Positions 1 to 64,000 of a stretch of DNA of 64,000 nucleotides are shown piece by piece. The notes under the pieces are model-generated. The model was not told the origin of the DNA and did no database searches. It saw nothing but the letters and a program-made list of their open reading frames with translations. Source of the stretch: Bilabrum cf. latius (taxonomy: Eukaryota); NCBI GenBank assembly GCA_965178125.1, contig OZ237737.1, positions 930,001 to 994,000 of the forward strand, read 5' to 3'. Both the position numbers and the translations under genes were made by a program. Positions within the stretch are counted from its first letter, which is position 1; every line of letters starts with the position of its first letter.

Positions 1-1460
1 GACCGTTTGTGACAGCGTCAGCTGGAGGGCAGCCTCCGGTGCCCCACTTATTGCCGAGGTAAGAGCGCAGTCGGTTCTCATCGTTGAAGTTTGACGAGTT
101 CATGATCCCAAACTCCATGATCAATCCTTCGAAAGCATTGAAGCTCGCTCCGACCTGGAGTGGGTAGGAGCTGCCACTTGATAGCACGTTGGCTTTGTTT
201 GCAGCAGAAGTGCCGGTGGGTTGGTCGATGTAGTAATACCAGCTCAACGCATTGTCGACGCTGCCGTACTGGAGGCCGGACGTGCTGAAATCGATCTCAG
301 CGTAGATCCACACGCGACGCAACTGCGATATATCTTGTTGAGAGGATTAATACTTCAGAGTATTACTTGCAGCAGTGACTAGCGCATGCAACTGGGAGCG
401 GCTACTCACTCCAGACGAGTAGTCGGTAACCCTTGTGTACCCGATGTACGTCTTGTACAGAGCCGACGACGGGCTGTTTGGCAAGGACATGCCGCCGGTG
501 TAGCGGAAATTGGTTGTCTTCGAAGTCGACGCGACGAACGCGAATCGGCTGTTCGAGGAGGTGATGGACTGCATCATCTCCCAGTACGTGCGACGCTGCC
601 CAGAGGCGAATGGTTCACCCTTCCGGAGCATGGTGCCCCGGTTCACACTGTACCAAGAGCTGCCGACGATGTAGATCATGTGCCCCTGCGATTAAATAGG
701 TGACAAAAAAGGAGTTGAATCCCGTGTATCGCGCTAGTGCCGTCGCAGGCCACTTTCGCGACGTGTCGCAGCGAGGCGATGGTCGTCTTAAACTCACCCC
801 CGTGCCCATGTTCGCGAAATCGAGCTGGGCATCACTGGGTGCGGTCATGAAGTCACGTCCAGACCAGTCGAAGAACATACCGCTGCGTGGGGGAATCGAT
901 ACTGGAAGGGAACAAAAATACCGCGCTGCGGCGACTTATAAGCTCATTCTGACTACTCCTTGGGTGGTGCTCTCACGGTTGGCACATCAGCCTCCTAGTC
1001 ATAGTGTAGGGCTGGTTGGTTCTACTAGTCTGTGATTTGTCGTGATAAGGGATACGTTAAGGCAGGGAGGATGCACATACTTACCGGATACCACGGACAC
1101 TCGTTCGCGATCACAATTTGAGGCTACGCCGAAGCTCACCTACGTCAAAGTGCGACCCCTCCAGCTCTTCCAGGTCGATGGGTACGTCGTAGCCGTCTTA
1201 CTGAAGCTAGTAGCTGCGTATTCAAGGGCGGGAAGTTACCACAGGCATCAAATTATGCAGAAGCACAGAATGGCGCGTGCCACATGTCACAGCGCTTTGT
1301 GAGTCCTTCGGCAGCCTTCAGCGGCAGTCTCGATGAACCAGTGTTTGCAGTGGTACTCACTGTCCCAAAAATCGATCAGCTTGGAGCCAAGGGTCTGGTC
1401 TGGAACCATTTGAGCTGCAGCGCATGCTGCCACGATGCACGAGACAGCCACTGACAGCAT
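1..1460 (-). CDS. Gene A: 5' part (runs off the left edge) of a paralog of gene B, a secreted or membrane protein with a signal peptide; 5 introns; one in-frame TAG
   Basis: Predicted ATG at 1460 (MLSVAVSCIVAACAAAQMVP...DFWD). Introns at 1214..1360, 1030..1139, 883..976, 686..797 and 323..409 (GT..AG on the minus strand). The spliced product aligns exon by exon with gene B, e.g. YPSTWKSWRGRT, GSSWYSVNRGTM, YAEIDFSTSGLQYG and RLRSYLGNKWGTGGCPPA. TAG at 1140-1142. Confidence 0.85.
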
Positions 1461-2196
1461 TGCGTTGAATGTTGACCCACTCGGAAAAGCAGAGTCAATG
1501 CAATGGGGTTTGATACAGTCAACAAGTCAAACTTGCAAAATATGCACCAAATTCCAGACCTTGTGCGGATTTCTCCACAGTAAAAGTGCCAAACATCCGG
1601 ACAGCGATCATCCAAAACATTTTAACTCGTCGCGACGTGCACAATTCGGAGTCTTAAAATGCGCTAGTGGGGCTAGTGGTCGCAACTTTCTCAAGAATGT
1701 TTGGATTAAATGCATGGTATAAGCATTCAAAACATGAAAAATATATAGGCCAATACGATAAATGTGTAGTCGATTGCGCATTATGCGGCCATTCTCAAAA
1801 AAATCGCAATTTGGAGTACATCATGATCCTTCTCAAGTCTTGTTAGTGAGGCATGTACAATGTGTAATCTCACAGCTAGAGTACCGGCTGTTTGGCCCTC
1901 CAAAACAATATGACCATTACCTCCGCTTACACGCTCTCAAGTTTGACCTGCTGCTACTAGCGGATCTCGTCAAGCCGCCGCCCGCTGCCAGTCGCTAGCG
2001 GCGTAGCCGCTCACTGGCAGCTTGGCATAGGTTTCACGCCTCCTTTGTATCATTAAACAATTATCGCGGCAAGTGGACCATTTCAGAGCCGGCCTGATCC
2101 ACCACACTGCCCTTCCTTGTCGCGCTTTCTCCGAAGCGGCCAGTTTGCCTTTTAGAAAACAGTCCGTAATCAAGTGTCCTGAAAAGCCTGAATCAC

Positions 2197-2307
2197 GCCG
2201 GGGTCGTGCTGCTGCCCCCGCTGGTGGCCGCAGAGGTCCGGGCGGCATCCACCTGTTGCTGCTGCAGCCTCTCCTTGAGCTGCTACGCGGAGCTGTGCAG
2301 TCTGTTC
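2197..2307 (-). repeat. Isolated 111-bp copy of the gene C cytoplasmic-tail coding sequence (16895..17005)
   Basis: Same-orientation copy at an offset of 14698 bp with 7 mismatches in 111 nt by manual alignment. The flanks do not match gene C. Confidence 0.9.
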
Positions 2308-3177
2308 GCAGGTTAGGCCAATGAGGTCTCTGAGATTGAGGTCGTGCGTTGGGCGCAGTACCCGTTCGAGGTACAGGATCTATGATGCTACGAGGAGAGA
2401 GCGGTCGGTCGAGGAGGCGTCCAGTGAGTTGGTACGAGCAGAAGCGGCGGCTAGGGTGGACGAGAAGGATGAGGTCGGAGGGGGCAGGGGGGATGGTACA
2501 CCAGGTGGGCGGAGGCTTAGTGGATGAGATGATTGATGGGCTCATCTGGGTGACACAGTGAATTGAAAGGGGGAGACACACAGACCGGGCAGGGTGAGGT
2601 GGGTCGTGTGGGTGACGAGTGTGACCCAGATGAGGGATCGGATTACCCGACCACATGGGGGTAAGGCAATTAGGGAGGTCGCAACCAAGCTTGAGCGGCA
2701 ATCAAGCCGCGTGCTCTTCGAGCGCTGAGTCAGAGCGGCAGCGCTCGCCAGTTCTCCCAATCGGACGATGGGCCGCCTCCTCCGGATCTAGTAAGATGAA
2801 AATCAGCATCACTTGTTTGTTCCGTTCAAGCACCAGCAATAAGCCGATACAGTGGAGGGGCCTTGCGCCAGCAAGCTGCAATCCGTAGGAAACCTAGGCT
2901 GCAACTGCTGCGATCCGCCACCAGCACTCCCGGAAGGGGCAAACAATTAAGTGCACATAAACAATCGAAATTGAAATTGAAGTAGGGCTCGACTTCGGCT
3001 CCCATTCGAGGGCTACAAGCTCCGATTGCTTGGCGCTAGCCACACTAAGGCCGTCTCCGGATCTACTGATCAACAGAGGCAGCCAGTTGGCCATTTAACG
3101 CACCAATCCAACCATCTTCAAGCGCCCCGCGAATATACCTACTCATCGACCCGAGAAGAGAGTACCAGTGATGACAA

Positions 3178-6100
3178 TCACTGGCCCCCCTTCTTGGCGG
3201 CCATGGGGTTCACCATGCCGCCGTCAGCAGTGGCCCCGCTGGTGGAGGTGGTCTGCATCTGGCCAAAGGCCTTGCGTCCCTCCCCACCGCGAGCACCGCC
3301 ACCGACGCGCCTGCCTCCGGCGCGGCCGCGGCGAGCACCTGCCGCGGCTGTCTCCAAGCTCGATCCGCGCCGTCCCTGCACGCCAGCGCGGCGCATCTGA
3401 CGGGCCAGCTCCTCGATGTGCTTGGACAGGTTCACGTAGTTGCTGCGGATCTGCTCCCACGATGCGCCGCTCGGCGGGTTGCGCATCTGCAGCACCACCT
3501 GGGCGCGCTCCCGGATCTCCTGGGCCTCCGCCTCGGTCACGCCGCGCCCATCCGCGTCGGGGATCTCCTCGATCACGGGCCCGTCCTCCGCGTCCTCCTT
3601 CTTGGCGGCGGCGTCCTTCTCGGCGTTCTCGGCCAGGCGCTTGAAGATCGGGTTGGCGGACATGTCGGCGTCCGCGGGCTCGCCCTCCTGCGCCTCGAGT
3701 GCATCGGCCACGAGCTTGCGCTTGGAGGAGCCCTTCTTGGAGTTCTTCATGTTGCGCTGCTTCACCAGCAGAGCCTGCGCGTTCTCGTCGGCGCAGCCGC
3801 AGCACACCATGATCTGCTCGGGCAGCGTCTAAAGCTCGTCCGGCCGCATCTTGCCGCGGCGCACCATCTCCTCCTGGTACATGTACGAGATCTCCGTCAC
3901 CAGCACGAAGATGAAGTAGAAGATGGAAGAGAAGATCAGCGTCAGCACCAGGCCAAGCAGAGTGTCCACCTGAGGCTGGAAGAAGTCGCAGTTGTTCTCG
4001 ATCTCGCACTGAGTCTGGATCGCGTTGAAGCAGATGCCGGACAGGTTGATCAGCAGAGCAGAGAACAGCAGGCCCGACTCCAGCGTGTTCCACGAGAACA
4101 TGCTCACGGCCACGGAGCCCATGGCCTGGGCCACGGGGTTCGAGTATCGCACGGACTGGTTCGGGCGCGACCAGTCGGTCTTCTGCCCGGTCTTCTGCAG
4201 GCGCTTCTCCACATCCTTCACGTTCTTCTGCAGCTTGGCCCAGATGCTGTGCTCGTCCTCCAGGGCCAGGATCATGGTATGGCGCAGAGTCTCCTCGCGG
4301 TCGGCGGGGGCCATGTACGGCTGGTGGTACACCTGCAGGGCGTACGCGCACAGCAGCACAAGCAGACTCACGGACAGCTGCAGCGACGAGTTGTTCGCCC
4401 ACACCAGCGACGTGATGGCGATCAGTGCCTTGCGGGCCAGGATCACCACGATCCAAGAGTTGAAGCCCATCGTGCCGGCGGCGTACTCGGGACGGAACGC
4501 GAAGTACGACCGCTCGATCGACCTGCGAAGATCGTACGCGCGGGGGTTGCTGATGCGGTCGTACCCCAGGCCCTTGGCGCGCAGCAGCTGGTCCTCCATG
4601 ATGCGCTCCCGGTTGCTCCACAGCACGTAGCCCAGGATGGCGGGGAAGCCGAACGTGTAGAACAGCATGAACACAATGGCGATAGGGAACACACGCATGT
4701 GCAGCCCCCCGGGCTCGTAGCACGGCTCTAGGTCACCCACCAACATGTACGTGTTCGGATCCGAGTCGTCCACCTTGATGCAGTTCAGCGCCTCCATCAG
4801 CGTGGCAGTCACGAACAGGTACAGGAAGTAGCACACGATGATGCCGCCAGAGATCAGCTTGTTCACATGCGAGAAAGTAGAGTGCTTGTCGCTGCGACCC
4901 AGCACCAGGTACTTGTACAGCGCGAAACTGGCGAAAGCAAGGAACAGCATGGCGCCAACGGCCAGCGGGAATGCGATGGTGAAGTAGAACTTCTGCTCCC
5001 ACCCGACGTTCGGGCTGATGCACTCGGGCACGGCAAGGGAGATGTTCAGGTTGAACGCAGACATGTACGTCAGCAGGTCGTCCAGCACAGGCGGGTACTT
5101 GATGCGGGCGTTGGCGAACAGAGACACCACCTGGAACCAGTCCACACCGATCGATAGGATGGCGATGTTGATGTTGGTCGAGTTCAGCCACAGACCCATG
5201 CCACCGGCGCAGGCAGCAGCGATGATGAACGCCACGATCACCACCCACGGGTTGTCGGGGCACTTGGCGCACACGCCGGCCTTCTTGTAGTAGCCTTCGG
5301 CGCACGCGGCGCACCTGAACGAAGGAGCCTTAGACTCGTAGCCCTCGGCGCACGTGTTGTCGCCCATGCAAGCCTCGGCGGGCACGCAAGGCACGACGCA
5401 CACACCACGAGCCACCTCATCGCCGCGCTGCCCGCCAGTCACGGGGCAGATGGACAGCTCATCAGGGGTCTTCAGGTCGTACCAGCCACGGCGAGACACC
5501 GGGTACGTGTGCGAGTCAGTCTCAGAGTCGTAGCCGGCGCACATGGCACCCACCATCTCGCCCTGACGGGTCACAGGGCACTGCAGGCACGTCTCGCCCA
5601 CACCACCGAAGTACCCAAAGTCGCAGCCCACGATCAGCTTGTTCGAGCTCTCGGCCGACAGCTCGCCCTCCAGCGAGCCAACGCGCACGCTCACAGCCTT
5701 GGGACCGGCGGTCAGCAGGTCGGTGCGAAGCGCGGGGCAGCGGATGGCATCCTCCCACGCCTCGGGCTGCCCGCGGCCTCCCTGGCCCTTCTCCACACGG
5801 GCCACCACGTCGGAGCAGTTCACGTGCATCGCCAGCGTGGCGTTCTCGGTCACCTGCAGACGCCTGCCCTCGGCTGCCTCGCCCTCAGGCGCGCCGATGT
5901 CGAACTCAAGGTCGTCTTGAGTGTACATGCTGGTCACGTTGATGGCCAGCTCCAGGTTCCAGCCGTCCTGCACGTATCGCACGTTCTGGAACGAGTCGTT
6001 CGCAGGCCTGCGCACAGACCGCTCGTCCTCGAAGCGGCCCAGATACCGTCCAAACACCACGATGTCCTCGGGCTCAGCAGCGGCTCCGATCTGGGCAGAG

Positions 6101-9100
6101 TTCGTGATATACATGTAGCCAGGATCCACACGGGTAGGCTCCGGGTCACGGTACTCGTACGTCACCATGGATGAGCCAGAGCTGGACGACGACAGGGGAG
6201 GTGCCTGCGACATGGGCACCACCAGAGACGGACTCAGGCGGAGAGGTGCAGCGCGCACCACCTCCACAGACACCTGCTTGCTGGCTCCCACACCAGGCGG
6301 CACAACCACACGCATGCTCGTATCAGTGCGCTCCTCCACGCCACGAGGCATACAGCTGCGCACCTCCTGGATCACCTCGTCCTCGGCAGCCCAGTGGGCG
6401 GGGATCAGCCCGTCCACCACGTCGCGGCGCACGTCCACACTCGTCGCAGACCACTCCATGCTGTCCGTGCGGCAGCCACCGCCGACAAGCACACGCACAT
6501 GGTCCATGGGCGCACGGTGCGCGGCACCCAGAGGCAGGCTGCGGGGCTGGGCCAGCTCCTGGAACACGTCCTCGGTCTCCGAGTTGGTCAGCTCGTCCAG
6601 CACGGTGTCGGGGCCGAAGCTGCGGCCCTCCAGTACCACGGTCGATCCGCGAGTATGTGCGGCGCTCATGCGAGTCAGTGCATCCTCGCCCACGTCCTCG
6701 CCAGTGGCCTCGCCCTAGGGCACGTAGTACGTCAGGCCGCTCAGCTGAGGAGGCGCGAACCGCAGAGGCACGGCGCGGGGCACCAAGGCAGGTGTCGTGT
6801 CTGGGTCGTTCCAGCCGGGGATGATCACACCCGAAGGAGTGAAGGTCGATGCCTGCGGCTCCAGGGAGGCCAGTGCGCCACCACGAGCGGCCAGCAGCAC
6901 CACACGGTATCCGATGCCCTCGGGGATGGTCATCTCCACGGTCGTGTGGCTCCACGTCACGGACTGGGGACTCGGGCTAGACGGGTCAGTGCTGTTCGTG
7001 AAGGCCTCGCCCTCGCCCATGTACGTCTCGGCACCATCGCACGTGGGGATGGGCCTGGCACCAGAGGTAGGCACCCAGCTTGGGGGAGGGTCGATGTGGC
7101 TCAGGAACGCGCACTGCACCTTGCCGGTCTCGCGGCCCTGCGAGTCGGCCTGGGCAAGCACCTGGCGGCCGAAGTTGCGCCCACGGATGCGCACCACAGC
7201 ACCTCCCGTGGGGGGCGCCTCCAGGAATCCGCCAGAGCTACTGAAAGACAGGGTCTGAGCAGACACGGTCAGGGAGTTGCTCGACACGGCGGGCAGCGAG
7301 CCATCGCTCATGGCAGACGTGATCACCTCCACAGACTGGATCACGGGCCGGGCATAGCTGAACGCACCCGTGTAGACGTTGGACTCCTGGCCTGCCACCA
7401 CCACGCGCACGTAGTAGTCGGCACCACCGCCCTCGGGCAGAGGCACGGCGATCAGAGACTCACCTGCGCCCTCAGTCGTGATGTCGCGCACCACGTACAT
7501 GCTGTCCACCTCCATCTCGCCGGCGGCATCGTTGCGCCCGATGTACACGCGCGCTGACTCGTCCACGGGGTACACCAGGGGGTGGTACTGGCCGAGACCA
7601 GACCCGCGGATCACGACCCACAGATCTGCCTTGACGCCATACCTGTCCAGAGCCTGGTAGTGCTGGTCATCCAGGTCGATGCCAGTGGTGGGCATGCGGT
7701 ATCCGTTCGTGAAGGGATTGCCCTGGCTGTCCTGGCCCACCTCCACATCGCGGGCTCCCAGAGATCCGAACATGGACTGCTCCACATCCGCGTCATCTTC
7801 CGTGGCCAGCACCACGCTCGAGATCATAGGCATCTCGTACTTGAAGCGCACAGGGTCAGAGTCGTGGCCCAGGCCGTGGTCCACCACCAGCACCAGCTCA
7901 TCGTATGCGCCCTGGCCGCGAGGAGCATCCACCGTGATGCGAGCCATGCCGGATGTGGCAGAGTCCATGGTGATGGTGGCATCGCAGTCGCTTGAGCTGA
8001 AGCCCACGAAGTTGTTCGTCATGGCAGCCTGGCTGCACGCCACCAGCGAGTACGAATCGCCGAATGTCACGGTGGCCTTCATGCCGAAGTTGTGGCCCTG
8101 AAGCACGATGGCTCCACCGGTCGACGGGAACGTGGCCGCGTTGGCAGCCGATGTACCGGCGAAGGCAGTACCATCCACCTCGATGGCGGTCACCACGGGC
8201 TCGGCGTAGTCGATGGTCACGGCGGGAGACAGCTGGGTGCCGGCATACACGCGCACGGACACATCGCGGCCCTGCCCTGCAGGCACACGTACCCAGAAGA
8301 AGCACAGGTCCTCCAGCTGAGGTGCCGCTGAGGTAGTTGCCTGGTAGTACGCCTCGCAGGCAGCGCGCACGAAGGTGGCAGCACCGCTGCCCTCGGCCAC
8401 GAAGCGAGACTGAGACTCGGCGCCAGGAGTCGTGTCGGGCTCGTACGTCACACCAGTGATGGAACCAGTGTAGATCGCCGGCTCGGGAGCAGTGATGGAG
8501 CTAGTACTGAGCTGGCGGCGGTTCAGCAGACGGCCATTGCACATCCGCTGGTCGTTGTAGTTGACCTCGTCACAGTCGTTGCCAAACAGCGCAAGCACGC
8601 CCTTCTCGTCCTGCGATGTGAGCGACCGGAACGGCAAGGCGAGGCCTAGCACGTGCCCCTCGCCCGTCGTGGGGTACCCGCCCGGGGGCTGGCCCACAAG
8701 GTCCGAGATGATGGGAGCCTCCTGAGAGACCACCACGTCCTTGGTCGTGTACGTGTGCTCGGTGGCGGGCACGGTGCCCTTCACCTCGTCCAGCTTGTTC
8801 GTCGTCTCCACCACAGCGCGCACCGTGAAGGTACCGGCGCGCACCCACAGCCTGATCATGTCATCGCGCCACGCGATCAGCTGGAACTCCCGCTGATCAG
8901 CGGGCAGCTGCGTCTGCTGCACGTGCGAGACCCAGCCAGAAGCGCTCACGTTGCCACCGGCAGTGTCCTCGGCGAAGTTGCCCTTGTAGAACATCAGCGT
9001 GCGGCCCTCGGCCACAGGGTTCCCGCCAGGCACAGGTTCCATATGATCCGGCCCGGGCTCCAGCGTGATCAGCCGGTACGGGGTCTCAGCACCAGTGGTA

Positions 9101-12100
9101 TCTTCATCTGCTTGTAGCTCGAACCAGTCCGACAGCCTCTGGCCGCGCAGCGTGACCTCCCAGATGTTGCGAGTGAAAGTGTTCGCTTGGGATGGCTGTC
9201 CACCGAAGGCACGGGTGGCCTGCAGCTTGAGCTCATCGTCGCCAGACACAGCCACGGTGGTCATCTCGGGGAAGTCCAGCTCCGGCTCATTGTAGTGGAA
9301 CTGCTTCAGGCTTTCCCAGTCAGACCGAGACTCCACCTCGGCGTTCGTAGCCACCATGCCGGTCGCAGCGTCCATGCCCACGAGGCCCAGGCCAAGCACG
9401 TGGCCCCGGCCGAACCCAGGAGGCACCACAACACGCACAGCGCCCACGTCCAGGGGCAGGCCCTGGCCCGACTGGTACCCAGCCACCTTCCCACCGACAT
9501 CGTACTGCTGCCACAGATTGTTCACAGTACTGCGGTCCAGGGTGTCCACGAACACGCAAGCGGCGGAATCGTTCACCAGCTGCTCGGCATGGATGGGCAC
9601 CAGCGAGCCCAGGTAGCTCCGCACGGCCTGCTCGTACTGCTCGCGGTCCTGAGTCTTGCCCTCATCGTCATCGGGGATGGAGTCATCATCCAGAGAGGCA
9701 GGGCGAGGGGGGAAGCTCGGGTCCCACAGGCCAACCACGGCGGAAGTGGGGTCGCTGGCCGGCGGCAAATGCCTGGCGAACATCACCAGGGTCTCCGAGT
9801 TCCAAGGCATGGGCTTGGGGTTGCCCACATTCGGGGTCACGTACAGCGGCGTGGGCAGGCTGAAGTCGAACGTACCGCGGGGGTCGTTGCCGCCATCACC
9901 GCTCGCCTCGCTCACCTGGTCGGCCACAGACACGCGGATCTGGAAGTCACGCCCGATGCCGGGGCCCAGCTGCACCATGATCTGCTCGTGGGAGATCACC
10001 GTGTAGTTCAGCGCGCTGTTCCACTCGCCAGTCGCGGTCTTGCCGTACTCCACCCACTGCACCATCGCACCGGACGACTGCTCGGGGTCGTACATCTCAC
10101 GGGTGGGGGGGCCCAAGTTCTGACCAGTCACCAGCACCCAGGTGCCACCAGCCGAATCAGCGTCCTCAACACGACGGCCCATGGGTGTGCCGGGCATCAT
10201 GATCTCGTTCACGGTCGGGGCCTTGTACGATGCCTGGGGCACGCGAGACCGCTCACCATTCACCACCACGATCCACTCAAGGGCGCGACCAGCGCCAGGC
10301 AGGGTCATGCACTCCAGCTGGTAGTGCGCCTGTGTCATCACGCAGTCGCGACGGGGGTCCAGCACCACCAGGCCAGAGCCATCACCCAGAGCGGGCGCAG
10401 GGGCCATGGTCAGGCCCTGGGCCAGCGACACGTTCACGCGACCCTCGTAGGTTGAGTTCATGCCTCCCGGGTCTGCCACCTGCGCGATGTAGTTCACCGT
10501 GTCAGGTACCACGGGACCGAAGTTGCGGCCATCGATCACCACCTTCTGGCTACCCGTGGTGTTGGCGCGCACAGCACCCTCGCCGGTCAGCCCAGTCACA
10601 GTGGGGAAACCGTACCGGGTGAAGCCACGGCTCCACAGAGCCACCTGGCCACCCACCTCCACGGTCCATGCATGCGGGCCGTTTGCGTCCATCCACTCAG
10701 GCAGAGCTGCCATCTGGCAGTCGATGATGTCATCGCTGCGCACCACACAGGTGGACGCCTCGATGGACTCAGTACCGGCAGTCGCCTTCAGCTGGTCGCC
10801 GGGGTAGTTGGGCCAGCGGTACACAGGGTCAGGGCCGTAGTACGCCGTCACGGGCAGCTCGGAGCTGGGGTTGCCGAAGTACTGGCCACGGATGCGCACC
10901 ACATCGCCACCGGCAGTGTTGCCCTGCTGAGGCGGGTTGATGAGCTGGTACACCTGAGGCGGCCTGTACGACAGCGACCTGGTCCGGTACACGATGTTGG
11001 TCGACGGCAGCGTGCTCTCCTCGTGGCTGCACTGCTCGTCCTGCAGGATGTCAGGCGCAAGCACCACGTTCGTGTTGTCGGTGATCGTGACAGAGAGGCC
11101 GTGCCGGGCGCCGGCACCGCGCGTGTATCCCTCGCACGTGATCTGGGTGGATGCCTGGGTCAGCTCGCAGCTCAGCAGCTCAAACTGCCTGGAGCAGTCG
11201 GGGCCGAAGTACACAAGCGGCCTGGTCTCAGCTCCAAGCACCTCCATGGGACCGAAGTTCTCGCCGGTGATGATGAACCGGTTCCAGATGCGCCTTGAAT
11301 CAGCATAGCTGGTGGCATCAGCATGTGCCTGCTCATGAGTGTCGCCACGGGCGATCTCCTGGTCGTACCTGGTCTGGTACTCGGCCTCCCACGACCACCC
11401 CTCCGGCTCCATGTTGTGGTTGTACGTGTACGAGCTCGTGATGCCAGAGCGCAGGCTGATCACGCGAGGAGGAGCGTACGTCACGGTCTGTAGCTCGGGG
11501 GCCTAAGCAAACTGCCCACCCACAGACACTCGGATCTGAAGGTCAGCACCGATGCCCTCAGGGGCACCCACAAGCAGAGAGCCATGGTCGGCGCTCTCGA
11601 TCGACGTTGACACGAACCGGTACTCGCTAGAGGTAGGGGTCACCCGGCCCACGTACACCATCACAGCCTGCGGGTCGCTGCCCAGGTCAGTGCCAGTGAT
11701 CACGAACTTGCTGTTCAGCTCATGCGAAGACCCAGAGCCCACGCCCTTGGTATTCAGCCCACCTGCATTGATGGCCACCTGGTCCATGGTCACGGCCGTG
11801 ATGTTGGGAGCCTGATAGCCAAACTCCATCCGCCCGATGGCAAAGCTGCGGATCTCCTCGCCATTCACCATCGCGTACACCACCCAGTTGCACAGACCAG
11901 TGCCCTCGGGTGCTGCGCAGTTCAGGGTGTTGTCGTCGGGGGCGGTGCAGCTGGTGGTCTCGTACCTGCGTCCGATCGCGTTCGTGCCCACCACACGGAA
12001 GCCAGTGGCCCGCGAGAAGCGAGATCCGGCGAAACGCAGGGTCTCGCCACCAGACGTGGTCAAGGCGGTGCCAGTCGGCATAGTCACGGACTCCACCAGC

Positions 12101-15100
12101 GGCCTGTCAGTGCCGCCGCTCTCGTCGGACACCAGGATGATGCGCACGTCGCCGATCGTCGTGGCCCCGTAGTTGTCAGTGGCGTTCACCTTCACGGTGT
12201 ACACCAGGCGCACGAACTGACCATCGTAGATCTGGTCCGTCCAGCTGATATCGGCGGTCGCGTTGGGCGCCTCAGTCCAGTAGAAGCGACCAGCGGTGGC
12301 GTTGCCAGGCTCTCCACCCTCGATGCCCACGTAGTTCTTGCGGGTGATGTCGGAGCCAGGCCCGGGCAGGTCGCGATGCACCACTCCGGTGGAGCTCTGC
12401 AGCAGCTGCACGAACACAGTCGAGTTCACGTCCTCGTCCTCCACAGCGATCGTGTCGGTGCCGATCCAGGCCATGTCGGCCAGCTGCGAGAAGCGAGCCG
12501 TGATCTCCTGCGTGTCCTCGGGGAACATCGGGGCGTCGTTGCGGTCTTCCAGACGGATCGTCACAGCCATCTGGGAGAAGATAGCGGCATTCACCTTCGA
12601 AGTGGCCCGCACTTGCAGCTTGTACTCGCTGAAGCGCTCGAAGCTCAGCCCGCCGGCAGGACCCACGTGCAGTGTGCCGTCATCCGGGTCGATCGTGAAC
12701 AGTGGCTCTCCGTCGGGGCCACCCACCTCAGCGTCCTGATCCATCGAGAAGATCGAGTACTCCGTGTCCTCGTCCTTACCCTCAGGATCGATAGCCGTCA
12801 GCTTCGCGTCGGGGAAGGCAGACCCAGGGGCAGCGTTCTCGGGCACAGTCCGGATCGCCTGGGTGAAGTTCATCTGCTCAATGAACAGCGGGGGCTCGTC
12901 CACGTCGATCAGGTACACCGGGATACGGAACTCGGCTCCCTGCTCGGGCTGCTGCAGGGGGGTGGCACGCACCGTGATGAACTTGACAGGGTCCGTCTCG
13001 TAGTCGAGGGTGCGTCCACGAGCCAGGTACACCTGACCGCTGCAGCCGCTGATGTAGAACAGCGTGTTGCCATTGTCATCCTAGTAGCCATCGGTCAAGT
13101 TGTAGATGAGCGTGATGGCATCGGATGCGTTGGTAGACACGGAATCAGCGATGGGCAGCCCGATCGGGGTGTCTGCGGTGGCGTCCTCGCGGACCTCGAG
13201 CGGGGGGTGATTGGAGTCAAAGGTGGGCGGGATCAGCTTGCATTGCACGCCCTGGCTCGACCAAGCCACCTCTCCGTTGCCTTCATGGTTGCACATGGCA
13301 GACTGCTCGGACACGTTCTTTGGCAGGAAGCCCTCGGCGCAGCCCCACGTGCACCCGTTGCCCTTGTACCCACGCACGTTCAGGCACGACCTGCCGGCAC
13401 CGCAAGACGTCGAGACGCGATAGTTGTCGAAGTAGGCAGTGCCGTACACGTACATGCCGGCAGTACCAGCCTGGATGTCGTTGCGGTTGAACTCCCACAA
13501 AGGCTTCGTGTCGTCTAGGGTCTCTTCCTCGTTGGCCGTGAAGATCTTGTCGGGTGTATCGTCACCATCCTTGTTCCTAAGCCCATTCTGAGGTCCCCAC
13601 AGCGGCGAGAACTGCCCATCATATCCGTAGTACCTGTCGATGTCGTTGCGCACCTCGTGGGTGTCCGAGGTGGCGTCCTCCTTGGCCATGCCGTGGGTGG
13701 CATCAAGGGGCAGCAGCCACACCTTGATGTTCTGGGCCTTCACGCGGGCACGGATGATGAACTCAGCGTGCAGGTTGCCGTGACCAGCAAGGCGAGCCTA
13801 CTCCCGGGCATCGTCGAAGAACTGCTCGAATGTGATGTTGCGGTAGCCGTTGAAGCGAGCATCGGCAATGCGCTGGGGCACATAGATCGGGGGCTTGTCT
13901 GCAGTGTAGTAGTAGATGCTGCCGAGATACGTGGAACGACCATTCACCTGCATGATCAGGTATAGGTACCACCAGGTGGACCCGTAGTACGTATACTGCA
14001 CGCGCAGATTGGTGCGGTCGTCGGTCATCTTGAATGCAAGGCCACCGTAGCCGTATTCGAGCTGCATGGTGGCCTCAACCGTCACAGTCTGCTGGCTGTC
14101 GCCGGTGTCAAGCCACGCTGGGTTGTCCTCGGCGTAGTAGATGGTCGAGTACGTGCACGCGCGGGGGTCCATCTTCAGTCGGCCGTCGGATGTCGTGGAG
14201 AAGTAGACGCCGCTGAGAGCCGGGTTCGTGCGGGGGAACATGCGGAACGTGCGCATGGGTCCACTCGTCACACTGGCAGAATCGCCGTTGAAGTCGGCCG
14301 ACACCACGGTGCGGTAGCAGCCGGCTGTGAAGGCGGGACCCTCGGTCATCTCGCAAGTGTTCTCGCAGATCAGGTCGTGGGCAGACCAAACGGCATTCTG
14401 GCAGGTCTTGGTGGCCACGCCGCCCACAGGCTTGCCCTGTCCTGACGCGCAGGATTGTGTGCATTCACCGTTCTCGAATGGCACTCGGCAGTAGTAGTCC
14501 GTGCTCGTCGCTCCCACGATACCGTGACCATTCGTGGTCTCTTCCGCAGGAGGGCAGCCTCCCGTGCCCCACTTGTTGCCGAGGTAAGAGCGCAGTCGGT
14601 TCTCATCCAGATAGTTGGACGAGTTCACGATCCCGAACTCCATCATGATTCCTTCGAAGCCGTTAAAGGAGGCACCAATCTGGAGAGGGTAGGAAGACCC
14701 ACTGGAGTACATCCTTTCTTTCTCGGCGTTGGGCGTCCCACTTGGCTGGTCAATGTAGTAGTAGAAGCTCCCGGCGTTGTCAACGAAGCCGTACTGGAGG
14801 CCGGACGTGCTGAAATCGATCTCAGCGTATGTGTACGCACGGCGAAGCTGCGATAAAGCGACAAAAACTAGACAATTAAAAAATGAAAATGTGCTGGACA
14901 ACTCGTGGATGCGACTTGTTTTGAGCAGGCCTCTCACACCGCTGGAGAAGGACGAAATTTGGATGCGTCCCATGTACACTTTGTAGTTCAACGAGCTTGC
15001 CGTATTTGGAAGAGTTGTTGCCCCGATGTAACGGGAAGAAGTAGTCTGACCGGAGGACACAACGAAGCCAAACCGTGCGCTTGAGAAGCTGACTTGCTGG

Positions 15101-15995
15101 AAGAGCTCCCAGTATGTCCTCTTCTATCCGGTCGCGAATGCCTCGCCTTTCCTGATCATAGTTCCACGGTTCACAGTATACCATGAAGAACCAAGCATGT
15201 AGATCAGGTGACCCTGCGGCAAACATGAAACAAGGGCACTTGACGAAACTTGCTACGTATGAAATAATGCCAACGGACTTCAGCCGGTCTCCGAGTCCAG
15301 TCGCACTGCCAGCAGTGCTGGCAGTCTCACGTTAGTCCCTGACCCAACCAAATCCAATAGGTCGTCGCTTGGGGTGGTCATGTAGTCTCTTCCCAGCGAA
15401 TCGAAGAACATGCCGCTGCAATGTACAAAATTCAAGGGGGAAATCATTGAACAGCATTCCGCACCTTCGCGGCATGGGTGCATCAAAATCTGCAAAAAAA
15501 ACCAACGATGAGCTCACGGTTGGCACTGCAGTCGCCGCGTATAGGTCGTAGGTCTGTTGGACGAGCTAGGCTGCGCAAAAATCCGAGTAAGGGCCTAACG
15601 AAAGTGAGAAGGAGTGGTGGGTACGGACCAATGATTCTGCAAAGAAGGATCCCTTGCGTCTCTCACTTGAGACATCGTCCGACCCCGCCAACTCTTCCAT
15701 GTAGAAGGATAGGTGTACGAAGTCTTGGAGAACGAAGTGGCTGCGAGAAAGTTGCGTTGAACGACCAAAGTCGCAGTGGTTGCTGTTGGTGACGTCGCAG
15801 CAAGCACTCCTGTTGGCGTAGACTTTTCGAGCACTTTCACACGAGATTTAGAGAACCTAGGCATTTGAACCACCCCTGCATAGACTTACTATCCCAAAAA
15901 TCAACCATTTTGATGGCCAGTTCATTCGGTGGCACCATCTGAGCAGCTACAACAGTGCAGGCAGCAGCAAGAAACATTGCACCGGAAGCCGCCAT
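3178..15995 (-). CDS. Gene B: ~4087-aa cell-surface protein (signal peptide, N-terminal beta-rich region, two sushi/CCP-like Cys modules, ~3 cadherin repeats, many IPT/TIG-like repeats, Cys-rich region, 9 TM segments, cytoplasmic tail); nonagonal-cadherin-like
   Basis: ORF pieces ending at 13798, 13081, 11503, 6715, 3829 and 3178 are in one frame and separated only by TAG; a further TAG lies at 15124. The terminal codon is TGA at 3178. ATG at 15995 has an upstream in-frame TGA. Introns at 15741..15889, 15571..15666, 15416..15517, 15214..15330 and 14848..14937 give a spliced length of 12264 nt, divisible by 3. Cadherin motifs LDYE, DVDEPP, DRNDAP; repeated GxNFG...VxVxGQ IPT-type motifs; nine hydrophobic segments at ~3890-5250. 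Confidence 0.9.
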
Positions 15996-16602
15996 GACTG
16001 ATATCTCCGCTGCGAACCACGTTCGTGGTGTGGCTCAGAAGCTCAAGAATGTGTTGTTAGCTTGTCAACTATTGGGCACAAAGGAATGCCCGCTGGTATG
16101 AATGAATAGCAGACGAAGCTGCTTGCAGAATGTACGGCCAGCAAACACATCTGCGGCCAAACATTCTGATCTGGTTTAGGTCGCTCAACCACACCTTATA
16201 TTTAGTTGGTCGCAAACCTTGGATATCCAAGTTCTATTACATTTGGTCAAATATGGGGTGGGTGGAACGAAGAGTTTGGCTGCAATCATAGCAATTCCAC
16301 ACAAGACACATCTCAGCGCTGGATCGGAAATCAGACAGGTTCGAAACAGTTCGAAGCACCCATGACGAAAATTTACGCCAGGATGCTCGCAACCTGCTTG
16401 GATCGAACTGCTGCAGACCGCATCCACTGGTCCAATGCCAACGTTGACTGGTGCCGAAGTAGCAAATCGGCACACAACCACGAAGCAGCCTTGGCCAACG
16501 AGCTGAACGAGCCTTGCTCCCTCCACACCACATAAAAATGCAAGCTACTGCATAAGAAACACCACTCCGGTGGTGCTAAATAAATAAAGAAGCAGGAGTA
16601 CC

Positions 16603-19600
16603 TTACACCTGAGATTCGTCCTGACTTGCACGACCTGGGTCCTCCGTGTGCTCAGCCTCCCCTGACGACTCCGCACGCCTCTGCTCAACTTCAAGTTCAG
16701 ACTGGGCTCGCGCTTTACCTACAAGCGGGTTGTGCTGCATGCTCGTTGTAGCACTGCGGCCCCCAAGAAGAGAGCGCTGCGAGCGGCCCTTGCCACCACC
16801 GGGCTTGGAGACGAGCAAGCTGCCTCGCCTGGTCGCGCTCTGCCCGAACCGCTTCTTCTGCCTGCCAGAGCCAGAGTCCTTCATCCTGCGCCTGGCCGGG
16901 GTCGTGCTGCTGCCCCCGCTGGTGGGCGCGGAGGTCCGGGCGGCATCCACCTGTTGCTGCTGCAGCCTCTCCTTGAGCTGCTCCACGGAGCCGTGCAGGC
17001 TATTCATCCACAGGCGGACGCTGGGCCACATCTCCTGCGGGGGCGGGTGTTCCATCGCCAGCATCGTGTCCACTGAGAACGAGGCACCCACGCCGCTGGC
17101 CGAGGCGCCCTTGCTGTTCATAGCTTGCATCATCAGTGGGTTGCTGGCCATCTGTAGGTCATCCTCGCCGTCATCTTGAAGCATCTCGGCGCCCTTCTTG
17201 CCGCCCTTGCCGGCCTTGGCGACGTCGTGGGCGTTGGCCCGCTCAGCGATGGACTTGCAGCACCCGCACGACTGCAGCGTAGCGGCAGCGTGGTCCGGCG
17301 CGACGCCGAAGTAGATGTCCAGGGCCAGCACGATCAGGGCATACATAACGATGACCACGAGGATGAGCACCGTCGCCCACGTGATGGCGTCGTACTCGCT
17401 CTGATAGTAGTCGATCTGGTCGGGGTCGAATCGGCTCGAGGCCAGCATCACGGCGGCGAGGCATACGAGGATACCGCAGCCCAGCAGGAAGGCCTCGACC
17501 TGGTTGTAGTCCAGCAAGTACTTGACGATCTGCTCGCCGACGTGGTTGGAGGAGCGTCGCGAGTCCAAAAGAGAGTCTACCTTGTGCGTCCGCTTGTAGT
17601 TCTTCTCCAGCATAGCCTGGATCTCGGACTCGATCCGGGCGTGCTCGATGCTGGTGAGCACCTTGATCCTGTGCTCGGCGATTACACGGCCTTGGTCGCC
17701 ACGAGACATGAAGGGCTCGTGGCGGATCTGCAGCACGAAGGCAGCGAACAGGGCCAGCATCAGCACGCTCATCTGGTACGTCGGGGAGACACGGAACACC
17801 AGAGCAATGGTGGCGATGGCGAACTTGCGGGTAATGATCATGATCATCCAAGCGCTGCTCCCGGGCTTGAATGGGTAGTAGAGCTGGTGCCACGTCTTGC
17901 GGAAGTGGTACAACTTGCTCTTGTTGTCGTTGCCTGTGCCTGCCGCGCGCAGGATCTGGTCGTGCTTGATCGAGTTTTTGTTTGATCGAGCGAACCAGAA
18001 CATGGCCAGAGGCAGCACGATGCTGTATCCCAGGAATGCAGCCATGCCGAAGGGGAACAGGACCAGCTGTTTGGAGCCTGGCTGCCAGCACGGGTAGTCA
18101 AGCAGACCGTCCATGTAAGTCACTCCCTGTGGGTCCGGAGGAGTCGTCTACAGGCAGCTCACGGTGCTGAGAGCAGCCTGAGTCACAAACAGGTAGCACA
18201 CGCGCGACAGGATGATGAGCGAGCTGATCAGCTGCGGCGCATGGGCGTGTAGGTGCTCCTTGCCCTTGCTGGTGCAGCACATCTTGTAGATCAGGCGTCC
18301 CAGATACACCGAGAAGAACAAGATAACCACCACGACCGGAAGAAGCACAGTGGCTGCGAACTTCTGCTCGTAGGTCACATCGGGTTGGATGCACTCCGGG
18401 GCCGCCAGCTCGACGTTCAGGTTGAAGGCGGACAGGATCTGGAAGAAGCGCTCCAGGACCGGGGGCCAGCGGATGCGTGCGTTGGAGAACAGAGCCAGCA
18501 CCTGGAAGGTGTCAGCGCAGATCATGATCAGCACGTTCTTGATGCCCTTCCTGTTGAGAATGAAGCCAGCGGTCCCTGCCATCATGGCGGCGATTCCCAT
18601 TCCCACGAAGATCAGCCACGGCCTGTCAGGGCACTTCCTGCACTCACCACCGATCCGATAATGGGTACCCTTTACGCACTGCGAGCAGCGATCACCCGTG
18701 TATCCATCGGAGCAGGTGTTGTTGCCGACACAGGCCCACGTAGGCTCGCACGGTGCCGTGTACATGCACTGCTGCTCCCTGAGCACCGACAGCTCGTGGA
18801 ACTCGTCGCGACCTGGGTGGCAATACCTCGTGTCCTTGTCGTCGCCACTCGTGACGTTGTAGTCAAGTCTCCAGAATCCTTCGTCGCTCGTGACCAGATC
18901 CTCGTACGACTCGCCGCCGGGGCACACAGCACCGATGCGCTCCTCCTCGCAGTTCACGCAGAACTCGCCCACAAGCCCGTAGAAATCCTTCTCGCACTGG
19001 AAGAACACCAGCTCCTCGTATTCGTAGATGATGTAGGGCTCTGTGCGGTTTGCAGCCAGAATGGTCATGTTCTTAAGGCCCACGCGGTCGCGCTAGGCCT
19101 CGCACTGCAGTAGCCCGTCGTTCAGCCACTGCGGCTCAATGCATTCCAGACCACCGATGACAATCTCCACAAGTGTCGGCTCGCCGCCGAAGTTCTTACC
19201 GCGGATACGCACCTCGTCTCCGTCAGCGTTGGGCTCAGAGCTCTGCACGGCCATCACGACTGGCGGGTCATACGCGAAGATTACTGGCTCGGGTGCCTCC
19301 TCGACCACCACCATGCGGGAGCCGCTTGGGTCTGAGCTGTCAGGCACGTACTCGATGCGATCATCCTAAGATGACCTGCCGTTTACAGACACGGTCACAG
19401 GGAGGTTGTCACCATAGCCAGCTGGAGCGCGACACACGATCCTAAAGTGGGAATGCGAACCCACCCTGCCCGGGATCTCATTGTCGGCGGCGAGTGGGCA
19501 GTCCCACTCGCCTACGCGCACACTCACGTCACCGTCGGTGCCGAACGACTCGCCAACCAGCTCTAGGTAGAACTGGCCAATCGTGTCGTAGCACTCGGCG

Positions 19601-22600
19601 GGCGCCTTGCGGCAGTGCCTCGTGTACGTCCCAGTGGCAGCGTCATACGTGTTAAAGCAGCGATCCACGTCCTCACAGTCCTCGGGGTCTCGCTCAAAGT
19701 TCTTGACGCCATACAGCCTGGGTGGGTCAAACACGAAGCTGATGCGTGGGTTAACATCCTCAGGTGAGTTTGCCGACGACTGCCCGCCGACCCACACCAC
19801 GATGACCATGTCGTTTGACATGTAGCTACCGCGCGGGATGGGGAAGCGCATGTGCGTGTGGTTCTGCGAGACCATGTCAGACGGTCCAACCAAGAGCGAG
19901 TCCTCGGACAGCGGGAAGCCTGGCGAAGGGCCTGTGGCCCGAGTGAAACTCTGCAGCTCCCGCCGCCCTGCCTGTGGGGGCACGTAGAACTCAATCCACG
20001 CGGATCCCTCGAGTCCAAAGTCCATGCCAGCCAGCGTTGCGATCACCGCATCCTCCGAGGTCATGCCCTCTCCCGACTCCAGCTTGGCCTCCTCGATCTC
20101 CAGCAGGCCCTCGAAAACGTCCCACATGGCAAATGGGTTCTCTCGAGTCTCATTCATTGTCGGGAGCACCACCCTCTGTCCGCTGGTGGGAGCAGAACGA
20201 GGCCACAGAGACTGCACCACGGGTCGGTTGTAGGCGTACCTCACGATGGGAGATGATTCGTCTGACTGCATAGAAGAATCAACTAGCGCGCCGGCGGGTG
20301 CCTCCTCCGATATGTCACTGGACTGTCCTGCCAGTGCCACATGAACTGCAAGGTCGCGAGACTGTCCTGCGGGAGTGCGGCACAGCAGCGACGAGTGCTG
20401 GGCATTCGCTGTCCAAGGGTCCCTCACAGCGTCAATTGTGCACTGCCTGCCGCCGATGAGCACCTCCAGAGACGGGTCTGCGGGACCACCAGGGCCGAAG
20501 TTCCTGCCCTCAATTCGAACTAGGGCATCCCCCGCGGTGGGTGCGGGGCCAGCTGCACTACCGGGCACGAACGCCTCAGCGGAGATCGACGTGACGATGG
20601 GCTGTCCGTACCGCAGCCCGCGCCTGCCCTCGGAGAATTGGTCCGTGATCGCGACAGTAAGTGCGCGCACAGTACCGGCACCAGGGCCAATTACAGCCTC
20701 GATCGCATTGTGCGTGTGCTGGTGGCCCAGGCTGGCGTTGTGGACTACTTCCACCTCGGGCAACGCCACAAGCGGGGTGGCAAGCGACGATGTTCCGAAG
20801 TTGAGGCCCTCCAGACGTACGCGGCAGCCGCTCGTAGGCATACCGCGGCGGGGTCTGGGCAGCGCTGGCGGCGTGCCTGTGGAGCCATCCGCCTCGAAGT
20901 CGAGCCACGCCTGATCGTAAACCTCCGAGTCGAAGAAGCGGTCGGCTGCCAATAGGTCACTGCCGGCGGGCAGGCCCGGGTAGTCCTCCAGAGTGATCAC
21001 GCGAGCCACCTGCGGCTTGCCGTAGGACACAGTAAGTCCACTGTCTTCTCGGCTGGTAGCCCCAGTCACCGCGATCAGCACGACGTTACCAGCTCCAGTT
21101 CCCTCCGGCATGAGGCAGCTGAGGGTCGAGTACGTGGTGGCCTGGGTGTTGTCAGGGCAGCACGATCCACTGGAGCACGTACGACCGTCAGTGGGCTCCT
21201 GGCAGGGGTTCACTGCAACATTGGAGCACATACGTCCGCCGATGGTGACGTTGAGCTGGTCCAGGGGCACGCGGTTCAGGTCTGCCACACCGAAGATCTC
21301 GAACACCATGCGGTTACCGGTGGCAGGGTCAATGGCATCTGTGGGCACGTTCTCGTAGTCATTGGGCTGGTTCCTGCCATCGAAGGAGGGGATAGGCTCG
21401 GCGAACCCGAACTCATTGGACACCTGTCCGCCCACCACAAGCTGCACGATGTGCTCCCTGGAGGCATCCTCGGCTGGATCTTTCCGATACAGAACCACGA
21501 TCTCGGAATGCGTCCAAGTCCATGAATCTACCGGCAGCCCATCGATCCGCACGGACCCGCAGCCGTCCTTTCCGTTGCAAAAGTTCTCGCCCTCGATGAT
21601 CACACGCAGCGATGTCTGCGCCTCGAGGCTCTCGGGGTCGATGCCGAAGTCAGTCAGGATGCGATCAGGGGCGATGTTCTTGATCTCGGGCTTGCCGAAG
21701 TCAAACAGAGCCACGTTGGACAGCGCGTTGCCAGCACCGATGGTCAAGAAGAGCTCTCGGTCCGTGCCATACCCCTCGGGTAGACTGAACTCCACCTGGT
21801 GCAGTCCACGGTGCTGCACAATGCGCTCATCGGTAACCCTTGGCCTGGAAAGACCAGCCACCCACTCCTTCAGAGTGGCGTCGTCTTCTACGCGAGCCAT
21901 GTCGGCCGCATCCTGATCGTCGTTGTACATGCTCAATGGGTAGGGATACCCTGCCGGCTGCAGTGTCCTGATGCCAGACGATTGCCTGGCTCCGTCCTCG
22001 CCCCCGAGTCTCGAGAGGACGAGGTATCTCCGCATGTCTGCTGGAATGCCGTCAGTCTCACCAGGAGCAAGGCTGCTCGAGTCAAGCACTCGCATGAAGC
22101 GAGAGTCGTCGTTGTCCATGAGACCGTCCGCATTGAAACGGATGCCCACCGCAGCCGAGTTCCAAGCCAGTCCCAGGTTCGTACCGGTAACAAGAACAGT
22201 GACATCGCCTTCCGTTGGTCCTGAGATCGGCTGGGCTGCCAAAACGCGGGGCGGCGCATACCGGGTCACAGCGGCGGAAGGCTGGCTGGCCTATCCACCC
22301 ACGCGCACGATCCATTTCATGGCCTATCCCGGAGGACCTGGCACAGTGAGGCACCGCAGTGTGAAGTGGTCCTCGTAGATTGAGCAGTTCAGCGCGGTGA
22401 AGCCGGTGCCTGCAGGCCCGTACGTCACCTCCTCCAAGTGCTCTGCAACGGAGAAGTTCATTCCATGAATCAAGACCCAGTCGCCACCATCTGTGCTCAG
22501 CTCATTGATGGGCAAGCTGCCCGACTCGCTCTCGAAGCTGGAGATGTGCGGCGGCGAGTAGGACGTTGTGGGGCTCACGCTTTGCAGTCTGTCAACAGTC

Positions 22601-25600
22601 ATGCGCCACCTGAGGCCTTCACCGGCACCCACCGCAGTCAGGCACCGCACCACCTCATGCGCCTGGAGCACAAAGCAGTCAGTGGCACCAAACTCGACGT
22701 CGAGCTCCTCGCTGCCGTAGACGGCACGATCCACTGGCGTGCCGACAGGCCCGAAGTTCCTGCCTTCGATGTCCACGATCTGGGAGCCGTTCGTGTATGC
22801 GAGCTGGGAGCCTGGCCCCTTGTATATCGAGATAACCGGCGGGTGGTAGCTGGACATTGCTGTCTCCTGGGGGCCAGATGTCTGGCCACCGACCGATGCA
22901 GCCCACACCAGCTTGTCTCCGCTGCCCTCGGCTACCTTGCACTCGATCTGGACGTGTGCCACAACCACGCGGCAGCTCACCGCCGCAAAATACGGCCAAG
23001 TACGGCCATGTGTGTCGTTCAGGCGACCATACACTGCAGTGGGCAGAGTTGCAGCTGTGCCCAAAATCATCCCTTCGTCGTCCACCTCAGTCACTGGGCC
23101 AAAGTAGTTGCCGTTCAGAAGGATGGCAACATCTCCGGAAGTCGGTGCGTTCACGGCGCCTGGCCCGCTCACGCTCTTGAGCACAGGTGCGCTGTACCTC
23201 GTGGTATCAGCACTGGCAGCACTGGCTAAACCAGCCACAGCCACTCGCCATCTATGGCCCATGCCAGTACCAGCAGAAGGCTCGCACACCATCACGCGGT
23301 GAGCACGATTATCCGGCACCCTGCACACCAGGGCCTGGTAGACGAAGCCATCGTTGTCCTCGATGGCAGCCCGCTAGTCGGCGATCAGCTCCAAAGAGTT
23401 GGGGGCAGCACCAGCAGCATCCACTCCGGCAGCATCGCCAGCGACGTAACTCGCCGAGTAGAAGGCCAGGACGTACTAAGGACCCAGCCCAGCAGGACCC
23501 ATGTTTGCGCCCTCGATGGTGATGAGGCCAGCATCAGAGCCGCCACGCGTGTCGAGAGGTTGGACGCCCATTGCAGGCGCAGACTCGTTGAGCAGAGGCA
23601 TGCGAACTGCGGTGATGGACGGGCGCATGTACCTCAGAGTCGTGTTGGAGAACTCTTCAGAGCGCTGCTGACCCACATCCACGGTTAGCACGAAGCTGTG
23701 ACCCGCGCCTGGCACCACATCGCACCTGATCTCAGTGTGAGCCACCGATACCTGGCATCCGGTAGTTTCCAGGTTGAGGGTAGCAGCACCATCGGCGCGA
23801 GCCATCACGGAGCTCTGCGCGCCGTACCGCAGGCGCTGTGCAGGCATAGCATCACGGGCGGCCTAGGGCAGGTCACTGCCGATAGGACCAAAGTCTGTGC
23901 CGGTGAGCACAATGGCGTAGTCACCAGAAGTGCCGACGGAGCCGCCCTCAGTCGGGAGCACCCCATCGTCAGATCCATCTGCTGCCCCGAAGCTGGAAGC
24001 CGCAGCGGTGATCACAGGCGGGAAGAAGGATGTTCGCCGGAAACGCTGCATCGGCAGCAGCGCGCCAGTCTCGGGGTTCCTGTCAGCGGTGCCGGCGTCG
24101 GCGCTGCCGGCCAGCACGCGCGAGGACACGTTCTGCAGTGAATTCGCCATCTGATCCCCGTTCACCGTCACAGTCCAGAAATGATCCTTACCATATCCCT
24201 CGGGTACGGTGCACTTGATCTTTGTGTTGGCTTCCACGACCGAGCACCCGGTTGCGGTGAACTCAGTCCCGGAGGGCCCGAATGTCACAGCGACTGTTGT
24301 GGGGTTCTATCCCACCTCAGCAGAGCTGCCCTCCCGCAACAAGCGGTCGGCAGTCTTTCCGAACGATGCACCCCACAGCTCCACTTCCGCGCCGCCGCGA
24401 GTGCTGAACATGGCGTCCATCTCTCCGTGGGAGGCACCGTACATGGTACGCCCAGCCGAGCCAGACTAGGATACGAACACGTTGTAGCCAAGATGGCTGG
24501 TCTCAGTGGCTTCAGTCACGTGTACTGAGGTGATTGCCACGTCGTTGTCATTGAGAACGGTAAGACTGATGGTGGTGTTAACAGCGATCGGAAGCGCTTC
24601 CAAGTCAGAGTCCTAAACGATCGCGATGATCTCGTACGAGTCTTGGTTTTCCCAGTCCAAGCGAGCCCCCGCACGGAGTCGGATCACGCCCGTGCCGTCG
24701 ATCTCAAAGAATGAGGTAGATGGTGAGTTAGGGTCCAGCGAGAACTGCATGCGGCCCCATGCACCGCTATCTTCATCGCTGGCTACCACGCGACCCACGA
24801 TGGTGCCACTCGCGGCCATCTCGCGCACTTGCAGCTTCTCGCTAGCACCAAGAGTCGTGCCATCAGGCTTCTCGATGCGCTCGATCACGCTAGGTTCGTT
24901 CTTGTCCTCCACAATCAGCCGTACGAACGCATCGTCATGGTTGGAATCGGTGTCGGTCGCTCGCAGCACCAGGGAGTACTGGTCGGCGGCCTCATGATCT
25001 AGCACAGAGGCAAGTGCGACACTGTCGATGTTCGTGCTTGAGGGCTGGAACAAAAGCATCGAGGCTGCGGCAGATGCACCCGCGCCGAACCACGAATAGA
25101 CCAGGCTGTCACCGAATCCGTCTGCCAAATCCTCATCAGACGCACGTAGCGCGCCATCCTCGGAGCCCCTCAGGATCGTGCCTACTGGCTCGCCCTCCAC
25201 GACTCGAAGCACGTACTCATCGGCGCTCGTCTATCCGCTGGGGAACACAGGCGCCTCCTGCACCTCGGTCACTGTGATAATCACCGTGCGAGAGGCTGAC
25301 AGCGGGGAATCCGGGTGGTCGTCCACTGCGGTCACGATGGCCTCATACCGGTTAAAGAGACCCACTCGGGGGCCTTCAAAGTTAACGCCGCCCTCGGCTG
25401 CAGCCACCTTGATGCGAGCAGTACCCACACCATCCGGGCCAGCACCTTCAACGGTCTCGATCTCGAAGGGGAACGGCCTGTTGACGTTGGGCCCACCCGG
25501 GCGAAGCGAGTACGTAAGCTTCTGGCCCTCGCTACCATCAGCATCTGCGCCCATGACGATGCCTACCGGCGTACCCACGGCCGTGTTCTCCGCGAGGGAG

Positions 25601-28600
25601 AACGCGAAGGGTCCCGTGATGCTGGGCGGGAAGTTTCTGTCGACCACCTCAATCACCACGATGGCAGTGAAACTGAGCTTAGGACCGTCAATACCAGCAT
25701 CAGTGACTGTTACGTTGAGCCTGTGCACGGGGCCTGGGCCACCAGTCGGATAAATCAGTGCGTTAGTCGAGTTATCCTTCACGGAAATTTGCCCGCTGCT
25801 GACGTCGATCTAGAAGGTGTTGTCCGTGTTGCCAGCAGCGATGGCCCACGTGTGGCTCTCGGTGATGCCCGGTGCCATGAGGTCCTGGTCCCTGAGGTAC
25901 TCCTGGGAGAGAGGAGGACCCACAGACGCGGTGGTCTTGGCGGGGACGTACAAACGAGCGACAGGCAGCACCTGCGGCTGCTCATTCCGGTTGAGCAGCT
26001 TGATGGTGGCCTCGCACTGTCCAACAAGGCCGCCCTTGTCGGTGACGTTCAAGGTGACTACATACTCCCCTCGGGTCTCCAAGTCAAGAGCACGCGTGTT
26101 AACCTCAATCTGACCAGAGCTGGCTCCAATGGCGAATGGGGTAGCATCTCCACTGTCGGTCGCAGGCTGAGCGGCAATGCTCCAAGTGTGCTCATCCTCC
26201 TCGTCAGGGTCCTCAGAGCGCATCTCACCAACGGCAGTCCCCACGGCGCTGTTCTCCAGCACTGTGAAGGAAGCATCGAAGCAGTACCCGGGCTCGTTCT
26301 CGTCAAGGACCAACACATCCACGGTCTGCTCATCGGTCAAGCGAGCCTCTGAGCCGTCGGCTGTGTTGCCAGAGTCCCTTGCACGCAGCTCCAGAGTGAT
26401 AGAGTCCTTGGCTTCGTGGTTCAGCTTACTGGGGTCTGCCACGTAGATCTTGCCCTCAGTGTCGATCGCGAACGCACCTTCATTGTTGCCAGCGATGATG
26501 GACCACTGCAAATTGCCGTCCTCCGTGGTGCCGTCCTCGGGGTCTGTGGCATTCACCACGCCCGTCGCCACCCGCTCGCCCAGGGCAGCCAGCTCACCGA
26601 CGGAGAACTCCTGTGACTCGGCAATCTCTGGCTTCTCGTTCGTGTCGAGCAGCTGGATAGTCACGTTCACCAGCGTGCTGAGGGCAGGAGTGCCTTTGTC
26701 ACTGGCGCGGAGAAGGAGCACGTACTTCGGCTTGGTCTCGTAGTCAAGCCCAGCAGCTCCGGAGGATGTGAGTTTCAGTGTGGCACCGGTCTCTCCGTCG
26801 GCCAAAAGCGTGAAGAAGTTGGATTCGTCTCCTGAAACGACGCTCCACACAACCTGTCCTTCCACACCTGCATCCTCGTCAACGGCAGTGAGAGCATCGC
26901 CCACCTGCTCCCCGCTGGTTCTGGGAGACCGAGGAGCGTTTTCGGCAATGCTGAGAGTCTGTGGGTCGGCGATCGGGGGCTCGTTGATGTTCGTCACCGT
27001 CACATCAACGGTTGACTCGGCATGCAACGCAGGCTCACCCCGGCCGCCCTGGTCACTGACGCTGACGATGAGCTCGAAGCGGTTAGCATCCCTGTTCTCG
27101 AAGTTGAGCAGCCCGCGATCACCCCTTGCCACAACGATCTGGCCCGTCAGCGGCTCGATCCGGAAGATGTTCGCGGTGTTGCCCGCCGTAATGCTGTAGG
27201 TGAGGTTGTACCAGCCGCCGTGCGTCTTCCCGAACACATCCTCGTCGGTGCCAGTAATCGCGGTGCCCACTAGAGTGCCCACAGCCGCGTTTTCGACCAC
27301 CTCAACGGAGGCATCGGACAGCTCGGGCTTGTCGTTCACGTCCAGCACGTTGATCGTAATGTTGGCGCGAGTACAAAGGCTTGGCACGCCAGTGTCGCAA
27401 ACCTCGATGATCACGTTGTATTGCTGCATGGTCTCGTAGTCAAGCGTCTTGCCGAACCCAACCTGGATCTGGCCACTGCACCTGTTGATTGTGAAGAGCC
27501 CCTGCCCCGTGCCACTCACGATCCGGAAGATCAAATCCTGCCCGAAATCAGGGTCATAGGCCGGGATCTCTGCACCGACGGCGTTGGGGAACACAGCGTC
27601 CTCGCGGACCTCACGCATCTGGTCCTTCACCTGAGGAGGCTCGTTCACATCGTTCACGTTGATCGTCACCTCCTCCGTATCAGACAGACCACCGCCATCC
27701 GATACCTTGAGCTAGACCACGTACTTGGTCTTGAACTCGTAGTCCAGCCAGCCGTCCTTCTCCACGCGCAGAACCCCCGACGAGTTATCCACGGAGAACA
27801 GCTGGGTCCCGTTCGGGTACCCATCCACGCCCTCGAGTTCATACGAAAGGGTGCCCCAGCCCGAAGGATGGGCGGACGAATCCTGATCGGCTGCTACCAG
27901 CCCGAGCCCAATAGTCGTGCCTGTGCCGCTGTTCTCATCGATGTAGCGCACCTGGTCCTTGGTCACCACCGGCGCCTCGTTCACGTCCTCTAGCTGCACC
28001 AGTACCTGTCGGGTGGCACTTAGCCTGGGCGAGCCGTTGTCGCGGGCGATGATCGTCAGGGTGTACTCGCGCTGGCTCTCGTAATTTAGATACCCAGGGG
28101 TCTTAATGATGAGCTTGCGATCCGATGATCCAATCTCGAACAGAAGCGCCGAGCCCGCCAGGTTGTTGGCTGAGGTCAGCTCGTAGGTCAGCGTCTGCGA
28201 TGCAAGCGTGTCGGGATCTACAGCGGCGGCCACCGTTCCGACCAGAGTGTTACCAATCGAGTTCTCCTTGACTGACAGGCAAGCCACGTACCCGCTTGCA
28301 CCATTGCTGCAGGTCAGCGACTGGCTCCAAGTCGGTGCCTCGTTAACGTCCTGGAACGACAGAGCCACCACACCATAGTCACTGAGGGGCACGGGGGACA
28401 AAGTGCCTCGAGACTGATCCGTGGTCTTGAACTCGAAGCCGAGGAACTGCTGCTGCTCGTAGTTGGCGGCCAATGCCATGGAAACACTGCCGCTGGACCC
28501 CACAAGAGAGATACGGTCCTCCGGAGTGAGCGTGCTGCTGGATGGCTCAAAGCACACGCTCGTGAATCGGGTGTCTGCAAATGCAGACCGCATCACCACC

Positions 28601-31600
28601 TCGCGCACGTCGAGCTTGCTGGTAGAGCTATCAGTTCCGGACACAAGGGTCGTGGAGCACGCTGTACCGGGCTCATTATCTGCTCGATGCCGTAGCGACA
28701 TCGCGCCAGTGTTGCGGTTCACAACGGCGCAAAGGTTGGCCAGTCTACCAGTGGCACCCGTCTCACCAGTCACGATGTCACGAGCCGCCACTGAGGTAGC
28801 ACTGATGGCTCGCGATGCGATGGACGTGCATGTGCCCGAGGCCTCGCACCTGCGAAGGCACAGCTGATTGCGGCTGGACCCACAGCCCACCTCGAACTCG
28901 TACCTTGCGGCTGCACTGGAGCCCGATCCACCCACTCGGATTGCCAGAGTGGATTGCCCTCTGGATGCCAGCCGGAAGAGGACCGACACCTCGGCTTGGG
29001 TGGCGGCATCAGGCAGCTAGGCTCCACGGATGCCAATAAGGGTGTTCACGTCCGACGATGTCACGGTGTGGGCCCAGCAGAAATGATCCACGCGGGACAG
29101 CGCGTAGGTGTGCGTCTGGCCTGTGTCTTCGTCGTTGCTGGCCGCAACGGCAATCTGCGCGCCTGTCTTACCCTCATCAGCGCTGGCAAATACGTCCTTA
29201 CCATAGGGACGGTCGTTGGCATTCGTAACCAGCACAGTCAAGGGGGCCGATGCAGAGAGTCCATCCCGATCAGTGACCTTGACGGTCAGCCTATAAGAGG
29301 CCTTGTCTTCGTGGTTCAATGCGTCTGGTATGGAGTTGCGAGTCACGTTGCCACTGCTCGAGTCAATGCTGAACGCGCCTGCCGTGTCACCTGCGGTGAT
29401 CGAGTAGGTCAGGGCATTGCCGTCATCCACATCATCGCCCTGTACCTGGCCCATGTTGAAGTCCTCGGCGGCGTCCTCGCGGACCTCCATGGAGCCGAGC
29501 GTTGGCAGCGTGGGTGCCTCGTTCACGTCATTGATCGAGATCACGGCGAAACACGTGCCGGTGAGGCGCCCAGCCCCGTCGTCCTGTACCTGCACGGTGA
29601 TGTTGAACTGAGGCCTGGTCTCGTGGTCCAGGATGGCCTTTGCCACCGTGATCTTGCCAGATGTGGACGAGATCTGGAAGGCTCCGTCGATGTTGTCGTT
29701 GATAAGAGACCACCGCAGGGTGTCGTCTGTGTCGCGGTCTGACCCGCTCATGCCGGTGCTGGGCGACAGCGAAGTTCCCACAGCTGAGTTCTCGTTGATA
29801 GTGTACGTAGCGAGCTCGCATTCGGGGGCATAGTTAGCGTCCACCACGTTTATGGTGATTCGAGCAGAATCCTGAAGATCTCCGCCATCCTTCACCGTCA
29901 CTGTCGGCGTGAATGTTCCAGGCTGGGACGGCTGCTGCCGGAGAGTGATCTGTCCGTTCTCGCCAAGTGCAAACAGAGAGCCGCTGTAGTCCCAGCTCCA
30001 CTCCACGCTGTCCTCCTCGGGATCTGAGTACGCCAGAATTGCCCCGACATTGGTGCCGGCACCGTTAATCTCACTGACAGACCTCGTCTGTGCCTCAATG
30101 TTGGGCTTCTCGTTCACGTTGGTGATGGCCACCTGGATTGTGGTCTGATCCGTGAGCTCCGAGTTGTCTTCCACCTCGATCGTGAGCGTATACGAAGACG
30201 TCTGCTCGAAGTCGGGGCTGAACCCAGAGGCCAACTTGAGCACACCACCAGAGGTGATTGAGAACTTGTCCGAACCGGCACTTGCCAGAAGCGAAAAGCT
30301 CAGCTGCGACGAAGTCGAGTCAACATCTGTTACGGAGACTGTTCCAACATCCCCGTCTGATGAATCCGAATTCTCCAAAACGTTAAAAACCTAACCGCGG
30401 GCCATGACAGGAGGCTCGGGCCTGTCAAGCACGTTAATGGTGTACGTGCCTGTGTCGGAAAGCCCAGAACCATCGGTCACGCTGATTTGAACCACGTGCT
30501 AGGCTGCGGTCTCATAGTCGAGGATGTTCGTGAGGCTAAGGACTCCCGTGGCTGCATTCAGCGTAAACAGACCGGCATCGTTACCACCCACAATCGTGTA
30601 GAAGAAGGTCTGACCGGTCAGCCCGTCTGGGTCAGACAGAACAGTGCTCATGGCAGGGGAAATCTCGGCGTCAGGATCGTTCTCCGGGACCGAGTCGGTC
30701 AGATCGCCGAGCACCGGGGCTTCCGGAACATTGGTGACTGCTACGGTCACAGTAGCTGTGCCAGACTTCGCAGCTGTGTCACCAGATATGCCGCCGTCCG
30801 TGGCCCGAATTGTGAGCGTGAAGGAGGTCCTGGTCTCGTAGTCAAGTCCTGCGCTGGTGGTAATCACACCGGCACTGGAGATCTGAAACGCTGTGCCAAT
30901 GTTACCACCAGTGATTGCAAACGAAGCGATAGACCCTCCGTCTTCATCAGATGCTTGCACAGTGCCAACTTCGGTTCCACTAGAAGCGTCCTCGCTGATA
31001 GTGTACGTTTGACCTGATGCAACTACAGGGGCGTCGTTTCGGTCAAGAGTCTCCATCGTGCACTGCTGCTCTACACAGAACTCGGCATCGCACGCCTTGA
31101 TGCGGAAGAAGCGCACCTGCTGGGCCACCTCCTCGAAGTTGAAATGCTGCGGCTTGGCGATTGTAATCACACCGGTGCGCGAGTTGATGCTGAGAGCTCC
31201 CTTGTCCTCGTTCAAAATCGAGTACGTCAGAGTATCGCCATCCGGGTCCGTGGCCCCAGCGCTGGTCGGAGACACGCCTCCACCAACAGCAGTAGACTCA
31301 GCGACCTGGAATGAGTAGTCGCCGGAAGTAGGGAAGATCGGGGGCTCGTTGCGGTTGGTCACACGAACGGTCACCGTCACGTCTGCGTGCTGGGCTGGCG
31401 TCCCGCTGTCCGTGACGCGTACTCGAAGCGAGAAAGTCCTGGTCCCAGCGTCATAATCAAGGGGCTTAGTTGTGAAGATCTATCCGGTGCATCCACCAAT
31501 GCGGAAGCTGTTGCCGGAGTTGCCGCTGACGATCGAGAAGGTGAGCTCCTGGCCACGGTCGGGATCAGACGCAGAAAGCGCCTATCCGACAGGTGTGTCC

Positions 31601-34505
31601 TCGGGCTTGTCCTCCTCAACCTCACGCACATATGATGATGCGCCAAATGACGGACCCTCGTTGATGTCGTTGACTTCAATCTCCATTTCGCACTCGATGT
31701 CAATGCCCTGATACCTATAGGCGACCACGATATCGTACCCAGTGCACTGCTCAGCAGAGAGGCCCCCAGTCAGCGCCGACTTGAGCCGAACCACGCCCCC
31801 GCTCGTCACCTCGAAGGGAGCAGATTCGGAGCATCCACTGGCCGTGTCGAATTTGGTCTAGGACTTAACGCGGTAAGTGCCGCCAGGAACATCCCGGATG
31901 TCCACCGTTGCGGCTGCAGCACTCCTGACGTTCTCGTCGATGTTGGCCTCGCCGGTACCACCTGTCTTGCAGACGTTGTCTGCCCACCAATAATTCGGAG
32001 TTTTGAGACCTCCCGTGCATGTGTGGGCCGGTGGGCACGAGCATTCGTGAGTTCTGCGGACAAAGAGTGTCGGTTTGGCAATCGCAAACGTACTATCGGA
32101 TGGGCTTCTTGCATGCGGCGCAAGTGCTAGTTCCGCCGGCATCTCACCTGCGCTCGGCGTTCGCTGCTGTCTCCTCCTGACCTGGGATACAGCTGTAGTA
32201 GCCGTTTCGGACGGTGCGACGGGAGCTGCTTCCCGCAGGGCAGAAGTACGCCGCCGATCCGCAAAGATTAGGACAGCTTGAGGTGGAGCCGGCAGTGCAG
32301 TAGCACCCCGCCGAACACTGCGGTAAGGGTAACAAGTGCGAGTAGGTTGCGGTCGTATGACAATATCAACCAGCACCCTGAATCCACACAGAATCTCAAA
32401 CGGCATGCACACATCTTACCGTTCCAGAACAATGCGAGGACGAATACCCGCCTGTGCTGGACCTGTACCGGCCAGCAGGGCACTAATACCGAAGACCACT
32501 GCTGCAGTAATAGCCCTTAGGGCAAATTGTCTGTCCGGTTCGCGGCGTAGTGCTGCTGCCGTCAGGCGTCGAGTAGTACCCAGTGGATGGTGTGCTTTGC
32601 GAGCTGCAAGATGTGCCGCCGGTGCAGTACTTGTTCGGCCCGCACCTCGCGCTGCCGTAACTAGACGTAGCACCGGCATTGCTGCAGTACCCTGCCCGCA
32701 CGGCACCGGTGCAGGATGACGAGGAGCTCGTGCCTGAACCGTACCTGCCTGCAGAGCACAGCCTTCCAGAAGGTCGGCTGGTGGTGGAGCCCGAGGGGCA
32801 GTAGTACCCGGCGGAGCATCCCCCGCTGCACGTGGAGGAGCGATGGACGTTAGATGAGCCGTAGTACCCGGCCCTACAAGCGTACCGTACCGAGCTTCCA
32901 GTTGAGGACACGTAGTGGCCCGTCCCACTCGCGATGCAGCCGGACTACCCGTTCCGATTCTGGTAGTACCCGGTTCCGCACTGCGAGCAGCTGCGAGCTC
33001 GCGACCAGCCGCTCCGGTAGTGGCCTACACCGCAAGTGCGGCACTGGTTGTAGTTGTAGTGATGGTACCTGCGATAGCATATGGCAAGGTGGTGCGACGG
33101 ACGGCGACGACTGGACTTGCAGAGGTCGCAAGGTTTGTTGACGAGGCTATTCAATAATCGGCACTCACCGGCCAGATGGACAGTTCCAGTACGTGTTCAC
33201 GCCGAACCCGTAGTAGGTTACGGAGAAGTCTGTCCGGAAGTGTACGCCGAACGTAGTACCGGACTGCTTGTGCACAGGATGGAGCGTTAGAAAGTGGCAA
33301 GCGATAGGCGCAGCTTACGAGGCAGGATTTGAGACAACAAGTGACGACAACATTCAAACTATCAGTACTTTTTCCACTACATGCCTCATCAGTAGCATAC
33401 GTTGGAGCAGTGCATTTGTCACATCGCGAATCGCGATCTCAAGGTCGCGGTGTCAGCTGATCCTCTCACGAAGCTGCCAGACCCAGGGCCGCTCGTGCCA
33501 CAGTACCGGCCAGACCAGCTCCCTCTGTAGATCTGGAGCCAATCCCACTGCAAAAATTTATTATTCAAAGGGCGTGTGGTGCCATGTAGAAGTGGAGCTA
33601 ATAGCTGTGGTGCAGCATTGACCGCATCCGGATGACAGTCCGAAACGGATACCACGCGATTTGGCTATGCCCCTTACGCTGTCACAGCCAGAGTCTTGCT
33701 CCAGATGAAAGTAGCTGAAACTGTACCACTGCGACGATAGGTTGGCAATGAGAAGGCATGATGAACTGCTCGAGCGTCGAAGCCTTGCGTCTCAGGAGCG
33801 GTGGGCGGCAGGCCTATCCGAAGCAAACCCAAAGCAGTGGTAGACCTCACCATATAAGCACTGGATGGAGCGTACGCGTACCAATAGCACGTCTTGTGAT
33901 TAGACTGCGCACGCATGAACGGGGGCGGGCTGGCAGGGCTGGAAAGGGCTGACACGGGTAGTTGTGCCTAGTAGTGCGGAAAGGGAATTTTGTCGCTGAG
34001 CCAGTTGCGTCCCGGTTTCTGGCCCGAGGATAATTTCTATGCCACAAAATGAGGTACAACACCATATCTCTGTCGCTGTGCTTCGACAGAGGAAAAGACG
34101 CGCAGCTGAAGATCCCGTGATTTGACGTTGATGTGCCAAGCGTCCGACCAATACTGGCGGCCTCGACGCGGACACTCACGTACCGACCATTCCTAGACGT
34201 ACCATCGGTGATTCTGCGCCCAAGAACTGGCAGCAAAAGAAGAGCAGTGCCCGTATCAAGCGGCGAAACGAAGTCAACGTTCGTGCCTTCATTTCCGTAC
34301 AGATGATTCCGTGTCTGAGCGTATCCTGGTCTATTTGTACTACTCTGGATCAAACTGAAATCACCGTGCTATTTTTTGCAGTATTTTCTCACGTGACCGA
34401 GCCTGAGTCCTTCAACTGGTAGGTACGAGTCCCACTGCAGTGTCCTTCTGCGGACGATGCCAGCAGCGAACACGCAGCGACCAGCAGCGCAAGGCTGGCA
34501 GTCAT
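16603..34505 (-). CDS. Gene C: ~5564-aa cell-surface protein (signal peptide, CUB domain, Cys-rich C-x-x-G-x-Y repeats, roughly 17-19 cadherin repeats, IPT/TIG-like repeats, Cys-rich region, 9 TM segments, tail); nonagonal-cadherin-like
   Basis: One frame from 32053 down to a TAA stop at 16603, broken only by 20 TAGs (18148, 19093, 19366, 22291, 22324, 23374, 23476, 23863, 24307, 24466, 24613, 25231, 25810, 27712, 29017, 30391, 30499, 31480, 31582, 31858), plus TAGs at 32483 and 32945. Start MTASLALLVAACSLLASSAEG at 34505. Introns at 34214..34392, 33905..34179, 33729..33850, 33548..33677, 33264..33469, 33069..33168, 32318..32419 and 32054..32147 give 16695 nt, divisible by 3. Spliced CUB motifs: ITDG..RYSNHKTCYW, FHLEQDSGCDSWDWLQIY, YCG, FRTDFSV..GF. 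Many DVNEAP, LDYE and D-x-D cadherin motifs. Confidence 0.88.
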
Positions 34506-35517
34506 TGTTATGCCCAAATGGGAAGCTGAATAGGGCCTGCGAAATAACATTTGAGGCACGCACCGGCAATATAGAGTACACATCATTAATGGCGTGCTTC
34601 GGTTGCACCGCAGATTCTTGCGAGCGGCAGGGCTGCTGCTGTTTAGACAATAAGCATCGATATGTTGCGTCCGAACTTCTATATCTCGTTAGATATGTAT
34701 AATTGTACTATGCTCTCACGAAAGAAGCGAGTCCTGCTGCCTATCAAAGGCAATCACCAAGGATTCACGCTGTGATGGGCAAGACTTCGATGCTCAACAT
34801 TTTGGATCGGATTATAGAAGTGGCGTGTTAATTTGTGAAACGTCGCGTTTCACATCGATTCAGGCACCCTCACGGTCAGATACATTATGAACTTACGCTT
34901 CTAACATTTTGAGCGAATTGTACAACCGTGTCGCAAGCCAAGGTCGCACACCAATTTTGTGGTCGCAATAGGCCTGTGACGGCCCAGTGGGCAGGTGACC
35001 AGTGATCACCATGTGGTCGCTGGTACCTCACAAAGCACGCTTCAAGCAACTCCAGTAGCACTTCTGCAGTGGTCACAGGCAGGCCAATGTCCGTATGTTA
35101 GCCAGGCATTGCAGTGCCTTACTTCGGCTGCTGGCCGTTGGCACACACCGGTAGGGAGATGCTCTTGTGCCTGGCAGCGTGGCACACGCGGCCCAGACTC
35201 CTTCAACCAGCCACCCTCTACCAACCCTACATTCCAAGCACTTCTCATTGCCAACACCCCCACAGCGACAGCTGCAGGTTCAAAACGCTACCGTTCCGCT
35301 AATACGAAGCTACAAGTCATGAGCCGTGGCAGGTTGTGGAGCAAGGCGCCTGGTTAATATCGTTCGGGCGCACAACGTGATCAAGAAATCATTGGTAGCC
35401 CGCCCGTGGCAGCAACACAAAGGCCACGCATTTAATAGCTTCTTCTTGAAATTTAGCATTAGGTTGCAACCGGTCTAATGGGGCAATCTGAATGCCTTTT
35501 CGCTACATCTACAAGCT

Positions 35518-37176
35518 ATGTCTCGCGTCTCTAGCGTTCCAATGTCACACTGGTTTATTTCTCTTCATGATGGTGAAGGGGGTAGCACGCGAGAGACTTT
35601 GCAACAGCTAATGGGCCACTTGGAGGCTGGAGGTGGAGCGTCCGCGCCGGGAGATGAGTATGTAGCTGGTGTTGCGCAATTTGATGTACCATCCCGAAAG
35701 CTGCAGGTCGGTACACTGGATTAGCTCATGATTTTGTCGGATGCAATGGACAGAAACGTGCAGCATGCGCAAACGATTGTCCGAAGGGCCGAGCGAATGA
35801 TCGAGGACAGCTCTGCTGCGGAAAAATCGCTGGCACAGGGAAGTTCTGCTCCTCGCACAACGTCAGATACCGCTGATCGAATCAAATTGAGGGTCGATGG
35901 CGAGCCCACGGCGCGCTGGCTGAAGCGATTCCGGTGGGACCGACAAACGTGGGATTGTGACTAGCCTCTATACCGGCTGGCAGCCCAATTGCGCTCAACC
36001 GCCGATGCAAGGGACGAAGAAATGCGAGGCTATTGGTCAGTGTTCTAGGAGAAGCGGCAGGAATTTCTTGATTTGCAGAAAAAGCGAGGGTGAGGTCCAG
36101 CAATGAATTCAGCCTTGCATGTTCTCGAACGGCCACTTGTATTGGACACAGCTGCTCTGATGATTTGCCACTGCAGGGGGTCCTTCTTATCTGGATCTAT
36201 TGAAGCTGTTCTAACCGAAGAGGCCTTGCGCACGGCAGCAGTGGAGCTGTTTGTCGACTCAGCATTCATTCAGTCTGTCGCCGTGATCGTCCCGAGGTGA
36301 GCTTAGCACTTGTAACTGTGTACCTACTTCGCATCGCACGAAAGGTATTCTAAGCAAATATTTTTTGTTTCTATTAATTCAACTACAACTGCCATCTGCA
36401 GCGGGCTGTCAGAGCGATTCCTCGGCGAGTACGAGGGGCTGGCCGCCGACGCGGTGGTGGTGGACGAGGCGGCGTTGGCAGCGCGAGCTGAGGCTCACCG
36501 GGAGCCGCAGGGAGGACCATCCAGGGCATCTCGCGCAGATATGTCATCCTCATCTGCGTCTGGTGGGGCGGGTAGCAGCACAGGGCCGTCCACGGCATCC
36601 GCAGCGTCGCCGGACGCCCCGCGAATTTCTCCCGTGGTTCCTCGCAGCGCTCGAAAAGTGGCGGAAGACGACGAGGGCATGGGACTGTTCGTTGTGAATG
36701 TTCTGAGCAACTACCTGGAAGAGTTCACTTCTGCCGCGAAGGCCAGGAGATACATCGTCCGCGACTGGAGGTACACCCCTGCCGCCGGCGGAGAGCTCTC
36801 CACGCAGTCAGCGAGGGCCGAGGTGGAGATGCGAGCGGCGCTTGCAGAGCTGAGGGGGCAGACCGAGCGGATGTATTCGGAGTGCTTTAAGGTGTGGGTG
36901 CACATGAGCGCCATCAAGCTGTTCGTTGAGTCAATCCTGGAGTACGGGCTCCCCGTGCGATGCTCGTTCGCCATGGTGAAGCCGCTGCCCGGCAAGTTCG
37001 AGCTCGTCAGGACGAGACTGCAAGAGGCTTACGTGAAGGAAAGCAAGTTTGCCGCTGGTGCTGGCTTTGAAGGAGACCTGGACAGTGATGAGGAGGAGGA
37101 GGCCAAAGGAGCTGGTGTGCGGGAGCTGCCGTTCGTGGGGTGGTCAGTGGCCGTGACTGAATCGTGCAGGGGATGA
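35518..37176 (+). CDS. ATP6V1C: V-type proton ATPase V1 subunit C (~488 aa), 2 introns, 3 in-frame TAG
   Basis: Family motifs VGTLD*LMILSD, RFRWD, DSAFIQSVAVIVP, VVPRSA, YIVRDWRY and WVHMSAIKLFVESILEYGLP. TAGs at 35722, 35962 and 36046. Introns at 36090..36176 and 36097-type GT..GCAG site 36297..36401. Stop is TGA at 37174-37176. The start may instead be the second Met at 35542. Confidence 0.92.
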
Positions 37177-37346
37177 GCGCCTGTGTCCAAAGCTGCTCGG
37201 TATGCTGGCTCGCATTAGCACTATTGACTAGTCTATTATCATGCAACATGATCAGAACATGATGCCACGCCGGGGAACACTCAACCCAGATTTGGCGCTA
37301 CACTCCACTATGCTGCACATCGATTTTAAGACTCTGTTCGCTTTCA

Positions 37347-39987
37347 TTAGTCCCCTGAATCGTGCTCCACGGCAACCTGCGCAGCAGGAATTACGTCGTG
37401 GAAATGCTCAAAGTCAACCACGGGCCTGCCGTCGTCATCCGGACGCACGCAAGGACCAAGCTCCATGTTCCACCTGAGATCGTCCACACAGTAGCTGTGC
37501 CTCGCCTGTGTCGTGTCGCTGGTCACCGCGTCGATCCCCTCCACCATCACGATCACTTCTAGTCTGGACTCGGACCAGAATCGGCGTATGTCCTCCCACG
37601 ACTAGCCCAGCACGTCTCGTCGCAACTAGCCGATAGCAGCACCCCCGTGTTGCCCCGACGGCTTGCTCAATCCACCATCTTCTCCGCGCGCATGCCCATC
37701 AGTGCGCGAGTGGCCTCTCCCGCCATTTCCAATTCGTTCGCTTACGACAGCTCGAAGCGTTCCATCGCCTGGCGAATGAAGCCCATTTTGTTCATGTCGC
37801 GCCCCGAGCCCAGCCCTTGCTGATTCTGTCCTAGACACAACATCCACTGCGGCCCGGTGCCTTGAAGCCTCGCTGGCCGACCTGTCTCGCTCACCCGCCT
37901 TTCCACTCACCGAGCTCGTGCCAGGCTGCACCGGCACGGGGTGCAAGGCACTGTCCGCGGTGTTGAGCGCGGGCAGGTGCGCAGTTGTCAACGCGTCTGG
38001 ACCGGCGGAGTGGTTCGATCCCACCCCTGCCGCAACGGCAGCCTGAGGTACAAACGCAGCCCCCGTGGACCGGTCAGCAGCCCCGAGGGAGTGCTACGAA
38101 GATGCGATGGATCGAACGGACCGCTTTTCCGAGGACTTGGAGCCAACCCTGCTGCGTGGAGCCGGGAGCGGAGCCTCGCCCTCAGGCAGCTGGGGGGGCT
38201 AGTATGGAACTCCTGAACGAGGCGCGATCCCCGCGGCGATGGTGCTGCGCGTACCACAGCGGGGCGAGTTAATGGATCCCGAACCTTGAGGTGTAGGTGG
38301 GGCATCGTTGGCTCGCACCTGTAAGCCTTGCCGGCTCCTGCGTCGCCGAGCAGGCCCCGACCCCGAGCCGCTTTCCACGGTGCCTGCGACGCCAGCTTGC
38401 TTGCTGCTGCCGCGCTGCTCGTCCTCTACCTTGTATTGTTCCATGGCCGACTGCATCCCCGGCACCTGCACGGCTGCATCCGCGCCTAGCTGATCCTCAG
38501 CAGGGGGCACGTCCATGACTTCGACCTGCAGCTCGGAGTCGACCGAGAAGCCCATCAGGCTGGGCTCTGAAGGAAGTCTTCCTCGCCCATCCCGAGCCTC
38601 CTTCTAACGCTGGCGTGCAGACTCCTCCGAACCGAGTCCCTGCGCCCCTCGCACGCGAGCCCTGGCCTGCGCAGCCAAGTCCAACAGGCGCCTCGCCGCG
38701 CCGCGCGGCACGTTGCGGAACCAGTGCCGGCTGTACGACGACTGTACGCCCCCCTCCGCTGCTGCCCGCAATGCAGCCTGCCACTGCTGTGCCCTGAACT
38801 GCAGCGCGGTGGGCAGCGCGGCACCCGGGCGCTGTCCCCGCAGCAGGTCGATCTGGGCCCACGCGTCCAGGTAGGCTCTGGTGGGCAGCAGCGGGGACCT
38901 GGGGTTGGTGCGGTCGGTTGCAACCGGTAGCATGCAGTGCGTGACCGTGTGTGGGATGGCAAGGAACAGCATCCCACCCAGTTCGTCATCCGGCGAGTGG
39001 ACGCGGATCTAATGGGTCTCAAAGTAGCGCACAGGCCTGCCAGCATCTGCGACGTCGTGCCTGACCACCACCATCCGGACGTGGGCTTCGGACAGCTGGT
39101 GGCTCTGCAGCTCCGCCACTCGGAACTGGAAGGCCAGGAGGCCTCCCACGGGGCGCACCACGGCGTGCTTGGAGAAGAGCACAGTGGCTCCTCTCGCCTC
39201 TGCCCTTGACAGCCTGTCGTAGATGATCCCGATCGCGATGGCATCCGCGATGGTGGATAGAACGGATTGCAACGAAATCAGAATTGCCATAGAGACGCAA
39301 CCTCTGCGATGGCAAGCAGTAGCGGTTCAGAGACATGCTACAGTTTGAAAGCAGGTGGGTTTTCAGCTGGGTCAACCTACGCGGAACCGGCAGATTCCAA
39401 GCCTCACCCAAAGTAGTAGTCTCGCGCTCCATATCTGCAGGTAAATCAAGTGTAGCAAGTCATAGTGATTGCCACGGTTTCATACATACGGTTCTTGCCA
39501 GTTGAGAGCGGTGGTTCTGCTCACCCAATTGTCATCGCAGTGAATGTCGAGAACTGAAATGCCTTGTTGAACCTGCAAGCGCCGAAACCCGGGCGGTCGA
39601 GTGCGAAATTATGCAGCTGAGTCTGAATAAGCACACACATGATCCGAGCGTAGCCAACTCTCACGTGTCGAAGTCGGTATCACACTGTTCACCATAGTAA
39701 GCATCAATCAGGCGGTATGGGGCGGCAAAACCCAGAAATATAAGGTAATAGATGGACGCCACAATCAAAAATAGCAGAGCCATGGGCTGTGCAACGATCG
39801 TATGAAAGAAATCAGTGAAAAGTACCGTTTTCAATGGATTGAGTTGCTAGGGGGCAAGAATGCTATTCCCATTCGAAACAACTCTGGTTGAATCCTTAGA
39901 TTCGTGCTCCGTCATGATATATGTGTTGTATCTAATATTCGCTTGGGACAACAAAGGCGTCCGAGCAGTCTGAGGCCCCAAGTCCAT
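37347..39987 (-). CDS. Inward-rectifier potassium channel (Kir/IRK family), ~784 aa, with a large low-complexity insertion in the cytoplasmic domain; 3 introns; 7 in-frame TAG
   Basis: M1 region TDFFHTIV...FLGFAAPY; pore AFQFSTFTAMTIGYG after splicing; M2 ILISLQSVL...; then VLFSKHAVV, FQFRVA, PHTVTH..SPL and C-terminal EVIVMVEGIDAVTSDTTQARHSY...W...VDFEHFH. Introns at 39573..39664, 39435..39524 and 39304..39407 (spliced length 2355 nt). TAGs at 39847, 39009, 38604, 38199, 38094, 37626 and 37602. Stop is TAA at 37347, immediately followed by TGA. Confidence 0.9.
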
Positions 39988-40283
39988 CAACAAGGGTGTC
40001 GACCAGATCCAAAGCAGATTTTCTCAATAGTAACGAGCAGCTTCACATTCCGTTGAGCTTTTCCTTTCACCGAGCTTTGTCGTTCTGTTTTGACGGTTTT
40101 TGGCGTAGACTTGTGAGATTCTGATATAAATAATTCAATGTATGGAATGCAGCCGAATGGTAGTGACTTTCTTGTTTTTGCGGGTACTTGGTCCCAGGTT
40201 GTGCTCATGCTTGTGTTACCGCTTCCATCGCAGCGTCACACAGATTTCACAGTCCAAATTAACGGCATTAAATAATTCACATA
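39988..40283. promoter_or_regulatory. Short head-to-head intergenic region, a putative bidirectional promoter (Kir / dynein heavy chain)
   Basis: Only 296 bp separate the predicted divergent ATGs. The region is AT-rich and includes tataaataa near 40125. Confidence 0.4.
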
Positions 40284-43200
40284 ATGGAGGACTCAAGGAT
40301 GTCCTGGAGAGCCCGGGTCGACACAAACGACTTGGTAACATCTCCCACAGGCCGAAAGAGTCGAGCCACAGGAGGCAGAGCATCACGAGCCGACACGGAA
40401 GAGGCGCCCCGAGTTATTCGTTTGCCGGGTTCCTCGTCTGCTTTAGGAGGTACTGGTCTTGCAGCTTCGGCCTCTGGGCGTGGGTCTGCAGCTCCTTCCG
40501 AGGGCAAGACCAAAGGTGCAGCAGCGGCGGCATTCTCGCCTCTTGCCGTATTTCCATCGCCGCTCACCGCACACCACGTAGGGACAGTGCAAGACATTCT
40601 CTCAAGAACCTATGCCAAGAGTGGTGATGGAACGTTCGACACGCCGAGCGACAGAATCGGCCGAAACTACACTCTCACGGCCCAAGGCCTGTCCATGAAG
40701 CAACTGCGGAAGCACTTGGCTGCCATCCAGCGAGGAGGACATTCTCTCAACGCGGTGGGCCCTGCGGGAGCCGACGCAGCACCCCGAGATCGTACCGGCC
40801 GCCAGTCGGCAGCAGCAGCAGCCGAATCGAAAGAGGCTGGTGCAGCAGCAGTTTCAAGGGGGGGCAGCTCCATGGCACGGCTGGCATCCTCGAGTTCAGC
40901 TGCCACGCTTGGTGCCTCCAGGCGGACAGGATCCCGGGCTGCGGCGGGACCACGACTTATGAAGACCCTGCTGCCGCCGCTATCCTCCTCCAAAGTAAGG
41001 AAAGCGGCAGCCGTCGCCCGCGCCACGCCGGGTGGTGCCACTTTAGACGCCGTGAGCATAGCCTCGCTGCAGGCAGAGGACGCCAAGCACGAGGCAATCG
41101 GGGCTGCCACGGGAACGAGGGCGAACAAGAAAAAGAAAGGGGGTCGAGTCGGTCTGCTTGACCTGAAGCCAGAGCTCGGTGCGCAGAGTGGCGGCCGTTC
41201 GACCGGCGCGAACCTCCCGCTGCCGCCAGTGCGAACACCCCGGTCTGCCGAGGAGGCCATGGGTGCTGCTATCGATCTGTACTGGCGGGTGGTAGAGACC
41301 ATCTCGAACGACTCCGAGTTCCCGGAGATGCGCAGGGAGTGGGAAGACGGTATTCTGGACCGACTCGGCGTGTCCGAGGGCGTCTCCCGCATATGGGACA
41401 TCCAGCACGGCGGGCCCGGGGCCTTCGCAGACGGCGACGACGGAGCTGTGTCGGCGGGAGAGGTAGCGGCCGGGTTACCAGTCCAGCAGCACCAGGCCTA
41501 GAACCACCTCGTCCTGAATCCGCACACTGGACAGGCTACGCTGGCCACCGGCCGAAGCCCTGCCGCCATTGTTGAGCACCTCTTTCGGGAAACGGAGGCG
41601 CTGTACTACCAGACGCTCCGCAGGAATCTTCTGGACTACGATCTCAAGTCAAGCAGCCCCAGGATGCACCACGGGATTGAGCTGCACGCGATCGATTCAT
41701 CCAGGTACGTGCACCCAGGCGCAGCCACTGCCGAGAAGCTGGGGATCCGCCGAGCGGCAGTGGCGCTTGCGGGAAGACGCCTCTCGAAGCGCCTTTTTGT
41801 CACAGAACCGCTTCAGCAGTAGCTTGTGGACATATGGTTTGACCCAGCCACGTCTTTCTGCCGCTCTCGCATGGTCCCGATGCTGGAGGCCGAGTTCAGG
41901 GGCTCTCTACCAGCCACCCTGGACGAATTCCTCTCATCAGTTCGAGAGGCAGTGGACGGACAGTACAACATGCTGCGGACGCAGTGGCACAAACCATCGG
42001 TGGAAGCAGTCGCGAGCTTCATGCTTGAGCTGAAGGAGGCCGAAGGAGACGCCACGAAAGGTGCCAAGGGGTTCGGCAGGGCAGCTGGCGCCACGCTCGC
42101 CGAGAAACAGAGGCCGATGAGCTGGAGAGTGCGTCGCGTATGGAGGCAAAGCCGGGACTTTACTCGCTACCACCGCAGACTCGAAGACATCGGCCTGTGG
42201 CACGCGCAAAAATTCCGCGAATTTCTGGAGAAGCAGGCCTCGCCGCACTTGGGCGAGCGTGCTGCGTTGGGGGCGGGCCAGGGTGCCTCGTTGCGACGGG
42301 CTGACGGGTCGCCGAAGCGACGGCGGCTGCCGCCACTGCCACACAGCGCTGAGGAGGCTGCCCGCGTCGCTGCCAATCTTGATATGACCATGGGTCCCCA
42401 GTTTGCTCCAAAGCACAGCGCTGCTGCCGAAGCAGGCCGCAAGGCGCAGCACGAAGAGGCCCTTGCCGGCAAGCTGGCCACTATCCGAGGCAGAGAGGGC
42501 GGCAAGCTGTACACGCATGATACGACCGAGGGTCGCCTGCAGAAGATCGAGAAGCGGATTGGCGCGCGCGCCGGCATTCGCCTGGACAAGGCGCTTCCGC
42601 CTCACTTGCAAGACAGCCATGGTGCGAGGAGCCCGGGCGCTACTGCGCTGGCTCTGCAGTCACCCACGAGGGGGCACGGAGGGGCGGGTGGTCATGAAAG
42701 GACTGGCTTTGGGGCTGGAAGCTTGATGGAAGGTTCCATGCGAAGCACCTTTGACGCTGACGCAGGCGCCCTCATCCCTCCCCTGGCTGGGGTGTTCGAC
42801 GATGAGCAGAACCCCGGTGCGATGGGGCTTGAGGCGCAGCTGGACCTCGGCTCCACGGCCGCGTACCGATTGGACGGAACACTCGATGCTGCCGCCCAGC
42901 TCATGTCTCGCATGCTGCGCGGCCAGGTATTTCGAACCATCGCCGCCTTAACGACGTTCTTCCGGGAGTACTCGTACGAGGCGCTCGAGGCAGTGCGGCA
43001 GGAGGGCGCCGGTGACATTGCCAATGTAGCAGCCGTTGGTGGGGTTGGGGAAGGAAAAGAGGGCGATGGGGCTGGTAGTGCACCAGAAGGAGGACCAAGT
43101 GCACGTCATGCGGCCAAAGAGGAGAGCATCTAGCGCCTCCCCGAGGCCTCGAGCTGCCGGCCAGTGATCAAGCTGAGCATAGTTCTTGAGTACGGCATGG

Positions 43201-46200
43201 GCAGCATGGATGCTGGCGTGCCGCAAGCGGAAGGCGATGATGGGTTGGGCGGTGGCGAGTCATCCGTGGAGTTGCAGGAGGGCAGTGCGACGGATGATGA
43301 TAGCTCTTCTGCGAGCAGTGCGGCTGGCGAGGCAGAGGAAGGCGCTGCGCAGGAGGCTTCGGTTGAGGACGGTGGAGCCGAGGCCATCAAGGCCGGGCCC
43401 GAGCGACGACCTCCTATCACAGAAGTGAATCTGAACGGCACGCCAGACCGGGGCATAACACTCCGAAACGTCTGGGCTGGTGATGTGTCGGTCCACTTGT
43501 CGCCAAGCCCCGCCGACGTCGAGGCTGCCTTGCAGCAGCTGGCCCTCGTCTCTATCGAGGCAACGCAGGGCTTCCCGAGAGCAGAGGAAGAGATCAAGAC
43601 ATTTGCCTCGAAGGATGACGAAGAGGACGATGGCGCCGAAGCGGAAGCAGAAACGCAGCATCAGAGGCGGCTGCGTCGACTGCAGCGGGCCGGAGCAATC
43701 AGCAGTGGCGACGAGGAAATTCACCACATGTTGCTCAACGGCGATGTGCACGGCGCTGCGGCAGATTCTGGCGCTGGGATTTAGCCGCAGGTTTTGCAGA
43801 CCGTGCTTGCCTCCCATGACAGTGTGCAGGAGTGCTTGGCAGCTGTGCGCGAAGCCGTGCGCGCTGCTGCTCCTGCAGCCGAGGCCATTCGGAACCGCTT
43901 TGTTCCATTTGCCGACGAGCTTTTCAGCGCCGACGAGAAGTCGCGCTTGCTGCACGAGGCAATGGACTCGGACAACACCGCGAAGCACTTCTTGCAGGAG
44001 ATTCGAAAGCTCACCAAGGTGAGTGACGAGCTGTCTCGGTGCTGCCTCAACATCGAGACGCATCCGTTCTTCGAGATTGATTGCTCGTTGATCAAGCAGC
44101 AGCTCAGGTCGAGGTGCAGGCTGCTAGCCACTGCATTCTTGCGCACCCTCAAGGCCAGTGCGATGGCGAGCTGCGACGTCTGTAACGATCGGTTTGCGTA
44201 TCTGGACAAGCGCCTTCGGTACAAGCCCGTCGATTCTGAGGAACTGGTGTAGCACCGCGAATTTGCTCAGAAAGTCCCTGATGATGTTGTTGCGCTGGAA
44301 GAGTAGGTTTAGGGTAGATAGGGTATCTGTGACAGCTTTCGAGCGATCCATAGCGGTGGCATGCAGGTGGAGTATCTCCCGTCTCAGCCTGGCGCACCTG
44401 GCGCCTTTGGTCCTGAAGGAGTGCGACCAGCAGCTTTGCAACGACGGGGCGCGGGCGCAATCGCCGCCGGCTCGCCTGGGCACGGTGACGCTGGCATGGA
44501 CCCTGCGGCTATGCTTCTAGTGCCGCTCAAATTCACCAGGGACGAGATGGCTAGGGTTTACGACCTTCTCACCTGGCCCGCGCGGATAGCAGCGTCGCGT
44601 GAGGTCGCGAACGACACCTTGAACGCGCACAAGAAGGAGCAGCTCGAGAAGCTTGAGGTGGCAATCAATGACCACGAGAAGGTGATCAGCGATTGCCAAT
44701 CGTAGATCAAGGCTCTCAACGACGAAGGGTCGCCAGAGCGCGTGGTGGAGATCACGCAGCGCATCAAGCAGCTGGACAATACCTTGGAGGTGTGTCTTGA
44801 TCGCAGCGACGAGCTCAATCGAGAGAAGGAGCTGCTCGACCTTGAGGTAGTGGATTGGGCTACGGGGATCAACGAGTCGCGCGAGTAGCTCGGACCGCAC
44901 CAGCGGCTGTGGGACGGCGTCAAGCAGTACCTGGACAAGAAGCGGGTATGGTACAGCGAGCCGCTGCTCAAGAACAGCCCGGAGGAAGCTGACAAGGACG
45001 CGGAAGGCTGCAAGGGCGCCGCTGCCAGGAGCGAAAGGGAGCTGCCGGAGGAGGCCGAGAAGCCCAAGGCTGTAGCCGCTCTCATCAAGAAAGAGGCCCA
45101 AGGCTTCATCCGGGACCACCTGCCGCTGCTCACCTTGCTTGCCAACCCTGGCCTGCGCGAGCGGCACTGGGACGAGATGGCCGAGACTGTAGGCAAGCCA
45201 CTGCCTCACAGCGACCAGTCAACCCTGCAGGACATGATACGATTGGAGCTCGACAAGAGCGCAGACGCAATTGAAGAGACCTGCGTGAATGCGAGCAAGG
45301 AGTACTCTCTGGAGAAGGCACTGGACCGCATGCAAGAAGAGTGGGCCCCGCTTGAGATCGAGCTCAAATCCCACAAGGACACGGGCACGTTCATCCTCAC
45401 GGGATCGAGCGCTGATGAGGTGCAAGCACTCTTGGATGACCATATTGTGAAAGCACAGACCATGGGAGCTTCTCGGTACGCGAAGCCGCTGCTGGGACGA
45501 ATCCAAGAATGGGTTGCTGCGCTGACCGAGATTCAGAACGTGCTGGATGCCTGGATCAAGGTGCAGTAGCAGTGGCTGTACCTTGAGCCCATTTTCTCCT
45601 CGGATGACATCATGAAGCAGATGCCCGAGGAAGGCAAGCGCTTTAAGATAGTGGACAGCACGTGGCGAGGCATGATGCAAGGCGCTCAGAAGGATTTGCG
45701 GGCTTTGCAGGCCATGCGATAGGAAGGGCTTGAGAAGCGACTGGAGGAGGCCAACCATCTCCTGGACCTGATCGGCAAGGGCCTGAACTTCTACCTCGAG
45801 CAGAAACGCCTATACTTCCCTCGCTTCTTCTTTTTGTCGAATGACGAGCTGCTGGAGATCCTTGCCGAGACCAAGGACCCGACCCTGGTGCAGCCACACC
45901 TCAAGAAGTGCTTCGAAGGCATCAAGGCACTGGAGTTCACCGACAATCTCGACATCATTGCAATGAAGTCGAGCGAGGGCGAGCGCGTTGAGTTGGAGCA
46001 AGTTACCGAGGGCAAGAACATGAACCCGAACGACGCGGGCGGTAACGTGGAGATCTGGTTGGACTGGATTGAGACTTCAATGCGCAAGTCGGTGGCTCGT
46101 GTCATCGATGAGGCCTGTGCGACGTATTCTGACGAGAATAGGACTGAGTGGTGCGTATCTCACCCGGGGCAGGCAGTCCTTGCCGGTTCACAGACATTCT

Positions 46201-49200
46201 GGACTTTAGGCGTGGAGACCGCACTTCGCGATGGAGGAGCTGCTGGACTGGCCGAATACAGCGAGAAGTTGGCCGGACAGATCAAGGACATCATCCTCAA
46301 GGTGCGAGGAGACCTCTCCAAGCTGGAACGCAAGACCCTGTCGGCCTTGACAGTGCTTGACGTGCACGCTCGAGATGTGACCGCTAGCATGGTCAGGAAC
46401 GGCGTCAAGTCTCCCTACGAGTTCGAGTGGAATTCCCAGCTCCGATACTACTGGATGAACGATGGATACTCGGCGAAGAGCGGAAAGCCTGGGTCCCTAG
46501 AGATGCGCATGATCAATGCCGTGCTCAAGTACGCAGGGGAGTACCTTGGCAACAGCGGTCGGCTGGTGATCACGCCCCTTACAGACAGATGCTACCGCAC
46601 TCTTATTGGTGCTATTCATTTGGGCTACGGCGGCGCCCCGGAGGGCCCGGCAGGGACCGGCAAGACCGAGACCACCAAGGACTTGGCCAAGGCAGCTGGC
46701 ATGATGAACATTGTGTACAACTGCTCCGACCAGCTGGATGTGGCTGCTATGGCCAAGTTCTTCAAAGGACTGGCATCAAGTGGCGCCTGGGCATGCTTCG
46801 ATGAGTTTAATCGCATCGACCTCGAGGTGCTTTCAGTGGTCGCACAGCAGGTGCTGGACATCCAGCGTGCCGTGGCGGAGAACAAGGAGCGGTTCGTGTT
46901 CTACGGCACGGAGATCAAATTGACTCCCACAGTGAACGTGTTCATCACCATGAACCCGGGCTACGCTGGTCGGTCCGAGCTGCCAGACAACCTCAAGGCC
47001 TTGTTCCGGTCGGTGGCCATGATGGTACCTGACTACGCGCTAATCGCCGAGATCATCCTGTACTCCTTCGGATACTTGGATGCGAAGTCGATGTCCAGGA
47101 AGATCACTGCTACGTACAAGCTGTGTTCGGAGCAGCTGTCTAGCCAATTTCACTACGATTACGGTATGCGCGCAGTGATGGCAGTGCTTCGAGCAGCCGG
47201 GAATTTGAAGCGGTAGCCCGATAGCAAGGACCTGCCTGAAGACGTGCTAGTTCTGCGGGCGATCGTTGACGTGAACCTTCCCAAGTTCCTCAGCCCAGAC
47301 ATACCCCTGTTCCAGGGCATCGTGAAGGACCTTTTCCCGGGGGTGGAGCTACCTCCACCAGACCGCTCCGAGCTTGAAGGAGCCATCCGAACGGCATGCC
47401 ACGACATGCTGCTCCAGCCCGAGGAGGTCGTGTTAGAGAAGGTGTTTTAGCTGTACGAGATGATGCTTGTTCGCCACGGCTTTATGCTGGTGGGGCTGCC
47501 CTGGTCGGGCAAGACCAAGTGCATGCAGTTGCTCAGCGCAGCCATGCGACAGCTTCACAATAAGGATCCCGAGGATCCCAGGTGGCAGCCGATCCACCTT
47601 GTTGTGATGAATCCCAAGAGCGTCGCAATGAAGAAGCTTTACGGCTACAACGACGAAATCACCAAGGAGTGGACTGATGGCGTGCTCGCGAAGAATTACA
47701 AGGACTGCGCCGGAGGTAAGATCGGTGCGGAAGGAGACCGTCAGTGGGTCGTTTTCGATGGACCGGTGGACGCCATTTGGATCGAAAACATGAACACGGT
47801 ACTGGATGACAACAAGAAGCTCTGCCTGATGAGCGGCTAGATCATTGCCATGACAGACGGCATGTCCATGGTCTTCGAGACGAAGGACCTCGCTGCCGCA
47901 TCCCCTGCCACTGTCTCTCGATGCGGCATGGTCTACCTGGAGCCTCATGTCCTCGGCTGGAAGCCCATCGTACGGTCTTGGCTGGACACTTTGGCAGAAG
48001 GCTGCCATCAGTACCCCTTCAAGCCGGCCCGGCCCTCCGATGCTGAGAGCCAGGCGAAGGCCGAGGCAAGCAAGCAGGAGTGGGAGGAGCGGCTGGCGAG
48101 GGAGGCCAAGGAGAACGCGAGTGGTGGCAAAAAGAAAAAGAAGAAGGGTGGAAGTTCCGCTGGTCTCTTACCCGAAGACCCTCGCGCGTTCACTCTTGCG
48201 CCCGACCAGCAGGAGCTGCTCCAAGGGCTCTTCGACTGGCTCGTGGAGCCGTGCCTCGTGCTGGTGCGCAAAGAGCTAAGCGAGTACTTCCCGACCTAGG
48301 ACACCACTATGGCATGGGCTACTTGCAATTTGCTCGAGTGCACGCTTTCTCAGGTCGCCGAGGCCAAGCTAGGCCTCGCTGATCCGATAACGGGAGATGG
48401 GCTGGACGAAGGCGCACGCAAGTACGTAATCGGGACAGGTCAGCTTGATGGCAAGGCAGAGTTTTCAAACGATGATTTGATCGGGGCCTTTATGTTCTCT
48501 CTCGTGTGGGGCCTTGGTGGCACTCTTACAGCCGAAAGCCGGGAGAAGCTCGACGACTTTGTCCGGAACGCTGTGTCCGATGCCAGCTACCTCAACGACC
48601 ACGCGCTGTCCGTCTTTTATAAGCTCAAGGGCTGGACGGTCCCGGAGGTTGACATGTCAATCAAAGGACCCGCGGCTTTCCCCGGCAAGGAGCTCGTGTA
48701 CGATCACGTGTTCTGCCCGGGAGACACACGGTGGAGGTCCTGGGACTCGTTGCTTCCAAAGGCTGAAATTCCGGCGGGTGCAGAGTTCGGCGACATAATC
48801 GTGCCTACGATTGCCACGCTGCAATTCGACCACATCGTCCCGCTGCTGATGGCAAGAAACAAGGGTGTGCTTGTCTGTGGTCCTACCGGAACTGGTAAGA
48901 GCGTTGCCATGAATAGGTTGGTGATGAAGACCTTGCCAAAGGAGCGGTTCTTGCCTATTGTGGTAGGATTTTCGGCCCAGACGAGCGCCGGCTAGACGTA
49001 GGACCAAGTTGACCAGAAGCTTGACAGGCGACGAAAGGGTGTCTACGGTCCGGCACCAGGCAACAGGGCGATTGTGTTTGTGGACGACCTGAACATGCCA
49101 ATGATCGAGGAGTACGGCGCTCAGCCCCCAATCGAGCTGCTTCGTCAGATGGTTGACAACGGAGGTTGGTATAACCTGGAAGACAACACGTTCATGCAGC

Positions 49201-52200
49201 TGATCGACACTTTGCTCGTGGCTGCCATGGGCCCTCCGGTTGGAGGGCGCAACCCAATCTCGCCGAGGATAAAGCGACACTTCAACGCCTTCTGCTTCAC
49301 AGAGATCCCCACCAACACGCTCAAGCGTATCTTTAGCACCATCATCGACTGGTTCGCAGATGGCAACGATTTTAAGGATGCCGTCAGTCGCGTTGCAAAG
49401 CAGAGCGTTGTGAGCGCCACGCTGGACGTCTACTCCCAGGCACAGGAGTCGCTGCGTCCTACACCGGCGAAGTCGCACTACACTTTCAACCTGCGTGACT
49501 TTAGCAGGGTGGTGCAGGGCGTGCTGCTCGTGAAACCGGCCGATGTAGAGACGCCGCAGGCGTTCGCGAGGCTCTGGAGCCACGAGGTGATGCGCGTCTT
49601 CTACGATCGCCTCACCGACGAGAAGGATCGTGGCTGGCTCATCGACGAGCTTGGCTCTGCCCTCAAGAAGCACTTCAACGAAGACTGGAAGGAACTTTTC
49701 TCTGACCTACCTGAGCTCAAGTGGCGTGTGATTCAACGGGCCTCAAAGCCCAAGAAGTCGGAGGATGATGATGGCAAAAAAGAGCAGGGCGGTGGGGATG
49801 CTGCGGCAGGAGCAGCCAGCAAGGCAGCGTCAGAGGAGGACGAGAGCCCTCCAGAAGGTCTTGAAATGGGCCATGATGAAATGCGGCTCCTGTTCTGGGG
49901 CGACTTCCTTACTCCCGGTGCTACCAAGCGGAATTACCGTCAAGTGGGTAGTGCCGACGAGCTCATCGGTGCCGTAGAGGTATCACTGGAGGATTACAAC
50001 TCGCAGTCCAAGAATCCCATGGATCTTGTGCCGTTCCTTTTCTTCTTGGAGCACGTTAGTCGCATTGCCAGGGTGCTCAAGATGCCGGGCGGGCACTGCC
50101 TGCTTGTTGGCGTGGGTGGGTCTGGCAGACAATGCGCAACCCGCCTGGCCACGTTCATGGCAGGGTACAAACTCTTGACGATCGAGCTGTCCAAGTCGTA
50201 CGGCAACGAAGAATGGGCCGACGACATGAAGCGCATCATGAAGGAGTCGGGCACTGGGCCAAGTCCGTGCGTTCTGCTGTTCAACGACACTCAGATCAAG
50301 TGGTAGGGCATGGTGGAAGACATCAACAACGTCCTGAATAGCGGTGAGGTGCCCAACTTGTTTGCTGCTGACGAGCGAGCCGAGATCTACGAGGCAGTGC
50401 AGCCGCTCGCCAGGGCGGCTGGTCGAGGGAAGGACCTGCCCCCCGCAGAGCTCTGGGCGTACTTCATTGAGAGGGTCAAGGCAAACCTGCACATCGTGCT
50501 GGCCATGAGTCCCATTGGCGAGGCATTCAGGGACAGGCTGAGGAAGTTCCCGTCGCTGGTGAACTGCTGCACAATCGACTGGTTCACGTCGTGGCCTGCT
50601 GATGCTCTCGAGGCAGTGGCTGCGAAGCAGCTGTCGACCATTGGCACTGTTGATGAGGAACTGTCGCCAAGGCTGGCTCGCGTGTGCCAGCACTTCCACG
50701 AGTCGGCACGCATGCTGTCACAGAGGTATGCCGACGAGATGCGCCGATTCAATTACGTAACGCCCACTAGCTACTTGGAGTTACTGTCTCAGTTCAAGCG
50801 GTCCCTCACAGAGCAGCAGGAAGACCTCTACAGCGCCCGGCAGAGGTACGTTGTAGGCCTGCAGAAGCTCGAAGATGCGTCGCAGAGCGTGCAAAAGCTT
50901 CAACAGAAGCTGACAGACATGCAGCCTAAGCTGGTTAAGTCCCAAGAGGAGACAGCAGCCTTGATGAAAGAGATTGAGGAGAAGCTGCCCGGTGTGGAAG
51001 AAATGAGGGGCAAGGTCAAGGCGGAGGCGGACATTGCCAACCAAGAGGCTGAGGCGGTCAACAAGGTTAAGAAGGAGTGCGAGGACGACCTCGCTGAAGC
51101 CATGCCTGCTCTCAACTCCGCACTGGCTGCCCTGGATACCATCAAGGAGTCGGACATCAAGTTCATCCGGTCGCTCGGTTCCCCGCCAAAGGTGATCAAG
51201 ACCGTTATGGCAGCTGTGCTTGTCATGCTGGGTGAGAAGCCCGACAAGATCAAGGACCCGGACAACCCCAGCAAGAAGATCGAGGACTACTGGGGGCCTG
51301 CCAAGAAGGTGCTTGGCGAGGTCAAGGTTCTGCTCGAGAACCTCAAAGGATACGACCGGGACAATATTGATCCCAAGCGAATCGCGAAGGTGAGGAAGGA
51401 GTTCACCTCTGACGAGGAGTTCACGGTGGAGCGAGCCAAGCAGGCTTCGTCGGCTGCAGCAGGCATGTGCGCGTGGGTGAAAGCTATGGACGTGTATGAG
51501 CGTGTAGCCAAGGTCGTTGCACCCAAGAAGGCGGCTCTCAAAGAGGCCGAAACGGAGCTAGAGGGCAAGATGGCACAGCTGCGGGAGAAGGAGGGCGTCC
51601 TCAAGAAGGTCGAGGACGACCTGGGTGACCTGCAATCCAAGCTTGCCGCTGCGCAGGCCAAGCTCAAGCAGCTAGAGGAAGATAAGGAGGACTGTGCCAA
51701 CCAACTAATTCGAGCAGAGCAGCTGATTGGTGGACTGGGTGGCGAGAAGGCTCGCTGGACCACTCGCGCCGCTGATCTGAAGGCCCGGTACGATGCTCTC
51801 ACAGGTGACGTCCTCCTCGGAGCTGGCATGATCAGCTACCTCGGTGCTTTCACCAGCGAGTTCCGCGACGAGTGCGTACAGGACTGGATCGCGTCTTGCA
51901 TCGAAGAGAAGGTACCGTCTGCCGCCCTTGCGCAAGCACAGGCAGGCGACGGGAGTGCTGGTCGGGCAGCTGCGGCCAGCGGTGCCGGCGCAGATGAACC
52001 CGAAGGTGGAGGTGCAGCTGCTGCTGCGTCAGGCGTCAAATACTCTCTGGCAGCCACACTCGGCGATGCAATCAAGATCAGGCAATGGCGCATTGATGGC
52101 CTTCCGACGGATTCTTTCAGCACCGATAATGGCGTGATTGTTGACAATGCAAGGCGTTGGCCGCTGATGATCGACCCTCAGGGTTAGGCCAACAAGTGGA

Positions 52201-55200
52201 TCAAGAACATGCAGAAGGATGCCAACTTGGCCGTGCTGAAGCAGACCGATCCCAACTTCCTTCGATCGATGGAGAACGCGGTCCAGTTCGGGCAGCCAGT
52301 GCTCCTAGAGAACGTCGGCGAGGAGCTGGACCCGTCGCTCGAGCCGATCCTGCTCAAGAACCTTTTCAAGCAGGGCGCTGCATGGTGCCTGCGAATCGGA
52401 GACTCGACCGTGGAGTACGACGATAAGTTCAAGCTGTACATCACCACGAAGCTGCGAAACCCGCACTATCTTCCAGAGGTCAGCACGAAGGTCACCCTCC
52501 TCAACTTCATGATCACGCCTGCCGGCCTGCAGGACCAGCTGCTCGGAGTGGTTGTTGCTGAAGAGCGGCCCGATCTTGAGCAAGCCAAGTCTAAGCTGCT
52601 GCTGCAAAGCGCGGAGAACCAACGCGTGCTGGCAGAGCTGGAGGATAAGATCCTCCACGTGCTCAGCTCCAGCAAGGGCAACATCCTCACGGATGAGACG
52701 GCGGTGAAGGTGTTGAACGAGAGCAAGGCTTTGTCCAATGAGATCACGGAGAAGCAGAAGGCCGCCGAAGCCACGGAGAAAGAGATCGACGAGACCCGGG
52801 CGGGATACACCCCCGTGGCGGCTCACGCGTCCCGGCTATTCTTTGTGACCGCAGATATGGGCAACATCGATCCCATGTACCAATACTCGATGGGGTGGTT
52901 CCGAGGACTCTTTGTGGGTAGCATCCGCAACAGCAAGAAGAGCGACAACTTGAAGGCTCGCATTGCCTCCTTGAACGACCATTTCACGTACTCTCTGTTC
53001 AAGAACGTGTGCAGGTCACTCTTTGAGAAGGACAAGCTGCTCTTCTCCTTCCTGCTGTGCATCAAGATCATGATGGGACGCGGTGAGGTGGACGGTGGGG
53101 AATGGCTGTTCCTTCTTACAGGCGGTGTTGCCATGGACAACCCACACACGAATCCAGCGAGTGAGTGGCTAAGTGAGAAGAGCTGGGGCGAAATTTGCCG
53201 CCTTTCTGGGCTCCCGGCCTTTAAGGGGCTGCGGGAGGATGTCGAGGGTAACATCGGCGGCTGGAAGCGGCTGTATGATGACAAGGCGCCTCACCGGGCG
53301 GATCTTCCCGGTGAATTCGGGCAACTTGGCAGGCTGACTAGGATGCAGCGCCTACTCGTGCTGCGCTGCTTCAGATCGGACAAGATCATGCTGGGCGTGT
53401 AGGACTTTGTGGGTGCGCAGCTCGGCGAGCAGTACCTAAAGCCCCCTCCCTTCGATCTTAAGGGCTGCCACGAGGACTCCGCCCCAGGGCAGCCGCTTGT
53501 GTTCGTGCTCAGCCCGGGATCCGACCCCATGGCGGCACTCATGTCGTTCGCCGATTCGATCAAGGCAAATGTGCAGCAGATTTCGCTCGGACAGGGGCAG
53601 GGCAAGTTTGCCGAGGAGATGATCGCAGAGGGCCGCAAGACCGGCTCGTGGGTCGTCTTGCAGAACTGCCACCTCGCTACAAGCTGGATGGCATCACTGG
53701 AGCGAATCTGCGAGCAGCTTGAAAACGCGGCAGCCGGCAAAGGTGATGGTGATGGTGAGGACGGGGACGAGGAGCCCCTGCACCGGAACTTCCGGCTGTG
53801 GCTTACGTCGTACCCGACCAAGGACTTCCCGGTGAGCGTGCTGCAGAACGGCATCAAGATGACGAACGAGCCTCCCAAGGGCCTGCGCAATAATCTGGAG
53901 CGGTCCTACTTGTCGGACCCTATTGTGGATCCCAAGTTTTTCACGGGCGTGTCCAACAGAGAGAGGTTCCGCCGCATGCTGTTCGGACTGTGCTTCTTCC
54001 ACGCGATGGTGCAGGAGCGCAGGCAGTTCGGGCCGCTGGGATGGAACATACCGTACGAATTCAACGAATCAGACCTCAGGATCAGCGTGCGCCAGCTGGC
54101 CATCTTTGCCGACGACAAGAATTACTCGGCAGACCCCGCGGACGAGAGCGTCGCGATCGAAGATGCTCTTCCGTACGACACGCTGAGGTACCTCACCGGA
54201 GAATGCAACTACGGCGGGAGGGTGACGGACGACAAGGACCGCAGGTGCCTGCTGTCCATCCTGCGCATGTTCTACTGCGGCGACATCCACGAGCCTGACA
54301 AGAGCTTGTCGCCGTCAGGGAACTGGAAGACTCCGCCAGATGACGTGCGGGAGCACGCAGACTACCTCAAGTTCATCCAGGGCTTGCCAGTCGTATCGGC
54401 TCCGGAGGTGTTTGGACTGCATTCCAATGCCACGATCACCAAGGACTTGAACGAGACCAGCAGCCTGTTCACGTCTATTCTGCTGACCGAGCGAGGCGGC
54501 GGCGGTGGTGGATCTAAGGGCAGTGGCAAGAGCAAGGAGGACACCATCGGTGATGTGGCCTCTGATGTTTTGTCGAAGATTCGTGACATTTATGACCTGG
54601 AGGCGATCGGTGGCTAGTACCCGACCGATCCGAAGCAGTCCATGAACACTGTGCTGGTGCAAGAGCTGGCGAGGTTCAACGTGCTGATCAAGGTCGTGAA
54701 GGATTCCTTGCGCGACGTGGTCAAGGCCCTGCAGGGACTCGTTGTTATGAGCACTGCCCTGGAGCAGGTGGCTGACGATCTCTTCTTCGGCAGGGTGCCG
54801 TCCATGTGGCTCGACAGGTCGTACCCATCGCTGAAGCCGCTCGGCTCCTACGTTGGCGATCTGGTGCAGAGGCTGGAATTCTTCGACAACTGGGTAAAGC
54901 ATGGCGTGCCAGTGCATTACTGGATGCCTGGGTTCTTCTTTACCCAGGGCTTCCTGACTGGGGCCCTGCAGAACTACGCCCGCAAGTACACCGTGCCGAT
55001 CGACCAGGTAACATTCGAAGTCGAATGCACCCGGTTACGTGAGAGCGACATCAAGGAGGCCCCTGAGGACGGCATCTATGTGTGGGGTCTCTACTTCGAT
55101 GGCTGCAGGTGGGACAGCACTGCGATGCGACTCGCCGAGTCCGAGCCTAAGTAGCTCTTCGCTCCGGCACCTGTCATGTGGCTCAAGCCTACGAAGGTGG

Positions 55201-55382
55201 ACGAGATGCGGAAGTTCAACAGCTACAATGCGCCTGTATACAAGACAACTGAGCGGCGGGGCATGCTAAGTACGACTGGGCACTCGACGAACTTCGTGAT
55301 GATGATGAAGCTTGCCTGCGCGGAGTCTCCTGACCATTGGATCCGGAGGGGCGTTGCACTGTTGCTTGCCTTAGATGATTGA
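40284..55382 (+). CDS. Axonemal dynein heavy chain, inner-arm type (DNAH3/DNAH7/DNAH12-like group), ~5032 aa, apparently intronless, at least 23 in-frame TAG
   Basis: All ORF pieces from 40284 to the TGA at 55380-55382 are in one frame. AAA motifs [81 protein letters not shown] and WPLMIDPQG; stalk coiled coil; C-terminus GHSTNFV...[15 protein letters not shown]. TAGs at 41499, 41820, 43131, 43782, 44250, 44304, 44310, 44319, 44703, 44886, 45567, 45720, 47214, 47448, 47838, 48297, 48993, 48999, 50304, 52185, 53400, 54615 and 55152. Confidence 0.96.
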
Positions 55383-56133
55383 AATAATTATGTTCTCTGC
55401 AATTTCCCGCGTGTCTTTTGCGACGTACCCAACACATAGGGTTGTCCGTGCAGTCGCGGCCAAGCTCGCCAAACGTGTCTGCTGACCGATGGTTTGCCCT
55501 CCCAAACGCTTTGAATAGAATGTGAAATCTCAGTGAGGATTATGTTATGCTGAAGGCTGCTGGGCTGGACAGCACTCACGATTCGTGACGACGACAACAC
55601 GACGACTCGACGACGAGTCACGAATCAACAAAATCAAACGCTACCTCACTGAGGGTAGCTGAATTATACGCATTTTTTTGGCCCGCGAGCAGAGCGCGGA
55701 CACTTTGACAACAACTAGAAGCCCACTCAAATAAAGTTAGCAGGTAAGATAACAATAGTATGAATCCTATTTCATGATTGGGCGGCGCTTCAGAATTGAT
55801 TTTTGCTGCATTCGAAGGCCACCTGATCTTTGCGCGAGCTTATCTGTAGTTGGCTGGGCGACATCAATTCCTCCCGCTCGGGTTCGCACCAATGCTTCGT
55901 GTGTTATCTACAAAGATGTCCAAAGTTTGCCAAGGATGTAGGGGTTGTGTGCTCCTGTTTGGTGTGGCAGACGGGGAGGGCTGGCGGCAAATGGTTCTGC
56001 CGAGCTTCGCCTGCCCGACACCAGCACTTACAACTTTGAAAGGATGCCCACAAAAGCCTATGTACCTCTGCTCGCCGCAGTTGGGTGAACTGCAGCAGAA
56101 ATCAGACGGTCGTACTAGCGCGCACATACAAGT

Positions 56134-59100
56134 ATGAAGGCAATATGCTGTGAGTCTAGTCCTGTCATCAACATTGGAACATGTTCATGGAAGAAGATAA
56201 TAGCCCCTTGGTGGCATCATTCGTATCGAATTTTCTAAATCCAAATTGCAGCTTACATGCTCTTAGCCACGGCCTGCCTGGTCATGACACCATTCGCAAT
56301 GGCAAACGGATGCGAGAGCAAGCCGTGCCTGAACGGTGGCACGTGCAGGCCCGACGGCGACACCGGCTTCACATGCACGTGCGCTGCCGGACACACCGGC
56401 GACACATGTGACGAGACCGACTCATCCGGTGGCGGCAGCTCCACCCAGACCGGATGCGAGAGCAAGCCGTGCCTGAACGGCGGCACGTGCAGGCCCGACG
56501 GCGACACCGGCTTCACATGCACGTGCGCTGCCGGATACACCGGCGACACATGTGACGAGACCGACTCATCCGGTGGCGGCGGCTCCACCCAGACCGGATG
56601 CGAGAGCAAGCCGTGCCTGAACGGCGGCACGTGCAGGCCCGACGGCGACACCGGCTTCACATGCACGTGCGCTGCCGGATACACCGGCGACATATGTGAC
56701 GAGACCGACTCATCCGGTGGCGGCGGCTCCACCCAGACCGGATGCGAGAGCAAGCCGTGCCTGAACGGCGGCACGTGCAGGCCCGACGGCGACACCGGCT
56801 TCACATGCACGTGCGCTGCCGGATACACCGGCGACACATGTGACGAGACCGACTCATCCGGTGGCGGCGGCTCCACCCAGACCGGATGCGAGAGCAAGCC
56901 GTGCCTGAACGGCGGCACGTGCAGGCCCGACGGCGACACCGGCTTCACATGCACGTGCGCTGCCGGATACACCGGCGACACATGTGACGAGACCGACTCA
57001 TCCGGTGGCGGCGGCTCCACCCAGACCGGATGCGAGAGCAAGCCGTGCCTGAACGGCGGCACGTGCAGGCCCGACGGCGACACCGGCTTCACATGCACGT
57101 GCGCTGCCGGATACACCGGCGACATATGTGACGAGACCGACTCATCCGGTGGCGGCGGCTCCACCCAGACCGGATGCGAGAGCAAGCCGTGCCTGAACGG
57201 CGGCACGTGCAGGCCCGACGGCGACACCGGCTTCACATGCACGTGCGCTGCCGGATACACCGGCGACACATGTGACGAGACCGACTCATCCGGTGGCGGC
57301 GGCTCCACCCAGACCGGATGCGAGAGCAAGCCGTGCCTGAACGGCGGCACGTGCAGGCCCGACGGCGACACCGGCTTCACATGCACGTGCGCTGCCGGAT
57401 ACACCGGCGACACATGTGACGAGACCGACTCATCCGGTGGCGGCGGCTCCACCCAGACCGGATGCGAGAGCAAGCCGTGCCTGAACGGTGGCACGTGCAG
57501 GCCCGACGGCGACACCGGCTTCACATGCACGTGCGCTGCCGGATACACCGGCGACACATGTGACGAGACCGACTCATCCGGTGGCGGCGGCTCCACCCAG
57601 ACCGGATGCGAGAGCAAGCCGTGCCTGAACGGCGGCACGTGCAGGCCCGACGGCGACACCGGCTTCACATGCACGTGCGCTGCCGGATACACCGGCGACA
57701 CATGTGACGAGACCGACTCATCCGGTGACGGCGGCTCCACCCAGACCGGATGCGAGAGCAAGCCGTGCCTGAACGGCGGCACGTGCAGGCCCGACGGCGA
57801 CACCGGCTTCACATGCACGTGCGCTGCCGGATACACCGGCGACACATGTGACGAGACCGACTCATCCGGTGGCGGCGGCTCCACCCAGACCGGATGCGAG
57901 AGCAAGCCGTGCCTGAACGGCGGCACGTGCAGGCCCGACGGCGACACCGGCTTCACATGCACGTGCGCTGCCGGATACACCGGCGACACATGTGACGAGA
58001 CCGACTCATCCGGTGGCGGCGGCTCCACCCAGACCGGATGCGAGAGCAAGCCGTGCCTGAACGGCGGCACGTGCAGGCCCGACGGCGACACCGGCTTCAG
58101 TCCCGACGGCAACACCGGCTTCACATGCGTGTGCGCTGCCGGATACACCGGCGACACGTGTGAAGAGCATAGCCAAGATGGTGGCCAACCAAGGGACTGC
58201 ACCGAACTTGATTGCTTGAATGGTCGCTGTGTCCGCAGCATCCAGACGCCCGGAACGGTATAGTGCCAGTGCAATGCAGGCTGGGGAATCGATGAGAAAG
58301 GTTCTTGCACCGTTGAGGCCAAGGCGCCATGCAGCCCCAATCCATGCAAGAACAGAGGCACGTGCACCTCGCAAGATGACAAGTTTGCGTGCGACTGCAT
58401 GGATGGCTACTCTGGTGAGACGTGTGCCGTCGTGGATGACAGGACTCCCTGCGCGCCCATTGACTGCAAGGAGGGGATTTGCATGCTGAACGATGACAAT
58501 AAACCGCAGTGCATCTGCTCGACTGGGTGGCTGCAGGCTACGGACGAGTTGATTGCGCCTTGCAACGAGCCGCGAGGCAATAACAATGGCTCCGGTGGTG
58601 ATGGCGATGATGCCAAGCCAACGTGCAATGATGGCACAATGAACGGTCGCGAATCTGGAATCGACTGCGGGTACGCCATGTCAGATGACACGAATTCTTG
58701 CGAACTCTGCACTGAGGGGCTCGGTTGCTTCTCAAGCAAGAACTGTGCCGAGGGTCTCGTGTGCGAAGCAGACCGCCATGTGTGCGTGCCCAAAGAGCAA
58801 GAAGCTGGCACGTATGTGACTGTCTAGGGCCTTGAGATTCAAGGTCTGACCATTGCAATGTTCAACCGTATCAAGGACACTTTCGTCGCAGCCACTACGG
58901 AGGCCACGGGGGCTGCTAGTCTAGTTGTCACCGAAGTGGCTTTGGAAATGCCTGCCAAGTTGCCTTGCAACGGGTCAGATGTATAGGGCACATCTGGAAC
59001 TGCTTCCGATACCGCTACCAGTGGAACATCCTCAAGCTCAGGCACCAGAGATGCACGGCGCCGAGTGCAGGACAGGCCAGAAAGGCCCGGAGACTCCACC

Positions 59101-62100
59101 GATCCTGCCGATGGCCCTGGTGACAACAAAGGAGGAGACTCCACCGATCCTGCCGATGGCCCTGGTGACAACAAGGGAGGAGACTCCACCGATCCTGCCG
59201 ATGGCCCTGGTGACAACAAAGGAGGAGACTCCACCGATCCTGCCGATGGCCCTGGTGACAACAAAGGAGGAGACTCCACCGATCCTGCCGATGGCCCTGG
59301 TGACAACACAGGAGGAGACTCCACCGATCCTGCCGATGGCCCTGGTGACAACACAGGAGGAGACTCCACCGATCCTGCTGATGGCCCTGGTGGCGACAAG
59401 GGAGGAGACTCCACCGATCCTGCCGATGGCCCTGGTGACGACAAGGGAGGAGACTCCACCGATCCTGCCGATGGCCCTGGTGACAACAAAGGAGGAGACT
59501 CCACCGATCCTGCCGATGGCCCTGGTGACAACAAAGGAGGAGACTCCACCGATCCTGCCGATGGCCCTGGTGACAACAAGGGAGGAGACTCCACCGATCC
59601 TGCCGATGGCCCTGGTGACGACAAGGGAGGAGACTCCACCGATCCTGCCGATGGCCCTGGTGACAACACAGGAGGAGACTCCACCGATCCTGCCGATGGC
59701 CCTGGTGACAACAAAGGAGGAGACTCCACCGATCCTGCTGATGGCCCTGGTGACGACAAGGGAGGAGACTCCACCGATCCTGCCGATGGCCCTGGTGACG
59801 ACAAAGGAGGAGACTCCACCGATCCTGCTGATGGCCCTGGTGACGACAAGGGAGGAGACTCCACCGATCCTGCTGATGGCCCTGGTGACGACAAGGGAGG
59901 AGACTCCACCGATCCTGCCGATGGCCCTGGTGACAACAAAGGAGGAGACTCGACGGATAGTGAACCAGCAACGAAGCTGTACCTCAGTATCAGGCTGGAG
60001 TTCAGCATGGCCGAGAACCCACGCAAGATCCAAGAAATTGTGGCTTCGTACGTGCGGGGAGCGCCAATCCAGGGTGGCAACGGACTGTACGACGATATCA
60101 TCGCTGCATTCCCTGCTTTTGCTCGTTTCCTGCATGTTGACTCAAGGAGAGCGTGCATTCAGCACATGCAGCTCGATACATCGCAGACGGCAGCCGAAGC
60201 TGTCTCCGTCTGCCAACTTGCTCGGTGTGGGCGTGGCCAGTGCCTGCCAGATTCAAGGAACAGGCAGGGGTTCGTGTGCGCTTGCGATGATGGCTGGGGC
60301 ACGGACATGCGCGGCACCTGCTCCATAGACATGGGCAAGTGCTCCACAAGCCCTTGCAAGAACGGGCGGTGCGCTCTGGATGCTTCCTCAGCATCTGGTT
60401 TCAAGTGCACCTGCAAGGAAGGCTGGACCAAGGACAAGAGCGGTGCCTGCACTGTGCCTGTTCGTGTCAGCCCGTGCCGGTCGCAGCCGTGCGGCATGGG
60501 CAGCTGCGTGGACAATGAGACGTCAGCAGCTGGATTCCAGTGCGAGTGCATGCGAGGCTGGGGGCAGGACAAGGCTGGAATATGCAAGATCGAAGAAGAC
60601 TACTGTGCCACTGAGCCATGCGGGTTCGGCAACTGCAAGTTGGACCGGAAGAACAGCAAAGGCTTCACCTGCTCGTGCGAGGAGGGCTATCGACTGGACG
60701 CGGACGGGTCATGCACCATTAAGGTTTCAATGGAGCAGCCGTCCAAGTGCGACGCAAACCCCAGGCTGTGCAAGGCTGGCTTCTGCGAGGACACGCCAGA
60801 CGCTCCGAACGGATTCACGTGTTCGTGCTTCGATGGATACGGCACAGATGAGGACGGAATCTGCAGCATCAAGGACTACTGCTTCGGTGATCCGTGCATG
60901 AACGGGGAGTGCATTGCATCGAGGGGCGCCAAGCGGGGATTCAAGTGCAGCTGCAAGGAAGGATACACTCTGGACCGTGTCGGTGTGTGCAGTGTAGAGG
61001 TCAAGGACTACTGCGAGGCCGAGCCTTGCGGGTAGCACGGCACGTGCAAGTCATTCCAATCTGACGGTGGAGGCTACGTGTGCTTCTGCCAAGACAACTG
61101 GCTGAAGGACTACCTGGGAAGCTGTACGGTACCCAAGCCGGAGCGTCCGTGCGAGACAGCCACGTGCGGCAACGGTCAGTGCATCGAGGACGAGCGAGCT
61201 CGGAAGGGCTACTACTGCAAGTGCGAGAAGGGCTGGGTCAGGAACACCGTGTCGGGCGAGTGCTCAGAGGTGAAAGACGCGTGCTGGCCCAATCCGTGCC
61301 GCAATGGCGGCATGTGCAGCAGCTAGGCAGGGGCCAATAACTTTACCTGCACGTGCCCCTCTGATCGCTACAGCGGTACTCGCTGCCAGAAGGTGTAGGT
61401 CCGCGGCCCTTGCGCGAGCAAGCCATGCGGGCGAGGTGTTTGTAAGGCAACGAGTGACCAGGAGTACCAGTGCTCGTGTGACAGCGGCATCATGAAAGAC
61501 GAGTCTGGCCATTGCACACAAGAGAGGCCAGCAGAGGCCCAGCCCACGTGCGACGATGGCGTCAAGAACGGCAACGAGACTGGAATCGACTGCGGTATCG
61601 ATGATGAGGACAGCTCGTGTGCCCTGTGCACAGAGGGTCTGCAGTGTCGATCCAGCGATAATTGTGCGGGAGAGCTAATTTGCTCGTAGGACTCCCGGAC
61701 TTGCACTGTTGCGGTAAAGCCCGCCGGTGCCTACGTCGAGGTTGATGCTCTCGAGATCAAAGGCGTGTCAGCCAGGCAGTTCATGCAGACGCTCAAGATC
61801 CCCTTTATGGAACAGATGAAGAACCGCACGGGGGCTGCAGAGGTCATCATTGAGAAGGTCTCAGAGGGCGATGAGAACGGCGCTGATGGTGCAGTGCGTC
61901 GGCTGCGCAGCCAGACCCGGGGGCTCTTCGGCTGGGTCAGGCAGCTGCAGGCATCCAACGACGCAGAAATCGCGGTGGACTCAAGCTTGCGCTTCCGCGC
62001 TGACGCAAACACCTTTGAGGCAGAAGAAGCTGTCGCTGGGTACGTCACGGGGGCTCCAGAGTCTGGTGGAAACGGCCTGCTGGAAGACTTGCAGGCAGCT

Positions 62101-62550
62101 GCACCCGCTCTAGCCGAACGCCTCACGGTAGACACATCGACCATCTCGTTCGAGACTGAAACGCTCACGGAGGCGGAGGTGGTCACGACGTACGTTGAGA
62201 CTGATAGTACCCCGGTAGTGGCTCCCTCACCCTCTTCGCAGCCAGCCCCTGCAGCATCGGCCAGCCCGTCGCCTGCCTCGGCTGGGGAACCGGTTGACCT
62301 GGACGAAGACAATGAGGACGAGGATGGTGAGGACGGGATCCCCATGGTTGCTATCATTGCAGCAGCCGTCGGAGTGGTTGTTCTCGTCGGCGTTTCAGTG
62401 ACGGCGTATTGCTGTTGCTGCGCGGCGAAGGCGGCCAACAAGACTGGGGTTCAACGGGGAGGGAAGGTTACCATCATCCACACCAATGGAAGCTTCAATG
62501 CAGCTAACCCTATGTCGAAGGCCGTCCAAGGCCGGCCTGTGCTCGCTTGA
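56134..62550 (+). CDS. Type I single-pass membrane protein (~2104 aa) with many EGF-like domains, two Cys-rich plus SEA-like modules and a Gly/Asp-rich repeat; 1 intron; 7 in-frame TAG
   Basis: Intron 56150..56251 (gtgagt..ttgcag) gives the signal peptide MKAICSYMLLATACLVMTPFAMA. One frame continues to TGA at 62548-62550 with TAGs at 58261, 58825, 58984, 61033, 61324, 61396 and 61687. EGF pattern CxxxPCxNGGTC...CxCxxGYTGxxC; TM segment IPMVAIIAAAVGVVVLVGVSVTAY followed by CCCC. Confidence 0.9.
56308..58162 (+). repeat. Coding tandem repeat with a 144-bp unit (one EGF domain plus Gly/Ser linker): 12 full copies and a 13th variant
   Basis: Unit starts at 56308, 56452 and so on to 58036 (12 x 144). 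Copies differ at only a few positions. The last copy has an internal 21-bp duplication (PDGDTGFS-PDGNTGF). Confidence 0.97.
59092..59946 (+). repeat. Coding minisatellite with a 45-bp unit (DSTDPADGPGD[N/D][K/T]GG), 19 copies
   Basis: The period of 45 bp runs from 59092 to 59946. Variation is limited to a few positions and there are no unique spacers. Confidence 0.97.
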
Positions 62551-62933
62551 AAGATATCGTTTGCGTGTCTGTGCGATGCACATGCTGGTGTTGGAGAGCT
62601 GGATCTGCCGGACGACGGCGGTCATGATAGCATTAACCAGCACCATGTGTCTGAGCGGATTTGATCCGTGCAAGTTTAGATCCGGGTCAGTCTAATAGTA
62701 GCCTGTGGCGGGCTCTTGCCGCGCCCTTGGCGGCTGCTTGAGCGCACTTTGTGCTCCGATATGTTGAATTGACGCAAATACTGGATCGGATACTGCCACA
62801 TATAAAAACTTCTGTTACGAGCAAAGCTACAGAATTGGTTCCACAAAGGCCTGCACTGGGATGAGATCTGACTTAGATGGAACCAACCAAAGGTTCGTGT
62901 TCTGGAAGAGGGTCTGCTCAGAGACATGGTCGT

Positions 62934-64000
62934 TCAGCGCACCAGTGCGCAGTCATTGCCTGGCTTTCCATTCGTACACTTCTCTTTGAATGCATTGACC
63001 CAGTCCACCTGGTTCGTGCCAGCAGCCTGGAACGCAACGCCCATTGCTGTCACTGCGGCCTGCGGCTCGACGCGGTGGTGCGGTGAGTTCAGGAGACCCC
63101 CGACGCACACCCTCTCGAACTTGATCTTCTTCTGCATGTCGAAGCCGCCACCTCCGCCCCCCATCTCAGTCACGGCAGATTCGGCACACTCCTGCACTGC
63201 ACCCAGAGCATTGCCCGCCTCTTCGTCGGTGAGACCTGCAAGCACCAGGTCGGCTCTGTCCTCCTTTCGCAGCAGCGAAATGTGAGGACTTCTCTCCAGG
63301 AGCGGGCCGAGGTCGGAGTTGCCGCGCAGGAGCATGGCGATCCATGAGCCGTACCCTCCCCCTTCGGTGATGCTCTCCAGGTCCCTGCGGAAGCCGAAGT
63401 TGTACTGCGCCAGTTCGTTTTGGACCCTGCACATGTCGGCCTCGAGGACGTTAAAGAACTCGAGGTTGTTGGCCCAGTCGGCGATGGCCTCGTAATCTGC
63501 GCCGCTCACGTCTATTGGTGCGAGGGTCATGTGTGCGCGTGCTGAGGGCTGCAAGTAGGCCACTACAGTGTTCTTGCCCTTCACTTGGACGGGAAGGAAG
63601 CCGTCTTGGTTAGCCGGCAGGACTTTGAGGTTCTTCTTGGCGCAGGTCTTGAAGAAGCTTCCGAAGATGTCGGTGATTTTCGATTGGTCATCGGACGAAG
63701 GCTGGCCTTGGCCATAGACCGGGACCCTGCCAGGGTGGGACCTCCGAAAGTCTTCCAGAATCTTGGCGATCTCAACCGGGGTCTTATCAGCAAATAGGGC
63801 CAGGAGGTTGGTCAGCCGAGCGTTCTGATCACGGATCCGATCCGCAAACGTCTGCTGGGCGTATTTGATGTTATCGCTCCCATCCGAGAAACCTGAGGAG
63901 AAATCTTCACGCTGTTGTTGCATGTTATCGGCTGGAAACAGTTGCTGTGCAAGACGCTGCACTGCTGTGGTGCGATCGCCGACGTTGATCTTGCCGCGGG
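62934..64000 (-). CDS. Hypothetical protein, 3' part only (open to the right edge)
   Basis: Open frame of more than 340 codons with gene-like GC3-rich codon use, ending in TGA at 62934. I recognise no domain. The exact 3' end is uncertain if an intron is present. Confidence 0.6.
   Translation of the reverse strand, partial: RGKINVGDRTTAVQRLAQQLFPADNMQQQREDFSSGFSDGSDNIKYAQQTFADRIRDQNARLTNLLALFADKTPVEIAKILEDFRRSHPGRVPVYGQGQPSSDDQSKITDIFGSFFKTCAKKNLKVLPANQDGFLPVQVKGKNTVVAYLQPSARAHMTLAPIDVSGADYEAIADWANNLEFFNVLEADMCRVQNELAQYNFGFRRDLESITEGGGYGSWIAMLLRGNSDLGPLLERSPHISLLRKEDRADLVLAGLTDEEAGNALGAVQECAESAVTEMGGGGGGFDMQKKIKFERVCVGGLLNSPHHRVEPQAAVTAMGVAFQAAGTNQVDWVNAFKEKCTNGKPGNDCALVR

Follow-up and report, generated by a model that had tools for sequence, protein, structure and literature searches.

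Changes of the nuclear genetic code are rare, and codes in which UAG and UAA have different meanings are rarer yet. Such split meanings are described, in the available text of PMC11687900 and PMC5304391, only for Iotanema spirale, one rhizarian, Scotinosphaera and a few ciliate lineages. In Iotanema spirale (Fornicata), UAG alone is reassigned to glutamine and both UAA and UGA remain stops, the former being used most often (PMC5304391). Its eRF1 carries a T32G substitution in the GTS motif, which is listed together with NIKS and YxCxxxF as the stop-recognition motifs of this factor, and CUA is named as the sole anticodon that reads UAG without reading UAA (PMC5304391). The same UAG-only change to glutamine is reported for the ciliate Protocruzia tuzeti and two phyllopharyngean lineages, each case being independent and fairly recent within its clade (PMC11687900). 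More widespread is the code 6 type, in which UAG and also UAA encode glutamine; its users include many ciliates, Hexamita, Streblomastix, ulvophycean green algae and Amoeboaphelidium (PMC11687900). NCBI table 15 ("Blepharisma macronuclear", TAG = Q) describes the UAG-only code formally, but its attribution to Blepharisma is considered an error (PMC5304391), so that the name is a label and does not denote a related lineage.

Here we analyzed a 64,000-nucleotide stretch of DNA (the window), which very probably represents nuclear DNA of a heterotrophic, bicosoecid-like stramenopile in which UAG encodes glutamine and UAA and UGA are stops. The window shares with Iotanema the separation of UAG from UAA, but Iotanema belongs to Metamonada, a supergroup unrelated to the Stramenopiles in which the window organism is placed below; the stops that prevail also differ, TGA standing at six of eight frame ends in the window, and the window DNA is GC-rich (55–65% GC). 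The ciliate lineages with the UAG-only change, which the window resembles in that its change also appears independent and fairly recent, belong to Alveolata, a group in which code changes are common, whereas the window groups with Cafeteria. The formal code of the window is identical to table 15, which can therefore be used for annotating this organism.

Results

In-frame TAG codons

The initial annotation of this DNA had claimed about 69 in-frame stop codons in seven genes, every one checked being TAG, and no frameshifts. We counted 69 in-frame TAG codons in seven genes on both strands (Table 1), and no frameshift was required because every frame is continuous. Some of the 69 may fall beyond the true coding sequence, the doubtful ones being the first two of protein A, which lie ahead of the first Met or close to it, and those in a low-complexity insert of E; a frame with three TAG codons and no family match (33847-34743, minus strand) was left out of the count. 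All sites cited individually in the initial annotation are TAG in the frame that it had given, both on the plus strand (52185, 48993, 48999, 47448, 35722 and 35962) and on the minus strand (22291, 31480 and 32945).

Table 1. Genes of the window and selected TAG codons of its dynein gene (positions within the window)
Feature	Position	Strand	Remarks
Giant membrane protein A	3178..15279	-	4,033 codons, 7 TAG, end TGA; IPT/TIG domains; weak DUF7630 match, as in B
Giant membrane protein B	16603..32415	-	5,270 codons stop to stop, 20 TAG, end TAA; 15 cadherin domains, IPT/TIG, C-terminal multi-pass region
Cys-rich repeat protein G	32396..33196	-	2 TAG, end TGA; weak Ephrin_rec_like match
V-ATPase subunit C, first exon frame	35542..36093	+	3 TAG (35722, 35962, 36046)
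V-ATPase subunit C, second exon frame	36316..37176	+	0 TAG, end TGA
E, inward-rectifier-type K+ channel, C-terminal part	37347..39326	-	6 TAG, end TAA then directly TGA
Upstream frame of E	39661-40023	-	1 further TAG
Axonemal inner-arm-type dynein heavy chain	40272..55382	+	5,036 codons, intronless, 23 TAG, end TGA
TAG, dynein residue 2393	47448..47450	+	Gln in 44/45 homologues
TAG, dynein residue 2523	47838..47840	+	Glu in 45/45 homologues; CAG in L001
TAG, dynein residue 2910	48999..49001	+	Gln in 45/45 homologues; TAG in L001 too
TAG, dynein residue 3972	52185..52187	+	Gln in 44/45 homologues
TAG, dynein residue 4377	53400..53402	+	Gln in 41/45 homologues
EGF-repeat surface protein D	56239..62550	+	2,103 codons, 7 TAG, end TGA

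Together, the five largest frames comprise 17,101 codons, of which 63 are TAG and none is TAA or TGA. The two off-frames of this DNA have 1,065 stop triplets, only 112 of which are TAG, whereas 848 are TGA. In a control translation of the window, the longest frame under the standard code was 1,595 aa; it was unchanged when TAA was read as sense, and the maximum reached with TGA as sense was 1,622 aa. With TAG as sense, frames of 5,270, 5,036, 4,033 and 2,103 aa appeared. Frames of 2,103–5,270 aa are thus opened only by reading TAG as a sense codon.

As had been proposed, TAG is a minority glutamine codon: it makes up 63 of the 675 glutamine-type codons in the five large frames (9.3%), next to 527 CAG and 85 CAA, and both the dynein alignment and the exchange with a related lineage, described below, agree with this. 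Third-position GC in these frames is 0.69–0.82.

Termination codons

Eight frame ends were available, a small sample for judging occasional termination at TAG: six are TGA, two are TAA and none is TAG. Past seven of the eight stops, third-position GC drops from 0.63–0.82 to 0.44–0.58, and past the stop of gene G it stays at 0.63. Unlike in the code 6 type, TAA does not occur in frame in the 17,101 codons, in which about 10 would be expected if it were used like CAA, and it ends two of the eight frames. TAA and TGA are not sense codons and act as terminators.

An ambiguous code, in which UAG would mean glutamine and also terminate translation depending on context, e.g., near the 3' end, would be compatible with so few frame ends, since a minority of TAG stops could go unseen among eight, and context-dependent codes do exist in Condylostoma and karyorelict ciliates (PMC4967479, 10.1101/2022.04.12.488043). 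We consider it unlikely in the window given that none of the eight frames ends at TAG and that the last TAG of the dynein gene, at residue 4961 of 5,036, lies just 75 codons short of the stop, with homology extending beyond it.

Amino acid assigned to TAG

The dynein heavy chain was aligned with 45 homologues, and the 19 TAG columns (of 23) with an occupancy of at least 80% were scored. Only glutamine scored above zero (+11.2 bits); the runner-up, Glu, scored -23.7. Mean glutamine frequency was 0.278 at the columns of TAG, 0.347 at those of CAG and 0.351 at those of CAA, and was at most 0.057 at the columns of the other codons checked (GAG, AAG, CGC and GCC). Glutamine was the most frequent residue at only 5 of the 19 TAG columns, compared with 39 of the 110 CAG columns, and four dynein TAGs are located on columns with Gln in 41 to 45 of the 45 homologues. 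The conserved glutamines that had been noted at 52185, 48999 and 47448 were borne out by the alignment (Gln in 44, 45 and 44 of the 45 homologues, respectively). For a fourth example, 48993, the codon is TAG in frame as described, but the column is occupied by Met in 26 of the 45 homologues and by Gln in 13. One TAG falls on a column with Glu throughout (residue 2523), and the corresponding codon of a related lineage, L001, is CAG; this lineage therefore has Gln there. These columns support the assignment of TAG to glutamine, as judged from sequence comparison.

The signal in the other genes was more mixed. The V-ATPase subunit C sites 35722 and 35962, cited earlier as glutamine positions, are in-frame TAG codons, but they align with Ser in both solved homologues (n = 2) and therefore give no support for Gln. 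For protein B, the mean Gln frequency at 17 TAG columns was 0.129, against 0.167 at CAG columns, and Ala was higher (0.15); the five homologues used here are only 27–32% identical to it, and at such a distance the columns gave a weak signal. Comparison of internal repeats, on which two further examples had been based, contributed little: Q occurs in three of ten copies of the VGG-x motif and in three of nine copies of the cadherin TG-x-I motif. The IPT site at 22291 nevertheless has Gln in all five homologues of protein B, and for the cadherin site at 31480 the in-frame TAG stands.

Exchange of TAG with CAG and CAA in a related lineage

Two metagenome contigs, L001 and L002, derive from one relative of the window organism, with 75% DNA identity to the window. 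L001 (8,051 bp) has 23 TAG, 0 TAA and 0 TGA in 2,683 codons, and L002 (2,889 bp), a separate metagenome record that differs from L001 by a single mismatch, has 12 TAG, 0 TAA and 0 TGA in 963 codons. TAG accounts for 18% of the glutamine-type codons in L001. L003, a dynein paralogue of 41% identity whose frame is open in the ordinary way, was set aside.

The window and L001 were compared over 2,648 aligned codons (84.7% amino-acid identity). At 36 positions TAG is present in either sequence, and at 30 of these both sequences have a glutamine-type codon (TAG, CAG or CAA): TAG is paired with TAG at 3 positions, with CAG at 23, with CAA at 4 and with other codons at 6. When both sides are counted, the partner is of the glutamine type for 33 of 39 TAG (85%), 127 of 153 CAG (83%) and 32 of 43 CAA (74%), and for ten other codons CAG or CAA is the partner at no more than 7% of the sites. 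TAG is exchanged with CAG and CAA between the two lineages as freely as CAG is with CAA.

Decoding of UAG

With 23 UAG codons in a 5,036-codon dynein message, full-length protein would be obtained only if each UAG were decoded almost completely. We suppose that a dedicated tRNA-Gln with a CUA anticodon decodes UAG; CUA is one base away from the usual CUG and would pair with UAG and not with UAA. The eRF1 of this organism would have lost efficient recognition of UAG and retained that of UAA and UGA. ARAGORN found no tRNA genes in the window, and Rfam searches at the gathering threshold gave no matches in the window, L001 or L002, with no rRNA in the window; the eRF1 gene is absent from the window.

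Alternatively, no dedicated tRNA may exist, and the ordinary tRNA-Gln(CUG) may read UAG as a near-cognate codon in the presence of a weakened eRF1. Near-cognate tRNA-Gln can indeed read UAG under the standard code (PMC13192750), but 23 UAG codons in one essential frame, four of them at near-invariant glutamines, demand near-complete decoding, and TAG is far from exceptional, at 9% of the glutamine-type codons in the window and 18% in L001. The separation of UAG from UAA also speaks for CUA, which alone among anticodons makes it (PMC5304391). Readthrough of this kind is accordingly regarded as distinctly improbable, and a tRNA-Gln(CUA) as the favored decoder.

Editing of the mRNA under the standard code, with U converted to C and UAG thereby to CAG before translation, would likewise yield glutamine as well as the interspecies TAG/CAG pattern. 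However, it would have to strike exactly the first base of 69 codons in seven genes, plus 23 in L001, and the TAG positions mostly differ between the window and L001 (3 of 36 in common). We know of no nuclear U-to-C editing system in stramenopiles and hold this explanation to be highly improbable.

An error in the consensus, which the initial annotation had raised as a concern, is countered by the existence of further assemblies. Contigs from runs X1 (study P1) and X5 (study P2) span 40272-55382 with no differences to the window, and run X7 (study P3) shows no differences among the eight pieces listed; the dynein stretch is thus letter-identical in assemblies from three studies. One of these runs may be the source of the window itself, no run listed with this DNA is on record as RNA, and the contigs of X5 to X7, which may be RNA runs, were used purely as independent assemblies. 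Artefact or decay has a negligible probability, whether in the form of pseudogenes, of a C-to-T error made systematically in the consensus, or of a TAG that means some other residue, e.g., Glu (the residue of all 45 homologues at one TAG column). Decay should have let TGA and TAA build up too (none of the 63 in-frame stops is either), the DNA is identical across three studies and the TAG-only pattern recurs in two contigs of a relative. The score of Glu is -23.7 bits and that of Gln +11.2, and L001 has CAG at the Glu column itself.

Phylogenetic placement

The best match of the dynein was a protein (P0004, 65% identity) from the marine flagellate Cafeteria roenbergensis. In a single-gene tree of the dynein (46 sequences, 3,705 columns), the window was sister to Cafeteria roenbergensis plus a metagenome protein (P0005), and the clade of all three had a support of 1.0. 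The best named match of gene B was also from Cafeteria. One gene tree and these best matches support placing the organism among stramenopiles, related to Cafeteria (Bicosoecida or near). A stramenopile origin had been suggested earlier, with a dynein phylogeny among the proposed checks, and the grouping with Cafeteria roenbergensis is in line with it.

Cafeteria roenbergensis, the closest named relative, owns a homologous giant cadherin/TIG protein, and its dynein has Gln at 8 of the 23 columns at which the window dynein has TAG. Unlike the window genes, its dynein (4,857 aa) and cadherin (6,349–6,361 aa) are deposited uninterrupted, and the deposited proteins give no sign of TAG recoding in this species. 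The code change would date to the interval between the divergence from Cafeteria and the parting of the window and L001 lineages. The protein collection contained no near-identical fragments of the window dynein (best 65% identity), and hence offered no TAG/CAG comparison. Among GTDB genome contigs, eight dynein-bearing loci were found and none was close, the best having 59% identity over 93 residues and the rest at most 51%.

Discussion

A nuclear code change of this kind had been put forward as possibly undescribed in stramenopiles, and we found none in the literature searched, which covered sources other than subscription journals and supplementary files; look-ups of terms in PMC12152300, PMC13768787, PMC11412368, 10.64898/2026.06.25.734631 and PMC13524828 likewise yielded none. 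With some reserve, we lean towards regarding the present case as the first nuclear code change in Stramenopiles, an independent, UAG-only reassignment to glutamine that two or more Cafeteria-related lineages with 75% DNA identity have in common; the genome, in the same reading, is GC-rich with few introns.

With a stramenopile case, a major supergroup that lacks any recorded example would gain an independent origin. If the reading as a first case is true, the organism would offer a growable system, outside ciliates, in which to study how eRF1 and tRNA-Gln(CUA) separate UAG from UAA. Gene callers that assume the standard code would fragment such genes, so that proteins would be missed or mis-annotated; this fits the protein collection, which holds no near-identical fragment of the window dynein.

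The organism recurs in a number of data sets, both culture-derived and environmental, and its DNA is present in runs under three different organism names. Surveys and culture assemblies may therefore contain the lineage unrecognised. A further relative, with 92–95% DNA identity to the window, is found in run X8.

In-frame TAG codons and gene content

Under the standard code, the longest frame in the whole window is 1,595 aa, and reading TAG as a sense codon opens four frames of 5,270, 5,036, 4,033 and 2,103 aa. As controls, reading TAA as sense left the frame lengths unchanged, while reading TGA as sense gave a maximum of 1,622 aa, a composition effect that is expected for GC-rich DNA. The genes, which were identified by Pfam, carry 69 in-frame TAGs, including one in the frame immediately upstream of E. 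This agrees with the initial annotation, which had reported about 69 in-frame stops, every one checked being TAG, without frameshifts; every coordinate that it quoted was found to be a TAG in the proposed frame. The five largest frames contain 63 TAG, 0 TAA and 0 TGA in 17,101 codons, whereas over the same stretches TAG accounts for just 112 of the 1,065 stop triplets that occur in the two off-frames. This rules out chance, frameshifts and the decay of pseudogenes.

Genes in the window that contain in-frame TAG codons
Gene	Position	Strand	Basis and size
Axonemal dynein heavy chain	40272-55382	+	Pfam; 5,036 codons
B: 15 cadherin domains and IPT/TIG domains	16603-32415	-	Pfam
A: IPT/TIG protein, paralogous-looking to B	3178-15279	-	Pfam
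D: EGF-repeat protein	56239-62550	+	Pfam
E: inward-rectifier-type channel, C-terminal part	37347-39326	-	Pfam
V-ATPase subunit C, two exon frames	35542-36093 and 36316-37176	+	Pfam
G: Cys-rich protein	32396-33196	-	Pfam

The GC content of the window is 55-65%. The 15-kb dynein gene is free of introns, as are the other giant genes, and between the two V-ATPase subunit C frames lies an intron-like gap (36094-36315) of at least about 220 bp. A and B are tandem neighbours on one strand (3178-32415, -) and have in common IPT/TIG domains, a weak match to DUF7630 and multi-pass C-terminal regions that resemble each other. They represent giant surface proteins of cadherin type from a unicellular stramenopile, and the Cafeteria homologue of B has 6,349-6,361 aa. 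D contains two sets of near-identical repeats: a unit of about 44 aa with an EGF domain occurs about a dozen times, and a 15-aa unit (GGDSTDPADGPGDNK-like) about 19 times. Because these repeats are so alike, their sequences suggest recent expansion or homogenisation. Two further frames gave no Pfam match: 33847-34743 (-; 298 aa, 3 TAG), which may be no true gene, and 62934-63998 (-; 354 aa, 0 TAG), which extends beyond the window, stops at TGA and has a coding-like third-position GC of 0.72.

Meaning of TAG

The dynein product, with TAG written as X, was aligned with 45 homologues (all of P0004-P0039 and nine more distant proteins, among 120 listed matches), and the 19 of 23 dynein TAG columns with at least 80% occupancy were scored. 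Gln was the sole residue with a positive summed log-odds score (+11.2 bits), followed by Glu at -23.7 bits. Mean Gln frequency was 0.278 in TAG columns, 0.347 in CAG columns and 0.351 in CAA columns; among GAG, AAG, CGC and GCC, the four further codons compared, it did not exceed 0.057. At TAG residues 2393, 2910, 3972 and 4377, Gln occurs in 41 to 45 of the 45 homologues. Several observations run counter to Gln: it was the commonest residue in only 5 of 19 TAG columns versus 39 of 110 CAG columns, and two TAG columns are rich in Glu: residue 2523 (window 47838-47840; Glu in 45 of 45, Cafeteria included) and residue 3345 (34 of 45). In gene B the signal was weak (mean Gln frequency 0.129 for TAG versus 0.167 for CAG), with five homologues at 27-32% identity. 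Among the initial annotation's examples of TAG at conserved Gln, the IPT repeat at 22291 (B residue 3375) has Gln in all five homologues; those in V-ATPase subunit C did not support Gln, the two TAGs covered by alignments facing Ser in each of the two solved homologues.

When JGI metagenome contigs were scanned with a dynein segment that lacks TAG, two contigs matched it at 91% amino-acid identity, L001 (8,051 bp) and L002 (2,889 bp), which are separate records with 1 base difference in 2,889. One scan each of the JGI and GTDB collections brought up no additional contig of the organism itself. L001 aligns with window positions 43392-51082 at 75% DNA identity. The dynein frames of L001 and L002 contain 23 TAG in 2,683 codons and 12 TAG in 963 codons, respectively, each with 0 TAA and 0 TGA. 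Across 2,648 codons aligned between the window and L001 (84.7% amino-acid identity), TAG occurs in either sequence at 36 positions: 3 are TAG/TAG, 23 pair with CAG, 4 with CAA and 6 with others (GAC, GAG, CAT, GGC, AAG and CTT). When both sides were counted, the partner was of Gln type for TAG in 33 of 39 cases (85%), for CAG in 127 of 153 (83%) and for CAA in 32 of 43 (74%), whereas for ten other codons the share of sites facing CAG or CAA was 7% at most. TAG thus acts as a third Gln codon, synonymous with CAG and CAA, and at the level of sequence the related lineage settles the question. Residues 2523 and 3345 are both CAG in L001, and the latter is Gln in Cafeteria, so the lineage has Gln at these Glu-rich columns. 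At residue 2523, a motif position in a conserved stretch of the dynein motor, Glu has been replaced by Gln specifically in this lineage.

Among Gln-type codons, 9.3% are TAG in the five large frames of the window and 18% in L001. The former share, the positive score for Gln only and the exchange pattern with L001 bear out the proposal that TAG is a regular minority Gln codon; the observation is confirmed, and its interpretation as Gln is supported.

Termination and decoding

The eight frame ends in the window are TGA (6) and TAA (2), one TAA being directly followed by TGA; the initial annotation had named many genes truly ending at TAG as evidence against its reading, and none of these eight does. 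Third-position GC, 0.63-0.82 ahead of the stop, declines to 0.44-0.58 behind it in seven of the eight cases and stays at 0.63 behind the stop of gene G. If TAA encoded Gln at the CAA:CAG ratio (85:527), about 10 in-frame TAAs would be expected; none was observed in the window or L001. Rare use of TAG as a terminator alongside its sense use is possible, as eight ends are too small a sample against it, although TAG was found at none of them.

Mere leaky readthrough of UAG is argued against by the essential dynein, in which a single 5,036-codon frame contains 23 UAGs and decoding must be nearly complete. For organisms that read UAG and keep UAA as a stop, the simplest route is a CUA-anticodon tRNA, and eukaryotes with reassigned stops usually have altered eRF1 N-domain motifs (GTS, NIKS and YxCxxxF), with Iotanema eRF1 carrying T32G (PMC5304391). 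On the basis of these requirements, we infer by analogy that a tRNA-Gln with anticodon CUA, one base off the normal CUG, would decode UAG, and that an altered eRF1 would recognise it poorly. No tRNA genes were found in the window, L001 or L002.

Independent assemblies

The dynein stretch is covered end to end, with 0 differences, by contigs from run X1 (study P1) and from run X5 (study P2), and X7 (study P3) shows 0 differences in eight pieces among the matches listed. None of the runs listed is on record as RNA. Because one run may be the window's own source, the independent assemblies number at least two. A consensus error, the artefact against which the initial annotation had cautioned, is rejected, since the TAG-bearing dynein is letter-identical across runs of different studies. 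Runs X1-X7 hold identical DNA under three different organism names in three studies, and the flagellate may be present unnoticed in cultures of other organisms. Run X8, labelled 'algae metagenome', holds a relative at 92-95% DNA identity.

Placement of the lineage and known codes

Among the matches listed, the top dynein match was Cafeteria roenbergensis (65% identity), also the best named match of gene B. A maximum-likelihood dynein tree (46 sequences, 3,705 columns) places the window as sister to a pair formed by Cafeteria and the homologue P0005 (support 1.0), which agrees with the stramenopile origin proposed by the initial annotation; three further proteins branch outside this clade. The dynein products of Cafeteria, P0005 and these three were deposited uninterrupted (4,106 to 4,857 aa), which points to a code change confined to the lineage of the window and L001 without proving it.

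The same codon assignments are listed for Iotanema spirale, for Protocruzia tuzeti and for two lineages of phyllopharyngean ciliates, where UAG is the only stop codon reassigned to Gln (PMC11687900, PMC5304391); 'code 15, Blepharisma' is a mis-attribution (PMC5304391). The type of code change is thus already known, and the lineage does not appear among the UAG-only cases that these two papers list. Full-text literature searches, largely outside subscription journals and without supplementary files, found no nuclear code change in stramenopiles, and none turned up in a 2024 stramenopile review, a 2026 Halocafeteria genome preprint and other individual papers, although an earlier description may exist; the sole stramenopile item found was a citation to the mitochondrial codes of Labyrinthulea.

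Dynein loci in prokaryote-labelled genomes

In the GTDB species set, dynein heavy chains with 27-59% identity to the query are encoded on eight contigs assigned to bacterial MAGs, for example OZ219972.1 ('Stappiaceae bacterium ... chromosome: 21', 492,763 bp). These contigs look like eukaryotic DNA within prokaryote-labelled genomes. Two of them come from one Verrucomicrobiaceae MAG.

What the first reader, a model, noticed from the sequence alone, without database searches (positions are those of the whole stretch)
16603..62936. TAA still terminates: UAG and UAA have different meanings
Seen: the true gene ends are TAA (gene C at 16603; Kir at 37347, followed by TGA) or TGA (gene B 3178, V-ATPase C 37174, dynein 55380, EGF protein 62548, last ORF 62934). 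No gene ends in TAG and I found no in-frame TAA in ~18,000 codons. Established knowledge: most nuclear reassignments (ciliate table 6, hexamitids, some ulvophytes) change UAA and UAG together. Decoupled cases such as Iotanema spirale (UAG=Gln), a rhizarian and some phyllopharyngean ciliates are rare. Inference: eRF1 here must reject UAG but read UAA and UGA, and only a CUA-anticodon tRNA should exist. Only two TAA ends are available in this window.
Basis: partly seen in the sequence, partly recalled or inferred. Interest (0 to 1): 0.82.

Follow-up and report, generated by a model that had tools for sequence, protein, structure and literature searches.

The report
Stramenopile reads UAG, stops at UAA
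A flagellate related to Cafeteria reads the stop codon UAG as glutamine while UAA and UGA still appear to end its genes, a rare split of the two codons that I could not find reported for this group of eukaryotes.

Summary
Seven reading frames (17,741 codons) hold 63 in-frame TAG, 0 TAA and 0 TGA. Their two other sense frames hold 113 TAA and 115 TAG.

- **TAG = Gln.** It sits at four near-invariant Gln columns of an axonemal dynein. Against an orthologue in a metagenome contig (L001) it pairs with CAG, CAA or TAG in 30 of 36 pairs.
- **Relative.** L001 has 23 TAG and 0 TAA in 2,683 codons.
- **Chance.** If TAA were a synonym of TAG, 7-13 would be expected in the window (P 1e-3 to 2e-6).
- **The one frame-TAA (347-349).** It lies in an 87-nt intron that RNA-derived contigs splice out.
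- **Gene C.** It reaches the family's C-terminal motif before its TAA.

Weak points: there are only two TAA ends. One is followed directly by TGA and the other has no transcript cover. No genome is held, so eRF1 and the tRNAs could not be checked. The organism groups next to Cafeteria. Seven literature searches found no stramenopile case. Verdict: a new member of a known kind of code.

The parts
16603..16605 (-). TAA that ends gene C
   Evidence: Last codon of the 5,270-codon frame. The NP[LM] C-terminal motif of the family lies 40 residues upstream. Coding score is negative after it. The next in-frame TGA is 227 codons on, at 15924. No RNA cover here.
37344..37349 (-). TAA (37347-37349) that ends Kir, followed directly by TGA (37344-37346)
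   Evidence: The IRK_C domain is matched to profile position 158 of 174, 12 residues before the TAA. A tandem stop cannot tell TAA-stop from TAA-sense.
16603..32415 (-). Gene C: giant cadherin-like / IPT-TIG / multi-pass membrane protein, with 20 in-frame TAG
   Evidence: Coding score turns positive only below about 31,980-32,070, so the 5' part of the open frame is not coding.
3178..15279 (-). Gene B, a paralogue of C. It has 7 in-frame TAG and ends in TGA. It includes a predicted 90-nt in-frame intron at 14937-14848.
   Evidence: RNA-derived contigs run colinear over 3184-8459 and further.
1..690 (-). Gene A (5' part, paralogue of B). Its 87-nt intron at 409-323 holds the only TAA in a coding frame (347-349).
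   Evidence: The joint 322/410 is skipped in contigs of X5, X7 and X8. Donor GTGAGT, acceptor CGCAG.
40272..55382 (+). Axonemal dynein heavy chain (first ATG at 40284). It has 23 in-frame TAG and ends in TGA.
   Evidence: TAG at 47448, 48999, 52185 and 53400 stand at near-invariant Gln columns.
35611..37176 (+). V-ATPase subunit C in two exons (about 35611-36089 and, within 36316-37176, the second). The GTGAG donor is at 36090. Exon 1 has 3 TAG. The gene ends in TGA.
   Evidence: Pfam V-ATPase_C positions 205-370 of 371 in the second ORF. Exon 1 matches V-ATPase C chains of the PDB, E 1e-4..
37347..39326 (-). Last exon of an inward-rectifier K+ channel (Kir) gene, with 6 in-frame TAG. Upstream exons with GTGAG donors at 39664, 39524 and 39407.
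56239..62550 (+). EGF-repeat membrane protein, with 7 in-frame TAG. It ends in TGA.
   Evidence: (translation printed).
62934..63998 (-). 3' part of an unnamed gene that ends in TGA
   Evidence: (no Pfam family).

Best explanation
The window is nuclear DNA of a GC-rich, intron-poor stramenopile that groups next to Cafeteria. In its lineage UAG has become a glutamine codon, while UAA and UGA have stayed termination codons (the 'code 15' pattern).

Shown here: UAG stands for Gln, UAA and UGA are absent from coding frames, genes end in UGA (five) or UAA (two), and a sister species shows the same pattern.

Inferred from established knowledge, not tested here: a tRNA-Gln with anticodon CUA, one base away from the normal CUG, reads UAG but cannot pair with UAA. 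eRF1 has lost or weakened recognition of UAG while keeping UAA and UGA.
For: 1. **TAG = Gln.** Of the dynein's 23 TAG, the ones in well-aligned columns stand at Gln: 109/120, 120/120, 114/117 and 94/112 homologues. Among columns with at least 90 homologues and a top residue of at least 80%, TAG gives 4 Gln and 1 Glu. Ordinary Gln codons give 34 Gln and 4 Glu of 47. Log-likelihood is best for Gln by 14 units.
2. **Orthologue L001** (85.7% amino-acid identity, 75% DNA identity, synonymous sites saturated at 232/724). 30 of the 36 codon pairs with TAG on either side have CAG, CAA or TAG on the other. Between paralogues, TAG in gene B faces CAG in gene A.
3. **TAA is absent in frame.** 0 TAA against 63 TAG in 17,741 codons, with 113 TAA in the off-frames. 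L001 has 0 against 23 in 2,683 codons; 20 of those TAG are not shared with the window. With an assumed TAA share of 0.10, P(0 of 83) = 1.6e-4.
4. **Positive control.** Among the 80 dynein loci, the 15 with TGA-only frames of more than 1,000 codons that contain TAA all have a TAA share of 0.17-0.86. For the four with GC 0.50-0.53 (L005, L017, L026, L049) it is 0.17-0.31.
5. **The only frame-TAA is intronic** and is spliced out in contigs of three runs.
6. **Gene C's end.** Paralogue B and the three homologues P0125-P0127 carry an NP[LM] motif 8-17 residues before their C-termini. Gene C has it 40 residues before its TAA. Beyond the TAA the coding score is negative and GC3 falls from 0.68 to 0.38. 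Read-through would add 226 codons holding 2 more TAA.
7. **UGA is a stop.** The dynein ends flush with 73 of 111 homologues.
8. **Nearest kin without the change.** L002 has 0 TAG in 3,706 codons. The Cafeteria protein is full length.
Against: - Only two TAA ends exist. Kir's TAA is followed at once by TGA, so it says nothing either way.
- Gene C's last 60 codons have weak coding signal (GC3 about 0.55).
- Gene C's TAA lies within GTAAG, which resembles a splice donor.
- No contig of the four runs covers 16009-16675, so termination there is not shown on RNA.
- One X8 contig fits only from 16786 upwards and runs on unlike the window below it. A loose end at 17211 is also listed for X8 and X5; that both belong to one contig is my inference. 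This may be a paralogue or another strain, or may mean the 3' end differs.
- One near-invariant Glu column (117/120) and one mostly-Glu column (94/120) carry TAG. Ordinary Gln codons do this too (4 of 47).
- GC-biased codon use lowers the expected TAA count. At an assumed TAA share of 0.05, P(0 of 83) is only 0.014.
- No tRNA, eRF1 or protein-level evidence is available.
Confidence: 0.85

Rival explanations
1. Both UAA and UAG are glutamine codons (code 6 type) and UGA is the only stop. TAA is simply rare because third positions are GC-biased, and the two TAA 'ends' are read through.
For: A-ending codons are rare here: the A share of CAR, GAR, AAR and TTR is 0.10-0.17. Kir's TAA is followed at once by TGA, which fits either reading. 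Coupled reassignment is the common case (PMC11687900 Discussion; PMC5304391 abstract).
Against: 7-13 TAA are expected and 0 seen in the window. L001 shows 0 against 23 TAG. All 15 long TGA-only dynein frames from other organisms hold TAA at a share of 0.17 or more, including those with GC 0.50-0.53. Gene C would gain 226 codons of negative coding score, holding 2 more TAA, after its conserved C-terminal motif.
Confidence: 0.07
2. The code is ambiguous or context-dependent. UAG (or UAA) is sense inside genes and stop near the 3' end, as in Condylostoma, karyorelictids or Blastocrithidia.
For: Such codes exist (abstracts of 10.1101/2022.04.12.488043 and PMC12153298, listing). The window has too few gene ends (7) to exclude occasional UAG termination or rare UAA read-through.
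Against: No gene in the window needs a TAG end. The last TAG of the dynein (codon 4961 of 5036) and of Kir (codon 575 of 659) are followed by conserved sequence up to a TGA or TAA. There is no in-frame TAA or TGA at all.
Confidence: 0.05
3. The in-frame TAG are not translated as sense. They would be pseudogene lesions, assembly errors, unspliced introns or low-level read-through.
For: Introns do exist, and two of them are in frame and open or nearly so (87 and 90 nt). A few of the 63 TAG could therefore be intronic.
Against: Five frames of 659-5,270 codons are open except for TAG. TAG stands at invariant Gln columns flanked by conserved sequence. A second species has the same pattern at mostly different sites: only 3 of 36 TAG-holding codon pairs are TAG in both species. 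Spliced RNA-derived contigs run colinear through gene B over 3184-8459, which holds two of its TAG codons, with no joint there. Whether the letters at those codons are the same in that strain was not shown, because the table was cut.
Confidence: 0.01

Closest known systems
Iotanema spirale (Fornicata): UAG = Gln, UAA kept as stop (PMC5304391; passages read)
   Same: Same codon change, same amino acid, with UAA retained as a terminator. The predicted mechanism is the same: tRNA-Gln(CUA) plus an altered eRF1.
   Different: An unrelated supergroup (metamonad versus stramenopile). In Iotanema UAA is described as the dominant stop; here TGA ends 5 of 7 genes. Iotanema's eRF1 change (T32G in the GTS motif) could not be compared because no eRF1 of this organism is at hand.
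Ciliates with UAG = Gln only ('genetic code 15'): Protocruzia tuzeti and two phyllopharyngean lineages (PMC11687900 Discussion). The name 'code 15' is taken from the abstract of PMC9523058.
   Same: UAG is read as Gln while UAA is not reassigned.
   Different: Ciliates are a group with many code changes. This is a stramenopile, where my searches found only mitochondrial code changes.
Rhizarian exLh (UAG = Leu) and Scotinosphaera (UAG = Ser), with UAA kept as stop (PMC11687900 Discussion)
   Same: Decoupling of UAG from UAA.
   Different: A different amino acid. Here Gln is favoured by 14 log-likelihood units over any other residue.
UAR = Gln codes (code 6: many ciliates, Hexamita, Streblomastix, Ulvophyceae, Amoeboaphelidium; PMC11687900 Discussion)
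   Same: UAG = Gln.
   Different: Those lineages use TAA in frame, as do the 15 TGA-only dynein contigs. Here TAA is never in frame.
Cafeteria roenbergensis and the metagenome contig L002 (nearest kin in the dynein tree)
   Same: GC-rich and intron-poor. Closest dynein sequences (about 61% identity).
   Different: No in-frame TAG: L002 has 0 in 3,706 codons. The change therefore arose on the branch leading to the window organism plus L001.

Membership tests
Nuclear code with UAG = Gln and UAA/UGA = stop (code 15 type) | In-frame UAG at conserved Gln positions of conserved proteins | tested here: met
   Four near-invariant Gln columns of dynein. Likelihood is best for Gln. 30 of 36 orthologue codon pairs are Gln codons or TAG.
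Nuclear code with UAG = Gln and UAA/UGA = stop (code 15 type) | No UAA in coding frames | tested here: met
   0 of 17,741 codons in the window and 0 of 2,683 in L001. The one frame-TAA is in a spliced intron.
Nuclear code with UAG = Gln and UAA/UGA = stop (code 15 type) | Genes end at UAA at their homologous C-termini | tested here: inconclusive
   Two TAA ends. Gene C's follows the family's C-terminal motif and a drop in coding score, but it has no RNA cover. Kir's is TAA-TGA.
Nuclear code with UAG = Gln and UAA/UGA = stop (code 15 type) | UGA terminates | tested here: met
   0 in-frame TGA. The dynein TGA is flush with the C-terminus of 73 of 111 homologues.
Nuclear code with UAG = Gln and UAA/UGA = stop (code 15 type) | tRNA-Gln with anticodon CUA present, and none with UUA | not testable with these tools
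   No genome is held. The window has no tRNA gene by ARAGORN or Rfam.
Nuclear code with UAG = Gln and UAA/UGA = stop (code 15 type) | eRF1 N-domain altered so that UAG is not recognised | not testable with these tools
   There is no eRF1 gene in the window and no genome.
UAR = Gln code (code 6 type) | In-frame UAA used as a sense codon alongside UAG | tested here: not met
   0 TAA against 63 and 23 TAG. The control contigs show a TAA share of 0.17 or more.
Stramenopiles, close to the bicosoecid Cafeteria | Groups with Cafeteria in a protein tree | tested here: met
   Single gene, quick tree only. Window + L001 is sister to (P0006, (Cafeteria, L002)) with SH-aLRT 99, inside a starred clade of unnamed environmental sequences. 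No rRNA or multi-gene test was possible.

The most novel reading that the evidence does not exclude
This is the first nuclear genetic-code change known in stramenopiles. It would be an independent origin of the decoupled UAG = Gln / UAA = stop code in a lineage sister to Cafeteria. At least two species share it (75% DNA identity), and it is detectable in several public runs. As a bacterivorous flagellate lineage reading UAG as Gln, it would also be a concrete candidate host for the giant viruses with TAG = Gln and unknown hosts that this scan noted elsewhere. That link was not tested here.
Probability: 0.55. Interest if true: 0.72.

Novelty: new member of a known kind. Interest (0 to 1): 0.64.

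Why it matters
UAA and UAG almost always change meaning together. The passages I read list only a handful of nuclear exceptions: Iotanema, a rhizarian, Scotinosphaera, Protocruzia, some phyllopharyngean ciliates and one oligohymenophorean.

Each independent case tests which constraints couple the two codons, namely wobble reading by tRNA and the shared recognition by eRF1.

This case has several useful features:
- It is GC-rich and intron-poor.
- It has a close standard-code relative (Cafeteria).
- A second species shares the change.
- It is present in several sequencing runs.

That would allow a paired comparison of eRF1, tRNA-Gln and glutaminyl-tRNA synthetase across a recent code change.

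There are practical consequences too. Gene callers using the standard code will shatter this organism's genes, as the 63 breaks in this window show. Viruses of such a host may carry the same code.

Tried and rejected
- **Whole genome:** none is held, so there was no eRF1, no tRNA set and no genome-wide stop table.
- **tRNA and RNA families in the window:** none found.
- **Earlier notes** on this genome or on look-alike stretches: none.
I repeated it on 2250-3400.
I repeated it with shorter pieces.
- **Sequencing runs:** no RNA holder was listed. X5, X7 and X8 nevertheless hold spliced contigs.
- **Reads laid on 1-20000:** no contig covers 16009-16675, so nothing can be said about the transcript end of gene C. 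The Kir end lay outside the one stretch allowed.
- **Scan of genome contigs** for a mis-binned relative that could have given eRF1 and tRNAs: nothing.
- **Metagenome scan:** it gave the sister species only as a dynein-internal contig with no gene end. L048 is the same sequence as L001 (99.97%) and was not counted as independent.
- **Intron at gene C's TAA:** the TAA lies in GTAAG, but all 5 RNA-proved donors are GTGAG, and one GT[AG]AG is about what chance gives in 600 nt. I consider it unlikely but not excluded.
- **V-ATPase C exon 1 against solved structures:** this confirmed the gene, but its TAG fall in variable columns (Ser in both shown chains), so they are uninformative on the amino acid.
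- **Upstream extension of gene C through the TAA at 32416:** coding score is negative, so it is not coding.
- **Careful tree search:** it did not finish in the time limit, so the quick tree is reported.
- **Supplementary files** of the papers were not seen. Additional file 6 of PMC5304391 (eRF1 alignment) would bear on the eRF1 comparison.
Full report
**What the window is.**
The 64-kb window has GC 0.55-0.65. Read with the standard stops it breaks into many medium ORFs. With TAG read as sense it gives frames of 4,033, 5,270, 659, 5,036 and 2,103 codons. They encode:
- two giant cadherin-like / IPT-TIG membrane proteins (genes B and C),
- an inward-rectifier K+ channel (Kir),
- V-ATPase subunit C,
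- an axonemal dynein heavy chain,
- an EGF-repeat protein.

The best named hit of the dynein is Cafeteria roenbergensis (61% identity), followed by other stramenopiles. In a quick maximum-likelihood tree of a 1,151-residue dynein region (24 rows), the window groups with the metagenome contig L001 (SH-aLRT 100). That pair is sister to (P0006, (Cafeteria, L002)) with support 99. This is one gene and the quick search only. No genome is held for the window. The window has no tRNA or other Rfam match.

**The observation.**
TAA ends gene C (16603-16605) and Kir (37347-37349), and Kir's TAA is followed at once by TGA. TGA ends gene B, V-ATPase C, dynein, the EGF protein and the last ORF.

In the seven frames (17,741 codons) there are 63 TAG, 0 TAA and 0 TGA. 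The two other sense frames hold 113 TAA, 115 TAG and 875 TGA. TAA is therefore not rare in this DNA; it is missing only where the DNA is translated.

**TAG is glutamine.**
- In alignments to up to 120 homologues, four dynein TAG stand at near-invariant Gln columns (109/120, 120/120, 114/117, 94/112). One stands at a near-invariant Glu column (117/120) and one at a mostly-Glu column (94/120). The rest are in variable columns.
- Ordinary CAG/CAA codons of the same gene show the same spread: 47 conserved columns give 34 Gln and 4 Glu. The likelihood is best for Gln by 14 log units.
- L001 is an orthologue from another species: 85.7% amino-acid identity over 2,657 codons, 75% DNA identity, and third positions of four-fold sites identical at only 232/724. 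Against it, 30 of the 36 codon pairs with TAG on either side have CAG, CAA or TAG on the other. Only 3 are TAG in both.
- Between paralogues, a TAG of gene B faces CAG in gene A.

**Is TAA really not a sense codon?**
The frames were defined as TAA/TGA-bounded, so I checked each boundary and used outside controls.
1. *Expected count.* With the A/G bias of the four purine-ending two-fold codon pairs (A share 0.10-0.17), 7-13 TAA would accompany 63 TAG. P(0) is 1e-3 to 2e-6.
2. *Sister species.* L001 has 23 TAG (20 at sites where the window has none), 0 TAA and 0 TGA in 2,683 codons. Its CAA share is 0.245, giving P(0) = 1.6e-3. L048 is the same sequence as L001 and was not counted.
3. *Positive control.* Of the 80 dynein loci fetched, a mechanical screen flagged 42. 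The 15 with a TGA-only frame of more than 1,000 codons holding TAA (L005, L008, L014, L015, L016, L017, L019, L020, L022, L023, L025, L026, L033, L045, L049) all have a TAA share of 0.17-0.86. The four with GC 0.50-0.53 have 0.17-0.31. I did not check these frames one by one. Organisms that read both codons do show TAA in this very gene.
It lies in an 87-nt intron (409-323, GTGAGT...CGCAG) that contigs of X5, X7 and X8 skip. Gene B has a 90-nt intron at the same place. Four more spliced introns upstream in gene A all have GTGAG donors and CAG acceptors.
5. *Upstream of gene C.* The TAA at 32416 lies in sequence with negative coding score.

**The two TAA ends.**
- *Kir.* The IRK_C domain is matched to profile position 158 of 174, 12 residues before the TAA. 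Because TGA follows directly, this end fits either reading.
- *Gene C, in favour.* It aligns with paralogue B to within 75 residues of its end. B and the three database homologues P0125-P0127 carry an NP[LM] motif 8-17 residues before their C-termini. Gene C has it 40 residues before the TAA, so the homologous C-terminus is reached before the TAA. Beyond the TAA, GC3 falls from 0.68 to 0.38 and the coding score is negative. The next in-frame TGA is 227 codons away, past 2 more TAA and 3 TAG.
- *Gene C, against.* The last 60 codons already have weak coding signal. The TAA lies within GTAAG, which resembles a donor, although 5 of 5 proved donors are GTGAG. No contig of the four runs covers 16009-16675. 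One X8 contig fits only from 16786 upwards and is unlike the window below that point; a further loose end at 17211 is listed for X8 and X5. It may be a paralogue, and a 105-nt near-identical copy of this region lies at about 2200-2310. Termination at this TAA is therefore well supported by sequence but not shown on RNA.

**Mechanism.**
Shown here: the meaning of the codons as read from the DNA. Inferred from established knowledge (PMC5304391, Background and the section on molecular mechanisms, passages read):
- A tRNA with anticodon CUA pairs with UAG but not UAA, and it is one change away from tRNA-Gln(CUG).
- eRF1 normally reads all three stops, so it must have lost UAG recognition. In Iotanema the candidate change is T32G in the GTS motif.

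Neither could be tested here.

**Known or new.**
UAG-only reassignments listed in the Discussion of PMC11687900 are:
- a rhizarian (Leu),
- Iotanema (Gln),
- Scotinosphaera (Ser),
- Protocruzia and phyllopharyngean ciliates (Gln, Leu),
- one ciliate with UAA = Lys and UAG = Glu.

Seven full-text searches found no nuclear code change in a stramenopile. The only stramenopile items concerned mitochondria. Subscription journals and supplements are not covered, and the source runs date from 2025, so a description may be in press. The kind of code is known; the lineage appears new.

**A lead, not a result.**
Earlier notes of this scan describe giant viruses that read TAG as Gln while TAA and TGA stay stops, with unknown hosts. 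The giant-virus catalogue paper says that all confirmed isolates come from standard-code hosts (PMC13524828, passages). A Cafeteria-like host with this code would fit. I did not test any link.

Noticed in passing
window 1-32415, - strand: Three paralogous giant genes lie in tandem: A (only its 5' part), B and C. They encode cadherin-like repeats, IPT/TIG domains and a multi-pass membrane C-terminal region with a DUF7630-like Cys-rich module. Only three database homologues of the C-terminal 514 residues were found in the length range searched (282-900 residues).
   Followed up: partly
window 323-409, 685-796, 883-976, 1030-1139, 1214-1360 and 14848-14937: The introns are short (87-147 nt) with a strict GTGAG donor and a (C/A)CAG acceptor. 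Two at homologous sites in genes A and B are multiples of three (87 and 90 nt), and the gene B intron is an open frame, so it hides inside the 4,033-codon ORF.
   Followed up: yes
window about 2200-2310 versus 16890-17000, - strand: A fragment of about 105 nt, nearly identical to part of gene C's 3' coding region, lies downstream of gene B's stop and then diverges, with stops. It looks like a remnant of a segmental duplication. A low-depth contig covers 1823-2226.
   Followed up: partly
window 3184-13821: The spliced contigs of X5, X7 and X8 differ from the window by about 1-3% in gene B (for example 53 letters in 3,783 and 120 in 4,200), and by 15 letters in 409 in its 3' UTR. In gene A the difference is 0 in 556. 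They come from another strain or allele. Contig breaks recur at the same places (8460-8511, 9174-9223, 11476-11530).
   Followed up: no
window 56239-62550, + strand: The EGF protein holds two long arrays of near-perfect tandem repeats. One is an EGF unit with a Ser/Gly linker repeated about 13 times. The other is a unit of about 20 residues rich in Asp, Pro and Gly repeated about 20 times.
   Followed up: no
window 37347-39326, - strand: The Kir C-terminal (IRK_C) domain is matched in two stretches, separated by several hundred residues of low-complexity sequence that holds four of the six TAG.
   Followed up: no
loci L005, L008, L014-L017, L019, L020, L022, L023, L025, L026, L033, L045, L049: Many environmental dynein contigs have long frames closed only by TGA, with both TAA and TAG inside. 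These organisms presumably read both as sense (perhaps ciliates). I used them only as a control.
   Followed up: partly
L002 (same metagenome as L001): A GC 0.72 dynein contig close to Cafeteria has no in-frame TAG. It co-occurs with the TAG-reading species in one metagenome.
   Followed up: partly
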